The notes under the pieces: generated by a model
What the model was told of the DNA's origin: nothing
What the model saw: only the letters and a program-made list of their open reading frames with translations
Databases searched by the model: none
In this document: one piece after another, positions 1-64,000 of the stretch
Layout of the letters: each line of letters starts with the position of its first letter
How positions within the stretch are numbered: the stretch's first letter is position 1
DNA from: a virus
Lineage: Duplodnaviria; Caudoviricetes
Reading direction: 5' to 3' (one strand)
Length of the DNA: 64,000 nt
IMG/VR virus record: IMGVR_UViG_3300028048_000099
Location: 1 to 64,000 of that record
Program-made: the position numbers and the translations under genes

Positions 1-3000
1 TTACTTGACAGTGAAAGATATTGGTCATTCCATGTCACGGCGGATAACTCGCCATAGAAAGGCTTGTAGATGACCGGAGTAATCATAGTGCGATAAACCG
101 TGGCTCTCGCCAATGTGTCCGGTGATACCCCGTTAGGATAAATATCATATTCGGTATACGCTTTAAGAGTAACGGAATTATTTCCGGACCATGTGACGAC
201 CGGGAAAATCTTGACACCATTCTCCAGAACCACGACACAACCTCGGCCACTCACTATATTTGAATCGAAACCTGTGGCTGTTAAAGTCACGATACTGGCG
301 ACAGGGTCGTAACTGTAACTGGTCACAGTTAATTCAGACGCGTCAGCCGCGGCCCTCCCGTCATCGGAATAAGACATCGCCTCATAATACCTACGGTCAA
401 TAGTCCCATAAACCGTGGGAATGAAGTTATAAGACTCATCAAGGTTATATCCGTCAAAATGGGTGAAATCACCCTTATAATATGTTGAGGGGTTGACACT
501 GCCCGATATGGCTGAGACGGCATTCTCGGGGTACCCGAAAACAGCCACCTCGTTATCACCTTTACTATACACATAACAATCATAGGCAGCCGTGTCATCC
601 TGGGTCTGGCGGTAGAAACTATGCCTCATCAGCCAGCTGGCGACATCACGTGATTGGAATGGATTCCCGTTCTTCCATTGCGTCTCCGTGAAATCCTTTA
701 GATTCATCCCGCCCTTGTACGCGAGATAATCGCACGCGACGTAAAGATTGATGTCGGTGTTATCCTCAATAAGCGCGGTATAAAGGGAAACCGTCACCTC
801 ACCACGCTTCACGCCCAGGTCATAACGTCCGGCGGAAGGCACGTGGCATTCCCACCATACCTCGCCAGCCTCATCCACATACCTGACGACAGATGTCGGC
901 AGTTGCCATTCTCCCTCGGTATCCGTGGAGGCGGTTCTTGATTTACGAATCCTGAAATCAATATCAAGATTTGATTTACTCAACATTTCCCTGAGAATTC
1001 TGACCTCGTCGGCAACCTTGATGAAGCCGCCTTTCTTGGGGTCGGTTGTGGCCCCTGTGCCCGGACATCTGTAATTAACGACCGACGCGTCAATATCAAA
1101 CGCGGCATCGCCGAAAACAAATGTCTTTGAAACGGTCTGGTCTATTGAGTCAGTCACCGTGATGGTGTACTCATGACCGAATTCCATACTCATGTCAAGC
1201 CATTCCTCGTCCTCCCTCTGGAATATATCCTTCGCGCCGGTGGTGTTATCAACTCTTGTCACTGTGAGCGGGGGAAGCATGTTGTTCACTATGATTGTCG
1301 CCCAAAGTTGCGTGAGGTCCGGGCTGATGTGCTCCTGAACCATGAGCGACGGCTCCTTCGCGACATTGTTTGAGTCACAGACACTGAAGAACTGCTTCTT
1401 GAACTCGTCAAGCGCGGTTGAGCCGTCCTTGAGCCCGAAATAGAAATAAAAAGAGTTCTCATATTGGGGCATGGAAACTTTTCCGCCACTATTCTTGAGG
1501 AAACGCCTCTTCTGTTCCTTGGTGGAGAACGAGTCCAGGCCGAACCTGAACATATAATAATCATTGATTGCGGTCTCAACTGTCCTTCTCTCGGTATATT
1601 TTGTCTCATGGGCGTCATAATCATCAGGGCTGGACCACAATGAGTTGAAAAGACTCTTGAAAAGGCTCGTTGAGTCCTTGATGTTCTCCTGTCCTTCCCG
1701 TGAGCCGTCATTCACCCTCTTGTTATAGGGCGAGCCGACCATATGAACGTAATTGCCCAGGGAGCCGTCAAAACCGTCCGGACGGAGATATCTCAAATGA
1801 TATTTCTTGTATCCCGTCGCCTCGTTCCTGTCCGTGGCTATCAGCTTGTTATGGTTGAGGGTCGCGAACATTGAGCGGAATGCCGCGGACTCTATATCCA
1901 CGTTGCTTATGAGACCCGTGGGGACATAATAACGGTACACCGGGGTGCCTGAGGCCTCGTTGTATCCGCGTACCTCCTCCCTCCTCTGGGACATGGTCGC
2001 GCCGAGCTCGCAGATTCGCTTAAGGTTGACACAGGACTTTATGTTTGACTCGCTGTTCGTGCAGGAGAGCCCTAAGAAGTGTCCACCCGGATAATAAAGG
2101 AAGGAATACCTCTTATTCCCGCCCCCGAAAAGTCTTCCCAAAAGACCGCTGGGATTCTCCTTAAGTCCAGCCTCCACATCATCCTGCCCGGGACCTGAGT
2201 AATTCCAGGTGATACCCGCGGCCTCGGTCACGGGAACAGGGTCATCATTCTCCTCATACTGAATCTTATCAAACTCAGTCTGCGTATACGCGCTATATGT
2301 CGTCCCGTAATCAGGCGTAATCCTGTTGACACTGGTCTCCCCGCTTAGTTTCCTTCCCGCCGGGGATGATGAGCATACCGTCCCGTCCCCGGCCGCGTAT
2401 ATGTACGCGTCATCATCCATGGTGGTCAGCGCGAGGTTGGTCGGCATAATGTAAGACGAGTTGCTGAGGAATTTGAACGCCTGGGGAATCCCGTTCTCGT
2501 CACAGTCATTGAGCGTGCCAAGGAACACGATGTCGGTCGCGAAAAGAAGAGTCCTAACGTTTCCATTATTTGTGTTTTTCCATTCACACGGTTTAAGGTA
2601 ATACACAAACTGCCCAAGCATTGTGGTCTCTTCCGTCACAAGCCCTGACTTCTTGCCGAACACGGGGGACTGCTGCATCCCCGGTTTCTTATGACACTTG
2701 GCGGGGAAAATCTGTATCTTCTTCTTTCCCTTGTTTGTCTTCGCCTTCCTGTGGCATGATATGTCCGTCGTTATCGCTGTCCACGGGGTAGCTCCGGCGG
2801 ACTGGTAAGCCAGCGAGCACTGCTGGGTGTAATACCTCGTCTTCTTGACGGTTGAGTTCTCGGAGTTCATACACCCCTTGACCTTGTCCTTGTAATAGGT
2901 CGTGACTGACGGGAGGCCGCCTTTCTTGAAATTAAACCTATACTTCTTTTTTCTCTTGACCTTTCTCATCCATCGCGGGAAATAAAGCACGCCGTTGACC

Positions 3001-4964
3001 CAGTCGTTGTAAAAGTCAAACTTGATGACACGGTACTCCTCGGCCAGGTTCATCTCAAAACAGTTTATCAGATAATCCACGTTTGTCGTCAGGCACACGG
3101 TGTTCTCCTCACCCTCTGTCATGTTCTGGTAATCAAGCGATGTCTCATCTATGTACTCAGTGGACTTCATGGCGTCCTTGGAGTCCGGCTCGGCACCTTC
3201 AAGGCCGTCTCCCGACCCTATCGCCGCCGCCAAGGTATTCTCCATTATTGTCTTGGTTATGGAATTGTTCTTAATTCCGGCGGCGCAGGCGGGGGCGAAA
3301 TACCATCCCTCCATGTCCGGACAGAGTCCATCACCTATATAAGTGCAATGAATAGTGAATCTTCTGACAAACAAATTAATAGGACCCGCCGTAATTTTCT
3401 CTTTTAGTTTTTTCCTGAGTTTTCTCACGGATTTGATGACAACCCCTATAAGGGCGAGAGGGGACAAAACGATGTCACCCACCAAATCAAGTATACCGAT
3501 GAAAATCCTAATGACACCCGCTATAATCCTGTTGACGAGGGCCACAATCTTGATGAAGAGCTTGACGAATATGCAGAGCACCGTGAACATGAACGGAAGC
3601 TTGATTCGCATGTTGTTGTACGGCATGGGGTTGTTCCCGCCGTAATAGTTGCACGCCTTGATACCTGAGAACCGCTCGCTCTTCCACCTCTTTGACTTCT
3701 GGAAACGCGGGATGTAGGACTTGACCGTGTACACGCCGTTCCAGAAGAGGTCCCTGAACGAGTCCTCCTCCGTGTAGGTACCGAAGTTATAGTCAACTTT
3801 CTTGTCCGTGATATTGGGGTTGTTGGGAATCAGGTACTTGGCCCTGAAATAAGTCTGCGTGCTGCTCTCCATGTCGGTGAGGGAGGCGCGGAAACGGACC
3901 CTGGCCCTGGTGGGTATACCTTTCTCGGGGTCATCCGTGGGCACCATGTTCCCGTACTCGTCGGTCATCATGTAGTCCAGGTTCATAGGTATCTGGTAAC
4001 ACCAGACACCGTTGCCGTCAATCACCTGGTTTCCCTTGATACTGAACTCCTCAACGTTACCGCCCGGGGTCTTGCGAATCATCTCAATGGTCCCCTCCCC
4101 CGCGGTCAGCTCGTCCATCGCGCCCATCTGGTTTGTGGGGACGCACTTCTTCCCGACACCGTTTGACACGTTGTCGCTGATGGCGGAGCCCATGAACACG
4201 CAGGTGGGCTCAAACTTGAAGGATATGTTTATGTCGGCCCTGGTGATGCCTATCTCGTCACCGTTGTCCTTGTTTCCCCAGAAGGGACGGACATAGACCG
4301 GCTGGTTCTGGCTGAAAATCTGTGAGAGCCCGTCAATGTTCTCGTCCTTCTTGAACTGGTTGGGGTTCTCGAACTGCTCAATGGTGTAGCCCTTGTACAC
4401 GAAATCCCTCGGACGCTGCGAGAGTATGCCGCAGTCGGAGAGGTCAAGGTCCATGTGAAGCATCTGCGTGCCGGTGGGGACGCCGCACAGGAGGTAGTCA
4501 CCCGCGGCGTTGGTCCTTGTCGTGTAGACATAGTAATCGTCAAAGACCTCCAGGAGGGCGTCATTCTCAAGAAGGAAAGTCTTGTTGGGGAACGTGCCCA
4601 CGGCCTTGTGGCAGTCCTTCACGGACTTGTCGGGAAGCAGGTTGTACCTTATCCCGTCGTTGTTTTTCGTTGACGTTGAGGCGTAGGGATACAGGTTCCA
4701 CATCTCCAGGCTGGAGTTGGACTCATCCGCGGGGAAGAAAACGCTTATCTTCGCGTTGGGCACCCCGAAGTTCCCGTTGGCGAGAACGCGGCCGACCACC
4801 ACCCCGTAATCGGAGTTGTGGAGCTTGTAGGTGTCCTTGTCACTCAGCTTGAGGGACAGGATTTCGATGCTCTCGTAATCCTGGTCAAGCTTCACCTCGA
4901 GGAAAGAGTCCGACTCGGTCCCGGGGATTGTCCTTATCCTATATGATTTGTTGTTTTCCGCCAT
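1..4964 (-). CDS. Giant putative virion structural protein (>1650 aa, C-terminus beyond window; absent from ORF track)
   Basis: ATG at 4964 (MAENNKSYRIRTIPGTESDSFLEVKLDQDYESIEILSLKL...GVVVGRVLANGNFGVPNAKISVF). I read this frame by hand down to position 3 and found no stop. Codon style matches neighbouring core genes, and it lies directly downstream of the baseplate genes. Confidence 0.85.
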   Translation of the reverse strand, partial: MAENNKSYRIRTIPGTESDSFLEVKLDQDYESIEILSLKLSDKDTYKLHNSDYGVVVGRVLANGNFGVPNAKISVFFPADESNSSLEMWNLYPYASTSTKNNDGIRYNLLPDKSVKDCHKAVGTFPNKTFLLENDALLEVFDDYYVYTTRTNAAGDYLLCGVPTGTQMLHMDLDLSDCGILSQRPRDFVYKGYTIEQFENPNQFKKDENIDGLSQIFSQNQPVYVRPFWGNKDNGDEIGITRADINISFKFEPTCVFMGSAISDNVSNGVGKKCVPTNQMGAMDELTAGEGTIEMIRKTPGGNVEEFSIKGNQVIDGNGVWCYQIPMNLDYMMTDEYGNMVPTDDPEKGIPTRARVRFRASLTDMESSTQTYFRAKYLIPNNPNITDKKVDYNFGTYTEEDSFRDLFWNGVYTVKSYIPRFQKSKRWKSERFSGIKACNYYGGNNPMPYNNMRIKLPFMFTVLCIFVKLFIKIVALVNRIIAGVIRIFIGILDLVGDIVLSPLALIGVVIKSVRKLRKKLKEKITAGPINLFVRRFTIHCTYIGDGLCPDMEGWYFAPACAAGIKNNSITKTIMENTLAAAIGSGDGLEGAEPDSKDAMKSTEYIDETSLDYQNMTEGEENTVCLTTNVDYLINCFEMNLAEEYRVIKFDFYNDWVNGVLYFPRWMRKVKRKKKYRFNFKKGGLPSVTTYYKDKVKGCMNSENSTVKKTRYYTQQCSLAYQSAGATPWTAITTDISCHRKAKTNKGKKKIQIFPAKCHKKPGMQQSPVFGKKSGLVTEETTMLGQFVYYLKPCEWKNTNNGNVRTLLFATDIVFLGTLNDCDENGIPQAFKFLSNSSYIMPTNLALTTMDDDAYIYAAGDGTVCSSSPAGRKLSGETSVNRITPDYGTTYSAYTQTEFDKIQYEENDDPVPVTEAAGITWNYSGPGQDDVEAGLKENPSGLLGRLFGGGNKRYSFLYYPGGHFLGLSCTNSESNIKSCVNLKRICELGATMSQRREEVRGYNEASGTPVYRYYVPTGLISNVDIESAAFRSMFATLNHNKLIATDRNEATGYKKYHLRYLRPDGFDGSLGNYVHMVGSPYNKRVNDGSREGQENIKDSTSLFKSLFNSLWSSPDDYDAHETKYTERRTVETAINDYYMFRFGLDSFSTKEQKRRFLKNSGGKVSMPQYENSFYFYFGLKDGSTALDEFKKQFFSVCDSNNVAKEPSLMVQEHISPDLTQLWATIIVNNMLPPLTVTRVDNTTGAKDIFQREDEEWLDMSMEFGHEYTITVTDSIDQTVSKTFVFGDAAFDIDASVVNYRCPGTGATTDPKKGGFIKVADEVRILREMLSKSNLDIDFRIRKSRTASTDTEGEWQLPTSVVRYVDEAGEVWWECHVPSAGRYDLGVKRGEVTVSLYTALIEDNTDINLYVACDYLAYKGGMNLKDFTETQWKNGNPFQSRDVASWLMRHSFYRQTQDDTAAYDCYVYSKGDNEVAVFGYPENAVSAISGSVNPSTYYKGDFTHFDGYNLDESYNFIPTVYGTIDRRYYEAMSYSDDGRAAADASELTVTSYSYDPVASIVTLTATGFDSNIVSGRGCVVVLENGVKIFPVVTWSGNNSVTLKAYTEYDIYPNGVSPDTLARATVYRTMITPVIYKPFYGELSAVTWNDQYLSLSS

Positions 4965-5217
4965 TTCTAACCTTGTGTATGAATCCTAAAAACTTCCTGA
5001 AACTTATAAACCCGTCCTTTGAGACCATGGAGAAGATTATAACCCCCACGAACATGACCGGCACGAGGGGAAGGAGAAGAAGGTACACGAGCGCCGTCAA
5101 CGCGGCGTCCTTCTTGTTCACGCGCATTCTCCCCCTGTTCCCGGACGACACCCTGTTGTAGGAGTAATATCTGTTTATCCTCTCTATGTCCCTGTTGACC
5201 TTGCAAGCGCACGCCAT
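4939..5217 (-). CDS. Small membrane protein (one or two TM helices, basic termini)
   Basis: Likely start MACACKVN at 5217 just after the upstream stop; hydrophobic AALTALVYLLLLPLVPVMFVGVIIFSMV. Confidence 0.65.
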   Translation of the reverse strand: MACACKVNRDIERINRYYSYNRVSSGNRGRMRVNKKDAALTALVYLLLLPLVPVMFVGVIIFSMVSKDGFISFRKFLGFIHKVRNGGKQQII

Positions 5218-5228
5218 ATCCTGTCCTC

Positions 5229-7184
5229 CTAAACCAGTTTCGGGTAAACCCTGATGTCCTTCTCGGGCCACTTGACCTCAAGCATGCAATCCCCGTCGCT
5301 GTATATTATGCCGTCGGAGGCCTCCAGGTCAATCCTGTCCCTCCCCTTGACAATCTCCTCCTGCGCGCGGTTGCAGTCGCCCGAGGCGTAGAGCTCCTGG
5401 CTCGTCTGGGTTGAGCTGTACCCGGGCCCCGTCTCGTTATATACCCTTATGTCAATGAGGTTGGCGACGCCGTCCAGCTTGGAGACCTCCTTCTTGAGGT
5501 CGCCTATGTAAATGTCGTCACCCATGTTCCTCTTGTTGACGTCAAAATAATCCCTGACCTTGCCGATAATCATTGAGACCACGTCACTGACGTTGTAGGT
5601 CTTGTCAACGTGGACGTCAACCTCAACCGAGAGGTTTATGACCCTTCCGGGCTTTATCTCAACGAAGTCGTTTATCATCCTGTACTCGGTCAGGTAGTTC
5701 TGTATGTTCTCCGTGAGGAGGGCCGGGAGGGCGGCGTCAAGCTTGCCCCTGTAGTCTATCCCCAGGAGATAAAGCATCATCTTGTTGTTGTCCTCCGCGG
5801 CTCCGACCCTGAACGGGGTGCCGTACTTGGGGGGCATCATGAGGACCCTGTCAATATAGTCCTTGGTCGTCACGCAGCGTCCCTGGGCGCCCTTGTTGTA
5901 CTTGACGAGATATCTCATCTCCTGTACCGTGGGCATGTCCTTGCCTGAGACGGAGGGTGTCGTGTTGGTCACGGTTATCGAGTTCTTGACCGCGGACTTG
6001 GTGGCCTCGGACGATGTGGCGCCGGCCGGGAAACTGGCCAGGAGCCTTGATATGGACGATATCGCCCCCTGGGCCACGTTGCTTGAGCTTCCGCCGCCGG
6101 ACCTGTAAAGGATGAATATCGTCGTGCCCGCCTTCGGCATCTCGCCGAGTGACTCGTTACGCATTGTCCTGGTAATCATATACTTGCTGAACGAGGACAT
6201 TTCGCCGATATCCGGATAATCCCTGCTGTTAAGTCCCGGGCCGAATATGACCTTAAGATAACCGTTATCCGTGTACTCGGTTATGAACTTGTGTCTCACC
6301 GGTTTCCACTCACCCCTGGTGACCTCACATGTCGGGTAAATCTTCCCGGCCGAGTAATAACCGTAGGCGTGGACCACCGGGCAGTTGTTCTCGTTGAGTG
6401 TGTCGCCCCACCTGAACTGCTCCGCGAGGCTCTCAACCTCAAAGAACCTGGTCAGACCCGTGCAGAGCTTGCCACCGTGGTAAACCTCCTCGGTCGGCGA
6501 GTAGAACTCACCGTAGCTCGGGTATGAGGTAAGGACGTCACCCTCTTTCATTATGATGCTCTCGACATTCATGACGCCCTCAACGGGGATGACAATCTCC
6601 ATGAAGGGCCTGAGGTCGTTGGATTTTATCGCCTTCTTGTACACGCGGCTCTCCCCCGCGGTGACTATGGCGAGCTTGGAGATACGGTACATGGTTATGT
6701 TGCCGTTGGCGTCCGCCATGGGCTCAATCGTCCTGTCGCTGCGCATATAGGCGTCATACTGCTCCGAGAAATCCACGTCATACATGACCTCAAAGACCTG
6801 GCTGCTGGAGTTGACCATGGTGCCCCTCTTTATAACGGGAAGGTAGTTCTTGGCATAGGTGTCACCGTCCACCGGCACGTTGCAGGTGAACCGGACCTCG
6901 GCCATCGCCCCCTTGGGGCCCGGGACCTTGACGCCGTTGCTTCTCGCTATGTTGTACACCGAGCCGGGCTCCTGGGCGCTGTCAATGCTCGTCTCCTGGT
7001 ACACCCTGTCAATATGGTAGGACAGGTTGTCGGCCACGTCGGCGTTTATGTCAATGAGCCACGAGCCCACCGAGGCGTCGCTGTAGTCCGTCGCCATGTC
7101 CGGGTAGTACTTCCTGGAGAAATCCCTCAGGGACTCCCTGTAATCGTCAAATGTCCTGTTGAGATATGATATTCCCTTTTCCAT
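5229..7184 (-). CDS. Baseplate wedge subunit (T4 gp6 / baseplate J-like)
   Basis: N-terminal YLNRTFDDYRESL...DYSDASVGSWLIDINADVADNLSYHID; AQGRCVTTKDY motif; adjacent to gp25-like gene. Confidence 0.85.
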   Translation of the reverse strand: MEKGISYLNRTFDDYRESLRDFSRKYYPDMATDYSDASVGSWLIDINADVADNLSYHIDRVYQETSIDSAQEPGSVYNIARSNGVKVPGPKGAMAEVRFTCNVPVDGDTYAKNYLPVIKRGTMVNSSSQVFEVMYDVDFSEQYDAYMRSDRTIEPMADANGNITMYRISKLAIVTAGESRVYKKAIKSNDLRPFMEIVIPVEGVMNVESIIMKEGDVLTSYPSYGEFYSPTEEVYHGGKLCTGLTRFFEVESLAEQFRWGDTLNENNCPVVHAYGYYSAGKIYPTCEVTRGEWKPVRHKFITEYTDNGYLKVIFGPGLNSRDYPDIGEMSSFSKYMITRTMRNESLGEMPKAGTTIFILYRSGGGSSSNVAQGAISSISRLLASFPAGATSSEATKSAVKNSITVTNTTPSVSGKDMPTVQEMRYLVKYNKGAQGRCVTTKDYIDRVLMMPPKYGTPFRVGAAEDNNKMMLYLLGIDYRGKLDAALPALLTENIQNYLTEYRMINDFVEIKPGRVINLSVEVDVHVDKTYNVSDVVSMIIGKVRDYFDVNKRNMGDDIYIGDLKKEVSKLDGVANLIDIRVYNETGPGYSSTQTSQELYASGDCNRAQEEIVKGRDRIDLEASDGIIYSDGDCMLEVKWPEKDIRVYPKLV

Positions 7185-7206
7185 CTGTCATCCTTTTTTT
7201 GTCTGC

Positions 7207-7596
7207 TTATACTCTCAGCGCGGCCGTCTGCTCGACCTCCTTGCCGCCCTTGCTTATCGTGTAGTGGATAATCACGATTTTCCCGTTCTCACTCCTGTCG
7301 TCATTGTAGATTGTTATGTCCTTGAAATTCACGTCCGGGACATACTTGTAAACCTGTTGGGTTATGTCGTTCCTGAGCCGCTCGAAGGTCGTCTCGTCCG
7401 CCGGCTCGTGGATGTATTTTATGAGGTCCGTGCCGAAATCGGGGTTACGGAGCCTCTGCCCCTTGGGGGTGAATATGACATGCAGGAGCCTGCTTTTCAA
7501 TGACTCCTCCTTTGTCATATTGAGGTCCATGTACAGCTCGTCATCGTTTTCTAACGTAAATGGGTAACGAATCCCATAGCGTTGAGTTAGTGCCAT
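7207..7596 (-). CDS. Baseplate wedge / sheath initiator (gp25/GPW-like)
   Basis: GIRYPF...LLHVIFTPKGQRLRNPDFGTDL is the typical gp25 signature. Confidence 0.88.
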   Translation of the reverse strand: MALTQRYGIRYPFTLENDDELYMDLNMTKEESLKSRLLHVIFTPKGQRLRNPDFGTDLIKYIHEPADETTFERLRNDITQQVYKYVPDVNFKDITIYNDDRSENGKIVIIHYTISKGGKEVEQTAALRV

Positions 7597-8552
7597 TATG
7601 TTGTTAATTTTTTAATCTCATTTATTATATCTTTTTCGGTAAAGAAATGATTTTGTTTCCCTATTCCATCTTTTGACTTCGTATAATACAAAACAACTAT
7701 ATCATTCTCTTTGCATAATTTCTTTTTTACTTCATCTCTTGCTGTTCGTTTTTTAAAATCTTCCTCTCCACCGAAGTATTTAACCGACTTAAAATGTTGT
7801 CCGCCTTGGCATTCTATCGCTATTTTTTGCTCAGGTAGGAAAAAATCCAAGTGCAAGTTTGTTTTATATCTTAACCAATTAAAAGTTTTGTGATTTTCAA
7901 ATCTTATGCAATTTTCAGTAAGCGCCTTTTCTATGTTTTCTTCTAACTCCCACTTCTTACATTCATGACATCCACACCCAGCTAAATGATTTTCAGGCTT
8001 TTGCCAAAATTCTCCATGTTCAGGACAAATTATACATACTTCTGTTTTCCCATCTTTATATTCAACTTTAGAATAATCGTATTTATTGCCATGAACTTTT
8101 CTGGCTCTTTCTATGAATTCATCCGTTGTTAATCTCCTGTCTTTTCCCATTTTCTCTCTCCCACATTTAGGACAACCTCTCTTTTGGCTTAAAAGTTTGT
8201 TTGGTTTTATCCAGAATTCGCCATGTTTCGGGCAAATAATACAAACCTTTTCCTGACTACGAACATATACTACCTTTGAGAAATCATATTTATCTCCATG
8301 TATTTCCTTAGCTCGACGTATAAACTCTTCGGTGGTTAGCTGTCTTGCCTTTCCTCTTCCGTTCTCATTAAAGCATTTTTTACAACCATTGCCTGCCAAA
8401 TGATAATATGGTACCTGCCAAAATTCCCCGTGTTCCGGACAAATAATACAAACCTTATCGCGACAACCGGTATATACGACTTTTGAGTAGTCGTATTTGT
8501 CCCCGTGTATCTCTTTCGCCCTTTTTATAAAGGTTTCGGTTGTAAGTCCCAT
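7596..8552 (-). mobile_element. Free-standing homing-type endonuclease: three Zn-ribbon repeats plus C-terminal Vsr/DUF559-like PD-(D/E)xK domain
   Basis: Three ~67-aa repeats LTTEEFIxRAKxxHGxKYDYSKVxY...VCIICPxHGEFW...GCxxC; LDFFLPEQKIAIECQGGQHF; markedly AT-rich relative to flanks. Confidence 0.8.
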
Positions 8553-8569
8553 CGTTAAAGTCTTTCCGT

Positions 8570-8578
8570 ATAAATAGT
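8570..8578 (-). promoter_or_regulatory. Putative late promoter ACTATTTAT for the endonuclease/baseplate operon
   Basis: Exact 9-mer that recurs in sense orientation upstream of many structural genes. Confidence 0.65.
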
Positions 8579-8634
8579 TTTTTTATATTTTTCCCCTCAT
8601 CACAAGATAGTGTTTTACGGGTTAATAGAAAAGG

Positions 8635-8660
8635 AAAAACGGGCCCATCCGGACCCGTTT
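8635..8660 (-). terminator. Intrinsic terminator after the glycosyltransferase cluster
   Basis: AAACGGG...CCCGTTT hairpin with T-run on the minus strand. Confidence 0.55.
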
Positions 8661-8687
8661 CGCGCGAAAAAACAGATTGGGCACGCG

Positions 8688-10406
8688 TTAGAGGGGCATC
8701 TCCTCCATCTTGGTGTACTCTATCTCATAACGCTTCTTGAAGTTGTGCTGGATATAGAGCGTCAGGATGCGCTCACTCAGGAAACCGCAAATCTCCGCCT
8801 GCCACTTGACCTCACGCCACGACAGCTTGAACGGGTCGTCGTAGCGGATGTACCTGCCGGCGCCGAGGTTTCTGCCGATGTGGAGGATAAGGTCCTCGTA
8901 AGTCGTCACCCCTATCCTCTTCATAAACCTTTCAAGCAGGTCAAACAGGAACTCGCAGTACTTGTCGTACTCCTCGGCCGGAAGTATGAAACCGTTGCTG
9001 TAATACAGGTCGGTGCCTTTCTTGATGTACTTGTCCCAGTCGGCCGCGTAATCCGGATGGACCTCCTTCACAATCCTCTCCAGGGTCTTGAGGTCGTCAA
9101 TGCAGTGTGAGTAGCCGAAACCGGCCTCAATGGTGTTGGCGGGGATGAACTTCTTGGCGTTCTCCGGGAAATTGTACGGCTTGCAGCAGATTATGTCGTA
9201 CTCGCTGAAAATCTTGTCAAAATCGGTGTTCTCGTCAATCTCGGTGAAACGGCGGCGGTACTGGGTCTGTCCCTTGTACTTCGCGTCCTTGACGTTCTTC
9301 CAAATCCAGTAAAGACCGGTATTCTCAACGTAATACGGGTTGAGGCTTGAGATGTTGTCTCCGGTGTTGTCCTTGAGCTTGCAGACATCCTTGTCATTGA
9401 CCGCGGCACCGCACTGAAGAGGCGTCATCACCTCGTTGTTGACGAAGCCGTAATCGGTGGGGTTGAAACACAGCATGAACAGCTGGACGTCCTTTCTCTT
9501 CTCAACATCGTCCCCCTTGTCATACTTGTTCGGGTCCTCAACAATATGATAAAAGTCAAAAAGGTCTAGTCCGAGACGTTCCTTTATGATTGCCAGTTTT
9601 TCGCGTGTAGGCTTGTTTGATTTGAAAAACCTATTTTTGATAAGGTATTCAAACATTTCCGGTTTTAGAATCTGGTCCGGGAATCCCCTGGTAATCTTGT
9701 CAATATACTCATCAATAGTTTTATCACTATAATGGCGGATGAAGAGCTGGGTGAAATTATACGGCTGAAGGAACTTGTCCCCCTCCACCTTGTTCCCCAC
9801 GGAGTCACAGCACCTCTCAACACCCTCGGGGGTATGGGGGGCCTTGAACACGACACCGTCAAGTCCTCCACGAACAATTGATTTTATGTGGAAATTCTCT
9901 GGAATATCAGGAAACGCTCTCTTGAAATCAATCGGCTCAACAATCCGATTGAAACGCATCATGACAGGCCTGCCGTCATTGTGGACAAGGTCGTTGTCAT
10001 TGAACATCAGCCAGTTGATATGGACCATGTCATAATCCTTGTACCTCTCGTCGCTGAGGGCCTGGCTGATGCTGGTCAGCGCGCTGGAGCCGAAGGTTAT
10101 GAACTCGTCGCAGTCAATGAAAGCAATCCAGTCATAGTCGTTCTTGTAGGTCTCATAGCACTCGTTGTACGCGTCCATCTGGCACACCTGCCTGTTGCGG
10201 TAGTCCTTGAGAATGACGAAGGCGCTGTCAATGTAATCCCCGATGACCTCCCTGAAATCATCCTCGCCGTCATAGTTGTTGTCAAAAAGACAGATGTTCG
10301 TGAAGCCGAGCATCTTGTTGTACTCCACGAACTCGCGGATGTACTGGTTCTCCTTGCGGCCGATACAGCACACCAAGGTCCTTAGTTCTTTCTTTTCCTC
10401 TTCCAT
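8688..10406 (-). CDS. Two-domain glycosyltransferase: GT-A (GT2/GT92-like) plus DUF4422-like domain
   Basis: ENQYIREFVEY...FDNN...YDWIAFIDCDEF; C-terminal DNTGDNISSLNPYYVENTGLYWIWKN...QYRRRF...GFLSERI. Confidence 0.8.
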   Translation of the reverse strand: MEEEKKELRTLVCCIGRKENQYIREFVEYNKMLGFTNICLFDNNYDGEDDFREVIGDYIDSAFVILKDYRNRQVCQMDAYNECYETYKNDYDWIAFIDCDEFITFGSSALTSISQALSDERYKDYDMVHINWLMFNDNDLVHNDGRPVMMRFNRIVEPIDFKRAFPDIPENFHIKSIVRGGLDGVVFKAPHTPEGVERCCDSVGNKVEGDKFLQPYNFTQLFIRHYSDKTIDEYIDKITRGFPDQILKPEMFEYLIKNRFFKSNKPTREKLAIIKERLGLDLFDFYHIVEDPNKYDKGDDVEKRKDVQLFMLCFNPTDYGFVNNEVMTPLQCGAAVNDKDVCKLKDNTGDNISSLNPYYVENTGLYWIWKNVKDAKYKGQTQYRRRFTEIDENTDFDKIFSEYDIICCKPYNFPENAKKFIPANTIEAGFGYSHCIDDLKTLERIVKEVHPDYAADWDKYIKKGTDLYYSNGFILPAEEYDKYCEFLFDLLERFMKRIGVTTYEDLILHIGRNLGAGRYIRYDDPFKLSWREVKWQAEICGFLSERILTLYIQHNFKKRYEIEYTKMEEMPL

Positions 10407-10407
10407 A

Positions 10408-11553
10408 TTATCTCAATACGCTTTTATATACGTTTATATATCCCTCAGCCATCTTGTCCGCGGTGAACAGCGGCAATCTCTCCTCCTGTCTCAGTATCAT
10501 CGCGGCGCGGTCATCCTCACTCATGTCAAACAGCCTCTCGAGACTCTCGTCCAGAGATTTCCCGTCCGTGATGTCAAAATACGTCCCGCAGTCCCCGGCG
10601 ACCTCATGGAAAACCGGTATGTCGTTCAGCAGCGCGGGGCACCCGTTCTTGTAAGCCTCCAGGATGGGAAGCCCGAACCCCTCAAACTCGCTCGGGAACA
10701 CGAAACAGAACGCGTGGTGGTACAGGTTGTTCAGCCCGTGCTCGTTGAGGTAGTGGCTCTCCACCCTGTCCTCAAGCCCGTACTGGCGGAACATGTCCCT
10801 CTCAAAGGTGGTGAACCCGCGGCCGGTGCAGACCAGCTTGAAATCCTTGTGTCTCTTCATGAACGGGACCACCTGGTTGAAGAACGGGATGAAGCACTTG
10901 TAATTCAGCGGGCCCTGCCTCGTGCCGACATAGAGGATGTACGGGAAATCAAAGGGCCTGTTGTACTCGTAGTTCTCGGGCATCTCCCTGTAAGCGTTGT
11001 GGACGACCTCTATCTTCTCCTCCGGGACCTTGTATATGTCAATGATGTCCCTCTTGGTCGCCTCGCTTATCGCCACGACCTTCGCCGCGGAGGCCATGAT
11101 GTCCCTCCTCTTGTCAAAGTCGTCAAGGCACATCTGCTCGTTGAACTGGATATAGTCGCGGAGCCTCTCAAAGGCGAGGTCATGCACCGTCACGACATAC
11201 GGCTTACTCATCCCGTACTCAAGGAAGTAGGGGTCGTAATGGGTGGGGTGGAACACGTCGTAATCCCCCCTCGTGATGGCGTTCTTGGAGTAAATCCTGT
11301 TGACCTTCTTCCAGTCGACACCCTGGAGCGTGGTCTCCGGGCTAATCTTTCCGGAGGACACGAGTCTCTCAAGGGTCTGGCTCTCTGAGGGGTAACCCTG
11401 CGACAGCATGTACAGGTTAGTGGTGGACGCGATGCCGACCCTCACCTCCTCCCTCTTCCTCATCTCCTGGACAAGCAGGGAGAAGACGTTGCTCACGCCC
11501 CCGCTCCTCTGTATATCAAATGCCTGATAGTCGTATAATATCTTCATAATCAA
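10408..11553 (-). CDS. GT4 (GT-B) glycosyltransferase
   Basis: KILYDYQAF...SGGVS; FHPTHY; VTVHDL; AISEATKRD; FVFPSEFEGFGLPILEA. Confidence 0.9.
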   Translation of the reverse strand: MIMKILYDYQAFDIQRSGGVSNVFSLLVQEMRKREEVRVGIASTTNLYMLSQGYPSESQTLERLVSSGKISPETTLQGVDWKKVNRIYSKNAITRGDYDVFHPTHYDPYFLEYGMSKPYVVTVHDLAFERLRDYIQFNEQMCLDDFDKRRDIMASAAKVVAISEATKRDIIDIYKVPEEKIEVVHNAYREMPENYEYNRPFDFPYILYVGTRQGPLNYKCFIPFFNQVVPFMKRHKDFKLVCTGRGFTTFERDMFRQYGLEDRVESHYLNEHGLNNLYHHAFCFVFPSEFEGFGLPILEAYKNGCPALLNDIPVFHEVAGDCGTYFDITDGKSLDESLERLFDMSEDDRAAMILRQEERLPLFTADKMAEGYINVYKSVLR

Positions 11554-12269
11554 AACTTTATGTAATCCTTCCAGAATGTCTTGAACTCAAAGAGGAAAGG
11601 CTTGTGGCATCCCATCGGCAGTTTCCCGCCGTTAAGCCTGAAAAGCACGCTCGGGCCGACCTCAAACGAGAACTCCCTGCCGACGTCCACGGGACACACC
11701 CTCAGCTCCCCGGAACACCCGCTTGACAGGAACACGTCCTCCGGCGTCCCCGGCTTGTCAGCCTCATCCGCGTGCCTCCCGCACACCTCCGCGAGTTTTG
11801 ACACCCTACGGAGCGAGAAGCCCCCGTTGCCGCACCTCTCAGGCACCGCGGTGTTCCTCTCCCGGTCAATCACGAACCACGGGGCGCCTATATAGTCATA
11901 CCCGAGGCTCACGAAATAGCTGACGCTGTCCTCAAACACCCAGCAGTCCAGCTGGTAGAGCAGGATGTACTCGTAGTCCCTGAAGGCCTCGTAGAACTCC
12001 CTCCTCTTGCAGAGCTGGTTGTACCCGTCAATGCCCTCGAAAAACCCCTTGGCCATCCTCTTCACCCTGAACCGGAAACCGGGGCACAGCGCCTCATACT
12101 CCGACAGGTCAAGGTTGTAGGGCGCCACGAGACATATGTCACGCCTCTTCCCCAGGACCCTGACACACTGCATGAGCGAGGCCTGCTCAAAGAAAACCGG
12201 GTTCCTCTTGTACACCGGAACGACCACGCAGCACTCCTCCTTGTGTTCCTCCCACTCAATCACTTCCAA
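11550..12269 (-). CDS. DUF5672-like putative glycosyltransferase
   Basis: VVVPVYK; YILLYQLDCWVF; YDYIGAPW; GNGGFSLRRV; PEDVF; FSFE; PMGCH. Confidence 0.75.
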   Translation of the reverse strand: MEVIEWEEHKEECCVVVPVYKRNPVFFEQASLMQCVRVLGKRRDICLVAPYNLDLSEYEALCPGFRFRVKRMAKGFFEGIDGYNQLCKRREFYEAFRDYEYILLYQLDCWVFEDSVSYFVSLGYDYIGAPWFVIDRERNTAVPERCGNGGFSLRRVSKLAEVCGRHADEADKPGTPEDVFLSSGCSGELRVCPVDVGREFSFEVGPSVLFRLNGGKLPMGCHKPFLFEFKTFWKDYIKF

Positions 12270-12279
12270 TCCTTTTCAC

Positions 12280-12311
12280 ACAATATAACCTCCCCGGGCC
12301 TTAAAGTCAAA
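12280..12311 (-). promoter_or_regulatory. Putative host-sigma (early) promoter of the GT cluster
   Basis: TTTG-N20-TATATTGT, resembling Bacteroidota -33/-7 spacing; overlaps a hairpin at 12310-12336. Confidence 0.55.
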
Positions 12312-12339
12312 TGCCCCACGTAAAACGCGGGGCATTCAT

Positions 12340-12699
12340 CTATTTCTCACTTATCTCATCTCTTCCACCTTCGGCAAGATAATCGTACAGGTCATCAATG
12401 TCGTTCAGGTCGGCAATCACGTCTCGGTCCGGCTTCTCATCTTTAAAGAACCAATCCCTGCCTTCACCGTCTCCGGCGGCATAAATCTTGTGGTCAACAT
12501 CCTCATACAGCCACCAACTTATCAAATCAAGCCCATCGTCCCCAAACTGGGAGCGCATCAACTCATCAAAAAATATACCGGCGTTTTCCAAGTATTTACA
12601 ATTGATGGTATCTATACCGAGTTCATACAACTTGTCATAAAACTCATTGGACTCCCGCATCTTATATATCAGGTCCTTGAATTTTTCCCTTGTTATCAT
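12340..12699 (-). CDS. Hypothetical protein
   Basis: Likely start MITREKFKD at 12699, just after the upstream stop. Confidence 0.7.
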   Translation of the reverse strand: MITREKFKDLIYKMRESNEFYDKLYELGIDTINCKYLENAGIFFDELMRSQFGDDGLDLISWWLYEDVDHKIYAAGDGEGRDWFFKDEKPDRDVIADLNDIDDLYDYLAEGGRDEISEK

Positions 12700-12704
12700 A
12701 TATC

Positions 12705-12923
12705 TTATCCTCCGTAATACTCTTTCTCCGGTTTTGACCTCCATATCTTCTTGAGCCAGTCGACTCCGGCGAGGAAAGCGTCTCTCGCGATTTCCCTTGG
12801 GTATTCCATGTCAACCCTGGGCTCATAATCTCCGGTCCCCCATCGCCCGACAGCCGGTTCATCTGGATATTCCCTATTTGCGTAGCTGATTGCCGCGTCA
12901 AATTCCTCGTTGTTCCTCTCCAT
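12705..12923 (-). CDS. Hypothetical protein
   Basis: 72 aa, tightly packed in the operon; C-terminal DAFLAGVDW is common in small phage proteins. Confidence 0.6.
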   Translation of the reverse strand: MERNNEEFDAAISYANREYPDEPAVGRWGTGDYEPRVDMEYPREIARDAFLAGVDWLKKIWRSKPEKEYYGG

Positions 12924-13662
12924 CTTTTGTTTCCTCCTTTTCTTTAAATTTTATCCTATATTGTCCGTAAAATCTAAAATCTTCAGTATAATATGTGTTT
13001 ACCTGTTCCTCGTCATTCGGGTCGACCCATTCCGGCAGGTGTTCCTTACAATACGGCTCAACCCAGCCCCTTGTTACATAATCAGCTGATTTTCCACAAG
13101 TTATGCAAGTGTGCCTTGAAATATAGGTATACTTCGCGATAATCTTGTCCGTTTCCTCGTTTCCGCCATGGTCATACCAACAGAGCGAGCCGTATTTCTC
13201 CTTTATCTGGTCAATTCTGTATTTCTTGAGACGTTTTCTTCCCCCATCGGCCAACAGGGCTCTCTTTAAATCCTTGCAGATATAAATGCCGAACGCTTTC
13301 CTCCACCCGCTGTCAAGGGCGTCAAGTTTCGTATAAGACGGTATAATGTGAAAAATACCGAGAAAGCCTTCCAAGAATGAATAGAACTTCTCAACGAAAG
13401 CCCACCAGTTGCTCACCTTCTCATTCCTCAATGGATTTTCCTCACTCCCGAACACCCCGACGGTTCTGAAGGCCTTCTCATGCGCGTCCATCCGTCTCTC
13501 CCCAAGGGTCCAGTTAACGTAATGCTTGTCAGAAAACACGTTCCTCGGATACAGGAAAGGGAACCGGATACACAGAATAGTGGCCGGAACCCATTTTGCG
13601 GGGTTCCAGCGATACTTTATCTTATAAATGAACTCGTTCCAGATGTATCTAATCGGCCTCAT
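12898..13662 (-). CDS. Hypothetical phage protein with QIKEKYGSL...CxxCG motif
   Basis: YRIDQIKEKYGSLCWY...TCITCGK...YC, a recurrent phage family with a putative Zn site. Confidence 0.75.
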   Translation of the reverse strand: MRPIRYIWNEFIYKIKYRWNPAKWVPATILCIRFPFLYPRNVFSDKHYVNWTLGERRMDAHEKAFRTVGVFGSEENPLRNEKVSNWWAFVEKFYSFLEGFLGIFHIIPSYTKLDALDSGWRKAFGIYICKDLKRALLADGGRKRLKKYRIDQIKEKYGSLCWYDHGGNEETDKIIAKYTYISRHTCITCGKSADYVTRGWVEPYCKEHLPEWVDPNDEEQVNTYYTEDFRFYGQYRIKFKEKEETKDGEEQRGI

Positions 13663-14326
13663 CTTCTTTCTTAAGCTCGTTTATCCTGTTTATCCTCTCA
13701 ACAAACTCCTCCGGGGAACAGCCGGCGTGAATCGCGATACTTCCGGTGTTTGACTTGCGATGACCGCCATGACAGAAAATCCACGCGACAGCGCCCGCGT
13801 TTATATCCCTCACACAGAACGGGCTGTTGTCCCCGCCCCAGTCCTTGGGAAAACGTATGCTCCACCCGCCGTCATAGGGAATATAGAACGGGACCCTCAC
13901 AATCTCGGTCTCTGTTCTCTCACCGTTCCCGTCGTGGTAATCGTCATAAGGCGTTCCCGCGTTGTACTCGTAAGGCGCGTCGTCCCAATCGTCGCCCCAC
14001 TGCTCGTCCAGGGAAATGGGGGTGAAATATGCGTAATACTCCTGCTTCCCCTCAATGTATTCCGGGTTCGGGTAATCCTGGCATTCGGAACCACGCTTAA
14101 GTATCCGATTCGCCCATAAACCAAACTCCGGGTCTTCAGAGGACATATAACCTTCCCTATGAAACTTTTCTTCCCTGAGACGGTCCTGTTCCTTCCACTC
14201 GTCAGTCTCCCTATAAGCCCTCGCCTCCGGGGTGTAGTCGTAGTAGGTCCGCTCAATATCGTCAATGTAGCATAGTTTCAACTTGTCGTACTTGACCGCG
14301 TCTTCCTTTTTGATTGTGGTGTACAT
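13649..14326 (-). CDS. Hypothetical phage protein with WGDDWDDAPYEYNAG motif
   Basis: Motif recurrent in phage hypothetical proteins; operon-packed. Confidence 0.75.
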   Translation of the reverse strand: MYTTIKKEDAVKYDKLKLCYIDDIERTYYDYTPEARAYRETDEWKEQDRLREEKFHREGYMSSEDPEFGLWANRILKRGSECQDYPNPEYIEGKQEYYAYFTPISLDEQWGDDWDDAPYEYNAGTPYDDYHDGNGERTETEIVRVPFYIPYDGGWSIRFPKDWGGDNSPFCVRDINAGAVAWIFCHGGHRKSNTGSIAIHAGCSPEEFVERINRINELKKEDEAD

Positions 14327-14329
14327 AAT

Positions 14330-14827
14330 CTAATCCTTTCTCCAAAACTTGTATGTGATATCGTGACGTATTGTCTCTACATCAAAATCCGTGCCAAACC
14401 TCTCCTCTATCTTATAAAGCCTCTGATTGGTGGTCTCCTTGTTCAAAGGCCCTTTAGCTGGAATGAAGGGGCCGACCTTGATGTAGTCGAAATAAGTGTC
14501 ATACTCTTTCTCTACCTCGTTCCTCCCGGAGTAGAGCGCCGTCCTGTACGGGTAATCACTCCTGAGACGCACGGACAAGGCGAGATATTTCAACGCCCGC
14601 GGGTCCTTTCCCTCGCCCATGAAGCACACGCAGGTGACCCCGCGGTTCTCGTCAATCAGTCTTCGCAATGTCTCCGGAGTGAGCTCCTCCCCGATATCCT
14701 CCCTGAGCCAGGGACTGTGGCACCCCTCGCAATGTCCCGGACAGTTTGTGATTTCTATCGCCAACGTAACTTCATCCGGGATTTCCTCAAAAACAACACT
14801 TACACTTTCAGGATAATATTTAATCAT
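14330..14827 (-). CDS. nrdG: Anaerobic ribonucleotide reductase activase (radical SAM)
   Basis: Start MIKYY at 14827 (ATGA overlap); VFEEIPDEVTLAIEITNCPGHCEGCHS; YIKVGPF...TTNQRLY. Confidence 0.92.
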   Translation of the reverse strand: MIKYYPESVSVVFEEIPDEVTLAIEITNCPGHCEGCHSPWLREDIGEELTPETLRRLIDENRGVTCVCFMGEGKDPRALKYLALSVRLRSDYPYRTALYSGRNEVEKEYDTYFDYIKVGPFIPAKGPLNKETTNQRLYKIEERFGTDFDVETIRHDITYKFWRKD

Positions 14828-15066
14828 TTCTTTTCCTCCGTCTCGTCGTAAATCACCTCCTCGTCCATCTGGAGCCTGAGCCTCAGCGTCTCGTACTCCC
14901 GGTGCGTGCCTATTATCTCGCGGGCCTCCTCCTCGGACCCGGCGTAGAAGCCGCCCATCCACTCGGCCCCGTCAAGGCTCCCGTCACTCCCCGGGCGCTT
15001 GTAGTCAACATAGTACTGCGTCCCGCGTCCGGTCTGGCGCCTCCTTATCCTGTATTTTATGTCCAT
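14824..15066 (-). CDS. Hypothetical protein
   Basis: Likely start MDIKYRIRR at 15066; stop overlaps the nrdG start. Confidence 0.65.
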   Translation of the reverse strand: MDIKYRIRRRQTGRGTQYYVDYKRPGSDGSLDGAEWMGGFYAGSEEEAREIIGTHREYETLRLRLQMDEEVIYDETEEKK

Positions 15067-15089
15067 AACGAAAAAAATGTGTCTCAACA

Positions 15090-15120
15090 GTAAGATACAT
15101 ATTTTTTTCCGGATTTCAAA
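15090..15120 (-). promoter_or_regulatory. Putative host-sigma (early) promoter
   Basis: TTTG-N19-TATCTTAC; near-identical element at 33234-33264. Confidence 0.6.
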
Positions 15121-15142
15121 ACGATATTTTAGCGGTTTAGGG

Positions 15143-15151
15143 ACTATTTAT
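15143..15151 (+). promoter_or_regulatory. Putative late promoter ACTATTTAT
   Basis: Exact motif 17 nt before the ATG at 15169. Confidence 0.65.
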
Positions 15152-15168
15152 GGAAAAATTGTATAGAG

Positions 15169-17517
15169 ATGAAACTGCAGTTGAATGAGAAGACACTGAA
15201 CGCTTATATGCAGAGGGCGATAAACGAGGAGATTGACGAGCTTTTCGGAAGCAGGGTCCGCAAGCAGTCCCAGAGGATGATTACCGGAAAGGGATGGGGA
15301 AACGGGAGACGTGACTCCACAAACGGGTGGGGAGCGGCCGCGAACTCTGATATAAGCGCGACGGACGCTGAATCTGATACACCTCAGACCCTCGTGGGTA
15401 TGATTACCAAAATGGAACGGGGTCTTCAGTCTATTGAGCAGGCAGCCGGTATAAATTCACCGGCGGGAAACCTGGCCGCGACAGTCACTGGGGCCGGGGG
15501 TGTGAAGAACAGTCTTCTCGCCGCGATTAACGCGCTCACGCAGATAGCGAACAGGCTTAACAAAGTTGAGAGGATGAGCGGGTCAAACGCGATTATGGAA
15601 AATACCGCTGATTATGCGGATGCTGCTGTTGGAGGAAACGCAGCTATCGGGAATGCAAGAAATATAGGGAAACTTACTGGCTTGCAGAAAGATTATACAA
15701 CGGCCGCCACAAAAGCAAGGTCTGCGGCTGCGAAACAAGGAGCGGCGACGAGGGCCCTTAACAAAGTTCCTAAAGGCAGCTATGTGGGAAATCTTCAGAC
15801 AAATCAGGAAAACGCCATTGCCGCAAATAACGCTGCCAAGCAAGCAAAGGCCGCAAAAGCCGCCGACATGAAAGCCGCTAACATAACAAAAGACACCGGT
15901 TTCTGGGGCAAACAAGCCGCCACTATGAAAAACGGGGTACAAGATATGAAGGCTGGCTTGAAGGGCGTCACTAAAGCCGGACAGACATTGAGTAAAGCAC
16001 AAAGAGTCGGTGTTTTTGCTGGCGGTGCTTTAAAGGCGACCAGCCTTGCTACAACGCTTCTCACTATTGCTGACGAGGCCGCGAGACAGGCCGCACAGGG
16101 AAGACAAAGGAACATCGTGCGCACATACAACGCCGCCGCGGTGCTCGCGAGGCGTATGGGAAGCATACTTCAGGATATAAGCGACCAGACAGGTGGCGGA
16201 CAGGAGCAGGAGGTTGTCACTGAGATAAACGTCAGCCGCGGAAAGAGAAGTTTCGGCAGCATTGAGCAGGGAATGCAGGCCTTGTCCCAGGAGATGAGAC
16301 GAATCGGCGGCGCCACACAGGGCTCAACCGTTAACGGACAGGACCGCGTCTTTAACATACCGCAAGGCATAGACCTCAATACCCCTCAGGGTGTGAAGGC
16401 CTTCCAGGAGTGGGTCAACACCATCCAGGACGCGAACGGGAACGCGCTTATCACTGACAACGAGGGTCAGCCCCTTGTCCCGGACGGGAAGTGGGGACCC
16501 AAGACCAACGCTGTGTATGACAAGATAGCCCAGATGATACGACAGTCTGGTCCAGTCAACGAGGGCCTGGTTACGGAGAGAAGGGATATTGAGACCGCGC
16601 TCGCCAATCTTGAGAGGGCGGCGGGAGCTACGGGGTCCGGCGGAAACGCGTACTCGAGCATCAGCGCCATGTCCGGAGGGGCTGACGCGAGCAGACTACA
16701 GAACGCGCAGAATATCAAGAATATAATAAGGACGTACCCGCCGGTGCTTAACCAGTACCTGAATGTCCTGGCTGACGCTGGCGCGGAAGTGTCCGGAATC
16801 CAACCTCTCAACGTTGACACGAGACCGCACAGGAATTACTCAATCAAGGAACTTAAGGCAATAGACAGCAGAATCCAGGAGCTTCTCCAAATCGCGCAGA
16901 ACACGCAGGCCCCGGAAGGGGAGGAAGGTGAGCAGCAGGGAGGAAACCTCATTATCAGGGGCACGCTTCCCCCTAAGCCTGTGAGACGACCGAATCCCAA
17001 TCCAACCCCCCAACCGGCAGAACCTGAGGAGCCTAAACGTGATTTTAACAAGGATTTCGGTCTTGAGAAAATTACTCCTGGGGATAATTTAACCGCGCAG
17101 GCCGAAACTGATAGTTATCTTGAATATTCCCCGTTTGATAACGACCCTTATAAACTTAAGTCCTACGGAATTATTCCAAATAATAAATCGGGAAGAATAA
17201 CCAAGAGGGAAATTAAGGAAAAAATAAAGACGGCCGAAGCGGAAGGCAAACTTACGCATGACCAAGCTACCGAACTTTTAAGAAATCTCAGAATGGACTA
17301 TAAGAACGGAGTCGGACAGGTGTACCAGAATTCTGACGGGTCATTGGCTACCACGACCAGGACAGCCGACAAACGCGCGCGTGACCTCGGTTTGCAAACC
17401 TCCAAAATAGAACAGCCGGCATGGGTTAATGAAAACAAGAAAACCCGCAAAAACAAACTCAACGAGCAACAGTTCAAGAGACTCGTGAAACAGATAATAA
17501 GGGAAAGCCTCAGATAA
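15169..17517 (+). CDS. 782-aa modular Ala/Gly-rich protein with PG-binding-like module; putative internal head / ejected protein
   Basis: N-terminal LQLNEKTLNAYMQRAINEE and C-terminal KLNEQQFKRLVKQIIRESL; GVKAFQEW...LVPDGKWGPKT; Pro-rich linker. Confidence 0.7.
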   Translation: MKLQLNEKTLNAYMQRAINEEIDELFGSRVRKQSQRMITGKGWGNGRRDSTNGWGAAANSDISATDAESDTPQTLVGMITKMERGLQSIEQAAGINSPAGNLAATVTGAGGVKNSLLAAINALTQIANRLNKVERMSGSNAIMENTADYADAAVGGNAAIGNARNIGKLTGLQKDYTTAATKARSAAAKQGAATRALNKVPKGSYVGNLQTNQENAIAANNAAKQAKAAKAADMKAANITKDTGFWGKQAATMKNGVQDMKAGLKGVTKAGQTLSKAQRVGVFAGGALKATSLATTLLTIADEAARQAAQGRQRNIVRTYNAAAVLARRMGSILQDISDQTGGGQEQEVVTEINVSRGKRSFGSIEQGMQALSQEMRRIGGATQGSTVNGQDRVFNIPQGIDLNTPQGVKAFQEWVNTIQDANGNALITDNEGQPLVPDGKWGPKTNAVYDKIAQMIRQSGPVNEGLVTERRDIETALANLERAAGATGSGGNAYSSISAMSGGADASRLQNAQNIKNIIRTYPPVLNQYLNVLADAGAEVSGIQPLNVDTRPHRNYSIKELKAIDSRIQELLQIAQNTQAPEGEEGEQQGGNLIIRGTLPPKPVRRPNPNPTPQPAEPEEPKRDFNKDFGLEKITPGDNLTAQAETDSYLEYSPFDNDPYKLKSYGIIPNNKSGRITKREIKEKIKTAEAEGKLTHDQATELLRNLRMDYKNGVGQVYQNSDGSLATTTRTADKRARDLGLQTSKIEQPAWVNENKKTRKNKLNEQQFKRLVKQIIRESLR

Positions 17518-17522
17518 AAAAG

Positions 17523-17548
17523 AAACCCGGGTTAAGCCCGGGTTTTTT
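17523..17548. terminator. Bidirectional intrinsic terminator
   Basis: AAACCCGGG-TTAAG-CCCGGGTTT between convergent genes, with A/T runs on both sides. Confidence 0.8.
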
Positions 17549-17554
17549 ATTTAC

Positions 17555-18529
17555 TTATTTTTTGTTTAAATCAACCAAAAACTTCTCACCAATCTTGCTC
17601 TTCCTTTCGTGCTTCTTCTGTAATAAAGGCAACTCCCTTTCTGTTTCATCCGGTTTTTTAAAGCCGAGTTTTTTTATTTCACCGATTGGGTCTTCCAGGT
17701 CAAGTATATAAAAATAACTTACATTTGAGCCATATTCGTCGCATATTTCTTTCTCTGCCTTAATTCTGGCATAGACAGCTTCCTCAAAACTGTCATAATT
17801 TCCAAGATAAATTGTCCGGTATTTTGACATTATCCTTGCGGTCCACTTTTCGTTTTCCCTTAACCATGAAACACCGCAAACATGATTTTCTTTCCTTATG
17901 TTTTTCATGTTGTCCTTATGGCGGCAGATACGGAGATTTGCACACCTATTGTCTAAGGAGTTTCCGTTAATGTGGTCTACACATTGGTCTAATGTATAGT
18001 TGGTGTCATTGAACCCACATAAAAACCTATGTAAAAACAGTTTTTGACCGCCAGGGAGACTTATCATGGCGTACTTCTTTTTAGCTGCCGTACGCATATA
18101 GATTTTATACTTTTCAACCAATTTTTTCTTGTCTAAATCTATCAATGTCCGCCCAACCTCTTCAAAGTTCTTATTAACCATCACGCATTCGCAATAACCC
18201 TCCTCCACGTGGTCAATGTACTGGTTCCTATCGAAAATCGTATGCTCCAAAATCTTTCCATGCCTAACCATTTGCAAATAATGTTTCCTGCAATAGTCCT
18301 TGCCGTCAGTCCATGTACATCTTCCCTTTTCACCACAAATACAACATTCTCCAACCCTATTCCTTTCTCTTTCCTTTGGTAAAATTTCTCCATACTTTTC
18401 AATTTGCGATGCATGTTTTGGACAATATATTTTATCCTTGATTTTTTTAAAAGATACCGTATGTTCTCCATATTTTTCTCCGCACACACAGCAAGTCCAT
18501 TCGGCTTTATCAATCTTCGGTCTTCCCAT
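17555..18529 (-). mobile_element. Free-standing HNH-AP2 homing endonuclease
   Basis: Two CxxC...YCxKH Zn modules; VDHINGNSLDNRCANLR (HNH); GVSW...KWTARI...YLGNYDSFEEAVYAR (AP2); AT-rich; own ACTATTTAT at 18554-18562. Confidence 0.88.
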
Positions 18530-18620
18530 TTTTGTCTTTTTTTGTTTCTATATATAAATAGTACAAATAAGACAAAAAAACAAGAGTAACAAAAAAAATT
18601 GGGCTGAAAAACCCAATTTT

Positions 18621-20819
18621 TTAAAAATTATCTTTATGATAAAATCTTCTCTTTGCTTCTATCTGCCTAGGTTCGGCAAAAGAAGAAATCCGTTTTAGAT
18701 ACCCGATAACCCTTGTCAAATAGTCCAGGTTTGTGCTTCCGCAATGAGGACATTTGTCTAACGTGTGTTTTGAAATATATCCGCAATCGTTGCAAACTGT
18801 ATTTCTAACGTTGAATGTAAAATAATTACAGCCCTTGGCTGCCGCCGCGCTTAAAAGTTGACGATATTGTTCTTTGGACAAATGCTCTTGAAGATTACAA
18901 TGGAAAGCACTTCCGCCATCAAGAAATTTAACATATTCTTTTCCATGGAGCTCCATTTTCTGCAATACGCTTACCTGGTTATCCTCGGGGTTATAGAAAT
19001 ATGAACTGTAAAGGTTCCTGTTCGGACTTACCCAATAGCCATCTTTCTTGTCCCACTTGTAATTCTTCGCGGCAAGATTTTCCGAAGGCGTAAATTCAGT
19101 ATTAAACATGCATTCCTTGGTCTTGTCCTTGCGGTTCTCAATGTTGATGGTCTCAAGGATGTTGTTGACGAACTCCCTGTACTCCTCGTTGGGGCCGACC
19201 TTGAGACCGAGGAACTCCGCGGCGTCGGTTATGCCGTTGACACCCACGGTCAGGTACTGCTTCCTCATGTCAATGAAACCGGCGTTGTACACGTCAAGCA
19301 TCCCAGCCTTGAGGAAATCCTTTATCGTCTCGTTGAACGCCGTCTGGTACTTGTGAATCCTGTCGGTCTGCTCCCTCACGTCCTCGCGGATGTACTCGTA
19401 AAGCTTCTCCTTGTCATATTTGACACCGCACTCCGGGAGGCTCTTGCCGTCATCAAGTGTCGTGTCAAGCTCGTCAACAAAATATCTCCTGGCCGCGTTC
19501 TGTATGAGCCTGGGGAGGTTCATTGACATGACGGACTTGGAACCTGTTGATACAGATGCTGTTCCCATGGAATACTGGTGCGTGGTGTGGTTGTGGTCCT
19601 CGTCGGCGATGTCAAGGTCCTTCAGCGAGTTGCGGAGCCTGCAGCAGGACGAGAGGCTGTCCGGGCTGTCTGAGAGGTAGCAGAAGAAACTGTGCCCCTC
19701 AGCCCACATCTCGGCCGTGAAGTCGGCGTACTCCTTGTCAACGAAATCATTGCCGCCGTCGGTCAGGAGCGCCATGGTCTCGACAGGGAAAGTGAGGATA
19801 TACTTCTCGCGCTCCTTGTTGAACCATCTCATGAAATGCTTCTGAAGCCATGAGAGGGTCTCCCACTTGGGCTTGGTGCCGTCAGGGAACACGAAATCAC
19901 CGAACACGCCCTCAAAATAGGGCTTGTCAAAGTAGCTCACGTTCCAGAAGACGCTCTGGTAGCCCCGGTTTCCGGCCGGCATGTTCATTGAGTGCACGAC
20001 CTGCTGGAACGCGTTGTCAATGACCTTGACTATGCTCCTCTTCTTCACCGTGAGGTCAACGAGGTCGTCAAGATGGTCAATGTAGTCATCCCCGTAGTCC
20101 TTGCGGATGAAATAGTCCATGTACATCAGGAACTCCGGGGTGGCCACCGCGCCCATGAACTGGGACGAGATTGAGTAGACCAGGTTGATGAACTCGCCGC
20201 AGAAAGACTTCAGGTCGGTCGGGGCCGTGGATATGCCCCCAAGTCCCCTCAAACCGTTCTCAAGGAACGGGTACATCGTTATGGCCACGCAATAGGGATA
20301 ACCCGGGGTGCCGCTCTCGTCATGCTTGTAAAGGACGTGGCTTTTCAGGTCCTCAAGATACTGCTCCGCGAGCCTCTTTGAGTACATCTTGCGTATCTTG
20401 TCGCAGAGGATGTACCTGTTCTGCTTGATGTTGTTCTCCTTGTAGAGCTCCTGGCCGAGCGTCACTATGTTCTTGTTGGTGACATTGGCGTTGGCGTCAA
20501 ACTTGGAGCCCGTGGCCGCGTTTGAGGCCTCAATGTACTCCTTTATGAAATCCTGCTTCTTTCTCAGGTCCTTGTTGTCGTCATTGTTCTCTATGAACGC
20601 CTTCGCGACCTTCTTGTTGAGGGACATGAGGGCCTCCTCAACCTGCCTGCGTATCTCCGAGGTGGCGATTCCGTCATACACGAAAAGCCCGTTGACTATG
20701 TTCTCAAGAATCACGTCCTCACACTTCTCCCCAGTCGCCTTGTAGGCCTCGCAAATACCGTTCTTTATCTTCTCACGGCTGAACTCCTCACGGGCGCCGT
20801 CACTTTTTCTTACTTCCAT
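18621..20819 (-). CDS. nrdD: Class III (anaerobic) ribonucleoside-triphosphate reductase
   Basis: N-terminal ATP cone; PYCVAI; SSCCRL; CNDC/CPHC Zn ribbon; glycyl-radical motif TRVIGYL. Confidence 0.95.
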   Translation of the reverse strand: MEVRKSDGAREEFSREKIKNGICEAYKATGEKCEDVILENIVNGLFVYDGIATSEIRRQVEEALMSLNKKVAKAFIENNDDNKDLRKKQDFIKEYIEASNAATGSKFDANANVTNKNIVTLGQELYKENNIKQNRYILCDKIRKMYSKRLAEQYLEDLKSHVLYKHDESGTPGYPYCVAITMYPFLENGLRGLGGISTAPTDLKSFCGEFINLVYSISSQFMGAVATPEFLMYMDYFIRKDYGDDYIDHLDDLVDLTVKKRSIVKVIDNAFQQVVHSMNMPAGNRGYQSVFWNVSYFDKPYFEGVFGDFVFPDGTKPKWETLSWLQKHFMRWFNKEREKYILTFPVETMALLTDGGNDFVDKEYADFTAEMWAEGHSFFCYLSDSPDSLSSCCRLRNSLKDLDIADEDHNHTTHQYSMGTASVSTGSKSVMSMNLPRLIQNAARRYFVDELDTTLDDGKSLPECGVKYDKEKLYEYIREDVREQTDRIHKYQTAFNETIKDFLKAGMLDVYNAGFIDMRKQYLTVGVNGITDAAEFLGLKVGPNEEYREFVNNILETINIENRKDKTKECMFNTEFTPSENLAAKNYKWDKKDGYWVSPNRNLYSSYFYNPEDNQVSVLQKMELHGKEYVKFLDGGSAFHCNLQEHLSKEQYRQLLSAAAAKGCNYFTFNVRNTVCNDCGYISKHTLDKCPHCGSTNLDYLTRVIGYLKRISSFAEPRQIEAKRRFYHKDNF

Positions 20820-20985
20820 ATTTCAATATCTCCTTTATAGTTTTTTTCGTTTTTTTGGGCCGGTAATCATAAATATGACGGTCCCGGCTATTTAAAAAAC
20901 GGAAAAATCTTGCCGACACGGAAACGATTAAGTGTCAGCAAGAAAAATTTTTCAAAAATCCGAAGAATTTTCATGGTCTCCGGGA

Positions 20986-22560
20986 TTATTTCCGGAAACC
21001 GACCACATTGCTTTCCCCGTCATCGCTATCTGGTTGACCACTAACAATTTCGCCTGTCATACGGTCCACAACCCCGACACCCGGCACAGCCTCCTCTTTC
21101 CTGTTGACGGCGTCATACGCCCTCTTGAAAATCTCGTTCACGCCGTTCTTATAGTTCTGCACCTTGAGCTTCTCGGCCTCGTCCGTCCACTTCCTCTCGG
21201 AGTTGTCAAACTCCTCAACCTCGTCACAGGATATGGTGGAGGTGCCGTTGTCAAACCGTATGTTGTGGAACACCGTGCCTGACTTGCCGGACCTGTTCTT
21301 GAGCACGGCGAGTGTCGCGCGGCTGTTGTCAATGTCCTCAAGCGACCTGGCTATGGATATGACCACGTGGGCGGCCTGCACCTTGATGATTGAGCCTCCG
21401 GCCTGGTTCATCGTGACGACATCAGGGCTCGTGATACTGTCCTTGTTTCCCTGCGTGGGGACCCATATCGCGACATCAAGCTCCTTGGCGAGGTTCTCAA
21501 TCTTGCGTATCGTGTCCCCCTGCCGTTTCCACTCGGAATCGGTGCTGTAACCCGTCTTCTCGGCCAACAGGCACTCGAAGTAATCTATAATCACAAGGTC
21601 CGGCTTCCATCCGGTGTTTATCAGCCTCTTGATGAATATCCCTATGTCGGTCGCTGACTTGGTGTGGGCGAGGAAGGGCTTAAGCCTCAGGTTCTTCTTA
21701 ATCATGTCCTTGCCCGGATAGTTGTCAAGGGTCTCCCTTATCTCCGCTATCTGGGTCCTGTCCCTCGTGAGGTTCCTGGCCTCAATCTGCGTGATTTTGG
21801 AGAAATGCTTGCGCGCGATATCAACATCGTCATCCTCAAAGTAAATCTGCAGCACCTTGTATCCCTCATTATTGTTGAGGTCGCACTTGTATGTCGCGGC
21901 GTAGGACGCTATGCAGGTTGAGAACGTGCTCTTCCCGAAACCGGCCGAGCCGATTATGATACCGATTTTCCTTTTCTCAAGACCGCCGTTGAGGACGTCG
22001 TCAAGCTTGCTTATCCCCGTGGGAATGGGTACCTTGAAATCCTGGGATAGGGCCTTGTCCTCCAGGTCGTAGGGCGAGAATCCGAACTCGTCCTCGTTCC
22101 CGGCGAGGGAGGCGTCATCAAGAAGCTTCTGGCACTCGTCGTACCTGTCGATGTCACCCTTTCCCGCGATTTCAAGAATCTTGTTCGCCACCTTTATGAG
22201 GTTCTGCTGCTTGAAGAACTTCAGGGCGTTCTCCTTGACGAGCGTGTAACCCTCAAGGCTTGTCTTGAAATGGAGCTTCTCAATGAGGTCCGTCCATTCC
22301 TGCAGCTCGTTGTTGGTCTTGGCCCTGGTCTTGAGGGCTATCCCCATCGTCTCATACGAGGGGACCACGCTCTCCTTGAAATAATAGTCCTTAAGCGTGC
22401 CGACGAAAGTCCTCAAAAGGCTGTCAGTGAACGCGTTCTGGTCAACGATTGTGGATATCTCCGAGAAAAAATGGGGCTCCTCCATAAAGCACTTGGCCAG
22501 CTTGTATTGGAAATCAATATCAAGATAGCCGAGCGTACTTTTGTCTATAGCTTTTCCCAT
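20986..22560 (-). CDS. Replicative DnaB / gp41-like helicase
   Basis: IPTGISKLDDVLNGGL; Walker A GSAGFGKS; VIIDYFE; PTQGN; LKNRSG. Confidence 0.9.
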   Translation of the reverse strand: MGKAIDKSTLGYLDIDFQYKLAKCFMEEPHFFSEISTIVDQNAFTDSLLRTFVGTLKDYYFKESVVPSYETMGIALKTRAKTNNELQEWTDLIEKLHFKTSLEGYTLVKENALKFFKQQNLIKVANKILEIAGKGDIDRYDECQKLLDDASLAGNEDEFGFSPYDLEDKALSQDFKVPIPTGISKLDDVLNGGLEKRKIGIIIGSAGFGKSTFSTCIASYAATYKCDLNNNEGYKVLQIYFEDDDVDIARKHFSKITQIEARNLTRDRTQIAEIRETLDNYPGKDMIKKNLRLKPFLAHTKSATDIGIFIKRLINTGWKPDLVIIDYFECLLAEKTGYSTDSEWKRQGDTIRKIENLAKELDVAIWVPTQGNKDSITSPDVVTMNQAGGSIIKVQAAHVVISIARSLEDIDNSRATLAVLKNRSGKSGTVFHNIRFDNGTSTISCDEVEEFDNSERKWTDEAEKLKVQNYKNGVNEIFKRAYDAVNRKEEAVPGVGVVDRMTGEIVSGQPDSDDGESNVVGFRK

Positions 22561-22572
22561 GTCCTTTTCCCG

Positions 22573-23343
22573 TTAAACGAATTTCTTTACCGCCGTCTTG
22601 TTGTTATAGATGAAACACTCACCGGACTTCTCGTCCCTGTACTCGTTGGTGAGGGTGTAGAACTTGTCGTCGCTCTCGCTGCAGGTGTAGCAAATCTCCT
22701 TCACGAGTTTCCACACGAGGTCGCTGCGCCCCTCAACGAGTTTGTAAAGTATGTACTGCTCAAAACCGACGCGGTACACCTCCTCGGGAGAGAGACGTCC
22801 CCTCCTCTCTGAGAGGTCAATGGAGTTACGCACAAAGCGGGGATACACGCCGACCCACGTGGTGGAGCAGACCTCGCGCCCGTAATCCAGGAACGCGAAC
22901 TTATAGGTCACGTAATCGTCGTCGGTGAGCGGCTCGGAGAATTCCCCGTCCTCAAATTTGAAATCAAGGGGGATGAGCCTGTCAACCCCGTTCCACGCGA
23001 AGTCATTCTCCTTCTCCTCGCGGATTACGACACCCTCGCCGCGGACAAGACCCTTGCGGTTGTACTCAACGGAGATGTACTTGTTGAAATCCTCCATGGT
23101 GTTGAAAATCCTGGGGGCGAAAATCTCCAGATAAACCTGGGTTTTTGATTTCAGGTCGTTGTCAATCATCTCGGCGCACGCCCTGATTGTCTCGGTAAGC
23201 TCGTTTGACTTGAGGGAAAGGGGATTGAAATTACCAATCCTGAAATAACGTTGGCAAATTATGTCATCGCCGACGGTTAACCTGAACTCAAACCTCTCCT
23301 TGTAAGCGAGAGCCTGCTCAAACTGTTTCTTCACTTCTGCCAT
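22573..23343 (-). CDS. Hypothetical protein (replication block)
   Basis: 256-aa ORF with core codon style; promoter-like TTG-N20-TATATTAA at 23406-23436. Confidence 0.75.
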   Translation of the reverse strand: MAEVKKQFEQALAYKERFEFRLTVGDDIICQRYFRIGNFNPLSLKSNELTETIRACAEMIDNDLKSKTQVYLEIFAPRIFNTMEDFNKYISVEYNRKGLVRGEGVVIREEKENDFAWNGVDRLIPLDFKFEDGEFSEPLTDDDYVTYKFAFLDYGREVCSTTWVGVYPRFVRNSIDLSERRGRLSPEEVYRVGFEQYILYKLVEGRSDLVWKLVKEICYTCSESDDKFYTLTNEYRDEKSGECFIYNNKTAVKKFV

Positions 23344-23438
23344 TCTTGCAAAAAATTAAAAGGGTTAAACAAAAAAACTATATAAAATGTGTGTGTTTCG
23401 TATTCTTAATATACAAAAATGTTTTCCGGAACACAACT

Positions 23439-24623
23439 TTATTTCGGGAATTCTTTCTTGTATCTCCTCACCTCCTTGTCAACGAGAGGCTTGTAGGGCT
23501 CAAAAAAGAAGGAGAACCTGTCCGTGTCGGAAAGCTCGTCAATCCCGTCCTCCAGCATATATGAGTAAAGGTTCTCAAACGACCTTCCCTCCGGGTCCTG
23601 GACGTTGTGCATCATGCCCGAGAGTTCCTCCTCCGCCTCCGGGGTGAGAAGCGGACGCTCCAGATTGATTATCCTCTCGTTTATCTCGTAGAAGTCCCCG
23701 GGATACTCTGTCCTGGACACGCCGTTGACAATATTCTCGTGCCATTTCAGGGGTTTTTTCTTCTGGCTGACACGCTCCTCCACTTTTTCCTTGGCCCGCT
23801 CCCTGACTTCATTTATTGTCACGGGGCGGGTGAGAATCTCGGGCATAAGCTCCGTCAGCCTCGTCTCGGAAACACCGTCAATGTTCCCGATGTTATCGGA
23901 CTTGTCGCCGCAGAAAACCTTCCTCAGCACGACGTTCTGGTAAGGGAAACCTTTCAGCCTGATGAAGTTCTCGCTTGAGTAGAATTTTTTCTTGATGTTG
24001 TTGTAGACACAGACCGAATCGCTGATTAACTGGGTGAGGTCCTCGTCCGCGCTCATTATCACCACCTTCTCGTTGGGGAGCTTGTGATGGACATAATAAG
24101 ATATGAGGTCGTCACCCTCGGTCTTCTCGTCAATCATCCACCTTATGTACAACTCGTTGAAATACTTGCACAGGAGGTCACGCTCACGGTCAAAATTCTC
24201 CTTGACGGTTCTCTCCTCCGGGGTCAGCTCCCTCACCGGCTTCTCCCTCTTCTTGTAGAGGTGGTTCCGCATACGCTCAAGGTAGGCGTTGTATTCCTTC
24301 ATGTATTCGCTCAGGTTGGAATGCTCGGCGTAATCCTTGTCCCGGTTGGCCTTGTACGGCGGATATATCTCGTAACGAAGGATTCCGGAGTCGTGCGCGT
24401 CAAAAAAGACGTATACGTAATCAAACTCCTTCTTCTGCATAATCATTCGCAACTGAAGCAGGAACTGGAACACACCGCCATAGTGTATTCCATTGGTATT
24501 CACCCTATTGTCCTTAAATGACTGGCGGAGGAGCGAGCCACCGTCAACAAGCAACGTGTATATGGACTCAACGCCCGCCTCCGGGTGCGCCTCCTTTATC
24601 TGTTTTCTTACCGGTTGTCCCAT
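23439..24623 (-). CDS. 5'-3' exonuclease / RNase H (T4 rnh, FEN-like)
   Basis: LLVDG; VFFD; YPPYKANR; EGDDLI; SADEDLTQL; GDKSDNIGNIDGVSE. Confidence 0.9.
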   Translation of the reverse strand: MGQPVRKQIKEAHPEAGVESIYTLLVDGGSLLRQSFKDNRVNTNGIHYGGVFQFLLQLRMIMQKKEFDYVYVFFDAHDSGILRYEIYPPYKANRDKDYAEHSNLSEYMKEYNAYLERMRNHLYKKREKPVRELTPEERTVKENFDRERDLLCKYFNELYIRWMIDEKTEGDDLISYYVHHKLPNEKVVIMSADEDLTQLISDSVCVYNNIKKKFYSSENFIRLKGFPYQNVVLRKVFCGDKSDNIGNIDGVSETRLTELMPEILTRPVTINEVRERAKEKVEERVSQKKKPLKWHENIVNGVSRTEYPGDFYEINERIINLERPLLTPEAEEELSGMMHNVQDPEGRSFENLYSYMLEDGIDELSDTDRFSFFFEPYKPLVDKEVRRYKKEFPK

Positions 24624-24624
24624 A

Positions 24625-25431
24625 CTATCTCCATCCTTGTTTTATCTTATCCTGCTTTGCCTTAATTGCCGTGCGGCCGATTCTATGTAAGAAATTGTTT
24701 ATTTCCTTTTCAAGTCTTTTAACTGTTATTCCGAAACTATTAAAATACTCGGTAAATATATTTTTCATGCCATCATCTTTTTGTAATTCATGCAGTGTTT
24801 CTTTCATAAACACATATATTTCCCAAGCCTCACTTTTTTTAACCAGTTCTTCTGAATACGGCTCCATTGAATCCATTAAGAAAGCATAGAAACCATTATT
24901 AAACCCCTCCTGTTCCGATTTTAAAGTATAGTAAAATAACTTGCCGATTTTTTGACGATTTATATCTGCAGATATCATGTCATCCTTAATTTTTGCATAC
25001 AAAGAATCGCTTCCGAACCCTGTCCCCATTTTGATTTGCTGGTATATATGCTCTATCTCGTGTTGTATTGTTTCCATCGCGGCGGTTTTATTCAACGTTC
25101 CGCATACCGCATACACATTTATAAAGCACAAATACACATTGGATGATAAGCGGAAAGAACTTCCATCTGTTACATGCGGTTCTTCATATATTCTATTATA
25201 GTCCTTGGATAAAAAATTGCGATATGTGATGGAGCAGCTTAGTTTTACGTCATCAATAAAAAAGGTCATTGGGGCGGTTTTCTTAACCATGACTTCCGTT
25301 TTACTTGCGACGTCTGCATCCTTAAGGCTCTCTAACATTTGTTCAAAAAAAATCTCTGAGTATTTTCTAACAACATCAGAGATACCGTACTCTTCCTTAA
25401 TTATCTTTCTTAATTCTTCAATCAGCAACAT
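24625..25431 (-). CDS. Putative zincin metallopeptidase (HExxH), paralog A
   Basis: TIQHEIEHIYQ plus downstream SEQEG; AT-rich; clear paralog of 28785-29615. Confidence 0.65.
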   Translation of the reverse strand: MLLIEELRKIIKEEYGISDVVRKYSEIFFEQMLESLKDADVASKTEVMVKKTAPMTFFIDDVKLSCSITYRNFLSKDYNRIYEEPHVTDGSSFRLSSNVYLCFINVYAVCGTLNKTAAMETIQHEIEHIYQQIKMGTGFGSDSLYAKIKDDMISADINRQKIGKLFYYTLKSEQEGFNNGFYAFLMDSMEPYSEELVKKSEAWEIYVFMKETLHELQKDDGMKNIFTEYFNSFGITVKRLEKEINNFLHRIGRTAIKAKQDKIKQGWR

Positions 25432-25496
25432 AAACCGTCTTTAATATAATTAATTATACAAAAAATAAACGGGAAGAACAAATCCTCCCGTTCATC

Positions 25497-26633
25497 TTAT
25501 TCATCAAAGTTGTCCTCTTCCTCAAAGGAGACGTTCGTCACGTCGGCCGTCTTTATCTCATCCTTCCCGAGGGCGTCAGCCATCCTCGCCATAATCTCCG
25601 GGATGTACGCCTTCTTGTACGCGTCAAGCTCCTTCTCGCCGCAAAGCCCGTTATGCACGCAGCAGATTGTTCCAGCATATGTGACATTGAACGGTGTCGG
25701 CAACTGGTTCTTGGCGATTGAAATCTTGCTCACGACGCCATACTGGTAATCGTTCCCCTTATATGTCGCCTTCAGTCTCTTGGTGCCGGCCTTGGCCACG
25801 CCCCCGACATGAATGAGGAGCCTCATCGCGTAGAAGAACGACTTGCCGCCCTTGTTCTCAATGGAAGCCGCGCCGCCGACGGAGTTCATGGAGTCAAGCC
25901 AAATCTTGTTGACCACGAAGAACGTGTTCGTGTATTGCGAGTTCTGGGACCTTGACCCGGGGATTCTCGCGTTGATGATGTTGTTGAAAGCCACGGAAAG
26001 CGCTCCGGCGTCAAACATGTTGTTACCGGCCTTGCTCGTGTAAGACTTCCAGGAGCCGATACTGCCGACGGAGTCCCAGACGAACAGAAGCGGCATGGGA
26101 AGCTCACCGGCCTCCTGCTTGTCAATGAGGTCATTTATGATGTACGCGATGTCCTCAATGACGGCGACCGTCCTCTTCGTGGATTTCTTGGTCCCGGTTG
26201 AGTAGTCCATGTCACCGCAATAGTCGCATATCGCGGCGTTGTTGAACAGGATGAAGTTGCCCTCGTAATCAACGACGGTCTCCTCCCCGGTCTCCTCGTC
26301 CACCCCGTTGACCGGAGTCGCCTCCATCCCGCAGTCAATGGCGTACTTGAAATCGAAGTTGCCCTCGGTCTCAAAGATGATTGGCAGGATGCCCTGCTTC
26401 TGGGCCGCCGCGATGAGGCAGTTCTTAATGGTTGATTTGCCGGTGTCCGACCACCCGCGCACACCGCTCATGTAACCGGCGGGGATGCCGGGCAGGTGCA
26501 AGGCGTCCTGGAATGCCTTGGGCATGATAATCCATTCCATCGGCTTGTCGGCGACCGGGGCGCTTGAAATCTTCTTTTTGAAAGCCCCGATATCAAATTT
26601 CTTGATTTCCTTTTTCTTTAAGGGTTGTGCCAT
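25497..26633 (-). CDS. RecA/UvsX-like recombinase
   Basis: Walker A GWSDTGKS; FETEG; FVWDSVGS; VNKIW; GGKSFFY; KNQL. Confidence 0.88.
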   Translation of the reverse strand: MAQPLKKKEIKKFDIGAFKKKISSAPVADKPMEWIIMPKAFQDALHLPGIPAGYMSGVRGWSDTGKSTIKNCLIAAAQKQGILPIIFETEGNFDFKYAIDCGMEATPVNGVDEETGEETVVDYEGNFILFNNAAICDYCGDMDYSTGTKKSTKRTVAVIEDIAYIINDLIDKQEAGELPMPLLFVWDSVGSIGSWKSYTSKAGNNMFDAGALSVAFNNIINARIPGSRSQNSQYTNTFFVVNKIWLDSMNSVGGAASIENKGGKSFFYAMRLLIHVGGVAKAGTKRLKATYKGNDYQYGVVSKISIAKNQLPTPFNVTYAGTICCVHNGLCGEKELDAYKKAYIPEIMARMADALGKDEIKTADVTNVSFEEEDNFDE

Positions 26634-26638
26634 ATTAA
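26617..26638 (-). repeat. Direct repeat copy 1 (recA start region)
   Basis: TTAATATGGCACAACCCTTAAA; 21/22 identical to 27410-27431. Confidence 0.85.
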
Positions 26639-26655
26639 AAACAAATTTTATATTT

Positions 26656-27426
26656 TTATTTTATGTATTCTTGTTTAAACTCGCATACGACCTCTATTGC
26701 TTCTGGAGAAATATTATCATAGGTATATATACATTCATAAGCGTTCGGGTCATAGGAAAAGTTAACACCTTTGATTTGTTCCGTATCAATTCTAAGTAGT
26801 GTATATGACCCCTTATAAGCCGCTTTGTTCTGGTTTTTCACGTCCTCTAGATAAAATTGCTTCATTAATAGTAAACAATCATCTTTTTCTGGCTCGTGGA
26901 GAAAAAAATATACTCTACCAGGATAATTAAATTTCTTATTGTTTGTTTTTGGACATAGACCATTATGCAGAATCCTTTCCACCTTATTTGAAGGGGTTAA
27001 ATGGTAGATATATTCCTCGTCATTAACCAATTCATTAACCTTATTCTGGTGTCTTGGCTCATAAAACATATATATCATTTCTCCTTTAATCTCTTTCGCT
27101 GATGGAAAATAACCACACAGTGACATGTCTTTATCAACAACCTTTATGCCATCTTCATCATTGTATATACCAATTCTAAATACCTCCACGCCATTATCGT
27201 TTTCGTATCTATCAACATAAGCGTATTTACCGTATCGTTTCTTGAGATATTTTTCAACCTTTTCAGAAGGATATGTTTCAAAATATCCCTCCATTAAGGG
27301 ATTATTTTTTAACTCCTTCGGCATACTTAACGGATTGTCAAATGATTCTTTTAAATGAAAAATAATGCTATTTGTCATTTTTTTTAAATCTTCCTCCGTT
27401 AATTCATATTTTAACGGTTGTGCCAT
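26656..27426 (-). CDS. Putative ADP-ribosyltransferase (Tpt1/KptA-like NAD-binding fold), paralog A
   Basis: YIYHLTP...ILHNGLCPK...RVYFF...LLRID...DPN...DNISPEAI; AT-rich; paralog of 58837-59619. Confidence 0.65.
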   Translation of the reverse strand: MAQPLKYELTEEDLKKMTNSIIFHLKESFDNPLSMPKELKNNPLMEGYFETYPSEKVEKYLKKRYGKYAYVDRYENDNGVEVFRIGIYNDEDGIKVVDKDMSLCGYFPSAKEIKGEMIYMFYEPRHQNKVNELVNDEEYIYHLTPSNKVERILHNGLCPKTNNKKFNYPGRVYFFLHEPEKDDCLLLMKQFYLEDVKNQNKAAYKGSYTLLRIDTEQIKGVNFSYDPNAYECIYTYDNISPEAIEVVCEFKQEYIK

Positions 27427-27431
27427 ATTAA
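27410..27431 (-). repeat. Direct repeat copy 2 (ART gene start region)
   Basis: TTAATATGGCACAACCGTTAAA. Confidence 0.85.
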
Positions 27432-27440
27432 GTTTTCATA

Positions 27441-27722
27441 TTATCCTTTATTTTCTTTAAGTGTCTTAATTGCCTCTTCAACTTTCTCAGTTAAGGTTTC
27501 AATTCTTTTTCTTGCTTCTTCGTATTGTTCCTCAGTCAAAAGTACCGGATTTATACATTCAACTCTCGTTTCTGAATCACGCGTAGGAATAATCAACGTA
27601 TTGACGGAATCATCATATTGCATGTGATTGGCTACGTTTGCTAAAATTTCCGAAACAGTCTGGTCTTCAAGTCCGTGTACGCCAACATATACTACTATGA
27701 AAAGTTTGTCTTTGTCTAACAT
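27441..27722 (-). CDS. Hypothetical protein
   Basis: Likely start MLDKDKLF just after the upstream stop; RVECINPVL and coiled-coil C-terminus. Confidence 0.7.
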   Translation of the reverse strand: MLDKDKLFIVVYVGVHGLEDQTVSEILANVANHMQYDDSVNTLIIPTRDSETRVECINPVLLTEEQYEEARKRIETLTEKVEEAIKTLKENKG

Positions 27723-27723
27723 A

Positions 27724-27981
27724 CTACTCCTGTTTTTCAATATCTATGTTTACCTTGAATGTGCATTGCAATAACTTCATGGCTCTTTCAAGCGAATCCC
27801 TAAATTCTTTTGCGTCTTCATAACTTAAAAACGCTTTCGCCCTTCTGTTCACATTCACAAGTGTGGGTGAACTGTAACCACCGTTAACCAATGAATTCCA
27901 TGTTACCAGCCAAACCTGCGCGCCTTCAACCTCAACAGTTTCATCAACAGGTATCTGCTCTTTTTTCTTAAAAATCTCCAT
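27724..27981 (-). CDS. Hypothetical protein
   Basis: 85 aa, operon-packed. Confidence 0.65.
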   Translation of the reverse strand: MEIFKKKEQIPVDETVEVEGAQVWLVTWNSLVNGGYSSPTLVNVNRRAKAFLSYEDAKEFRDSLERAMKLLQCTFKVNIDIEKQE

Positions 27982-27986
27982 ATCAC

Positions 27987-28481
27987 TTAATTTTTTCCTG
28001 TACTTCCAAATCCACCGTCGCCCCTCTCTGTTTCGTCAAGCTCTTCAACCTCAACGAACTCAATCGGCACCGTAATTCCGATTTTCATCTGCGCCACCCT
28101 ATCCCCGGGTTCATACTTCGGCATATTCGGCATTAGGTGATAAAAATAAGCCCAATATTCACCCGTGTAAGGGCGGTCCCCGGTACCGACGGAATTGCAG
28201 AGTTCCATCCCGGTCTTGTAGATTGAGCTCCTTGGACGGAAATCAATAGACAAAATAGCTTTATGGTAAGCCTGCATCGGAAAAAACATTGAAATCTGGT
28301 TATCCGGTAAACTTATACCCTCATTTTCGTCAATCTGCAGGGCAAAACCGAGCGGATATCTATATACATTCGGCGCGACTTCCTCGCAGCCACACGCGTA
28401 GACATCATAACAGAAATCGTCATCGTGCGCCTTGGTCGGGAGTTTGGCGTTCTCCCTGAGTTTCTTAAATTTAACTCTCAT
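27987..28481 (-). CDS. dut: Trimeric dUTPase
   Basis: Start MRVKFKKL at 28481; CYDVYA; RPRSS; NSVGTGDRPYTGE; GDRVAQ; TERGDGGFGSTG. Confidence 0.93.
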   Translation of the reverse strand: MRVKFKKLRENAKLPTKAHDDDFCYDVYACGCEEVAPNVYRYPLGFALQIDENEGISLPDNQISMFFPMQAYHKAILSIDFRPRSSIYKTGMELCNSVGTGDRPYTGEYWAYFYHLMPNMPKYEPGDRVAQMKIGITVPIEFVEVEELDETERGDGGFGSTGKN

Positions 28482-28761
28482 CTTCTTCGTCCCCCTTAAA
28501 AACAAGACTCGTCCATGATTCGTATCTCTCTTCATTCTCACGGTAAAACAGCTCAACTTCTTCAACCTCGTCAGGAAGTTTCGTATACCCGAAGGTTTTA
28601 CCATGTTCCGGAGAAAAGCAGTCACATATAATTGGATAAACCGTTTCAAACTCCAAAGTGTACACAGGAATTTCTGAAATCTCCACTACCTTAAACACTT
28701 TCTTATCATCCGGTATCATAAACACGTCACCGACTTTCAAATCTTTTACATTAATCATCAT
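28471..28761 (-). CDS. Hypothetical protein
   Basis: VKDLKVGDVF N-terminus (SH3/KOW-like); operon-packed. Confidence 0.6.
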   Translation of the reverse strand: MMINVKDLKVGDVFMIPDDKKVFKVVEISEIPVYTLEFETVYPIICDCFSPEHGKTFGYTKLPDEVEEVELFYRENEERYESWTSLVFKGDEEDES

Positions 28762-28784
28762 AATCTTTTTCTGTTCTATACATC

Positions 28785-29615
28785 TTATTCCTTTGGCGGG
28801 TCCGGTATCAAACCATTATGGTCTATCAAATCAGCCTCCATATCTTTCTCAGCCTTGGCGATGATTTTCCCGATTTTATTGGTGTACGCCGAAACGACTT
28901 TCTTCGCCATATTCCTCCACCAGTTATAGTGGCGGTTGAAATTCTTCTGACACGCGTTCTCTATTCCTTTTTTACAGGCCGGGGACTTGTCTTCAATAAA
29001 CTTTTTAATTGCTGAGATGTTCTGGTAAATGTTTGTCTCCTTAACAACATCTATCGGGGCTTTTCCCCAGTTATCCATAATCTCACTGTATAACCCGTTC
29101 ATCTTCCCGTCCTTCTCAAACCTGTTGGCCAAGTATAATGTCCATCCGACAAGTCTCTCATACAGGTCCCCTGTCCGCATCATTCTATTGGCCTTGACAT
29201 ATATATCGGTGTTTTTTGACGTCAAGAGAGGTTTACCGCTCCTGCTTTCCTGGTACGCGTGCTCCACCTCATGCTGTAAAGTGCCCCCCAGGTCTATGTA
29301 ACGGTTCTCGTCCCGGAGAAACACGACAGTTGTTCTTAAGGTTTTAGTCGTGCTGTTATGGGCGCCCAGGTTGGATAAGCCGAGGGAATCAATCTCCGAT
29401 TTATCCTTCACAAAATACACGTCATACAATATCTCTGTCTTCACCCCGAAGAGGTCAAAATCCTTTATGACACCGCTTATTTTGTTTTTGAAAAGGGGTT
29501 TTCTTTTTTTATCCTTTATGATTGCGGACATGATGCCGTTTGTGACATCTTTAACCGTTTCGGATATTCCCAACTCCTCTTTCACCAGTTGCGAAATTTT
29601 CTCAAAAAGCTCCAT
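28785..29615 (-). CDS. Putative zincin metallopeptidase (HExxH), paralog B
   Basis: Start MELFEKISQLVKEELGIS at 29615; TLQHEVEHAYQ plus FEKDG. Confidence 0.65.
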   Translation of the reverse strand: MELFEKISQLVKEELGISETVKDVTNGIMSAIIKDKKRKPLFKNKISGVIKDFDLFGVKTEILYDVYFVKDKSEIDSLGLSNLGAHNSTTKTLRTTVVFLRDENRYIDLGGTLQHEVEHAYQESRSGKPLLTSKNTDIYVKANRMMRTGDLYERLVGWTLYLANRFEKDGKMNGLYSEIMDNWGKAPIDVVKETNIYQNISAIKKFIEDKSPACKKGIENACQKNFNRHYNWWRNMAKKVVSAYTNKIGKIIAKAEKDMEADLIDHNGLIPDPPKE

Positions 29616-30246
29616 TTTCCGTGTCCCTCTTTTTATACATCTTATTTCCCGTCCTCTCATAGTAGCACTTACGGCAGAGGGGCAAATATCTGTCATCGCC
29701 ACCGACCTCAACCTGGTCACCTTCCGTCACGATATTCCCTTGGGTGTCAATCCGCGCGTTGAACATCGTCTTGGTGTCGCACGAGCAGCTTGATTTCACC
29801 TCAATCAGGTCATCCGCGACCTCAAACAGCCTCCGTGACCCCGGAAAAAGGTGTGTCTGGAAATCAGTCCTGAGGCCGAAACACATGACGTTTATCCCGA
29901 GGGTGTCGGCTATCGCGGCCAGCTGGTCGACCTGCTCCGGGGTGAGGAACTGCGCCTCATCCACGAGAATCCACTTCACCTTGGGGTTGAAAAACATCTC
30001 GTCCTTCTGGCACACGTTCCTCGTGAGCTCATAAAGGTTAAGGCCGGGTGATATGCTGGTGCATGACTTGTCCCCGAGGGCCCGGGAGTGAATCACACCC
30101 TCGCCGTCCCTGGTGTCAATGTCGCTCTTGAATATGACATACGGGATTCCCCTCTCCTGGAAATTGTAAGCCGTGGCCAGCAACTGGAGGGATTTCCCGC
30201 TGGACATGCTCCCGTAGTAAAAGAAAAGTTTCTTCCTTTGTGACAT
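29602..30246 (-). CDS. tdk: Thymidine kinase
   Basis: YGSMSSGKS; VDEAQF; FGLRTDF; CSC...CRKC Zn lasso. Confidence 0.95.
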   Translation of the reverse strand: MSQRKKLFFYYGSMSSGKSLQLLATAYNFQERGIPYVIFKSDIDTRDGEGVIHSRALGDKSCTSISPGLNLYELTRNVCQKDEMFFNPKVKWILVDEAQFLTPEQVDQLAAIADTLGINVMCFGLRTDFQTHLFPGSRRLFEVADDLIEVKSSCSCDTKTMFNARIDTQGNIVTEGDQVEVGGDDRYLPLCRKCYYERTGNKMYKKRDTENGAF

Positions 30247-30262
30247 ATCTTCTAAAGAATGG

Positions 30263-30293
30263 AAAAGTTATCCCGGACCGTGTCCGGGATAAC
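30263..30293 (-). terminator. Hairpin / terminator after the SSB gene
   Basis: GTTATCCCGGAC-cgt-GTCCGGGATAAC perfect 12-bp stem. Confidence 0.7.
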
Positions 30294-30299
30294 CTTATT

Positions 30300-31304
30300 T
30301 TAGAAGGGGATGTCCTCGTCCTTCATTATGAGGGAACTGGTGAAATCCCGCTTCTCCTCCACGACCGGCGCCTGGGCTATCCCGGCGTTGGCCATGGCCC
30401 TCTCTATCCCGGCGTTGGCCTCGTTGACCTGGCTGGCGTGCCCCTGTCTCTGGGCGTCAATCTCCTCCTTGTCAACCCACTTGCCCCGCTCCCTGTCATA
30501 CCATGGAATCTTCATCTGGCTGATGAGGGAAAGATACTCGTAAGGCTTGGTGGAGAAAACGTCCTGCCATTTCTTCTCATCATAAATCCACTTCCTCATC
30601 TGCTCCTCATCCCTGGAGAGGGGGGTGCTGAGTGAGGCGTCAAGAATCTGCGGCGCGGCGTTGCCCTCGGTGATGGTCACGTTGAGGTCGCGCCCGTTGT
30701 AAATGTCAAGGATGTTCAGGACCTGTCCGGCACGCTCGCCCTCCTCCTTCCTGAGCTGGTAAAGCTTGAGAATGGTGTTGTAAGGGTCTGTCTTGTCGCT
30801 CCTGATGTTGAACTTCCAGAATTTGACGCCCTCATCCTCCTTGCCGCGCTCAATACAGCGCACGATGACGGCCTCCCTGCTCTTGTTGGCGATGGAGATG
30901 TCCTGGAAATTCTTCTTCTTGATGGGGTCCGCCTCCTTGACGGATTCCTGGTAGGCGCTCTGGTTCAGCTCGCAGAAAGGACACTTGTTGCCATATTTCT
31001 CATGGTCAATGTCCTTGTTCTTTGAGAGACAGATGTAGGATTTGTAACCGCTCTTGGAAACCTCCTTGGGAACACGCACGTTGTGCATGTGGACCTTGAC
31101 AAAGGGGTTCCCGGTCTCGAGGTCCATCGGCAGGAGGCGGATGGTCAGTGTCTTGACTTTCTCACCGCTTTGCTCGTCCAGACGGACATTCAGATAGTTC
31201 TTCTCATTGAAGGTGTTGGTTTTCCCGTAGCCCCTGCCCTCGGTCTCGTTGGTGACCACTATGGACTCGGGAGTGATGTTCGGTAAGTTAATTACGTTAC
31301 CCAT
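30300..31304 (-). CDS. Single-stranded DNA-binding protein (T4 gp32-like)
   Basis: IRLLP...PFVKVHMH; YICL...CPFCE; GVKFWKF; GRDL; acidic tail DEDIPF. Confidence 0.85.
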   Translation of the reverse strand: MGNVINLPNITPESIVVTNETEGRGYGKTNTFNEKNYLNVRLDEQSGEKVKTLTIRLLPMDLETGNPFVKVHMHNVRVPKEVSKSGYKSYICLSKNKDIDHEKYGNKCPFCELNQSAYQESVKEADPIKKKNFQDISIANKSREAVIVRCIERGKEDEGVKFWKFNIRSDKTDPYNTILKLYQLRKEEGERAGQVLNILDIYNGRDLNVTITEGNAAPQILDASLSTPLSRDEEQMRKWIYDEKKWQDVFSTKPYEYLSLISQMKIPWYDRERGKWVDKEEIDAQRQGHASQVNEANAGIERAMANAGIAQAPVVEEKRDFTSSLIMKDEDIPF

Positions 31305-31445
31305 TGTTTGAAAAATTTTTTGTTAAAATTATTATTTGTTATAAAAAACCATAAGCTGTACCTATAGTACAGAAAATTATCGTAAAAAACAAAAAGGGCA
31401 CAAGATTTCTCCTGTACCCATAAATAGTCCCAAAAATCCAATTCC

Positions 31446-32294
31446 TTAAAGCCCAAGCAAAGTTTTCAGGGTGGAATTCTCGTTGTCCCTCAAAGTTTTC
31501 GCTATGCTTGAGTAATCCGTGGCGTTGCGCACGTCGTCCCTGGTGATTGTGTACCTGGGCTCCCCGACGCCGTTACGGTCGTCCTCCGGGCTATAGTTCT
31601 CGGGGGCGTCATTCTCCATATACTCCTCAGGGGTCTCCTGGAAGGGTTTGGACTGGAGTGAGCGCATGGTCAACCTCTCAACCGAGGTGGGGTTCCTCTT
31701 CTCAAACTCCGACTCGAGGTTTCTCATGAACTCGGCGTTTGACTTCAACTCACCCTGGAACTCGCTGAACTTCTCAAGAAAACTCTCAAACTTGTCCGTG
31801 AGTTTGTCAATGGCCTCCTCGTTCCTCTTCTGCCCGTCAACAAGCTCGTCAACATCTATGACTTCCTCGTCCTCTCCGCCTTCCTGTTGCTGGTTTCCCT
31901 GCTGGTCGTCAGGAATAGCCTCATCAAAACTTTCCTGGGCCACATTAGCGTCAGCGGGGGCTCCGTCCTGAGGGGCGAATCCCGGGACACCCTGCGCGGC
32001 GTTGGGGTCGGCTCCCGGCATGGGGGCTGCTCCACCCGCGGCCATAGGGTCAGCTCCGGGCATGGGGGCGGCTCCGCCAGCCATAGGGTCGGCACCCATA
32101 CCCATTCCGGGGTCCCCGGCGGGCATGGCTCCACCCGCGGCCGCAGGGTCAGCCATTCCGGTGGCGTCATCAAGACCGTCACCGTTTCCGTCAACCTCCT
32201 CAAGATTGCCTCCGGCGGTGACATATTCCATCAAATAATTAAAGCGCTTAACCCCCTCAAGCAGACCTTTCTCCTTTAAGAACCTCTTGTCCAT
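31446..32294 (-). CDS. Acidic low-complexity protein, putative prohead core/scaffold component
   Basis: LKE/LLE/LME/LEE motifs at the N-terminus; GADPMAGGAAPMP tandem repeats; coiled coil; RNPTSVERLTMRSL. Confidence 0.55.
   Translation of the reverse strand: MDKRFLKEKGLLEGVKRFNYLMEYVTAGGNLEEVDGNGDGLDDATGMADPAAAGGAMPAGDPGMGMGADPMAGGAAPMPGADPMAAGGAAPMPGADPNAAQGVPGFAPQDGAPADANVAQESFDEAIPDDQQGNQQQEGGEDEEVIDVDELVDGQKRNEEAIDKLTDKFESFLEKFSEFQGELKSNAEFMRNLESEFEKRNPTSVERLTMRSLQSKPFQETPEEYMENDAPENYSPEDDRNGVGEPRYTITRDDVRNATDYSSIAKTLRDNENSTLKTLLGL
32005..32110 (-). repeat. Coding tandem repeat (GADPMA(A)GGAAPMP)
   Basis: About 2.5 copies of a 39-42 nt unit. Confidence 0.75.
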
Positions 32295-32295
32295 A

Positions 32296-32571
32296 TTAGT
32301 CGTTGAGCACTTGCCTGTTATCTTCGGTGAGAACTATCTTTGAGCTCTCGGTCCTCTCAATGAGACCCTTGTCCTTCTTAAGGACCTTGACATTGTTGGC
32401 GGCCTTCATGTCATTCATGATTTTCTCGGCCTTGCTGACCTTCTCGTCCATATTCCCGTTTTTTATCTCCTTATTTTCCGCGAGCGGGTTGGTGACCACA
32501 GGCTCCTGGGCCGGTCTGACCTGCTCGGGAACTCCTTTCCTCTTGTATTTGATAACCTGTTTAATCTGCAT
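32296..32571 (-). CDS. Small late protein
   Basis: KKDKGLIERTESSKIVLTEDNRQVL; ACTATTTAT at 32592-32600. Confidence 0.7.
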   Translation of the reverse strand: MQIKQVIKYKRKGVPEQVRPAQEPVVTNPLAENKEIKNGNMDEKVSKAEKIMNDMKAANNVKVLKKDKGLIERTESSKIVLTEDNRQVLND

Positions 32572-32632
32572 GGCAGTAGATTTTTATATTAATAAATAGT
32601 CCGTTATGCCAAAAACGAAAAAAAGCGGCTTC

Positions 32633-33226
32633 CTACCCGAAAAGATACGGGATTATATAGTCCTTCCCCTTTATCCTGTACCTCGTCTCCCTCGGCACGT
32701 CCTCATCCTTGCGGAGTATCCTGACGGCGTCATTTTTATAGAGGGCCGAGAAAACCCGCTTCCTCAAACCGGGGTCAAGGTAATCACAATCCCTCAGCGA
32801 GACCCCGAAAACCCTGGATATCCCGTCATAACATATATAAAGCATGTCGTTTGACGCGTACACCGTTTTGGGTGAGGGTGAGGACAGGGACGCGACAAAG
32901 GACTCAAGCCTCTCCGGCGGCGCGGACAGTATGTCAAAAAAGACATACCCGACGGTCTCAAAGAGTGTCTTGAGAGCCAGCTCCCGGAACCTCCTCGTGT
33001 TCTCCTCGTATTTCTCCCTCCTCTCGTATTTCCCGTAGGTCCAATACACGCCCTTCCCCACCGGCCACTCCACGATGGACGCGCCCGGGTATTCCGCCTT
33101 GGTCTTCTCCCAACCCACCACGAGTGTCGGGAGCCCCTCCTTTAACGAGCCCTTATCGGACACCACGTTATAGAGGACCTCATCCGGAAACGGGTCGTCG
33201 GTCAGTATGTTGGCTATGTGTCTCAT
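32633..33226 (-). CDS. Hypothetical protein
   Basis: 197 aa; own promoter-like TTTG-N19-TATCTTTA at 33234-33264. Confidence 0.75.
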   Translation of the reverse strand: MRHIANILTDDPFPDEVLYNVVSDKGSLKEGLPTLVVGWEKTKAEYPGASIVEWPVGKGVYWTYGKYERREKYEENTRRFRELALKTLFETVGYVFFDILSAPPERLESFVASLSSPSPKTVYASNDMLYICYDGISRVFGVSLRDCDYLDPGLRKRVFSALYKNDAVRILRKDEDVPRETRYRIKGKDYIIPYLFG

Positions 33227-33277
33227 TCCGGATTAAAGATACATTTTTTATCCGGAATTTCAAAATGGCGGCTAACT

Positions 33278-36200
33278 TTACGGCTCCTCAATTGAGCCGC
33301 CCGGAGTCGTGCCCACGAGGAACGTCACGGGTTTGCCCGCCTCCCTCATTCTCTTGACAAACCTGAAAACCTCGGCGTACAGCTCGCGGGACTCGGCCTT
33401 GAGGTCCTCCTTGCTGAAATCAACCGGTCCGGTGGTTGAGGCCGGATACAGCATCACGGGCGCGACCCCGCCGAGACACACCTCGTCAAATCCCCCCTTC
33501 TCAAAGCGGGAATAATCCGTCACGCCGGGGATAATCTCCGCGCGTTTCCGTCCCATCTTGGGGTCGCTCACAACAAGGTGCCTCCCCTCGGTGAACGAGA
33601 AGAAACCGTCATTGGGGTCCCTATACTCCTCACCGGCGAAAGGGGCCTCCGCCGCGACCTTGGAATAGCGGCCGAAAGGAAGCGCGAAGAAAACCGACAT
33701 GTCCTCCGGCCTGACATTCTCTATGCGCTTGTTCAGGACACCCTCGGGCTCTATGGTGTAACCGGTGTCAATGAATGACTTGTCAAGGTTCCCGTCATTG
33801 TCGTAAATCCTGACGGAGAAAAGCCCGTTAATCCATTTCGGGCTCGTGTGCGCGTCCGACCTCTCAACCGCGAGGACCACGCCCTTCACGTTGGCCGGGT
33901 CGACCTTGTCAAGGGGCCTCTCCGGCGCCGGGGGATTGTCGTCATGCTCCTCCACTTTAGGCACAAGGTCCTCCTGGTCCTGGGACTTGTTCCCTGGCGC
34001 GGGGGCGGTCAGTAGCTCATCATCCGTATAAGGCACTGTCTGCCGCGCCTGCCTGACACCCGTGAACGTCGTCTGCATGCCCTCAACCGTGATTGAGTGC
34101 TGCACGCTCGTAATCATGTACGCGCCCTTCCACATCGCTATATTGTTGAGCTGGAAATACATCAGGGGACTTATCTGCGCGTCTCCCATCATGTCTACCG
34201 TACAGGAGTAGGAATAGTTGGAAAAGACCCCGTAAAGGTCCTGTCCCACGACCGAGGTCTCCCTGGGTCCCCTGTTATTCTGGTAGGATATCATCAGGGT
34301 GTTCTTCAGGGCGTACTCCGTGACCTGGTGCTCACTCATGTTCAGGCGCACGTTCTTGAAAAACGACTGGTTCTGTTTCGCGAATGTCACGCCGAAGGCG
34401 GGGACCACGAAAGAGTCCGGACCCGAGTCGGCGAAAAAGGGGACTGAGTCTATCGGAGCTATCTTTCCCCACGTGTCCGCTATGTCAAAACCGTCGGACT
34501 TGTACCCCATCTTGCCGGACTTGTCCTTGACATCAAGGAAAGAGGACTTGGGACTTGAATAGAGGACCACGAAACTGGTCTCTATGTCATCCCCGTGCAC
34601 GGCGTCATTATACGGGAAAGCCTTGAAAACGTCCTCTATGGAGCTCCTCCTGTCCTCGGAACCGTTACGGGCGAGACCTAACGCCAGGGGGAGGGTGAGT
34701 ATTGAGCATTTCGCCTTCTGCGCCACCGTGCTGAGAATCTTTAGAATGGAGTCACCGGCGAGGTTAAACTCATCCGTGTCCTCCGTGAAGCCTCCGAGCT
34801 TACAGAGCAAATCAATCACATCGGATAGGTTTGTCTCAACCTTCATCCCGCTGTCATGGTAAAACTCGTCAATGTAATAGAAGCGGCTGAAATCGCTGCG
34901 TACGCCTCCCCCGTTGGTCTTTAGCCTCTCAGGATTGCAACTGAAATACCAGCTTTCACGCCTCCTGCTGCATAACCATCTGTCGTACAGGCTTTTAAGG
35001 GCTATATAGATAGCGAGACGCACCTTGTCACCCTTGAACTGTGTCGGCACCTCATACTCATCCTTGGGCACACCGTCAGACGTGGTCCCGTCATTATTCT
35101 TAAGCCGCTCCTCTGATATATTGTTCTGCTCCTTGAGGATTTTAAGGAAGGATGACACCGCCTCGGTTATGGCGTTTTCCGTGATAGGCGTTTTCCTGTC
35201 ATCCAGGTTCGCGTAATCAAGCACGGAGTCAAAACCGAAATAGAAATCGGAGAAATAGGAAATGAATTCCCTCATCCCGACGCTTGTCATGTCGGCCGGA
35301 TTCCGCATAAGCACACCTGTCCTCAGTTTTCCGTTTGTTTTACCGAGTTTCCCGTCCTCCCCGATGTCATAAATCTTCATCAGGGTATCCCCGTTCTCAA
35401 ACTCACTCGCGTACTGAGCCGTCACGGCGGAGCCGCAGTTCTCGGGCGAGAGAGGCTCCTTAACGGTTAGCCCTCCCACGGTATTCTCTGTCCATAACCC
35501 CAGAATCCTCTCAATATCGTAAAAAGACAACGCGGGGAAGGGGTTGTTTGACCCGGTAGCCTCCGCCCCCTCCTCCGGGAGGCTGTTTCCAGTAGCCCAA
35601 TCAAGAAAATATTTCGTGAGTGTCTTTTTTCTCGCGGCGGTTACGTTAGCCGGTAACATGGATGTGCTTCCGGTGAGGAACTTCTTCCCGAGGCGTGGGT
35701 CATACCGCTCCACGTCCTCCAGGGCATCAACTCTCGAGCCCTTGACATTGTACACGTAATTGATTGGGTCAACGCCTCTATTAAGAAACGCCTCCCTCCA
35801 ATATGCCGCGCCCTCCCTCAGAAGGAGTGTGGTGGGATAATCACCGTTCTCAACCTTTCCCGGCAGGAAAAAGTTCCCATCAGTGCCTGCCATATACGGT
35901 ATTCCGAAAAGGAAAAGATACGCCCTCGCGACCTGCGACTCCTGGGCGTAATAGAGGGGGTCCATGAAAATGTTGGTCACACCGGCCTGGCTCTTGCGGA
36001 AGGACGGCATCATGAAAACCCTCCCGCCCGTGGAGGAGTTTTTGTAAATATCCCCGACGCTTGACGCCTTTCCGAACGCCCCGATGCCAAAATACAGGCC
36101 GGCTATGGACTTGGGACATTTCCCATAGTTGGTGAAAAGGGACGACGCCTTGACAAAGTCACCGGTGGGGTGTTTCGCGAACTCCCTCTCAATAAAACCG

Positions 36201-38875
36201 CCACCGTTATATAAAGAGCAGGTGTACTCATTGGAACGGGTGTCCCTGCCCGAGATACGCAGGAACTTGCCGGTGTTCTCAAAACCTCCGGGCCACGCGG
36301 ACAGCTTGGCGCTCTCCAGAATCTCAGGGTTGAACGTCCCCAGGGGATAAAGATATGTCCCGGAGTCCTCATCCTTTATCCAACGGTATGACAACTCGTT
36401 GTATGTGCTGAGAGTCGTGAAGAGGGGTGTGTCGCCGGAAAAGATTTTCTTGACGAACTCACCGGGGTTTGACCCGTACATGTGGAGCTCCGTGATGAAC
36501 TCCTGTGTCGGGTTCATTCCTATGAGGTTGAAAGCCCTCTTGACGTTCTCCGCCTCAAGCTCGGCTATGAGACGGGCCTTCTTGAGCGGGGGCATGTCGT
36601 GACCCATGAAAAACGCGAAGTAACACCTGAGGATGAAAACCTCGGCGACTTTCCGCAATGTGCCCGGAACGTTTATCGAGTACTCGTTCAACACGTCAGT
36701 GTACGGGTTGTTCCTCATGCCGGTCGCTATGTCATAATAATTCGTCGGGACAAGGTTGCCGTCAAGCGGAATCTTGTTGTCCCTCGGTCTCACGGGCTGG
36801 TAAGTCTTCTCGTCAAGGGCCGTGGCGTTTATGATAGCCTCAACCAGCCTCACCTCCTCAAGATTTTTCCCCGCCTCCAACGAGCCGGGCCAGACCATGA
36901 CCACTTTCGTGTCCTCGGAATCCTTGACCTGCTCCTCCTTGTAAAACATCGTGAACGGGGGAATCTTGCCGCCGTGCGATGAGGGACTTTTTAAGGTGTT
37001 CTCGTTGACATCTATCGTGATGCCGCCACCCACGAAGTTCTCGGCCTTTCTGGAGTTATCCGTGCTTGACAGGAGACTCCAGCGTATCCTGTCAAGGGTG
37101 TTGTAAAAAATCGACATGAACGTGTCAATATGGGCGAAAACCATGTTGAACATGTTCTTTATCGTGGGTTTCAGGCCTATCATATGCATGACTTCTATAT
37201 CCCTGGTCTTCTCCCATTCGGCCTTTAAGGCGTCGGCGCTCTTCTTGAGTCCCTGCATGGTGTCCTCTATATGGGTGAAATACCTGATATTATCAATAGA
37301 GAAAGCAATCAGCGTCTGCTCTTTCTTGTCGGATTTCGGGGATATGGGGGAATCGGACGTCCAATTGTCAAAACGCCTCTTAACCTCCTTGACAAGGTCA
37401 GCGTAATAGGGCTCCACCGAGGGGTTGGACAGGCTGTATGTCGGGTTGCCCGCGGAGCTTGACGTCCCGGTGGCCGGCATGGAGATATAGTCCAGCGTGT
37501 ACTTCTCCTTATTGGAGTCGTTGATACGGAAACGGAGGGAGACCACATGTCCGTCAAGGAGCTTATGGACCTCCTCGTCCGTGTAGTCCGTCAGGAGGAC
37601 ACTCTGGGTCGTGGATTTGGTGGCCGCGGCCTTCTTCTCGCTCAACTCCTTGCTGGCCTTGTAAATGTCGCTGAACACGGACTGCTCCTTAATCATCCTG
37701 TCCTCTGTCGACACCGCGGAGCTGCTGGGGTTCTTGGCCAGCTCGTTATACTCCTCCAACGCTTTTGAGAACCTGAGGAAATTGGTCAATATGAGACGGT
37801 TGTTCTCCGGGGACTCGTCAAGGGGCACGAAGAAATAACCCTTGCCTTCCTTGTCAAGGGACGTCTTTGACCATGACCACCATTTCAGGTCTTTGTGTAT
37901 GGGGGGATAATAAGGCTTGACCTCATTCTTGATTTTGTCATAGAGAATCACCAGCTGCTTCCGCTCAAGCTCCTCCTTGGAGTTGGCGTGCACCTTCTCA
38001 GCGTTCTCAGTAAGGCTTTTGACCAATGTCCTCAACTCGGGAAAAGTATACATCGTGTGCGACAGGGACTGCGCGCCCGGCGCCCCGGATGAGGACTCGA
38101 GATAGCAGAAATCATCACTCGCCTTCTTCTCCTCCCAGGTGTTCTTTCCGTAAAGGTCAATATATGGCGCGAGATAAACGAACGGGAAAGGGAGGTCGGC
38201 GTACATGCCGTACATATAGCCGATGAAGTTCGCGGAAACCTCAAAATTGCCGGTCTGGGAGTTGAACTCAATGTTGGTGCTCACGACACTCAGGTCATAG
38301 GTCACCTCCTTTCCGTAGAACCCCTTGACACTGAGTTTGAAAAGCGGGTACGGGAAACTGAAGAACGCCTTGAAGAAGTCGCTGTTCGTCAGGTTTGAGT
38401 CACTCTTGCCGGTGGAGGCCCTGCCGTTGTTATAGTACTCGTACTCGGAGGGCTGCATGAGGGAGGCCCCGCGGACGTCAATGAACTTGATGTCAACGCT
38501 TGGGGTGTACCAGCTGGTGTACTTTATGTTAATTGACTCAATTCCCAGGCACTCCCTCGTGTTCGTGTCCGGGTCGTTCATACTTATGTCCGTGAAGTTC
38601 GTCGTGAGATAACCCTGCTCGTCCCCGTTCGCGGTACCGTCTATGAAAGACAGCGTGCCGTTGTCGGACGAGAACTCCAGGGCCTTCCCGAGAATGTCCC
38701 TGCCGCTCCCGGGCAAGCCGCAATCGTAACGGTTGCCGTTGACAACCCTCAGGTTAACCGAGAACGAGTAGTTCTCATAGGGTTGTGGTATGCCGTTCTG
38801 TATCGGGCCGTCCGTGAAAAGACTGTTCGGCTCGATATACTCTATCCTGCCCGACCTCTGTACCTTGTCCGCCAT
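33278..38875 (-). CDS. Large baseplate hub protein (gp27/gpD-like) with C-terminal DUF5675-like domain
   Basis: LGIESINIKY...IKFIDVRG; CTVDMMGDAQI...GAYMITSVQHSI...TTFTGVR; position after tape measure and gp53-like genes. Confidence 0.7.
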   Translation of the reverse strand: MADKVQRSGRIEYIEPNSLFTDGPIQNGIPQPYENYSFSVNLRVVNGNRYDCGLPGSGRDILGKALEFSSDNGTLSFIDGTANGDEQGYLTTNFTDISMNDPDTNTRECLGIESINIKYTSWYTPSVDIKFIDVRGASLMQPSEYEYYNNGRASTGKSDSNLTNSDFFKAFFSFPYPLFKLSVKGFYGKEVTYDLSVVSTNIEFNSQTGNFEVSANFIGYMYGMYADLPFPFVYLAPYIDLYGKNTWEEKKASDDFCYLESSSGAPGAQSLSHTMYTFPELRTLVKSLTENAEKVHANSKEELERKQLVILYDKIKNEVKPYYPPIHKDLKWWSWSKTSLDKEGKGYFFVPLDESPENNRLILTNFLRFSKALEEYNELAKNPSSSAVSTEDRMIKEQSVFSDIYKASKELSEKKAAATKSTTQSVLLTDYTDEEVHKLLDGHVVSLRFRINDSNKEKYTLDYISMPATGTSSSAGNPTYSLSNPSVEPYYADLVKEVKRRFDNWTSDSPISPKSDKKEQTLIAFSIDNIRYFTHIEDTMQGLKKSADALKAEWEKTRDIEVMHMIGLKPTIKNMFNMVFAHIDTFMSIFYNTLDRIRWSLLSSTDNSRKAENFVGGGITIDVNENTLKSPSSHGGKIPPFTMFYKEEQVKDSEDTKVVMVWPGSLEAGKNLEEVRLVEAIINATALDEKTYQPVRPRDNKIPLDGNLVPTNYYDIATGMRNNPYTDVLNEYSINVPGTLRKVAEVFILRCYFAFFMGHDMPPLKKARLIAELEAENVKRAFNLIGMNPTQEFITELHMYGSNPGEFVKKIFSGDTPLFTTLSTYNELSYRWIKDEDSGTYLYPLGTFNPEILESAKLSAWPGGFENTGKFLRISGRDTRSNEYTCSLYNGGGFIEREFAKHPTGDFVKASSLFTNYGKCPKSIAGLYFGIGAFGKASSVGDIYKNSSTGGRVFMMPSFRKSQAGVTNIFMDPLYYAQESQVARAYLFLFGIPYMAGTDGNFFLPGKVENGDYPTTLLLREGAAYWREAFLNRGVDPINYVYNVKGSRVDALEDVERYDPRLGKKFLTGSTSMLPANVTAARKKTLTKYFLDWATGNSLPEEGAEATGSNNPFPALSFYDIERILGLWTENTVGGLTVKEPLSPENCGSAVTAQYASEFENGDTLMKIYDIGEDGKLGKTNGKLRTGVLMRNPADMTSVGMREFISYFSDFYFGFDSVLDYANLDDRKTPITENAITEAVSSFLKILKEQNNISEERLKNNDGTTSDGVPKDEYEVPTQFKGDKVRLAIYIALKSLYDRWLCSRRRESWYFSCNPERLKTNGGGVRSDFSRFYYIDEFYHDSGMKVETNLSDVIDLLCKLGGFTEDTDEFNLAGDSILKILSTVAQKAKCSILTLPLALGLARNGSEDRRSSIEDVFKAFPYNDAVHGDDIETSFVVLYSSPKSSFLDVKDKSGKMGYKSDGFDIADTWGKIAPIDSVPFFADSGPDSFVVPAFGVTFAKQNQSFFKNVRLNMSEHQVTEYALKNTLMISYQNNRGPRETSVVGQDLYGVFSNYSYSCTVDMMGDAQISPLMYFQLNNIAMWKGAYMITSVQHSITVEGMQTTFTGVRQARQTVPYTDDELLTAPAPGNKSQDQEDLVPKVEEHDDNPPAPERPLDKVDPANVKGVVLAVERSDAHTSPKWINGLFSVRIYDNDGNLDKSFIDTGYTIEPEGVLNKRIENVRPEDMSVFFALPFGRYSKVAAEAPFAGEEYRDPNDGFFSFTEGRHLVVSDPKMGRKRAEIIPGVTDYSRFEKGGFDEVCLGGVAPVMLYPASTTGPVDFSKEDLKAESRELYAEVFRFVKRMREAGKPVTFLVGTTPGGSIEEP

Positions 38876-38884
38876 TCGCTGATA

Positions 38885-39199
38885 TTATTTGTATAACCTC
38901 TTATGCTCATCTATTGACGCCTGGTAATCCTGGATAGACTGGCTCAAAGGATACGGAATCCTGAGAGTCACCCTGTCAGGTATCTCAAACTCAACGGAGC
39001 CGTACTGCGGGTTGGCCTGCATTATAAGCCACCCGTAACTGCTATCATTATAATAGCGGTAGGATAAAATATCAAGCCTTGTCTTCCCCCTCTCGTAAAC
39101 CTCAAAGAAATCGGTGCTCTTGGCCGGCACCTCACCGAACGGGACGACCGCTATGGCGCCGTCCTGCCTGAATTGTGAATATCTGTCGTATGTCGCCAT
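38885..39199 (-). CDS. Baseplate wedge gp53 / LysM-like protein
   Basis: RLDILSYRYYNDSSYGWLIMQANP...LRIP. Confidence 0.82.
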   Translation of the reverse strand: MATYDRYSQFRQDGAIAVVPFGEVPAKSTDFFEVYERGKTRLDILSYRYYNDSSYGWLIMQANPQYGSVEFEIPDRVTLRIPYPLSQSIQDYQASIDEHKRLYK

Positions 39200-39202
39200 A
39201 TC

Positions 39203-42200
39203 CTAACTGTTTTCCCCCTCTTTATTCTTGGGTCTCTCCTGTATTTTTGAGGAGAACTTGAAATGCTCGGTGATGTTCTTCTGCTTGTCCTTGTCCTTTA
39301 TGACCGGTGACCAGGACATCGCGGTGTCATCGGACTCGCTTATGAAGTTGTCGCGGTAATCGGCGCGCCTGTCGTAGACCGACGTGTTGGCGTAGTAGTT
39401 GTAGGACACCGCGTTCTGAAGCCTTGATATAGGGCCGGAGAGGTCACTGCCGCCGAGGAACGTGAACGTCATGTTGACATTCGCCATCATCGGCTGGAGG
39501 CCGACCCCCTCAGGGTTGAGGTCCCACTGAACCCCGCCGCCCGTGTCATACTCTATGTTTATGCTCTCAATGCATATCTTCGTGTTGAAGAAGTCGCCTA
39601 TGCGCAGGACACAGAACGGCGCCCTGCCGAACGAGAGGTTACCCGCGCCGTAGGAGCCCCCGCCGAAAGTGTCCGACGCGGAGATTGTCGGCCCTTGCCT
39701 CAGGCATTGCTGGAGGAAGGTCAGACGCGCGTTGAAACCCTCGGGCGTGATTGAGTGGAACGCCGGGTCAAAGTAATCCACCTTATCGGAGATGTAACGC
39801 TTGACCATGTCGTCATTCTCGTTAATCTGCTTGAAATAGGTATACTCGTCGTCATAGGTCTGGTTCTCGTAATCGTCAGCCTTACTCGTGTCAAATTCCT
39901 CCGTGTAACCGGTCTCGACCTTGGTGTTCTGCACAAGCCTGGTCTCAACCACTTCCGCCTCCGCTAACTCCTGAACCTCGGTTATTATCGTCTCCTTCGG
40001 CACTATTCTAAAGGTGATTTTCGCCGCTCTCGCGGCCTTAGGCCTAAAATCAGACTCGGACGCCACCGTGGTGCCGACTATCTGCCCGTTGCCGTTGGAG
40101 GATATCTTGTCTTTACCCTCTGAGAAATCAAAGCAACCGAGACTCCTTATCCACCCCTCCAGCACGCGCGCGCGATTCTCCGCGAGAATCTTGTTGGAGG
40201 CCACATAACCGTCCGATGAGGCGTAACCCTGTATATCTATACTATACGTATAATTATTCTTTGTTGCGGCGTTGAAAACCGTCACCATCTGTTTGAGGTT
40301 ACGGAAAAAATTATACGCGGGCACGAGATATTTTTTCTGCTCGGCGTCCATACTGAGAAGTGACATGGCGTCCTTCAGATTACTATCCGACTCACTGATG
40401 TCAACATTGCCGGTGTTGAGATACTCAACAATCTTATCCTCAGAAGGTACCCCTGACCAGAACGTGCCATATAATGACGCGTCGGGGTTATTTGACCTGG
40501 AGCCGTTAAGCCCGTAATCATTCAAATCCTTATACGCCTTTATCTTGTCACGGTTGACATTGTTGGAACGCACACCCAAGGTCTCGTTTTTGACCCTGGA
40601 ATCAACCGGGTAATACCAGCTTTTGACGGTCCCGTTCTTGTCAGGCCCGCGGTAATAGTAGCCGTCGGGAAACCCCTTCCCGTTATATGTCATGCCTGTT
40701 TTTCCCGAGCCTTGTCCGAGCTCGTACCCGATTCCGCCACCATCCCTCAGTCCTTTCTCAAACATCTCCTCAATACCGGCGGTATAGTTTTGGGACTCGT
40801 TGAAATCCTGCGCGGCATAGTTGTTGGGATAATAGAATACGCTGTAAAAGGTCATGCCATCCTTATCGGGATTTTCCTCCTCCTTCTGGATGGTCTTGGC
40901 TTCCTTACCCGGAGACACCACCCTGTCCTTAAGTTCCTCATTGACATTGACATTACGGGAGTCTATGAGGTCATAAGGCACGTCATAAGCCTCACGGGGA
41001 TTGAACTCCATAGCGTCGCACCCGGCGAAATACCTGAGAATCATCTCGTCCTTACTCAACGGGTCAACCTTGTTCGCGGTCTTTCCCATCTTGCCTCCCC
41101 TGGCCCACTCGTTGATGATTGACGGGTGGTCTATAAGGAGCGTGAACGAGAGGCTCCCGTGTCTCTCGGAGTTGATATAGGTGTAAATCTTCTCGCCGCG
41201 GCCTATGAACTGGTTGTCGTTCCAGTTCGCCCTGGCCTGCTCGCTGAACTTAAGGTTATATGGAGGGAACCACATGATGCGTCCCCCGTTCGGTCCTCTC
41301 TGCTCCTCGGTCAGGGTCATTCCGAAACCGGTGGCCACGCCGCTCCTCGCATTAACGGTGTTGACCGTGGTTGAGGTTGAGCGCTTGTCAAACTCGAATT
41401 CCGCGGAAATTGAGGATTTGTCCCGATTGAATTTGGCGTCCTCGCGTCTGACGTTTACATTCACCGCGTCGGGTACTATATCCTTCCACGCCAGGTTCTC
41501 AATGGAGAACATGCACCTCTTGATTGAGTCCTCCTCCATCTTGTTCCTGTCATTGACATAGTACGGTGTGATAATCGGCCTGCCGTTCTCGGGGTCAAGG
41601 GACGTGAATTTCTTAAGCCTGTCATAACCCTTGTTCGGCCGCATGAGCTGGTCACCGTTATGAAGCGTGTAATGGCTCACGCCGGCGTTCATTGAGTCAT
41701 CAGCCCATTTTCCCCTTATAAGGTGCTTGTACTTTGAGTACTGGTAATGGGTCGTCCATACTCGGCAGTAGGGATTCGGGTAGCCGTTCTCGTTCGTCAG
41801 GTCCAGCTTGCGGAGGTTCCTTCCCCTTGAGAGACCGTAAAGATGGTCTGTCGCCGTGTTCAGGAAACCCGGCATTCCCTCGTTATGCCCGTTGAGTGTC
41901 GCGAACCTGTTGGCCAGCGACCTTATCTTACCCTCATAGAACATCCTGTTGGTTTTCCCGAGCAGGCCCTTAATCTCCTTGTCGGGTGAGATAGTGTCAA
42001 CGTCAAGGAAATACGCGTAATCGGACTGGGGCACGGCGTCACGGTCGTGCACCATGACCCTGTTCCTCGGCTCGCCGTCGTAATTCTCCACGTAGAGCCC
42101 GTGCTCCGCGACACCGTTGAGAAGATTCAGGTAATAGTGTGACCCCATGTAGTCCCAGTAGTCAAGCAGCGGCCCGTGGAAAAGCTCCCTGTCCTGCACC

Positions 42201-42895
42201 ACTGCCTCAAACCTGTCCCTGAAACCCTGGACGTGCCCGTTCATCGTCTTGCGCACGAGATTCTCTTCCAAGGGTTTAAGGACATAAGGCGCGGAGGGGT
42301 TATATCGTTTCGGGCCCCACTTGTATACCTCAATATCTTGATAATCAAAAGGATATTCCAAATCGTTGAAAACACCGTAGGTGCTTCTTAAATATACCTT
42401 GTCATCCTGGGCTTCACCGCTCCTCTCTATCGCCGCGTTCTCAAGGTGCGTGTATCCGAGAAGGTCCCTGCCGACCGTGTCGTCAAGGAAACGGAGACGG
42501 TTGGACTCACTCTCATAGACATCGTAGTACTCCCCGATGGCGGGACTGCCGTCCAGACCGAAATTATATCTCCCGTTCGCGTCAGGCCCCTCATATCTCC
42601 TCATGTAGGGGTTGCCGAGGAGGTTGGCGGTCCTGGCCGGGGTGCTCTTGGGTCCCACGCCTCCCTGCCTGCTGCTCACGGTCTTGCCTATCTGACGTGA
42701 CGACACCTTGCCCACCTCACGCGAGCCTATCCTCCCGTCCAGCGAGGCCCTGCTGTCGTCATCCCCGTTCGCGAGTTTCATGATGGTTGAGTTGAGGCCG
42801 AGGAGGTTCCCGCCCATCGTCCTCAGCTCACTCCTTATCGCGTGGGCCGTGGCGAACATGTCAAAACTGCTTATGCCAGGTTTACCGTTTCTCAT
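39203..42895 (-). CDS. Baseplate tube-initiator-like protein with embedded OmpA-like domain
   Basis: WFPPYNLKFSE...NW...FIGRGEKIYTYINSER.GSLSFTL; PFCVLRIGDFF...IESINIEYD; IQGYASSDG...NKILAENRA. Confidence 0.65.
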   Translation of the reverse strand: MRNGKPGISSFDMFATAHAIRSELRTMGGNLLGLNSTIMKLANGDDDSRASLDGRIGSREVGKVSSRQIGKTVSSRQGGVGPKSTPARTANLLGNPYMRRYEGPDANGRYNFGLDGSPAIGEYYDVYESESNRLRFLDDTVGRDLLGYTHLENAAIERSGEAQDDKVYLRSTYGVFNDLEYPFDYQDIEVYKWGPKRYNPSAPYVLKPLEENLVRKTMNGHVQGFRDRFEAVVQDRELFHGPLLDYWDYMGSHYYLNLLNGVAEHGLYVENYDGEPRNRVMVHDRDAVPQSDYAYFLDVDTISPDKEIKGLLGKTNRMFYEGKIRSLANRFATLNGHNEGMPGFLNTATDHLYGLSRGRNLRKLDLTNENGYPNPYCRVWTTHYQYSKYKHLIRGKWADDSMNAGVSHYTLHNGDQLMRPNKGYDRLKKFTSLDPENGRPIITPYYVNDRNKMEEDSIKRCMFSIENLAWKDIVPDAVNVNVRREDAKFNRDKSSISAEFEFDKRSTSTTVNTVNARSGVATGFGMTLTEEQRGPNGGRIMWFPPYNLKFSEQARANWNDNQFIGRGEKIYTYINSERHGSLSFTLLIDHPSIINEWARGGKMGKTANKVDPLSKDEMILRYFAGCDAMEFNPREAYDVPYDLIDSRNVNVNEELKDRVVSPGKEAKTIQKEEENPDKDGMTFYSVFYYPNNYAAQDFNESQNYTAGIEEMFEKGLRDGGGIGYELGQGSGKTGMTYNGKGFPDGYYYRGPDKNGTVKSWYYPVDSRVKNETLGVRSNNVNRDKIKAYKDLNDYGLNGSRSNNPDASLYGTFWSGVPSEDKIVEYLNTGNVDISESDSNLKDAMSLLSMDAEQKKYLVPAYNFFRNLKQMVTVFNAATKNNYTYSIDIQGYASSDGYVASNKILAENRARVLEGWIRSLGCFDFSEGKDKISSNGNGQIVGTTVASESDFRPKAARAAKITFRIVPKETIITEVQELAEAEVVETRLVQNTKVETGYTEEFDTSKADDYENQTYDDEYTYFKQINENDDMVKRYISDKVDYFDPAFHSITPEGFNARLTFLQQCLRQGPTISASDTFGGGSYGAGNLSFGRAPFCVLRIGDFFNTKICIESINIEYDTGGGVQWDLNPEGVGLQPMMANVNMTFTFLGGSDLSGPISRLQNAVSYNYYANTSVYDRRADYRDNFISESDDTAMSWSPVIKDKDKQKNITEHFKFSSKIQERPKNKEGENS

Positions 42896-42923
42896 GAGAT
42901 TTCCTGTTTAAAACTTATTTTTT

Positions 42924-44978
42924 TTATTTACCCGTACCGTGATATTTCACCTCAGTTCCGCACTGAGAGGCAATCATGTTTGCCAACTCCTGCATAAAGG
43001 TCGGGTTTTCCCTGAGAATTTTCATTAAATCCTCGGTTCCTATCTTGCCGTTGTCACCAACCACGTCCACCGCGACATGACCGTCAAGCCTGATAACCAG
43101 CGGCCCCGAATCCTCTCGCCTAGATGACGGGTTTTGCCCTCCTGTTTGGGTAGTGTTGTTCTTTCCCGTCTCAACACTGGCTGTCGGGATTGTTGAGCTG
43201 TTCTGACTGAACGTATATCCGGGGGCACTCCCCCCTCCGGTGATGACGGCGCCGGTTGAGGATGAAGTTGTGCCTGCGCCCGCGGTGGTTGTTGAGCCGC
43301 CCGTTGAGGGAGCGACTGTCGTTCCCCTGGCGGCGGAAGATGTCACCGGACTTGTAGCCGGGGCTTTTTTGGGTTCATTATACGCCAAAGGGTTAAAGCC
43401 GTACTCTTGCTCAAGTTTCTCAGCCACGTCGTGGAGCCATTTACCGACATCAGTCCCAACATTCTGCATGGTTCCTTCAACACTGGGGCCTAATATATCC
43501 CCGAATGCCTTACCTATCTTCTCCCCAAACTCCTCTGGGGTTGTCGCGTTGCCGGCCTTGAGAAATGACGTCATGATTGAGCTCCCGAAATTCACCATAT
43601 GGCCCTGTAAATTGTTTGCATACTCATCAATTTTCGCCATAGCCTGCATTTCCGGCGTCCCAACCCGGAGGATGGAGGCGGTTGCTAAATCAACGGTTGA
43701 AAGTCCCCCTATAATACCAGGCTGTACCGACTGGTAGGCTTTCTCATTGACCATCTGTTGCTGTCTTCCGGTCACAACCTCAGCTATGGAGAGGACATTC
43801 GCCGCTATCTGCTTGACGTCCTCCTCCTGGGTAGTGTTCTGCCTTATGAACTCATCCACCTTGTCCGGCTTATTCATTAATTCCGCGACTGACAAAAACT
43901 CATCACCTACCGTGAGACCCGCGACGCCATTCTCATCAATCTGTCCGGAGTTGAGGAGAATCTTCTCAAGCCTGTCATCAACACCCATTCCCTGTATCTG
44001 GTTCTTAATCTCACCCCTCCTCGCCTGGGCTGTCGCCTGGTCAAAGAGATTGTCGGCATTGAGACCCGCGGCTTCCGCGGCCGCCTTTATCCGCATCCTC
44101 GTGAGGGGGTCTATCTCAATCTGGTGTGTCCTGGAGTTGTATGTCGCGGCTCCCTTGGTCATCTCCGTCAACCGGTCCTGAAGCCCATTCATGTCGGTCA
44201 GACTCTCGTTAAGCATCGCGAGGGGATTCGCCATCGCGGTGAACGAGCCTCCGAGCACCTGTAATCTCGCGGCGGTCTCAACGGCCCCAGTCACGGTCCC
44301 TACCTTATTGGCAAAATTGGCGACCTGTTGCATGTCCTGCCTAATCTCCGTGGCTTTCCTGGCCATCTCCTTAAGCCCGTCAACACCATTACGGAAGGTG
44401 TATTTCTGGGCCATGGCGAGATTGCTCGCGAAATTCTTGGAATAAAGCTGGAAATTTATCCCATATTCACCGGCCTCCTTGAAAAGTTTACCGACAGCCT
44501 TGCCGGCGGTTTTCATGGATATACCGAGTTTGTCATAACCGGTGGTAATCTGGGACATCATCTCGGACCCGACAAGCCTTGTGCCGGCCATGATATTCTC
44601 GAGCGTGGAGTCGGGACCCTTCATATCCATGAGCGCGTTCCTTCCGAGCTCACCCGTAATCCTGGCTTGTGCCTCCAACATCTGCTTGTTGCTAAAGCCA
44701 TATTTCTTGGACAACTCCAGTTGATGGTTGGTCTCAACAAGGTTCTTGGACATCTGGATGATATTGGAATTACCCAGACCCAGAGACCTGACCATTTCCG
44801 CGACAGAAGACTGCACGGTACTAAAGGGCTCTATCAAACCCAACGCGTCGTCCAGGATTCCGTTTAACATTTTAGCAACGCCTGAGGACAGGGAAGTCAG
44901 CGTGTTTTTCACTGACTGCTCGGCATCACTTACTCTACCAAGCACCCTGCCTATCGCGTCTTTGTTCTGGTCACTCAT
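42924..44978 (-). CDS. Tape measure protein
   Basis: Helical, Ala/Gly/Met-rich, 684 aa; downstream of chaperone genes and upstream of baseplate genes; TATTTAT at 44999-45005. Confidence 0.75.
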   Translation of the reverse strand: MSDQNKDAIGRVLGRVSDAEQSVKNTLTSLSSGVAKMLNGILDDALGLIEPFSTVQSSVAEMVRSLGLGNSNIIQMSKNLVETNHQLELSKKYGFSNKQMLEAQARITGELGRNALMDMKGPDSTLENIMAGTRLVGSEMMSQITTGYDKLGISMKTAGKAVGKLFKEAGEYGINFQLYSKNFASNLAMAQKYTFRNGVDGLKEMARKATEIRQDMQQVANFANKVGTVTGAVETAARLQVLGGSFTAMANPLAMLNESLTDMNGLQDRLTEMTKGAATYNSRTHQIEIDPLTRMRIKAAAEAAGLNADNLFDQATAQARRGEIKNQIQGMGVDDRLEKILLNSGQIDENGVAGLTVGDEFLSVAELMNKPDKVDEFIRQNTTQEEDVKQIAANVLSIAEVVTGRQQQMVNEKAYQSVQPGIIGGLSTVDLATASILRVGTPEMQAMAKIDEYANNLQGHMVNFGSSIMTSFLKAGNATTPEEFGEKIGKAFGDILGPSVEGTMQNVGTDVGKWLHDVAEKLEQEYGFNPLAYNEPKKAPATSPVTSSAARGTTVAPSTGGSTTTAGAGTTSSSTGAVITGGGSAPGYTFSQNSSTIPTASVETGKNNTTQTGGQNPSSRREDSGPLVIRLDGHVAVDVVGDNGKIGTEDLMKILRENPTFMQELANMIASQCGTEVKYHGTGK

Positions 44979-45046
44979 GGTTCACTTCTTTTCTAAGTAT
45001 AAATATCCCACACTCTTTTTCTTAAACGGAAAAAAAGGGACCGACA

Positions 45047-45280
45047 TCAGCCCCTTTCCCTGTTTTTCTTGTTCTCCTGCTCAAGACGGGCGTACTCGTT
45101 GATTGAGTCGCCGTCAACCTTGCTCCTCCCGTTTCTCATGTCAATGTCTCTCTTTATGCCCTGCTGCTCCTCGTTGTGCTTCTGGATGTAATACCTTCGG
45201 TCCTGGACCGGGAGCCTCATCACGGTCTCCATCGGGAGTTTCATGTAATGCGTGCAGCCCCATATCTCATCCTTAAGCAT
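45047..45280 (-). CDS. Small tail-assembly chaperone segment (possibly a frameshift extension of the upstream gene)
   Basis: LKDEIWGCTHYMKLPMETVMRLPVQDRRYYIQKH; frame stays open upstream across the end of 45291-46613. Confidence 0.65.
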   Translation of the reverse strand: MLKDEIWGCTHYMKLPMETVMRLPVQDRRYYIQKHNEEQQGIKRDIDMRNGRSKVDGDSINEYARLEQENKKNRERG

Positions 45281-45290
45281 CTTCTCATAC

Positions 45291-46613
45291 TCACTCGGAA
45301 TCAACGAGAAAAATAAACTGGTCAAATTGTAGAAACACGGGCATGGAGCCACCTCCGAGACTCTCAGGTTTCTCTATCTCAAAATTATAATCCACGCCTG
45401 GGGTGTTCTTGGCTATGTATCTTCTCAACGAGGAGGCGTCCCGGATAGGCATCATCCGCACGTAATCATGGATGAATTTCCTGTCGGTGTTCCCGTTGAC
45501 GGACATAATCTCCATCTCGAGCTCGTTTGACGCCCTGTGGGAGAACCTTGACGCCTCGGGGTCACCCTTCTCCGACCATTTCACGAGCGTCTCAACCGCG
45601 TCCCTGATATCGGCGGTCTCTGACGCGCTCAGCGTCCCGTCCTTGCCGAGATAGAACTCAACCCTCTCCTTGAAATCGTCTATCTCCGCCTTACGGAGGT
45701 CGGGCACCTCAAGCTTGTCAATCTTGGCCAGACCCGCGTAGTCGCCGTGGGTGAGGAACCTGAACTTGACCTTGTCCCCCGAGACAGGCAGCCCGTAGTC
45801 GAACCATCCGTTCTCGTCACCGGTGAGCGTGAAATCCTTGTATTTTATCTTTGACAGGTCAATCTTCGTGTCAAAACTCTTCTTGCTGACGGGGTCCGTG
45901 GCGGTCACGCTGTACATGTTACCGTAGGCCGATGACCTGAGGAAAAGTATTATCGCGTCCCTGTCGCCGTCAAGAAGGCCGTCCGGGTCAATCTCCTGGT
46001 CACGAATCTTCTCCTTCAGGAGGATGTCAAGCACCAGGTTGTCCCTGTAAAGGTTGGGGGAGACTATGATGTTCTCGTCCATGGCCGTGAGGTAGGACAC
46101 CGCGATTCTCCCCTGCTTGCTCTTGTAGCACTCGCCTTTTGAGGGGAGGGGGATAATGTCATAGGACGCCATCGGGTTCGTGTCCTCCATCTTCGTTATC
46201 ACCTTCGCGGGGGATGTCTCGGCGATATCCCGCACGGACACCGGCTCCGACACGGCTTTCTTCTTCCTCACCTTTGGTTTCTCGCTGACCTCCTCGGCCT
46301 CGGCTATACGTTCAAGGACCGTCTTGCCGGACGGTTTCCTGCCCGGTTTAGCGGATTCCTTTTTTGTCTCTCCCCTGAGCTCGTCCATCGTGCCGCCGAG
46401 GAAGAACCACTTGTCTATTATGTCCTGCTCGCCGTCCTTCAGGAGGGCGAGGCGGTCGTTAATCTGGCTCTCGGTGTATTTGGGCGACTTGTCCTCATTT
46501 TTCGCCTCGGACATCCTTTTCTCCGTCTCCTTGATGGTTTTCTCCCACATGTCAAAGGAGGCCTTAAGTTGTCTCTTCTGTTTGTCAAGGTCCTTAATCT
46601 CAATGCTCGCCAT
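45291..46613 (-). CDS. Baseplate hub / tail assembly chaperone (T4 gp26/gp51-like)
   Basis: IPLPSKGECY...YLTAMDENI...LLDGDRDAIILFLRSSAYG; LPVSGDKVKFRFLT; MPIRDASSLRRYI..NTPGVD. Confidence 0.75.
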   Translation of the reverse strand: MASIEIKDLDKQKRQLKASFDMWEKTIKETEKRMSEAKNEDKSPKYTESQINDRLALLKDGEQDIIDKWFFLGGTMDELRGETKKESAKPGRKPSGKTVLERIAEAEEVSEKPKVRKKKAVSEPVSVRDIAETSPAKVITKMEDTNPMASYDIIPLPSKGECYKSKQGRIAVSYLTAMDENIIVSPNLYRDNLVLDILLKEKIRDQEIDPDGLLDGDRDAIILFLRSSAYGNMYSVTATDPVSKKSFDTKIDLSKIKYKDFTLTGDENGWFDYGLPVSGDKVKFRFLTHGDYAGLAKIDKLEVPDLRKAEIDDFKERVEFYLGKDGTLSASETADIRDAVETLVKWSEKGDPEASRFSHRASNELEMEIMSVNGNTDRKFIHDYVRMMPIRDASSLRRYIAKNTPGVDYNFEIEKPESLGGGSMPVFLQFDQFIFLVDSE

Positions 46614-46637
46614 CTTAATGTCTTCTGTTCTTGTCTT

Positions 46638-47738
46638 TTATCTTATCTCACAAAATTTCCATTTGTGTTTATATCTGGTTTTCCCGGTTCTACATGCAAC
46701 AAATATTTCCCTGGTATTCGCTTTCGGGTTTAGCGTTTTTTTAATATATTCACAAGCGCTGATACCATCGGAAAAGGCCTCTTTCAAAACCCAATTTTCG
46801 TCATACATATTAACTTTTTTCTCGCAATAATTTGCGTTATTCCTCCCTCGTCTTTGTTCTGAGAACTTTCTTCGTGTTTCCTCACTCGCCTTCTTCCCTC
46901 TTTTACTCATAGAAATTTTTAGACAATGCTCACTTGTCCGCGGTGGCATTTTAAATTTTTTCCTAGGGCCGGACTTATGCGTTTTCTGATAAAAAAACTC
47001 TCTAAACTCCTCGTTCTCTAAAAATATTTTTTTCACTAAATCGTTATTTTTATGGGTACGCGCATAACTAAAGGCGGAACTAAAATTTTTATCTTCAATG
47101 TTTTGTAAAAAAATTTTTAAAAATCTATTTTTTTGACTGTCAGACATTTTTTTCCTCTCTTCCTGGCTTATCGTCCTTTTTTTCATAATTTTTGCCAGCA
47201 TATCTTTTTTCTTTTTTCCCGCGTCGGTTTTAAAAAAGGTTTTATGCCATTCTGAGATTTTTCTTTTTTCTTCGTCAGTATGTTTTTTTCCTATACACGT
47301 TATTCTTTGTTTTTCAATAGATTCTTTTGTCCTCTTTTTTCCAGTGCGTACTTTTGCTGAGTTTTTTATCATTTTACTTGAGTACCCATCGCTACCGCCT
47401 GGAATTAAATTCAAACACTTTTCATCCAATCTATAATTTTCACCTATAATAGCCTTTTCCTTTTCTTGCATTTCTTCTTTATTCCGAAGAAAAAGCATAT
47501 ATATCTTTTTAACAGACGTCATGACCGCCTTTCCATATTTTCCCGGTAATAAAGACCCGGAACCAGCGTATCCATCTTTTAAATTTTTAGTTACATGTTC
47601 ACCAATATAATATTTACCATCCGGAAATAATATTTTATAGATTACATAATACTTGTTATCTTCACCAATAAGCGGTTCACTTTCAAGTAAATAATTATTC
47701 TTAAAATATTCTTTATAAATTGAATTCACTTTTTTCAT
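46638..47738 (-). mobile_element. Free-standing GIY-YIG homing endonuclease (Seg-like) with NUMOD3/NUMOD1-like repeats
   Basis: VIYKI...YYIGEH...GYAGSG; HTDEEKRKIS, SEETRRKFS repeats; very AT-rich; TATTTAT at 47758-47764. Confidence 0.88.
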
Positions 47739-47786
47739 TATGACTTCCTTTTTCTATATAAATATTTAGTAATAGAAAAAGATGCA

Positions 47787-48245
47787 TTAATGACGCTGGT
47801 TTTTCTTGTTTTTTGTTTGGTATTTCTTTAAAATCTCTTTTAACGTTGACATTATCTTCTCTGGATTTTCATGGATATCCTTTTCCCAAAAATAATAAAT
47901 TTCTATGCCATTATTTTCCGCCCATCTTCGCTTAATATTATCAATGTATATGTTTTTCTTCTGGACTCTATTCAAATTTTTCTCCTCATAGATTCTTTTA
48001 TCTCCATGCCAATAAGAACCATTTATTTCCAGAATCGGCCCATTTTCGATTTTAAAATCGTAAAAACGTTTTATGTCCCTGGCCTCGTATTGCCTGACGT
48101 ACTTGACCCCGAGCCTGTCCAGGAAGTTCTCCGCGAAGAAGTCCTCAAGCTTTGACGTCCCGTATCTCGGGTGCGGTCTCTTTCCTGACGGTTTTCTCGC
48201 GGGTCTCGCCCGTCCCCCTTTTCCCCTGGGTATCGGCTGTGGCAT
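47787..48245 (-). CDS. Vsr/DUF559-like endonuclease
   Basis: GTSKLE...RQY...FYDF...ILEINGSYWHGD...D..K...A..NG...FWEKDI. Confidence 0.75.
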   Translation of the reverse strand: MPQPIPRGKGGRARPARKPSGKRPHPRYGTSKLEDFFAENFLDRLGVKYVRQYEARDIKRFYDFKIENGPILEINGSYWHGDKRIYEEKNLNRVQKKNIYIDNIKRRWAENNGIEIYYFWEKDIHENPEKIMSTLKEILKKYQTKNKKNQRH

Positions 48246-48250
48246 ATCAA

Positions 48251-49672
48251 CTATTTTATTGTCAACTTCTTATATTTAAAAGTAATCCCGCAATGGTGCG
48301 ACGTGAGAGTATCCGTAGGGACATACCCCTCATCCATGACAGACTCTGTCGCGTACATTGTGTCATCAAACCCGACAATCCCGCATCCCTCAAACGTGAG
48401 GCGGTGATACCTTTCCTTCTTGCCGGCCTGTGTGTGGATATCCATAAATATTGTGCGGCGTTTTTTTCCGAAAATTTTGCGGCGGTTGTTCTCCCACTCC
48501 TTAAGGAAAGACAGGAAGATGTCGTAATCCTCCACATCGACAAACCTGACGTCCAGCAACCTCTTGACCGGGTCTATCCTCCCGCAGACATAAAGGGGCC
48601 CGGTAAGCCCTTCCGGGGCGGACAGGTCAATGAACATCTTTATCATTCTCATCTTGTCCCGGAACGCGTGATATACGGGAAAATCGTTTCGCTGTCCGGT
48701 ATCCTCGGTCCCGATGGCGGACTGGGTCCCATCAGTCCCCGGACCCTCGGCGGGAACCACGGTTACGGGATAATCGGAACCAATCTCCTCACCCTTTTCC
48801 ACGGCAGGCTTAGGCCCGTCCTGCGCCTCGGGATGCGGGTCCGTGACGACAGCCTTCTCAAATACCGGCTCCGGCTTGTCATCCCTGTTTAACGCGTACC
48901 AGGCGCCCTCGTCGGTGAACACGGGGTCCGGCGCGGCCGGTTCCGCCTGGATATCCTCCCCGTCAGTGACAGGTTCGAGGTCGGCGTTGAGGGGATTGCT
49001 GTATACGGGTTTATCCTCCCTCGGCGCGACAGCGACGTCAGGCGTTTTTTCCGGGTCGGGCGGGACGGGCCGGGCGTTTGTCACGAAAACATCGTCCTCC
49101 CGCTTTAAGAGGTCATATATCCCCGGAAGCTCGTCATCCGGCGCGGAGGTGAGGTCATACTCGTTCTCGCCCGCCCTGTATTTGTCCAGTATGACGCTCT
49201 CAGCCTCGGGCTTTGCCGTCAACCCGGCCTCAGGAGCCGCGGATTCGGCGCCCGTCTCCTCGGGCTCCATGGTTATGGCGGAGGTGTGCGCCACCCCGTC
49301 AGGGATATCCCCGGCCTCGGCCATGGCGAAATCCTGCGGGACGGGCCGCTTGCCCCCGGCCGCCGTGTCGGGGCTCTCCACGCTCTCCGCGGCTTTCGCG
49401 GATTCCCCGAGCACGCTGTCTATGGCCTGGTCTTTAGCGGGTTTCTCGCTCTCCCTCCTGTATATTGTCTTAAGAAAGGAGAGTTTTATCTTGGAGTCCC
49501 GTATCTTGGCGAGAAGCGGCCTCTCGTTCTTCCCCCTGAGCCGTATCTCCCTCAGGGTGTCCTCCTGGCTCTCAATCTGGTTCTCAAGAGTAATGATATC
49601 GTCTTCAAGCGCCTTAAGACTGACGACGCCGTTATAGGTGTAACTTTCCGTTATTTCGTCAATAATGTTCAT
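48251..49672 (-). CDS. Hypothetical protein: coiled coil, acidic Pro/Ala linker, C-terminal beta domain
   Basis: Likely start MNIIDEITES at 49672; promoter-like TTG-N20-TATCTTTA at 49696-49726. Confidence 0.7.
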   Translation of the reverse strand: MNIIDEITESYTYNGVVSLKALEDDIITLENQIESQEDTLREIRLRGKNERPLLAKIRDSKIKLSFLKTIYRRESEKPAKDQAIDSVLGESAKAAESVESPDTAAGGKRPVPQDFAMAEAGDIPDGVAHTSAITMEPEETGAESAAPEAGLTAKPEAESVILDKYRAGENEYDLTSAPDDELPGIYDLLKREDDVFVTNARPVPPDPEKTPDVAVAPREDKPVYSNPLNADLEPVTDGEDIQAEPAAPDPVFTDEGAWYALNRDDKPEPVFEKAVVTDPHPEAQDGPKPAVEKGEEIGSDYPVTVVPAEGPGTDGTQSAIGTEDTGQRNDFPVYHAFRDKMRMIKMFIDLSAPEGLTGPLYVCGRIDPVKRLLDVRFVDVEDYDIFLSFLKEWENNRRKIFGKKRRTIFMDIHTQAGKKERYHRLTFEGCGIVGFDDTMYATESVMDEGYVPTDTLTSHHCGITFKYKKLTIK

Positions 49673-49774
49673 TTTTTTATTTTTTTTATCCGTTTTAAAG
49701 ATAAGGATAAAAAAGCGGGAAGTCAATAAAAATGGTTTGAATGACTATTTATAATGTAGTAAATGTACCGAGTT

Positions 49775-50146
49775 ATGAAAAAGACAGTGAAGAAAAATAT
49801 CAACGAGATGCGTGACCTTGTCAAGAGCATGCCTAAAACCATAAACGAGTCGCTTGACTTTAGCGGCGAGGGTGACATGTATGAGGAGGAGGAAACGCCT
49901 GAGGAAGAACCTGTTGGGATTGAGGACGAGCCTGACCAGGCGACGGCGAGCGAGCACGCGGCACAGCTTATTGACGATATCAGGAAAAAGGCGCTGAGGG
50001 CCATGGCTGACCTCGCGGACACCCCCGAGGATGAGAACTATATCATGCTTAAGAAAGTCTGGCAGATGACCGACAGGAAGCCTGAGCAGCAGCAACAGAA
50101 CCAGAACGCCCCGGTACAGGGACAAGCCGGCGTCATTCAGAGATAA
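49775..50146 (+). CDS. Small acidic late protein (INE motifs; putative head-internal)
   Basis: MKKTVKKNINEMRDLVKSMPKTINES; ACTATTTAT at 49744-49752. Confidence 0.7.
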   Translation: MKKTVKKNINEMRDLVKSMPKTINESLDFSGEGDMYEEEETPEEEPVGIEDEPDQATASEHAAQLIDDIRKKALRAMADLADTPEDENYIMLKKVWQMTDRKPEQQQQNQNAPVQGQAGVIQR

Positions 50147-50202
50147 AAAAATATTCACGGCACTATTTATTGGAAAAATAAGAGAACAAGATTAGTGATA
50201 CA

Positions 50203-50691
50203 ATGAGTGACCTTCTTACCAAAATGCCATTGACCTATGAACCGTTAAGGAATAATAGGTGGATACTTCGTTTCCCGGCGGACCTCGGAATACAGGAGTG
50301 GACGTTAGAGTCAGCCGCAAGGCCCACAATCAACCAGAAAGCTACTGAGATTGAATTTCTCAACACCTCAACCTGGGTGGTCGGAAGATACACGTGGGAT
50401 ACCGTCAAGGTGACATTCCGCGACCCTATCGGCCCGTCAACCTCCCAGGCTATAATGGAATGGGTCCGTCTGACCTCAGAGTCCGTCACCGGACGTCAGG
50501 GATACGCCATCGGCTATAAGAGGGACCTTGAACTTGAGATGCTTGACCCTACCGGGGCCGTCGTGCAGAAGTGGATTCTCAAGAACTGCTTCCTCACGGA
50601 CGTTGACTTCGGCCAGCTCAAATACAGCGACGACGGTCTCGCCACCATTGACGCGACCATCCGTCCCGACTATTGCATACTCGCTTACTAA
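50203..50691 (+). CDS. Tail tube protein (T4 gp19-like)
   Basis: YEPLRNNRWILRF; ARP; GRYTWDTVKVTFRDPI; YKRDLELEMLDPTGAVVQKWILKNCF; ACTATTTAT at 50162-50170. Confidence 0.9.
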   Translation: MSDLLTKMPLTYEPLRNNRWILRFPADLGIQEWTLESAARPTINQKATEIEFLNTSTWVVGRYTWDTVKVTFRDPIGPSTSQAIMEWVRLTSESVTGRQGYAIGYKRDLELEMLDPTGAVVQKWILKNCFLTDVDFGQLKYSDDGLATIDATIRPDYCILAY

Positions 50692-50720
50692 TCAACCTTT
50701 TTAAGACATAAAGCAAAAAC

Positions 50721-50752
50721 AAATAAGGACACCTTAGGGGTGCCCTTATTTT
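50721..50752. terminator. Bidirectional terminator between tube and peptidase genes
   Basis: AAATAAGGACACC-ttag-GGGTGCCCTTATTT. Confidence 0.7.
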
Positions 50753-51385
50753 TTAGCTGATGATTGTCCAGATTTCAAGGAACCTGTTGAAATCCTCGTA
50801 AGGCAGGACCGTGTATCCGCCGTCGCCGAAACCGGTCCCCCAGGAGTTCCTTATAATGAAACCCCTCTTGTCGTAACCGACTATTGATATCGCGTGGAAA
50901 CCGTAGAACCCGTCACGGGGCAACTTGTCCCAGAACGCGGGGCGGTCACCGTAAACGGGAAGGGCGGCGAGGCACGGCCCGTTCATCACTATGGCGGCGC
51001 GGAGGCTGTCATAGTTGCGCACCATGGCGTACTCGCCTATCTTAAGGTTCCCAACGTCGGACTTGACACCGTGGTGCCTGAGATAATGCAGGGCCTCCTT
51101 GTATGTCATGCCCTCACCGTCATTGGTCCTGATTTTATAAATCTCATGGTAATCAATCTTGTTGTCCCTCCTGGACCCGGTCTCCAGATTCTCGCGCCAG
51201 TTGAGCCAGGCCGAGACGGAACAGGGCACGCAAATCGGCTCGGAGCCCTGGTTCAGGACGCGCGGAAGGAACATCCTGTAAGAGTATGACTCCGGAAGAC
51301 GCTGGGACTCGGGGGCCCCGAACACATGCTCGGTACCGTCCATCTCGGACTTTATGAAACCGAAGTTGACGTTCTCACTTAACAT
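50753..51385 (-). CDS. Papain-like cysteine peptidase (C1)
   Basis: VLNQGSEPICV (Gln/Cys); FHAISIVGYD (His); IIRNSWGTGFGDGGY (Asn). Confidence 0.88.
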   Translation of the reverse strand: MLSENVNFGFIKSEMDGTEHVFGAPESQRLPESYSYRMFLPRVLNQGSEPICVPCSVSAWLNWRENLETGSRRDNKIDYHEIYKIRTNDGEGMTYKEALHYLRHHGVKSDVGNLKIGEYAMVRNYDSLRAAIVMNGPCLAALPVYGDRPAFWDKLPRDGFYGFHAISIVGYDKRGFIIRNSWGTGFGDGGYTVLPYEDFNRFLEIWTIIS

Positions 51386-51388
51386 GGC

Positions 51389-51766
51389 TTATTCCTCCTC
51401 CGTGACGACTTTCCTCTTTGAGACGGCGAACACGTCACCCTTGGGGGTCACTATGTAAACCATCTCTCCGTTATCATTCAACTCCTTGATAAACATGTAC
51501 CTGTCCACGACATTGCCCGTCTCGTAATCAATATAAGACCTCATTGTCCATTCCCACAGTTTCGGGGGAAGGTTGTCGGCGACGCACATGGAGTCAAGCT
51601 GGCGGGCGTCATACTCATGCCTTACCTGGTACATGTTCTGGACGGTCCCGGCGACAACCTCCACATCAGGCTTGCCCTTGTGGAAAATGCCGCGGAGAAG
51701 ACCGCAACCCGTGACCGACAGCCCGAGAAGGACCGCGACGGTCACCCTTAATAAAATGTTTCTCAT
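51389..51766 (-). CDS. Lipoprotein
   Basis: MRNILLRVTVAVLLGLSVTG-C lipobox; ACTATTTAT at 51786-51794. Confidence 0.75.
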   Translation of the reverse strand: MRNILLRVTVAVLLGLSVTGCGLLRGIFHKGKPDVEVVAGTVQNMYQVRHEYDARQLDSMCVADNLPPKLWEWTMRSYIDYETGNVVDRYMFIKELNDNGEMVYIVTPKGDVFAVSKRKVVTEEE

Positions 51767-51807
51767 GATTCAATCTGTTTTTCCCATAAATAGTCAGCTC
51801 CGGACAT

Positions 51808-51838
51808 AAAAAAATGGGAAACCTTGGAGGCTTCCCAT
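51808..51838 (-). terminator. Terminator after the tail sheath gene
   Basis: ATGGGAAGCCT...AGGTTTCCCATTTTTTT on the minus strand. Confidence 0.65.
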
Positions 51839-51858
51839 AATTCGTTATTAATCAACCA

Positions 51859-54777
51859 TTAAAGGCTCTCGTCAAATTGAACGCTCTCCGGATATACAAC
51901 GAAGCTGATGCTGATGTACTCCAACGCGGGTGTGGGCTTGATGAGAATCTTCGCGGGCAGTATGTGCTGGTCGCGGGTCTCCTCGGTGCTTTCCGTAACC
52001 ACGCGGTAATCGTAGATACCCCTGTTGGCCTTGACATCCTGGAGAATGGGCTCAACGATGGAGCGGAACTGCTTCTCAAGGGTGGCGTCGTACTGCTCAA
52101 AGATGAGGTTCCTCGCGGCCTGGGAGACAAGCTTCTTCACACGAATCATGAGTCTTGAGACATTGATTCGGTTGCGTGGCGTCTCCTGGTGGTAGAGGGT
52201 CTTGTTACCCCAGACCTTGACACCGTCAACCGCGAAGGTCTTGATGGGGTTAATCATGTTCTCGTAGAGGGTGTCCTCGTCAAGAAGCGTGGTCTTGAAA
52301 TACGCCCTGGCGCAATCCACCTCACCTCTGGTCAGACCGGCGGGTGAGAACCAAGGGAACGAGACATTGTCTGTCGCCGCCATATCCCTCACGACATCCT
52401 TTGTGGGAGGAAGGTCTATATACCTCTTGCTGTCACCGTCATAGTACTTGACCCAAGGATAGTAGGTGCAGGCGTAAGGACTGTCAATCTCGGTGTCCTC
52501 AATGAATGACGCGACATCGTCCGGTCCGTAAGCCGTCATGTCCTTGTCATACTGCGGCGCCGCCATGATGTAGAGCGCGTCACCGCCGCGGCCGTCCTCG
52601 CTGTCCTCAATGATGTCAAGAGCGTCCTCGGTGAGCAGGCTCTGGTCGTACCAGTTGATACCGGGGGTCGCGAAGAGGTTGATGTCAACATCCTCAGGGT
52701 TCGCGAACTGCATGTAACCGGCGAGATACGCGTAGTAGTCGGTGGTTATCGCGATGTTCGGGAGCTTAAGGCTTACCATGGGGTCAAGCTCGAGCTCAAA
52801 ATCACCTCCGATGGGACGGAAAATCTCCTTCTCATAATATCCGGAACCCTCTTTCTTTAGAGTGTACTTGTTACCCCTATAGTTGTTGGTGTTGGTCCTG
52901 TGGTCGCGGTTGATGTCCCAGCCGTCAAAACCACCGTAAGGATACACGGTGAACTTGCGGAGATTGATGTCCTTGTAAAGGCAATCCTCAAGATACGCGG
53001 TGGGCAGGATACGCGGGATTCGGTTGTACTTGTTCATCTGGATGGGGTCCACGGTGGTGAAAGTGAAACCTGACTGTCCGTCAACCTGCACAACCGGGGC
53101 GGTCTCCCCACTGGGGACGTCCTGTGAGGCCGTGATAATGGAGTCAAGGTGGAAACCGTTGGTCAGAATCTCAGGCTCAGCATCACCTACTCCGTCCGCA
53201 TAAGCGTCAACACCCTTATAGTTAAGGATATCGTAATCAAGAACCTCGTCATTGAGTCCGAAATACTGCCTCTTGGGTTTGACGGTGTTATCATAAACCG
53301 TATTGTAATTCATGGTCAGACCACAAACGGTACCGTATTTAGGAACGGGATAACCAAGGAATCCGCAAGGGACACAATCATCTATACCCTCTTCCCCGCT
53401 AAGCTCAATTGCCACATATTTTGACTTGTTGGGATAACTACCGTCAATGGTACCTATCTTAAGACCTACGAAGTTAGACTCACCCTCAACCATTGAGCAG
53501 TTGGTGAACTTCTCAAGGACAACCTGGGACATGTCGCTGTCATAGAAATCACGTACCACAACATCGAACAGACCCTCAACCGGACGGATTCTCTGGATTG
53601 ATATCTTGACCTGATAGTTGGCCGCGTTACCGTCACTGATTGTATACACCTTGAAAAGTTTCTTGAGGTCAATGGTCTGGGTTGAGGCCGCCTTAACCTC
53701 GGAAACAAGCCAAGGGGTTACCGCGCAACGGTAAGTTGATATGTAGTTCCAATACCTGAACTCCCTATCGGTAGTCTCGGATTCCGGGAAATAATCACAA
53801 GGGACCCGGGTTTCACCGGATGTCTCTCCGGAGGTGGTACCGGTGTCGCCGGTGGTTCCGCTCTCCTTCCCACAACCCTTTGGAATGGGGCCGAGACCGT
53901 GAATCTTATAAGGAAGTTCATACTCCTCAACATATCCAGTCTCTACGTCAGCGGTCCTTGCCGTCTCGGTATTCGCCGTCATCTTCGCGTAAATCGTATC
54001 ATAAAGCTCCTTGTAAAGAGCCATATCATACGCCGCCTCAATATAGACGGGCGCCGAACCTACGAGCGGGTCCTCGGAAAACATCTTGTAAATGTAATCC
54101 GGGTCAGACGGGTTCATGGACACGTTATAAACAACCTTATTAGCACTGTCACCCGTGACCGTGGCGTCACAATAAGTGATTTCAAGCGCGAACTTACCCA
54201 AATCCACGTTGATATTATTATTACAGTCATAACCAGCCACAGCCTTAGGGTCCTGTGTGTAACCACTTCCGGTTATCTCACAATTAGCTCCATATACATT
54301 CCCGCTGTAAGGAAGAATGTCAATATTGGTAACTATATCCTCGGGAAATTCCGAAGATTCCACACAAATACCCTGCTGGGTTGTATCTCCTGAATAAGTC
54401 TTCTTTGAACGGAGGATAACGGCGGGTAGTTTATCGTCGGCCGAGATGACCCATGCCGCGCCGGCCCAATATCCCGAGAGACCGAGGACGCGGACGACCT
54501 GGAGCTGTTTTGACTCCTCAAGGTACGCCTTCGCCACATAGGGAAGCTCGTATTTGGGGTAATTCGTGCCCTTGAACTTTATGGGAGAGGTTCCCCCGAA
54601 ATAATCGGTGAAATCCGTCCAGCTCGCGATTGAAATCGGCTGAAACGCGGGGCCCTTGAGGGTCTCGCCGGCCAGGCCGAGTGTGGTGATACCCAGACTT
54701 CTTGTGGAATAGGTTACGTCCCTCACCTCGGTGTACACGCCGGGGGAGACATGACCGCCTCTTGCATCGCTTATCAT
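51859..54777 (-). CDS. Contractile tail sheath protein
   Basis: HVSPGVYTE; GETLKGPAF; YYPWV; PWFSPAGLTRG; INPI...VWGNKTL...RINVSRL; FEQYD; ACTATTTAT at 54811-54819. Confidence 0.95.
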   Translation of the reverse strand: MISDARGGHVSPGVYTEVRDVTYSTRSLGITTLGLAGETLKGPAFQPISIASWTDFTDYFGGTSPIKFKGTNYPKYELPYVAKAYLEESKQLQVVRVLGLSGYWAGAAWVISADDKLPAVILRSKKTYSGDTTQQGICVESSEFPEDIVTNIDILPYSGNVYGANCEITGSGYTQDPKAVAGYDCNNNINVDLGKFALEITYCDATVTGDSANKVVYNVSMNPSDPDYIYKMFSEDPLVGSAPVYIEAAYDMALYKELYDTIYAKMTANTETARTADVETGYVEEYELPYKIHGLGPIPKGCGKESGTTGDTGTTSGETSGETRVPCDYFPESETTDREFRYWNYISTYRCAVTPWLVSEVKAASTQTIDLKKLFKVYTISDGNAANYQVKISIQRIRPVEGLFDVVVRDFYDSDMSQVVLEKFTNCSMVEGESNFVGLKIGTIDGSYPNKSKYVAIELSGEEGIDDCVPCGFLGYPVPKYGTVCGLTMNYNTVYDNTVKPKRQYFGLNDEVLDYDILNYKGVDAYADGVGDAEPEILTNGFHLDSIITASQDVPSGETAPVVQVDGQSGFTFTTVDPIQMNKYNRIPRILPTAYLEDCLYKDINLRKFTVYPYGGFDGWDINRDHRTNTNNYRGNKYTLKKEGSGYYEKEIFRPIGGDFELELDPMVSLKLPNIAITTDYYAYLAGYMQFANPEDVDINLFATPGINWYDQSLLTEDALDIIEDSEDGRGGDALYIMAAPQYDKDMTAYGPDDVASFIEDTEIDSPYACTYYPWVKYYDGDSKRYIDLPPTKDVVRDMAATDNVSFPWFSPAGLTRGEVDCARAYFKTTLLDEDTLYENMINPIKTFAVDGVKVWGNKTLYHQETPRNRINVSRLMIRVKKLVSQAARNLIFEQYDATLEKQFRSIVEPILQDVKANRGIYDYRVVTESTEETRDQHILPAKILIKPTPALEYISISFVVYPESVQFDESL

Positions 54778-54853
54778 CTTAAACTAATCTTTTTAACTTA
54801 TTATTTTTCTATAAATAGTGGGGAAGACCCGAAAAACGGGCGACCCTTGTTTT

Positions 54854-56047
54854 TTATTCACTGATTATCACCTCCCCCTCACCACTCTCGTCAGCGGGGT
54901 CGTAATCGGAGACTGTCTCGTCCCACGTGAAACCCTTGAGCGTGACCACGGAGCGCTTGCTCTCGGCGAATCTCGTCACCTTCGTTATCTTGACCTGGTC
55001 TCCGCGGCGGAGCTCAATGTCACAAGGGAGGACCCCCTCGTAAGCCTCGGCGACGGTCTCCCCGTTGACCTTGACCTTGTAAAACCTGACATTGACCGAG
55101 AAGGACCACTCAGCCTTGACCCTCATGTCCATGTCCATCGTGAAGGAGATGTTCCTCTCGCACGGGTCCATGTTAATGTCCAGGGCGGCCTCCCGGTACC
55201 TGTACGGCTGGTCGTTGACGCAGTCATCGGTCTCGGTGAGGATTGACTGCAACGCGGCGGGCCCGAGCCTCCCCCCGACCTCAATGTCGGCGTAACTCCC
55301 CTCACCCTCAACGTCAAAACCTATGAAGGCGAGCCTCGGGACCTCACGCACTATGAAACTGTCCTCCGTTATTATGTAAGCCCTCACCGTTATGTTGTAG
55401 GACTGGGAATAGTACTGCCTGTCGTTGATGCTGTACTCGCTGTCGTCGCTTATGTCGTTGAGTTTCATTGACACGTAGTGCCCGTTCGGCCGTATGTACG
55501 CGGTTATCGCCTTGAAACGGTCATTGACGAGGGTGTTGAACTCGTTCAGGAGCTCAAACTTGTTGGTGAAAAGGCTGACCTTGTATATGAGGTCAACCGA
55601 GAAGGGCTGTTTCATCCTGTACTCAATGAAATACTCGCGGTTGTTCTTGTCGCGGGCGGGCACCCTCCTCATAAGCCAGGTGTGCTCCCCGGGTATGTTC
55701 TTGGTCTCGCCGTTTATCGTCCCCGTCTTGGGGTTGTTCTCCCTTGTTATCGCCTTGAAGTTGAGTATCGGGTTCTGATTCTCGTCCGTGAACTTCCAGG
55801 ACTGCATGTACTCGCTGAACCTCTGGTTTGAGAAGAGGGTCATGGTGGGCAGCCTCTTGCCCTCGTAGGACATCTCAAGGCTCTCCTCAACCCATTTCCT
55901 GAACTCCCTGTCTATATCCTCATAGGTCAAGGGATTGGGAAAGGGGGTGCCGTTCTTGAGCTCCTCCTTGTCAAAGTTCAGCCTCAACTCTTTCGGGTCG
56001 GGCCTGTTGTCGTAACCCATAAAGTTCTTGAAATCCCTGCTTCCCAT
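54854..56047 (-). CDS. Putative tail terminator / neck protein with C-terminal extension
   Basis: Position between neck gene and sheath; YEDIDREF...QPFSVDLIYKVSLFT. Confidence 0.5.
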   Translation of the reverse strand: MGSRDFKNFMGYDNRPDPKELRLNFDKEELKNGTPFPNPLTYEDIDREFRKWVEESLEMSYEGKRLPTMTLFSNQRFSEYMQSWKFTDENQNPILNFKAITRENNPKTGTINGETKNIPGEHTWLMRRVPARDKNNREYFIEYRMKQPFSVDLIYKVSLFTNKFELLNEFNTLVNDRFKAITAYIRPNGHYVSMKLNDISDDSEYSINDRQYYSQSYNITVRAYIITEDSFIVREVPRLAFIGFDVEGEGSYADIEVGGRLGPAALQSILTETDDCVNDQPYRYREAALDINMDPCERNISFTMDMDMRVKAEWSFSVNVRFYKVKVNGETVAEAYEGVLPCDIELRRGDQVKITKVTRFAESKRSVVTLKGFTWDETVSDYDPADESGEGEVIISE

Positions 56048-56050
56048 CTC

Positions 56051-56599
56051 TTATCCGTTGAACTCAATGTTATCCGCGGGGGCGCACTCTATCGTCCTGT
56101 AGTACGGGGCGACGCCGTATATGGTGTTCTTGTTCGCCGTCATCCCGACCCTCCCGTCGTTCGTGACGGTGAAGAACTCCATCCTCTGGGGAGTGATTTG
56201 GACACCCACGTAATCCCCTCTCTTGATGTCTATGTCAAGCTCGTCAAAGGTTTTCAGCAACACGCTGAAAATCAGCTTTCCGGGCTTGGCGTACATTCCT
56301 TTCATCTTACTCTTCTCGTATGATTGAAGCTCAGCCTCCTGAATCTCATAGACACACGGGACCTCAACCGGCGGAAGGTAACGAATGGCGTCCTTGTCGG
56401 CCTCCTTGTAAATGTCGTTGACCTTAGTCTTTGAGAGGTCCACTTGGTACAGTATAACAGTCTGGTTCGCGTCCTGCTCCATATATTCCATGGCGAATTC
56501 CATCTCGAGATTATAGTCGTCCCTTCCGAAGAACTTGTGGTTCCTCTTGACCGGGGTTTTCCTGTGCATGGTCGTGTTCTCAAATCGTAAGTCAGCCAT
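56051..56599 (-). CDS. Putative neck / head-closure protein (gp14-like)
   Basis: QTVILYQVD....VNDIYKEA...IKRGDYV...FFTV; TATTTAT at 56625-56631. Confidence 0.6.
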   Translation of the reverse strand: MADLRFENTTMHRKTPVKRNHKFFGRDDYNLEMEFAMEYMEQDANQTVILYQVDLSKTKVNDIYKEADKDAIRYLPPVEVPCVYEIQEAELQSYEKSKMKGMYAKPGKLIFSVLLKTFDELDIDIKRGDYVGVQITPQRMEFFTVTNDGRVGMTANKNTIYGVAPYYRTIECAPADNIEFNG

Positions 56600-56815
56600 A
56601 AATAAAGCCTATTTTGTTATATAGATAAATATCTCTTTACTTGATAAAGAGACAAAATGTACTCGTACCGTAAAAATAGATAAAATAGCTATAGATAATA
56701 TATAATATTATATATAATATATCTTAAGATTTATCAGTAAGTAATGAGAATAACATTATTAACTTGCTTTATTAGGTTTTTTTTAGTATCATAATATTGA
56801 CAGATAATAAGATTA

Positions 56816-58840
56816 ATGGTTTTTACGAGCGCGAAGGCACAAAACGAGGCGATTGAGATATTAAGGGGGTATTCAGGTACTAACCCTTACTATCTCATGC
56901 TAAAAAGGGATGTCATCCTCAATGGTGACGTCAAGAAGCTTAATGCCTTCAATGTGGAATATATCATTGAAAACCAAAACTTCATACCGAGACAAATCGG
57001 TAAGACGGTTAAAATCGCCGACTGGTACGGACTCAAGAAACAGCAGGACTGGGGCACGGAATTCGTCCCCCAAAAACTTCGTGTGGTCAGTCTTCTCGGG
57101 GAAACGAGCACGACTTACCATTGCTATGTCCAATACAGGCAGAGCGTGGACCCGGTTATGGCGTTCCTCCCCAAAAAAGCGGTACTTACCAACTTCACTT
57201 TACCGGACTGGCACGATTATCCGGTTGATTTTGACCGATATGATAAACTGTCAATGTCAAAAGACCCGAACAGGAGGCTGAAACTTCACCAGAAGGACGG
57301 CGTGAGGTTCCTTCTCGCGAGAAAAAAGTGCGTCCTCGCCGATGATATGGGTTACGGGAAGACCTGTGAGCTCGCCGTAGCCGCCATTGAGGGTAATTTT
57401 GACGCCGTGCTCATCATCTGTCCCGCCTCAATCAAGACAAACTGGAAAAAAGAGCTCATGTGGTATGTCCCGGAGAGGGATATCACCATAATCGAGTCAT
57501 ATCTTGACAAAAATAAGGGAGAGCTGGAAAAATATCTCGGTTACAAGGAAGGAAAGTCCGGTTTAAGTGTCCCGGAGCTTCAGAATGAGGCCAAAGAGGC
57601 CGGTAAATGGGGTGAAAACCGTTTTGTCATTGTCAATTACGATATCATCAACGAGTTTTATGAAATACCGGCCACGAGAAGCCGGGAAAACATAGAAAAA
57701 GCATACCAAAACAGCCCGATGCTCCAATATATAGCAAACAAGAAGGCGTTGGTAATCGTTGACGAGGCCCACAGACTGTCAAATACGACGGCTGACAGAT
57801 ATAAAATCATAAAGGACCTCATAAAGAGGGGAAACCCGGACAGCGTTTACCTGGCGACCGGAACACCAATCACGAACAACCCCCAAAACTATTTTAATCT
57901 GCTCCAGCTCATCGGCGACCCTGTGGCTGATGACAGGGAATATTATATGAAGCGTTACTGCGCGGCGATAGAGATACCGAGAAACGCGAAGGAAAAGGCC
58001 AAGCGCGACGCGATAAGCAGGAAATTCATCGCGAACAGGGGCAAGTCAAACTGGTACGAGCTTACGGACGGCGAAAAGGACGAGTTGCGTGAAATCGTGA
58101 AGAAAAGCGTGCGTATGCTGACCATTCCAAACGGCGAGAGCAACCTGGAGGAACTTAAGGACCGCACCGCGCACATTTATCTCCGCCGGGTGAAGGAAGA
58201 CCTGCTTGATTTGCCGAACAAGACCGTTCACGAGGTGTTCTATGACCTTGATATGGGTCAGATAATGGAATACAACCGGCTCTGGGAAGAATACGAGGCG
58301 GCGCAACTGGAGGCTGACCCGACGAAGGACCTGAACAAGGAACTTTTGGAGGGCGCGATTTACCGCAAGTACCTTTCAAACCAGATGGTGCCTAACACAA
58401 TCAAACTCGCCGACTCATTCATCGGGAAGGGTGAGAAGGTCGTCATCGCGTGCTGTTATGACGAGGAACTGTATACGTTGAGAGATTACTATGGGGACAG
58501 ATGCGTAATCTACAACGGGAAAGTGTCCGCCAAAGACAAGGACAGGAACATTGAGAGGTTCACCAACGACCCGAACATTATGGTTTTTATCGGGAATATT
58601 CAGGCGGCGGGCGTTGGGATTACCCTATTGGCTTCCCACGTGCTGATTTTCAATAATATAAGTTTTGTGCCGGGCGATAATCTCCAGATGCAGGACAGGA
58701 TTTACAGGATTGGGCAGACAAAAGACGTGGATATTTACTACCAGATTTTCAGGGACACACAATATGAGAAGATGTGGAATATTGTTCTTCGTAAATCATT
58801 GGTTATAAATCAAATAGTAAAGAAAGAAGACGAAAAGTGA
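56816..58840 (+). CDS. SNF2-family helicase
   Basis: LADDMGYGKT; IICPAS; VDEAH; ATGTPITN; LRRVK; GVGITL; QMQDRIYRIGQ; promoter-like TTG-N20-TATCAT at 56764-56794. Confidence 0.92.
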   Translation: MVFTSAKAQNEAIEILRGYSGTNPYYLMLKRDVILNGDVKKLNAFNVEYIIENQNFIPRQIGKTVKIADWYGLKKQQDWGTEFVPQKLRVVSLLGETSTTYHCYVQYRQSVDPVMAFLPKKAVLTNFTLPDWHDYPVDFDRYDKLSMSKDPNRRLKLHQKDGVRFLLARKKCVLADDMGYGKTCELAVAAIEGNFDAVLIICPASIKTNWKKELMWYVPERDITIIESYLDKNKGELEKYLGYKEGKSGLSVPELQNEAKEAGKWGENRFVIVNYDIINEFYEIPATRSRENIEKAYQNSPMLQYIANKKALVIVDEAHRLSNTTADRYKIIKDLIKRGNPDSVYLATGTPITNNPQNYFNLLQLIGDPVADDREYYMKRYCAAIEIPRNAKEKAKRDAISRKFIANRGKSNWYELTDGEKDELREIVKKSVRMLTIPNGESNLEELKDRTAHIYLRRVKEDLLDLPNKTVHEVFYDLDMGQIMEYNRLWEEYEAAQLEADPTKDLNKELLEGAIYRKYLSNQMVPNTIKLADSFIGKGEKVVIACCYDEELYTLRDYYGDRCVIYNGKVSAKDKDRNIERFTNDPNIMVFIGNIQAAGVGITLLASHVLIFNNISFVPGDNLQMQDRIYRIGQTKDVDIYYQIFRDTQYEKMWNIVLRKSLVINQIVKKEDEK

Positions 58841-59619
58841 GTATAGAAAACAGCATAAGCTTAATGGAAAGAATGGGGATGCTTCCCCCCGATAAAAAAT
58901 TAAGGAGAAACGTTTTTGGATGTCACGAAACCATTGACGGAATAATAGAGGAAGGCATATTCAGGTCTTACGATGCGGAAAAAATACTTGAGGTCCTGAA
59001 ACATCATTATATTATACATCGTGATAATCAGGCGCCAAAAACAGAATCGGAAATCACTATAGAGTTTGACGCATATAAAGATACCCCGATGACATATGGC
59101 ACGGAAGAAGCGAGTGTCATAACAATCATCGTAAAAAGAGGAACGGAAGAAAAAAAACTGAAGCGTTTTTTCAACACCTGCGGATGGCCAACGGCGGAAG
59201 AGCACAACCATGAAACGGATAAAACGTCAGTAGTTGTAACGTTTGAAAAGAGGAGACAGGAAGATGAATTACCCGTACCAAAATTTTTATATCATCTGAC
59301 ACCGGAAAACAAGGTTGGTAAGATTTTGAAAAACGGATTAGCGCCAAAAGCGCAAAACAAATTGGGGGAGCATCCGGATAGAATATATTTTTTCTCGCAA
59401 AAAGATTTAACATTGAATTATAAATCTTATGCCGATGATTTTTGGGCAAGCGCGCACAAAGACACGAGGCGGGACATCAAATACTCATTACTTAAGATAG
59501 ATACTGAAAAATGCCGGAATGATTTTAAAATATATGGCGACCCGAACATGATTAGAGGGGTATGGACTTTTAACAATGTGCCGCCAGAAGCAATAACAGT
59601 GGAAGAAGAGGGAATTTAA
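58837..59619 (+). CDS. Putative ADP-ribosyltransferase (Tpt1/KptA-like), paralog B
   Basis: FLYHLTP...ILKNGLAPK...RIYFF...LLKID...DPN..RGVWTFNNVPPEAI. Confidence 0.65.
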   Translation: MSIENSISLMERMGMLPPDKKLRRNVFGCHETIDGIIEEGIFRSYDAEKILEVLKHHYIIHRDNQAPKTESEITIEFDAYKDTPMTYGTEEASVITIIVKRGTEEKKLKRFFNTCGWPTAEEHNHETDKTSVVVTFEKRRQEDELPVPKFLYHLTPENKVGKILKNGLAPKAQNKLGEHPDRIYFFSQKDLTLNYKSYADDFWASAHKDTRRDIKYSLLKIDTEKCRNDFKIYGDPNMIRGVWTFNNVPPEAITVEEEGI

Positions 59620-59621
59620 TT

Positions 59622-60089
59622 ATGGAAAGAAGAGGATTTTTAAAGCGTTTATTCGGCGCGGGTGTCGGGGCGGCCGCGTTGGCCACTGTTCCTGGTATCG
59701 CGAAGACAAGGGAGAAAGGGACATTCAAATTGGAAGATATATTTGAGCAATGCGACGGAAACAAGCAACTTTTTTTCTTAAAGACCGACTCGTGGCTTGA
59801 GCAAGAAATAAGGGACATACTTGGGGATAAGTTTGTTGATGAGAAGTATTTCAGTTGCTATGACCCGATTTTCAATTGCTATCTCCCGGTAAAGGACGAA
59901 TATACGAGGAAGGATTTTGAAAGTTTCCTCCTAACCGTAAAGACAAAGAAGTACGATTATTTCTGTGACCATTCAAGAAATCACGGGAAGAAGTGTGGCG
60001 CAATGTATCTATCAAAGTACGAAAAGGACGGATATTACGCAATAAACATGTATCAGGCAAGGAACCCTAAATATAACGGGTACTATTAA
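59622..60089 (+). CDS. Protein with twin-arginine (Tat) signal peptide
   Basis: MERRGFLKRLFGAGVGAAALATVPGIA. Confidence 0.7.
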   Translation: MERRGFLKRLFGAGVGAAALATVPGIAKTREKGTFKLEDIFEQCDGNKQLFFLKTDSWLEQEIRDILGDKFVDEKYFSCYDPIFNCYLPVKDEYTRKDFESFLLTVKTKKYDYFCDHSRNHGKKCGAMYLSKYEKDGYYAINMYQARNPKYNGYY

Positions 60090-60091
60090 AA

Positions 60092-60580
60092 ATGAACGAG
60101 GAGTTTTTGGGATTCGTGGCTGAGATAGGGAGGACGACGGACAGGAAATATATGTACCGTTTTGACTTCACGTATGACCCGGACAGTCTCTGGGGCGAGT
60201 TTTTCAATATCCCGCCCGCGTGCATCATACCGGACCTCGCGCCGGACCCGAACTGTCTCTCACACACGGCAAAAATCGTTTCCCCGGTGAAGTTGATGAC
60301 CGCGAAGGAAAACGCCTGCTTCTCAATGCAGGATTGCATAGACGGGATTATCCCCTTATGTTTCAGTGAGATAGACGAGAACACGATTGAGTTCAAGGGC
60401 AAGCCCCTGAAGTTCAGGTTCGGTGAGAAGAGGGAGACGGTTGAGATGAAACTGTCCGCGTGCGGTCTCGAGAATCTCGGTTACGAGGAGATTAAGAGGG
60501 ATGATGAGAACCTTGTTAACGATTTGATTAACAACCTTAATAATAATAGCGATGATGATTTAGACCCCGATGAGTTCTAA
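60092..60580 (+). CDS. Hypothetical protein, tandem paralog 1
   Basis: FVAEIGRTTDRKYMYRFDFTYDPDSLWG...CFSMQDCIDGIIPL. Confidence 0.8.
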   Translation: MNEEFLGFVAEIGRTTDRKYMYRFDFTYDPDSLWGEFFNIPPACIIPDLAPDPNCLSHTAKIVSPVKLMTAKENACFSMQDCIDGIIPLCFSEIDENTIEFKGKPLKFRFGEKRETVEMKLSACGLENLGYEEIKRDDENLVNDLINNLNNNSDDDLDPDEF

Positions 60581-60971
60581 AGATGAGGTCCTGATATTCG
60601 TCAAGCCGATATGCAGGAACACGGACCAGACATACGAGTATGATTTGTTCTTCAGCGACACGCCGGACATTGTCTGGGGCGTTGACTGGGAGGTCAACAC
60701 GCCCGGGCTTGTCTCCACCGATGAGATAACCCCGGACCCGACCACTTATAACAAGGTCGTCAGGATTAAGGTGCCGTACCCGTTGAAGACCGTACAGGAG
60801 ACATATTGCTACTCAATGGAATATGCTATCGCGAGGATTATAGCACTTTCATGGATTGATATAGAGAATATGGAAGAATACCCCGAAAAAGGAAGAATGG
60901 TTCTCTATTTCGGGGATACCTTTGAACATGTACAAGGGGTTTTGAGTGAGTTTGATGTATATATAAAATAA
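60570..60971 (+). CDS. Hypothetical protein, tandem paralog 2
   Basis: FVKPICRNTDQTYEYDLFFSDTPDIVWG...CYSMEYAIARIIAL. Confidence 0.8.
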   Translation: MSSKDEVLIFVKPICRNTDQTYEYDLFFSDTPDIVWGVDWEVNTPGLVSTDEITPDPTTYNKVVRIKVPYPLKTVQETYCYSMEYAIARIIALSWIDIENMEEYPEKGRMVLYFGDTFEHVQGVLSEFDVYIK

Positions 60972-60972
60972 A

Positions 60973-60997
60973 AAAAATCAGGTTAAGCCTGATTTTT
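60973..60997. terminator. Bidirectional intrinsic terminator
   Basis: AAAAATCAGG-TTAAG-CCTGATTTTT; same loop as the 17523 terminator. Confidence 0.8.
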
Positions 60998-61005
60998 ATT
61001 TATCG

Positions 61006-61500
61006 CTACCAATCATAATCTCTCTCGGCACGTTCAGGGTCACTGTCATCATACCCCCATCCATCAGTATCCGGGTCGTCATATGGGAATTCCCAATCAA
61101 AATCATTCCAATTCAAATTATTTAGATATTTGTCAAGAGCTTTCATAAATAAACTGACTTCTTCGTTTGATAATGGCTTAATACCGTAATTTTCACAATA
61201 TCTTGGGCTCTGTAAAACATTCATAATTTCATCCCTGTTCGAGATGTCACCCCAGTTAACATCACCACCAGCATCAAAACTAGCTTCAAGACACATATAG
61301 TCACTTACGAGTTCACAAACCGAAATAAGCATGTCATTTGGGAATATCTTTGGAAATTTGTCATCGTCTATACGTATAAAAGCATGTGGCCATTCTTGCT
61401 TTGCTTCATTAATAGTATTAAATACACGCCTGACACTCTCGCTAATCATCTTGTGAAGCTGTGCCTCATTTATTCTTATTATGTTTCTTTTCCTTTCCAT
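61006..61500 (-). CDS. Acidic protein with INE/ISES leader (putative head-packaged protein)
   Basis: IIRINEAQLHKMISESVRRVFNTINEA leader; Asp/Trp-rich C-terminus; TATTTAT at 61518-61524. Confidence 0.7.
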   Translation of the reverse strand: MERKRNIIRINEAQLHKMISESVRRVFNTINEAKQEWPHAFIRIDDDKFPKIFPNDMLISVCELVSDYMCLEASFDAGGDVNWGDISNRDEIMNVLQSPRYCENYGIKPLSNEEVSLFMKALDKYLNNLNWNDFDWEFPYDDPDTDGWGYDDSDPERAERDYDW

Positions 61501-61573
61501 ACGGTTATTTTTTTCTTATAAATATTTGTTTTTTATGGTTTGATTTCATATATTTATCTAAAAATGGTACTTT

Positions 61574-61903
61574 ATGGAAGACGATAGGACAATCATATAC
61601 GAATTTCTTAGTCAATTCGAGGACTTTACCGCCGCCGACCGTGAAAGCGGGTATAAAAATGTATATAGGCCAGAGAGACATCCGGTTGCAATGCAATTCT
61701 GGTTTAACCCACCATTTTCCGAAGACAATGATGTAAGTATGCCAGTTCCAAGCTCAGCCATGATTTTAACATCTGATGGAAAAATTATGGTAGAAAATAT
61801 GTTTACCGGTTTGTTTTTCAATCTTTCGGAATGCATTGGAGACAGTATAGAGAATTGCATTAATTCAATTGAAAATTATTATCGGAAAATAACTCTCGGA
61901 TAA
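61574..61903 (+). CDS. Hypothetical protein
   Basis: 109 aa, preceded by TATTTAT at 61551-61557; 44-nt convergent overlap with the next gene. Confidence 0.5.
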   Translation: MEDDRTIIYEFLSQFEDFTAADRESGYKNVYRPERHPVAMQFWFNPPFSEDNDVSMPVPSSAMILTSDGKIMVENMFTGLFFNLSECIGDSIENCINSIENYYRKITLG

Positions 61904-64000
61904 TACTTTCAAATAAACTTTCTTCACCAGTTTCTTTATTTACTTTTGGTTCACCAAGATAACCCATTATACTGGCTAATATATTATTTTTTTCAGATTC
62001 ATCCCACTGAAAAACGAAAGACGATGGGTTAGCCAATTGTTGTGTAAACTCAACATCCTCATTAGAAACCGTATTATTCTTAAAAGATGGTAAAATGTAT
62101 AGTCCGGCCCAACCCCTTTTCTTAATAACACTGCTCTTTCTTTCGTCCGTAATTTTTCTAATCTGAGCATTAATCTCTTCATAAAAACGGTTTGGAGAGC
62201 CAAGAAATGATATTTCATATCCAAGTTCCTTTTTCGGGTACATTTTCAATAAACTTATTGTTTGCTGTTTCATGACCTCATCATAAGATTTAACAAACTT
62301 AAAACCGTTCGGAATTCCCGTATTTTTAGTGTACTGTATGCCGTTATATTGAAGTAGTAGAGCGTAAATTGTTTGAACAACTTCATGCTCCGGACTTGTA
62401 GCTTTAATATATTCATCCGGTAAAACATCAGCTATTTCATTTAAATGCGTTTTTCTTTTAAACTCATCAAGCGTGATTTTAAATGGATTAAAAATGTCAT
62501 ATACCTCTAAAAATGGTTCACCTACAAGCATTTCGAAAATACTCTCATACGCCTCTTTTAGATTCGTACTTACGAGTTCGTCTGAGACCAAATCTTTTCT
62601 CCTTATCGATTTTTCCTGATATTTAGTCATTTCATCATTAAATTTTTTCAAAAATTCAAGTTTAATTTTAGTCCACCAGTAAATTACACCATCTTTTTTG
62701 TTCACACTTTCGTCCGACGGTTTTACAAAGGATGGTCTGCAGTGGCCCTCTCCTTGATATTCAATTGAAAGAACTTTATCATTCTGCTCCTTCGCTAATT
62801 CAAACCAGTTAGGATTCTCAAGGTCGCCATTATATGTTGTATATAAAATATCAATAGACTGGTCTCCAAATGCAGCATCTATTTTTTTTGCTCTGTTATA
62901 TTCCCATGTATTATTGTATCCATTTGGTAGGTTTGCCAGCAAAAAACTATATATCTCGTTCTGCGTTCTATCGCGTGAGTCTTCAACATAAGAAACTAAC
63001 TGTCCAAAAATTAAATCTTCTCCATATACTTTTCCTGCATTTTTTTTATAGGACTTAATCTTCTGGTCTGAGTCAGTATCTTCTTTGTATATTTCACTTA
63101 ATGGCCTAAACATATTGCTTATAACAAGATAATCATCACCCCCATATAATCCACTAGATAAGTTTTTATCAATTAATTTGTTAGCACTATTCATCATATC
63201 TATAAATCGTTCAAATGGAGTAAGTGAATAAAAAGTACTGTGCTCCGCCAACCCAAGGCTTGCAAATTCTGTTAAAATGGTCTTAACCGTAGATTTTTTC
63301 CCAACATCAAACTTAAACTTTCTTTCGTATAATGGTTTTTCACTTTCATTTAGCCCCAATATGTTTTTCACTACATATGTAATTGTGTTTGTGTTTACTT
63401 CGGTAAACAAATCAAACAATCCAATAATTGAAGATACGCTATATGCAGCTGCATTAAATTCTTTAATCAGCCTATCACCCCAATTTTTAATTATGTTATT
63501 AAAATTACCTCCAGCAAAATCTCTTTTATATTTAACATAATATACCATTTGGTATATTGGTTTGATTGACGGAGTAGCCGCGATAAAAGGACGAATCGTG
63601 TTAGTTAATTCTTCTATATTTTTACTAATATCAAAAGAAAGAATATAAGCAGCCGTCATCAGCACTCCTCCGACGGTTCCTATATAGCTGTTCTTTATAT
63701 CACCCCAATCAATTTGCCCGTTGTTAATTTTTTGGAAAAACTCATTAACCTTATCCTCCGAATCAAAATAACTATTCTTAAGAATTTCCAAATTTTCCGA
63801 CGTTATTAAATCACCATAGTTCATTGCAATGTCATCAAGGACTGAATATTGTAAATAATCGGTTTTTTTTGCTTTTTTGAGGCTATCTGTTTCATTGTCA
63901 TCAACCAAACTATATTCTTTTCCATAGAGTAAACTATGCAGTCTTTCTTCCTCATTTTTTACATATTCCCTAAAGTCAGGTGGTATTGAATTTTTTAAAA
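61860..64000 (-). CDS. Large AT-rich protein (N-terminus beyond window) with possible PD-(D/E)xK-like domain
   Basis: Frame stays open from 63908 to the window end; SIDILY...VLSIEYQGEGH resembles a DUF559-type catalytic motif. Confidence 0.7.
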   Translation of the reverse strand, partial: LKNSIPPDFREYVKNEEERLHSLLYGKEYSLVDDNETDSLKKAKKTDYLQYSVLDDIAMNYGDLITSENLEILKNSYFDSEDKVNEFFQKINNGQIDWGDIKNSYIGTVGGVLMTAAYILSFDISKNIEELTNTIRPFIAATPSIKPIYQMVYYVKYKRDFAGGNFNNIIKNWGDRLIKEFNAAAYSVSSIIGLFDLFTEVNTNTITYVVKNILGLNESEKPLYERKFKFDVGKKSTVKTILTEFASLGLAEHSTFYSLTPFERFIDMMNSANKLIDKNLSSGLYGGDDYLVISNMFRPLSEIYKEDTDSDQKIKSYKKNAGKVYGEDLIFGQLVSYVEDSRDRTQNEIYSFLLANLPNGYNNTWEYNRAKKIDAAFGDQSIDILYTTYNGDLENPNWFELAKEQNDKVLSIEYQGEGHCRPSFVKPSDESVNKKDGVIYWWTKIKLEFLKKFNDEMTKYQEKSIRRKDLVSDELVSTNLKEAYESIFEMLVGEPFLEVYDIFNPFKITLDEFKRKTHLNEIADVLPDEYIKATSPEHEVVQTIYALLLQYNGIQYTKNTGIPNGFKFVKSYDEVMKQQTISLLKMYPKKELGYEISFLGSPNRFYEEINAQIRKITDERKSSVIKKRGWAGLYILPSFKNNTVSNEDVEFTQQLANPSSFVFQWDESEKNNILASIMGYLGEPKVNKETGEESLFESIIRELFSDNNFQLN

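What the first reader, a model, noticed from the sequence alone, without database searches (positions are those of the whole stretch)
15169..61500. Candidate head-packaged effector set: unrelated cargo domains sharing an [IL]-x-E helical leader
Seen: several unrelated proteins begin (one also ends) with a similar amphipathic segment rich in [IL]xE. Examples: LQLNEKTLNAYMQRAINEE and C-terminal KLNEQQFKRLVKQIIRES (15169); LLIEELRKIIKEE (25431); YELTEEDLKKMTNSIIFHLKES...LMEG (27426); LFEKISQLVKEE (29615); FLKEKGLLEG..LMEY (32294); NINEMRDLVKSMPKTINES (49775); SLMER...IIEEG (58837); IRINEAQLHKMISESVRRVFNTINEA (61500). In the ART pair, homology begins right at the last xxE-G. Established: T4 prohead protease gp21 cleaves after Glu in [IL]-x-E, and T4 internal proteins and the ART Alt are packaged, processed and injected. 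Inference: this leader is a portable capsid-targeting/cleavage tag appended to diverse enzymes (ARTs, metallopeptidases, an acidic protein), giving a modular injected payload for host takeover or anti-defence. Caveat: LxE is common by chance, and some of these genes sit in early-looking operons.
Basis: partly seen in the sequence, partly recalled or inferred. Interest (0 to 1): 0.85.

Follow-up and report, generated by a model that had tools for sequence, protein, structure and literature searches.

The report
Shared leader helix on jumbo-phage proteins

Summary
The window is the first 64 kb of a 98-kb fragment (about 26% complete) of an uncultured T4-related jumbo myovirus.

**What is real.** There is a portable peptide of about 25 residues with consensus KTIKL[TN]ESQLRKIIKESVKKVL[NK]E. 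It is a short strand followed by an amphipathic helix. Its best-conserved positions are three [LIV]-x-E triplets. A profile search found 1281 protein clusters carrying it.

**In the window.** The peptide lies at both ends of the 782-aa protein (15169-17517) and at the start of the 164-aa protein (61006-61500). Three more genes on the contig, beyond the window, carry it. The other six listed proteins do not match above background:
- the two HExxH proteins in the window are full-length paralogs (a third lies beyond it);
- the ART-like gene at 27426 is a twilight case;
- 32294, 49775 and 58837 do not match.

**Evidence for capsid loading.**
- Relatives encode a gp21-type head protease.
- The capsid protein's maturation site is L-x-E|A, as in T4.
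- Leader genes share a TATTTAT promoter motif with tail and head genes.
- In relatives, leader genes flank the protease gene.
- Leaders are more conserved than the protein bodies.

Packaging, cleavage and injection have not been tested. Similar leaders were noted by this scan on other jumbo-phage DNA. Verdict: a new variant of the T4 capsid-targeting principle, of moderate to high interest.

The parts
15145..15151 (+). TATTTAT promoter-like motif (context ACTATTTATGGAAAAA), 24 nt upstream of the 15169 start codon
   Evidence: The same motif precedes the sheath, tube and head-module genes.
15169..17517 (+). 782-aa protein with a leader at each end. It is the only + strand gene between the minus-strand ORF at 14330-14962 and the HNH endonuclease gene at 17555-18529, which is followed by nrdD.
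   Evidence: Orthologs in G001 and G003 keep both leaders. The first 30 residues are 67% identical to the ortholog, against 24% for the body. No Pfam or PHROG family matches.
15169..15246 (+). N-terminal leader variant MKLQLNEKTLNAYMQRAINEEIDELF (residues 1-26)
   Evidence: 3.7 bits on the external profile. Orthologous N-termini in G003 score 23.8 and 14.1 bits.
17449..17514 (+). C-terminal leader copy KNKLNEQQFKRLVKQIIRESLR (residues 761-782, ending at the stop codon)
   Evidence: 10.2 bits against a reversed-control maximum of 8.2. 8.4 bits in a leave-one-out test. Sub-threshold PF25734 match of 16.3 bits.
61006..61500 (-). 164-aa accessory protein with a canonical N-terminal leader. It is a lone minus-strand insertion between conserved + strand genes.
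   Evidence: The relative G002 has only 11 bp between the orthologs of the two flanking genes. No ortholog was found in the five related contigs.
61402..61485 (-). Canonical leader NIIRINEAQLHKMISESVRRVFNTINEA (residues 6-33)
   Evidence: 36.7 bits on the external profile. 10.3 bits in a leave-one-out test. A low-confidence AF2 model puts a helix at residues 12-36.
61518..61524 (-). TATTTAT promoter-like motif, 24 nt upstream of the 61500 start codon
26656..27426 (-). 256-aa ART-fold candidate (weakly Tpt1/KptA-like). Its N-terminus YELTEEDLKKMTNSIIFHLKES is only a twilight match to the leader.
   Evidence: 4.0 bits on the external profile and -0.4 in a leave-one-out test. No TATTTAT motif upstream. 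Homology to its paralog family starts at E46-G47. The ART reading rests on ESM Atlas leads at 0.87 and a PDB Tpt1 hit at E = 0.033. The AF2 model has pLDDT 46.7 and is unusable.
58837..59619 (+). 260-aa paralog of the ART-fold candidate, co-oriented with the SNF2 helicase gene and overlapping its end. No leader match.
   Evidence: -3.6 bits. BLASTP E = 6e-22 to 26656-27426. phrog_5470 RNA 2'-phosphotransferase at E = 2.8e-4.
24625..25431 (-). 268-aa HExxH protein (HEIEH), one of three full-length paralogs, located in the replication module. Leader match is below background.
   Evidence: 5.1 bits. Paralogy shown. No Pfam or PHROG family. The ESM Atlas gives only viral hypothetical clusters.
28785..29615 (-). 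276-aa HExxH paralog (HEVEH). No leader match.
   Evidence: -0.5 bits. BLASTP E = 8e-14 to 24625-25431 from residue 1.
31446..32294 (-). 282-aa acidic protein, a conserved core gene next to the ORF at 30300-31304 that I read by eye as a possible gp32-like SSB (PHROGs found no family for it). No leader match.
   Evidence: No profile hit. Orthologs are 72-81% identical in G001 and G003-G005. The neighbouring 334-aa ORF has no PHROG family.
49775..50146 (+). 123-aa acidic protein under a TATTTAT motif (49746-49752), just upstream of the tail tube gene. No leader match.
   Evidence: 1.0 bits. Promoter motif. Orthologs in G001, G003 and G005. Tube gene identified.

Best explanation
The strict leader has consensus KTIKL[TN]ESQLRKIIKESVKKVL[NK]E. 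It is a removable address tag of a T4-related jumbo-phage lineage.

Proposed mechanism:
1. Late genes produce proteins that carry the tag, usually at the N-terminus. Some carry it at the C-terminus or between modules.
2. The amphipathic helix docks the protein onto the scaffolding core of the growing prohead.
3. The gp21-type prohead protease cuts after Glu in the tag's [LIV]-x-E triplets. The first cut is most likely at the invariant L-x-E, which lies in the extended segment just before the helix.
4. This frees the cargo inside the head, and multi-module proteins are cut into pieces.
5. The cargo then travels with the DNA.

What is shown: the motif exists, is portable and is biased to protein termini. 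It associates with a promoter motif shared with structural genes. Relatives have a gp21-family protease and an L-x-E|A maturation site in the capsid protein.

What is inferred: docking, cleavage, presence in virions and injection.

In the window this applies to the 782-aa protein (15169-17517, tagged at both ends) and the 164-aa protein (61006-61500). It does not apply with any confidence to the ART-like, HExxH or acidic proteins.
For: **Motif reality**
- A profile of 25 copies finds 1281 cluster representatives at E <= 1e-3 among 1.84 billion proteins.
- An external profile of 258 copies gives 21 hits of 10 bits or more in 483 kb of related phage DNA, against 0 in reversed controls. Seventeen of the 21 lie at protein N-termini.

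**Match to protease specificity**
- The three best-conserved acidic positions are Glu at 100%, 83% and 90%, with almost no Asp.
- Each has I, L or V at P3 (97%, 99% and 94%).
- Conservation ends at the third triplet.

**Portability**
- The 23 motif proteins fall into 16 BLAST-unrelated body families.
- The copies share no DNA-level similarity.
- In 4 of 6 ortholog pairs the leader is 60-80% identical and the body 24-30%.

**T4-type head maturation in the lineage**
- PF03420 scores 92.5 bits in G002, whose sheath is 78% identical to the window's. phrog_207 head maturation protease scores E = 2e-40 there.
- The protease is also present in two complete 355-kb and 393-kb genomes that carry 17 and 11 motif hits.
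- The capsid protein's cleavage site aligns with T4 gp23 LTE|A as LNE|A and LKE|A.

**Co-regulation**
- TATTTAT lies within 70 nt upstream of 12 of 21 leader genes, against 90 of 473 other genes (Fisher P = 1.9e-4).
- It also precedes the sheath, tube, scaffold-side and portal-side genes.

**Position**
- In LR756508.1, roughly 25 small leader-type genes flank the protease and capsid genes.
- In G002, G006 and G007, genes between the portal-side gene and the protease begin with leader-like sequences. T4 gp67 and gp68 occupy that position.

**Precedent**
- T-even internal proteins are diverse and share only a capsid-targeting sequence (PMC3012670).
- T4 propeptides target proteins into the prohead core (PMC10052503).
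Against: - No proteomic, structural or genetic data exist for any member.
- The 98-kb contig itself has no head module and no PF03420 match, so the protease is inferred from relatives.
- The motif is much longer than the 10-residue T4 tag and shows no sequence relation to it.
- Many copies are internal or C-terminal. The T4 tag has not been described in those positions.
- Two of the three Glu lie inside a predicted helix, which is a poor protease substrate.
- Glu-rich and Lys-rich amphipathic helices often contain h-x-E by chance.
- The association with the protease may be purely phylogenetic. The cultured relative Flavobacterium phage immuto has the protease but essentially lacks the motif.
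- The invariance of the first Glu is partly circular, because the copies were collected with a profile in which it was already invariant.
- The motif gives sub-threshold matches to the first half of Pfam PF25734, a RelB-like antitoxin model. This points to a strand-helix pairing module as an alternative.
Confidence: 0.5

Rival explanations
1. The peptide is a self-pairing or partner-pairing assembly module. A short strand plus a helix would pair like half of a ribbon-helix-helix. This would link many small proteins into an internal mesh such as a scaffold or inner body, or hang them on a common virion hub. No proteolytic removal and no role in injection would be needed.
For: - All ten strong database members tested match positions 2-24 of the 43-position Pfam model PF25734 (RelB-like antitoxin) exactly over the motif, at 10-26 bits. 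Nine of 150 match at E < 1e-3.
- 142 of the top 150 proteins carry two copies, and 25 carry one at each end. Two-ended tags suit chain or mesh formation.
- The 782-aa window protein is tagged at both ends.
- The late-type promoter and the head-module position fit this reading as well.
Against: - No match reaches the Pfam cut-off of 27 bits, and the second helix of the model is never covered.
- This reading does not explain why the conserved acidic positions are strictly Glu with I, L or V two residues before, nor why conservation stops at the third such triplet.
- It is not exclusive of cleavage.
Confidence: 0.2
2. The peptide is a common docking helix for a non-virion partner, such as a host or phage hub protein, a chaperone or a protease adaptor. 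A varied set of small accessory proteins for host takeover or anti-defence would use it inside the infected cell, and none would be packaged.
For: - Leader genes are accessory and fast-changing. The 164-aa gene is a lineage-specific insertion, and bodies diverge faster than leaders.
- In the two complete genomes, many copies lie far from the head module.
- The N-terminus of T4 gp23 is known to direct fusion proteins to GroEL (PMC3012670). N-terminal helices in this phage group can therefore address other machines.
Against: - The promoter motif is shared with tail and head genes, not with the replication genes.
- Leader genes cluster strongly around the protease and capsid genes in LR756508.1. 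Sixteen of 18 hits fall within 80 kb of a 484-kb genome.
- Genes in the prohead-core position carry leader-like starts.
Confidence: 0.15
3. There is no shared function. The similarity is the generic look of Glu-rich and Lys-rich N-terminal amphipathic helices, combined with paralogy.
For: - Six of the eight listed proteins do not exceed the reversed-sequence background.
- The HExxH proteins are plain paralogs.
- About 5% of random 30-residue windows already hold two [IL]xE.
Against: For the strict motif this is excluded:
- 1281 clusters at E <= 1e-3;
- scores up to 39 bits against a control maximum of 8.2;
- 17 of 21 hits at N-termini;
- 16 unrelated body families.
Confidence: 0.05

Closest known systems
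Capsid targeting sequence (CTS) of phage T4 internal proteins IPI-III and Alt, removed by the gp21 prohead protease
   Same: - A short leader is shared by otherwise diverse, fast-evolving proteins.
- The leader ends in hydrophobic-x-Glu, the gp21 cleavage motif.
- The phage lineage has a gp21-family protease, a gp23-type capsid protein with an L-x-E|A maturation site, and late-type expression (PMC3012670).
- If the cut falls after the first L-x-E, the removed piece is about 7-10 residues, the size of the T4 tag.
   Different: - The conserved unit is about 25 residues (strand plus helix), not 10, and has three h-x-E triplets.
- I saw no sequence relation to the T4 tag, though this was not tested formally.
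- It also occurs at C-termini and between modules, typically twice per protein among the best database hits.
- Nothing has been tested experimentally.
N-terminal propeptides of head and ejection proteins in giant phages (phiKZ, 201phi2-1, SPN3US), cut by gp21-like proteases
   Same: A gp21-like protease removes N-terminal propeptides of 20-250 residues after x-x-Glu. Propeptides contain several cleavage motifs and are cut into fragments. One C-terminal propeptide is known (PMC10052503).
   Different: Those phages use A-x-E or S/A/G-x-E. Their propeptides are protein-specific and are not one portable consensus peptide. [quoted passage not shown]
Pfam PF25734, RelB-like putative antitoxin family (43-position model)
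   Same: Positions 2-24 of the model (strand plus first helix) align exactly over the leader in all ten strong members tested.
   Different: Every score is below the curated cut-off (best 25.7 bits against 27; best in the window 16.3). The second half of the model is never matched. The carriers are 90-780-aa phage proteins with unrelated bodies, not small antitoxins.
T4 prohead core proteins gp67 and gp68, and vertex protein gp24
   Same: - They lie between the portal and protease genes or near the capsid gene and are processed by gp21.
- The T4 gp24 N-terminus MAKINELLRES and the gp68 N-terminus MLLIPETHELVLEN look like short versions of the leader.
- Genes at the same position in G002, G006 and G007 start with leader-like sequences.
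   Different: No detectable homology of the bodies. The resemblance of the N-termini is by eye only, and those of the core-position genes score below the profile threshold.

Membership tests
T4-type CTS / gp21-processed head cargo | The phage encodes a gp21-family (Peptidase_S77) prohead protease | tested here: inconclusive
   There is no PF03420 match in the 98-kb contig, which is only 26% complete and lacks the head module. The protease is present in the close relative G002 (92.5 bits; phrog_207 E = 2e-40). It is also present in LR756508.1 and in two complete motif-bearing genomes.
T4-type CTS / gp21-processed head cargo | The leader contains or ends in hydrophobic-x-Glu, matching the lineage's cleavage motif | tested here: met
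   There are three [LIV]-x-E triplets with Glu at 100%, 83% and 90%. The lineage's capsid protein aligns LNE|A and LKE|A with the T4 gp23 site LTE|A. The cleavage position in T4 is textbook knowledge.
T4-type CTS / gp21-processed head cargo | The same leader sits on otherwise unrelated proteins | tested here: met
   Sixteen BLAST-unrelated body families among 23 motif proteins. 1281 database clusters. In the window only two proteins qualify.
T4-type CTS / gp21-processed head cargo | Late expression together with structural genes | tested here: inconclusive
   The TATTTAT motif is enriched upstream of leader genes (12 of 21 against 90 of 473, P = 1.9e-4). It is shared with the sheath, tube and head genes. 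No transcript data exist. The ART-like and HExxH genes lack the motif.
T4-type CTS / gp21-processed head cargo | The protein is present in proheads or virions and the leader is removed | not testable with these tools
   No cultured member and no proteome are available.
T4-type CTS / gp21-processed head cargo | Sequence relation to the T4 tag MKTYQEFIAE | not tested
   The T4 ip genes were not fetched. By eye the two share only length and an M-K start, a hydrophobic residue and I-x-E.
Pfam PF25734 RelB-like antitoxin | Score at or above the curated cut-off (27 bits) over the whole 43-position model | tested here: not met
   Best in the window 16.3 bits over positions 4-25. Best among strong database members 25.7 bits over positions 2-24.
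ADP-ribosyltransferase fold (Tpt1/KptA-like) for 26656-27426 and 58837-59619 | A significant family match or a confident ART fold | tested here: inconclusive
   No Pfam family. phrog_5470 at E = 2.8e-4 with no stretch passing on its own. PDB Tpt1 at E = 0.033 over 31 residues. ESM Atlas ART-clan leads at 0.87. The AF2 model has pLDDT 46.7 and is unusable.
Zinc metallopeptidase for 24625-25431 and 28785-29615 | An HExxH motif within a recognised metallopeptidase family | tested here: inconclusive
   HEIEH and HEVEH are present and aligned. No Pfam or PHROG family matches. The ESM Atlas gives only viral hypothetical clusters, with SprT-like and LPD23 as weak leads.

The most novel reading that the evidence does not exclude
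The 25-residue peptide is a general 'address plus cut here' code of a large group of uncultured T4-related jumbo phages, likely of rumen and gut Bacteroidales. It is placed at the start, at the end and between modules. This would let these phages load dozens of unrelated, rapidly exchanged proteins and polyproteins into the head, dice them with the head protease and deliver them with the DNA. The strand-helix unit would also serve as the docking element onto the scaffold. If so, it is a natural modular protein-packaging system far larger than T4's internal proteins.
Probability: 0.3. Interest if true: 0.8.

Novelty: new variant of a known kind. Interest (0 to 1): 0.62.

Why it matters
If the tag works as proposed, it would explain a sizeable share of the small unannotated genes in jumbo phages of anaerobic gut and rumen communities. 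It would mark them as virion-delivered cargo, and so as candidates for early host takeover or counter-defence. It would also show that the T4 internal-protein principle scales to dozens of cargos and to polyproteins.

The profile gives a simple sequence handle for predicting packaged proteins in metagenomic phage genomes: 1281 clusters are already matched and none is covered by Pfam. The peptide is also a candidate tag for loading foreign proteins into large capsids.

For this particular window the practical message is narrower. Two genes carry the tag. The enzymes that made the finding attractive are not shown to carry it.

Tried and rejected
- **Nucleotide searches.** Megablast and blastn of two window segments against GenBank phages found nothing.
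- **Word-based protein search.** A search with the leader of the 164-aa protein found only the protein itself.
- **tblastn.** A two-copy database protein against GenBank phages gave no match.
- **Pattern-based locus search.** A back-translated DNA pattern was too strict and gave 7 viral and 6 genome hits. It still led to two complete genomes and a host lead.
- **Whole-contig search.** The 387.7-kb ENA contig (locus L049) that carries a strong member could not be searched whole because it is not held.
- **Leave-one-out test.** With seeds from this contig alone it supported only four of seven seed segments. I therefore rebuilt the profile from relatives and then from external proteins.
- **AF2 models.** The models of the 164-aa protein (pLDDT 45.8) and of the ART-like protein with a 4-row alignment (pLDDT 46.7) were too poor for fold searches, which I did not run.
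- **DNA-level repeat or translation-start element.** Rejected. Copies are only 30-50% identical in DNA, and C-terminal and internal copies exist.
- **Peptidoglycan-binding domain in the 782-aa protein.** Only PG_binding_3 at E = 0.14, so it is kept as a lead and not as a claim.
- **Homology between the acidic 282-aa protein and the acidic head-module protein of G002.** No BLAST match was found.

Full report
**Context.** The window is the first 64 kb of a 98,150-bp linear IMG/VR virus record that CheckV rates 26% complete. It encodes:
- myovirus tail genes: sheath at 51859-54777, tube at 50203-50691 and baseplate wedge at 5229-7184;
- a replication block: NrdD, a DnaB-like helicase, an exonuclease, a UvsX-like recombinase, a dUTPase and an SNF2 helicase;
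- several homing endonucleases.

It has no tRNA genes and no nucleotide match in GenBank phages. The sheath protein retrieved 17 related viral contigs at 67-85% identity. I assembled five of them, G001 to G005, for comparison.

The capsid protein of relative G002 belongs to the T4 gp23 superfamily and matches 2579 phage records. Its nearest relatives are an uncultured 484-kb phage (LR756508.1), a Microcystis phage and Flavobacterium phage immuto. This is therefore a fragment of an uncultured T4-related jumbo phage.

**Checking the observation.** All quoted peptides are present. Listing every N-terminus on the contig showed clearer examples outside the window, at 87813, 88239 and 88998. A seed profile from this contig alone was not convincing. 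In a leave-one-out test only four of seven segments beat the background.

The same seed profile nevertheless picked up N-termini in the related contigs at 12-25 bits, against a background below 6. After iteration the scores were bimodal, with 25 hits at 16 bits or more and the rest at 11 or less. I aligned the 25 copies as A1, in which one Glu is invariant, and searched 1.84 billion cluster representatives. This gave 1281 proteins at E <= 1e-3 and 23 at E <= 1e-10.

From 258 copies in the 150 best external proteins I built an independent profile. Its consensus is KTIKLTESQLRKIIKESVKKVLNE.

**What the external profile says.**
- Over 622,414 six-frame residues of the six related contigs it gives 21 hits of 10 bits or more. 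Reversed sequences give none, with a maximum of 8.2 bits.
- Seventeen of the 21 hits lie at protein N-termini and two at the very C-terminus. One is internal, in a protein that also has an N-terminal copy. One is spurious.

| Example | Bits |
|---|---|
| 61500 | 36.7 |
| 15169, C-terminus | 10.2 |
| 15169, N-terminus | 3.7 (orthologs 23.8 and 14.1) |
| 25431 | 5.1 |
| 27426 | 4.0 |
| 49775 | 1.0 |
| 29615 | -0.5 |
| 58837 | -3.6 |
| 32294 | no match |

- The HExxH proteins are paralogs along their whole length, so their similar starts are inherited.
- The loose property is enriched overall. Two or more [IL]xE occur in the first 30 residues of 16 of 94 proteins, against 4.7% of internal windows (P = 8e-6). 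About a quarter of those 16 are expected by chance.
- Verdict on the observation: partly confirmed.

**Anatomy of the motif.**
- It begins with a basic, beta-prone stretch (K-T-I-K-L). This is followed by [TNS]-E and then an amphipathic helix with one hydrophobic face.
- The most conserved positions form three triplets:
  - [LIV]-x-E at columns 6-8 (Glu 100%);
  - [IV]-x-E at columns 15-17 (Glu 83%);
  - [LI]-x-E at columns 23-25 (Glu 90%).
- Asp is almost absent at these positions. Conservation stops after the third triplet, which is often followed by Gly, Ser or Ala.
- The 100% figure for the first Glu is partly circular, because the collecting profile already had it invariant.
- The copies on this contig are only 30-50% identical in DNA, so the pattern is maintained at the protein level.
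- The 23 motif proteins of the six contigs fall into 16 body families with no BLAST relation.
- In four of six ortholog pairs the first 30 residues are 60-80% identical and the body only 24-30%.
- Among the 150 best database proteins, 127 have a copy at the N-terminus and 30 at the C-terminus (25 have both). 142 have exactly two copies, with a median spacing of 118 residues. The unit therefore also marks module boundaries.
- Pfam and PHROGs do not annotate the motif.

**Evidence on function.**
1. *Head protease.* The contig lacks a head module and has no PF03420 match. Relative G002 encodes a gp21-family protease (92.5 bits; phrog_207). It sits in a T4-like order: a portal-side gene, three small genes, the protease, a scaffold-like acidic protein and the capsid protein.
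2. *Cleavage specificity.* The T4 gp23 maturation site LTE|A aligns with LNE|A in G002 and LKE|A in LR756508.1. The lineage's protease very likely keeps the L-x-E specificity.
3. *Promoter.* A TATTTAT motif, noted by another reader of this genome and verified here, precedes the sheath, tube, scaffold-side and portal-side genes. It lies upstream of 12 of 21 leader genes, against 90 of 473 other genes (P = 1.9e-4). Several leader genes without it are second genes of leader operons.
4. *Clustering in LR756508.1.* Sixteen of 18 profile hits lie within 80 kb around the capsid gene, all on one strand. Roughly 25 small genes there start with a close variant of the leader, such as MKLTERKLR..VKEE. They flank the protease gene on both sides.
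5. *Complete genomes.* Two complete genomes of 355 and 393 kb carry 17 and 11 hits, and both encode the protease. The genes between the portal-side gene and the protease start with leader-like sequences.
6. *Precedent.* T-even internal proteins are a diverse set sharing only a capsid-targeting sequence (PMC3012670). T4 propeptides target proteins into the prohead core. gp21-like proteases of giant phages cut propeptides at several x-x-E sites (PMC10052503).

**Mechanism proposed.** The tag docks late proteins onto the scaffolding core. The protease cuts at the h-x-E triplets, first at the invariant one in the extended segment before the helix. That cut would remove 7-10 residues, the size of the T4 tag. 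The cargo stays in the head. I put this at about 0.5. Docking, cleavage, packaging and injection are all inferred.

**Rival readings.**
- *Pairing module.* The strongest rival comes from an unexpected result. All ten strong members tested match positions 2-24 of the Pfam model PF25734 (RelB-like antitoxin), exactly over the motif. All scores are below the cut-off, and the second half of the model is never covered. This fits a strand-helix pairing module that could tie proteins together or to a hub. Two-ended tagging would suit that role, and it need not exclude cleavage.
- *Cytoplasmic docking helix for accessory proteins.* This is possible but fits the promoter and head-module clustering less well.
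- *Pure chance.* Excluded for the strict motif. It remains the default for 29615, 32294, 49775 and 58837.

**The supposed cargo enzymes.**
- The ART reading rests on weak, concordant leads only: phrog_5470 at E = 2.8e-4, PDB Tpt1 at E = 0.033 and ESM Atlas ART-clan clusters at 0.87. The AF2 model was unusable.
- The HExxH proteins have the motif but no family match.
- Both groups lie in the replication block without the TATTTAT motif. The claim of a packaged enzyme payload is therefore unsupported for them.

**The two window genes with the tag.**
- The 164-aa gene at 61006-61500 has its own promoter motif. It is an insertion: G002 has only 11 bp between the orthologs of its neighbours.
- The 782-aa gene is tagged at both ends, has its own promoter motif, and keeps both tags in its orthologs.

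**Novelty and standing.** The principle is known from T4. What is new is the peptide itself, its length and three-triplet design, its use at both ends and between modules, and its scale. Notes from this scan describe similar leaders on other jumbo-phage DNA (for example e1-5675126 and e1-5933997). I could not verify that they are the same peptide, and they are not independent evidence.

Noticed in passing
window 15145, 49746, 50164, 51792, 54817, 61524 and others; G002 throughout: A promoter-like motif, consensus (A/G)(C/A)TATTTAT(A/G)(G/A)AAAA, lies 7-42 nt upstream of start codons. It precedes the tail sheath, tube, head-module, fibre-like, leader and several homing-endonuclease genes. There are 33 exact TATTTAT copies on the contig, against about 14 expected for both strands.
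   Followed up: partly
window 25497-26633 and 26656-27426: The UvsX-like recombinase and the ART-like protein just upstream both begin MAQPLK. This suggests the ART-like gene was inserted with a duplication of the recombinase start. Another reader reports 22-bp direct repeats here.
   Followed up: no
contig 64826-69883 (beyond the window; L042): The DNA polymerase is split into two ORFs, with the third HExxH paralog (67345-68253) between them. In relative G002 the polymerase is one 1143-aa ORF. Another reader proposes a split intein.
   Followed up: no
L021:5419-6462:+ (G002): An HNH homing endonuclease ends with a leader copy (VKLNEQDLKKIINDTLKKLL, 18-23 bits). It may be a remnant of the gene it invaded.
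   Followed up: no
L059-L063 (genome contigs): Five of six pattern matches in 596 Gb of prokaryote genomes lie on 10-287-kb contigs of rumen Bacteroidales and Paludibacteraceae MAGs (sheep, yak, reindeer, RUG). These are probably jumbo-phage contigs binned with their hosts, which gives a lead on the host.
   Followed up: no
window 16246-16608 (residues 360-480 of the 782-aa protein): A ...DGKWGPKT... segment looks like a peptidoglycan-binding repeat, but it scores only E = 0.14 for PG_binding_3. A database protein with the leader at both ends (P0084) has sub-threshold PG_binding hits at E = 1e-4 to 5e-4.
   Followed up: partly
LR756508.1 177696-183575 and 212652-214401 (L044, L047): A family of at least eight paralogous proteins of about 145-280 aa lies next to the capsid gene. 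They start M-[RK]-[LF]-K-x-h-L-x-E, and several contain Y-R-G-T, which looks like an Arg-type ART motif.
   Followed up: no
window 50753-51766: A lipoprotein-like 125-aa ORF with a Cys-containing signal-like start, under a TATTTAT motif, is followed by a 210-aa protein that matches phrog_16701 'peptidase' (E = 2.6e-12). This may be a lysis or cell-wall module.
   Followed up: no
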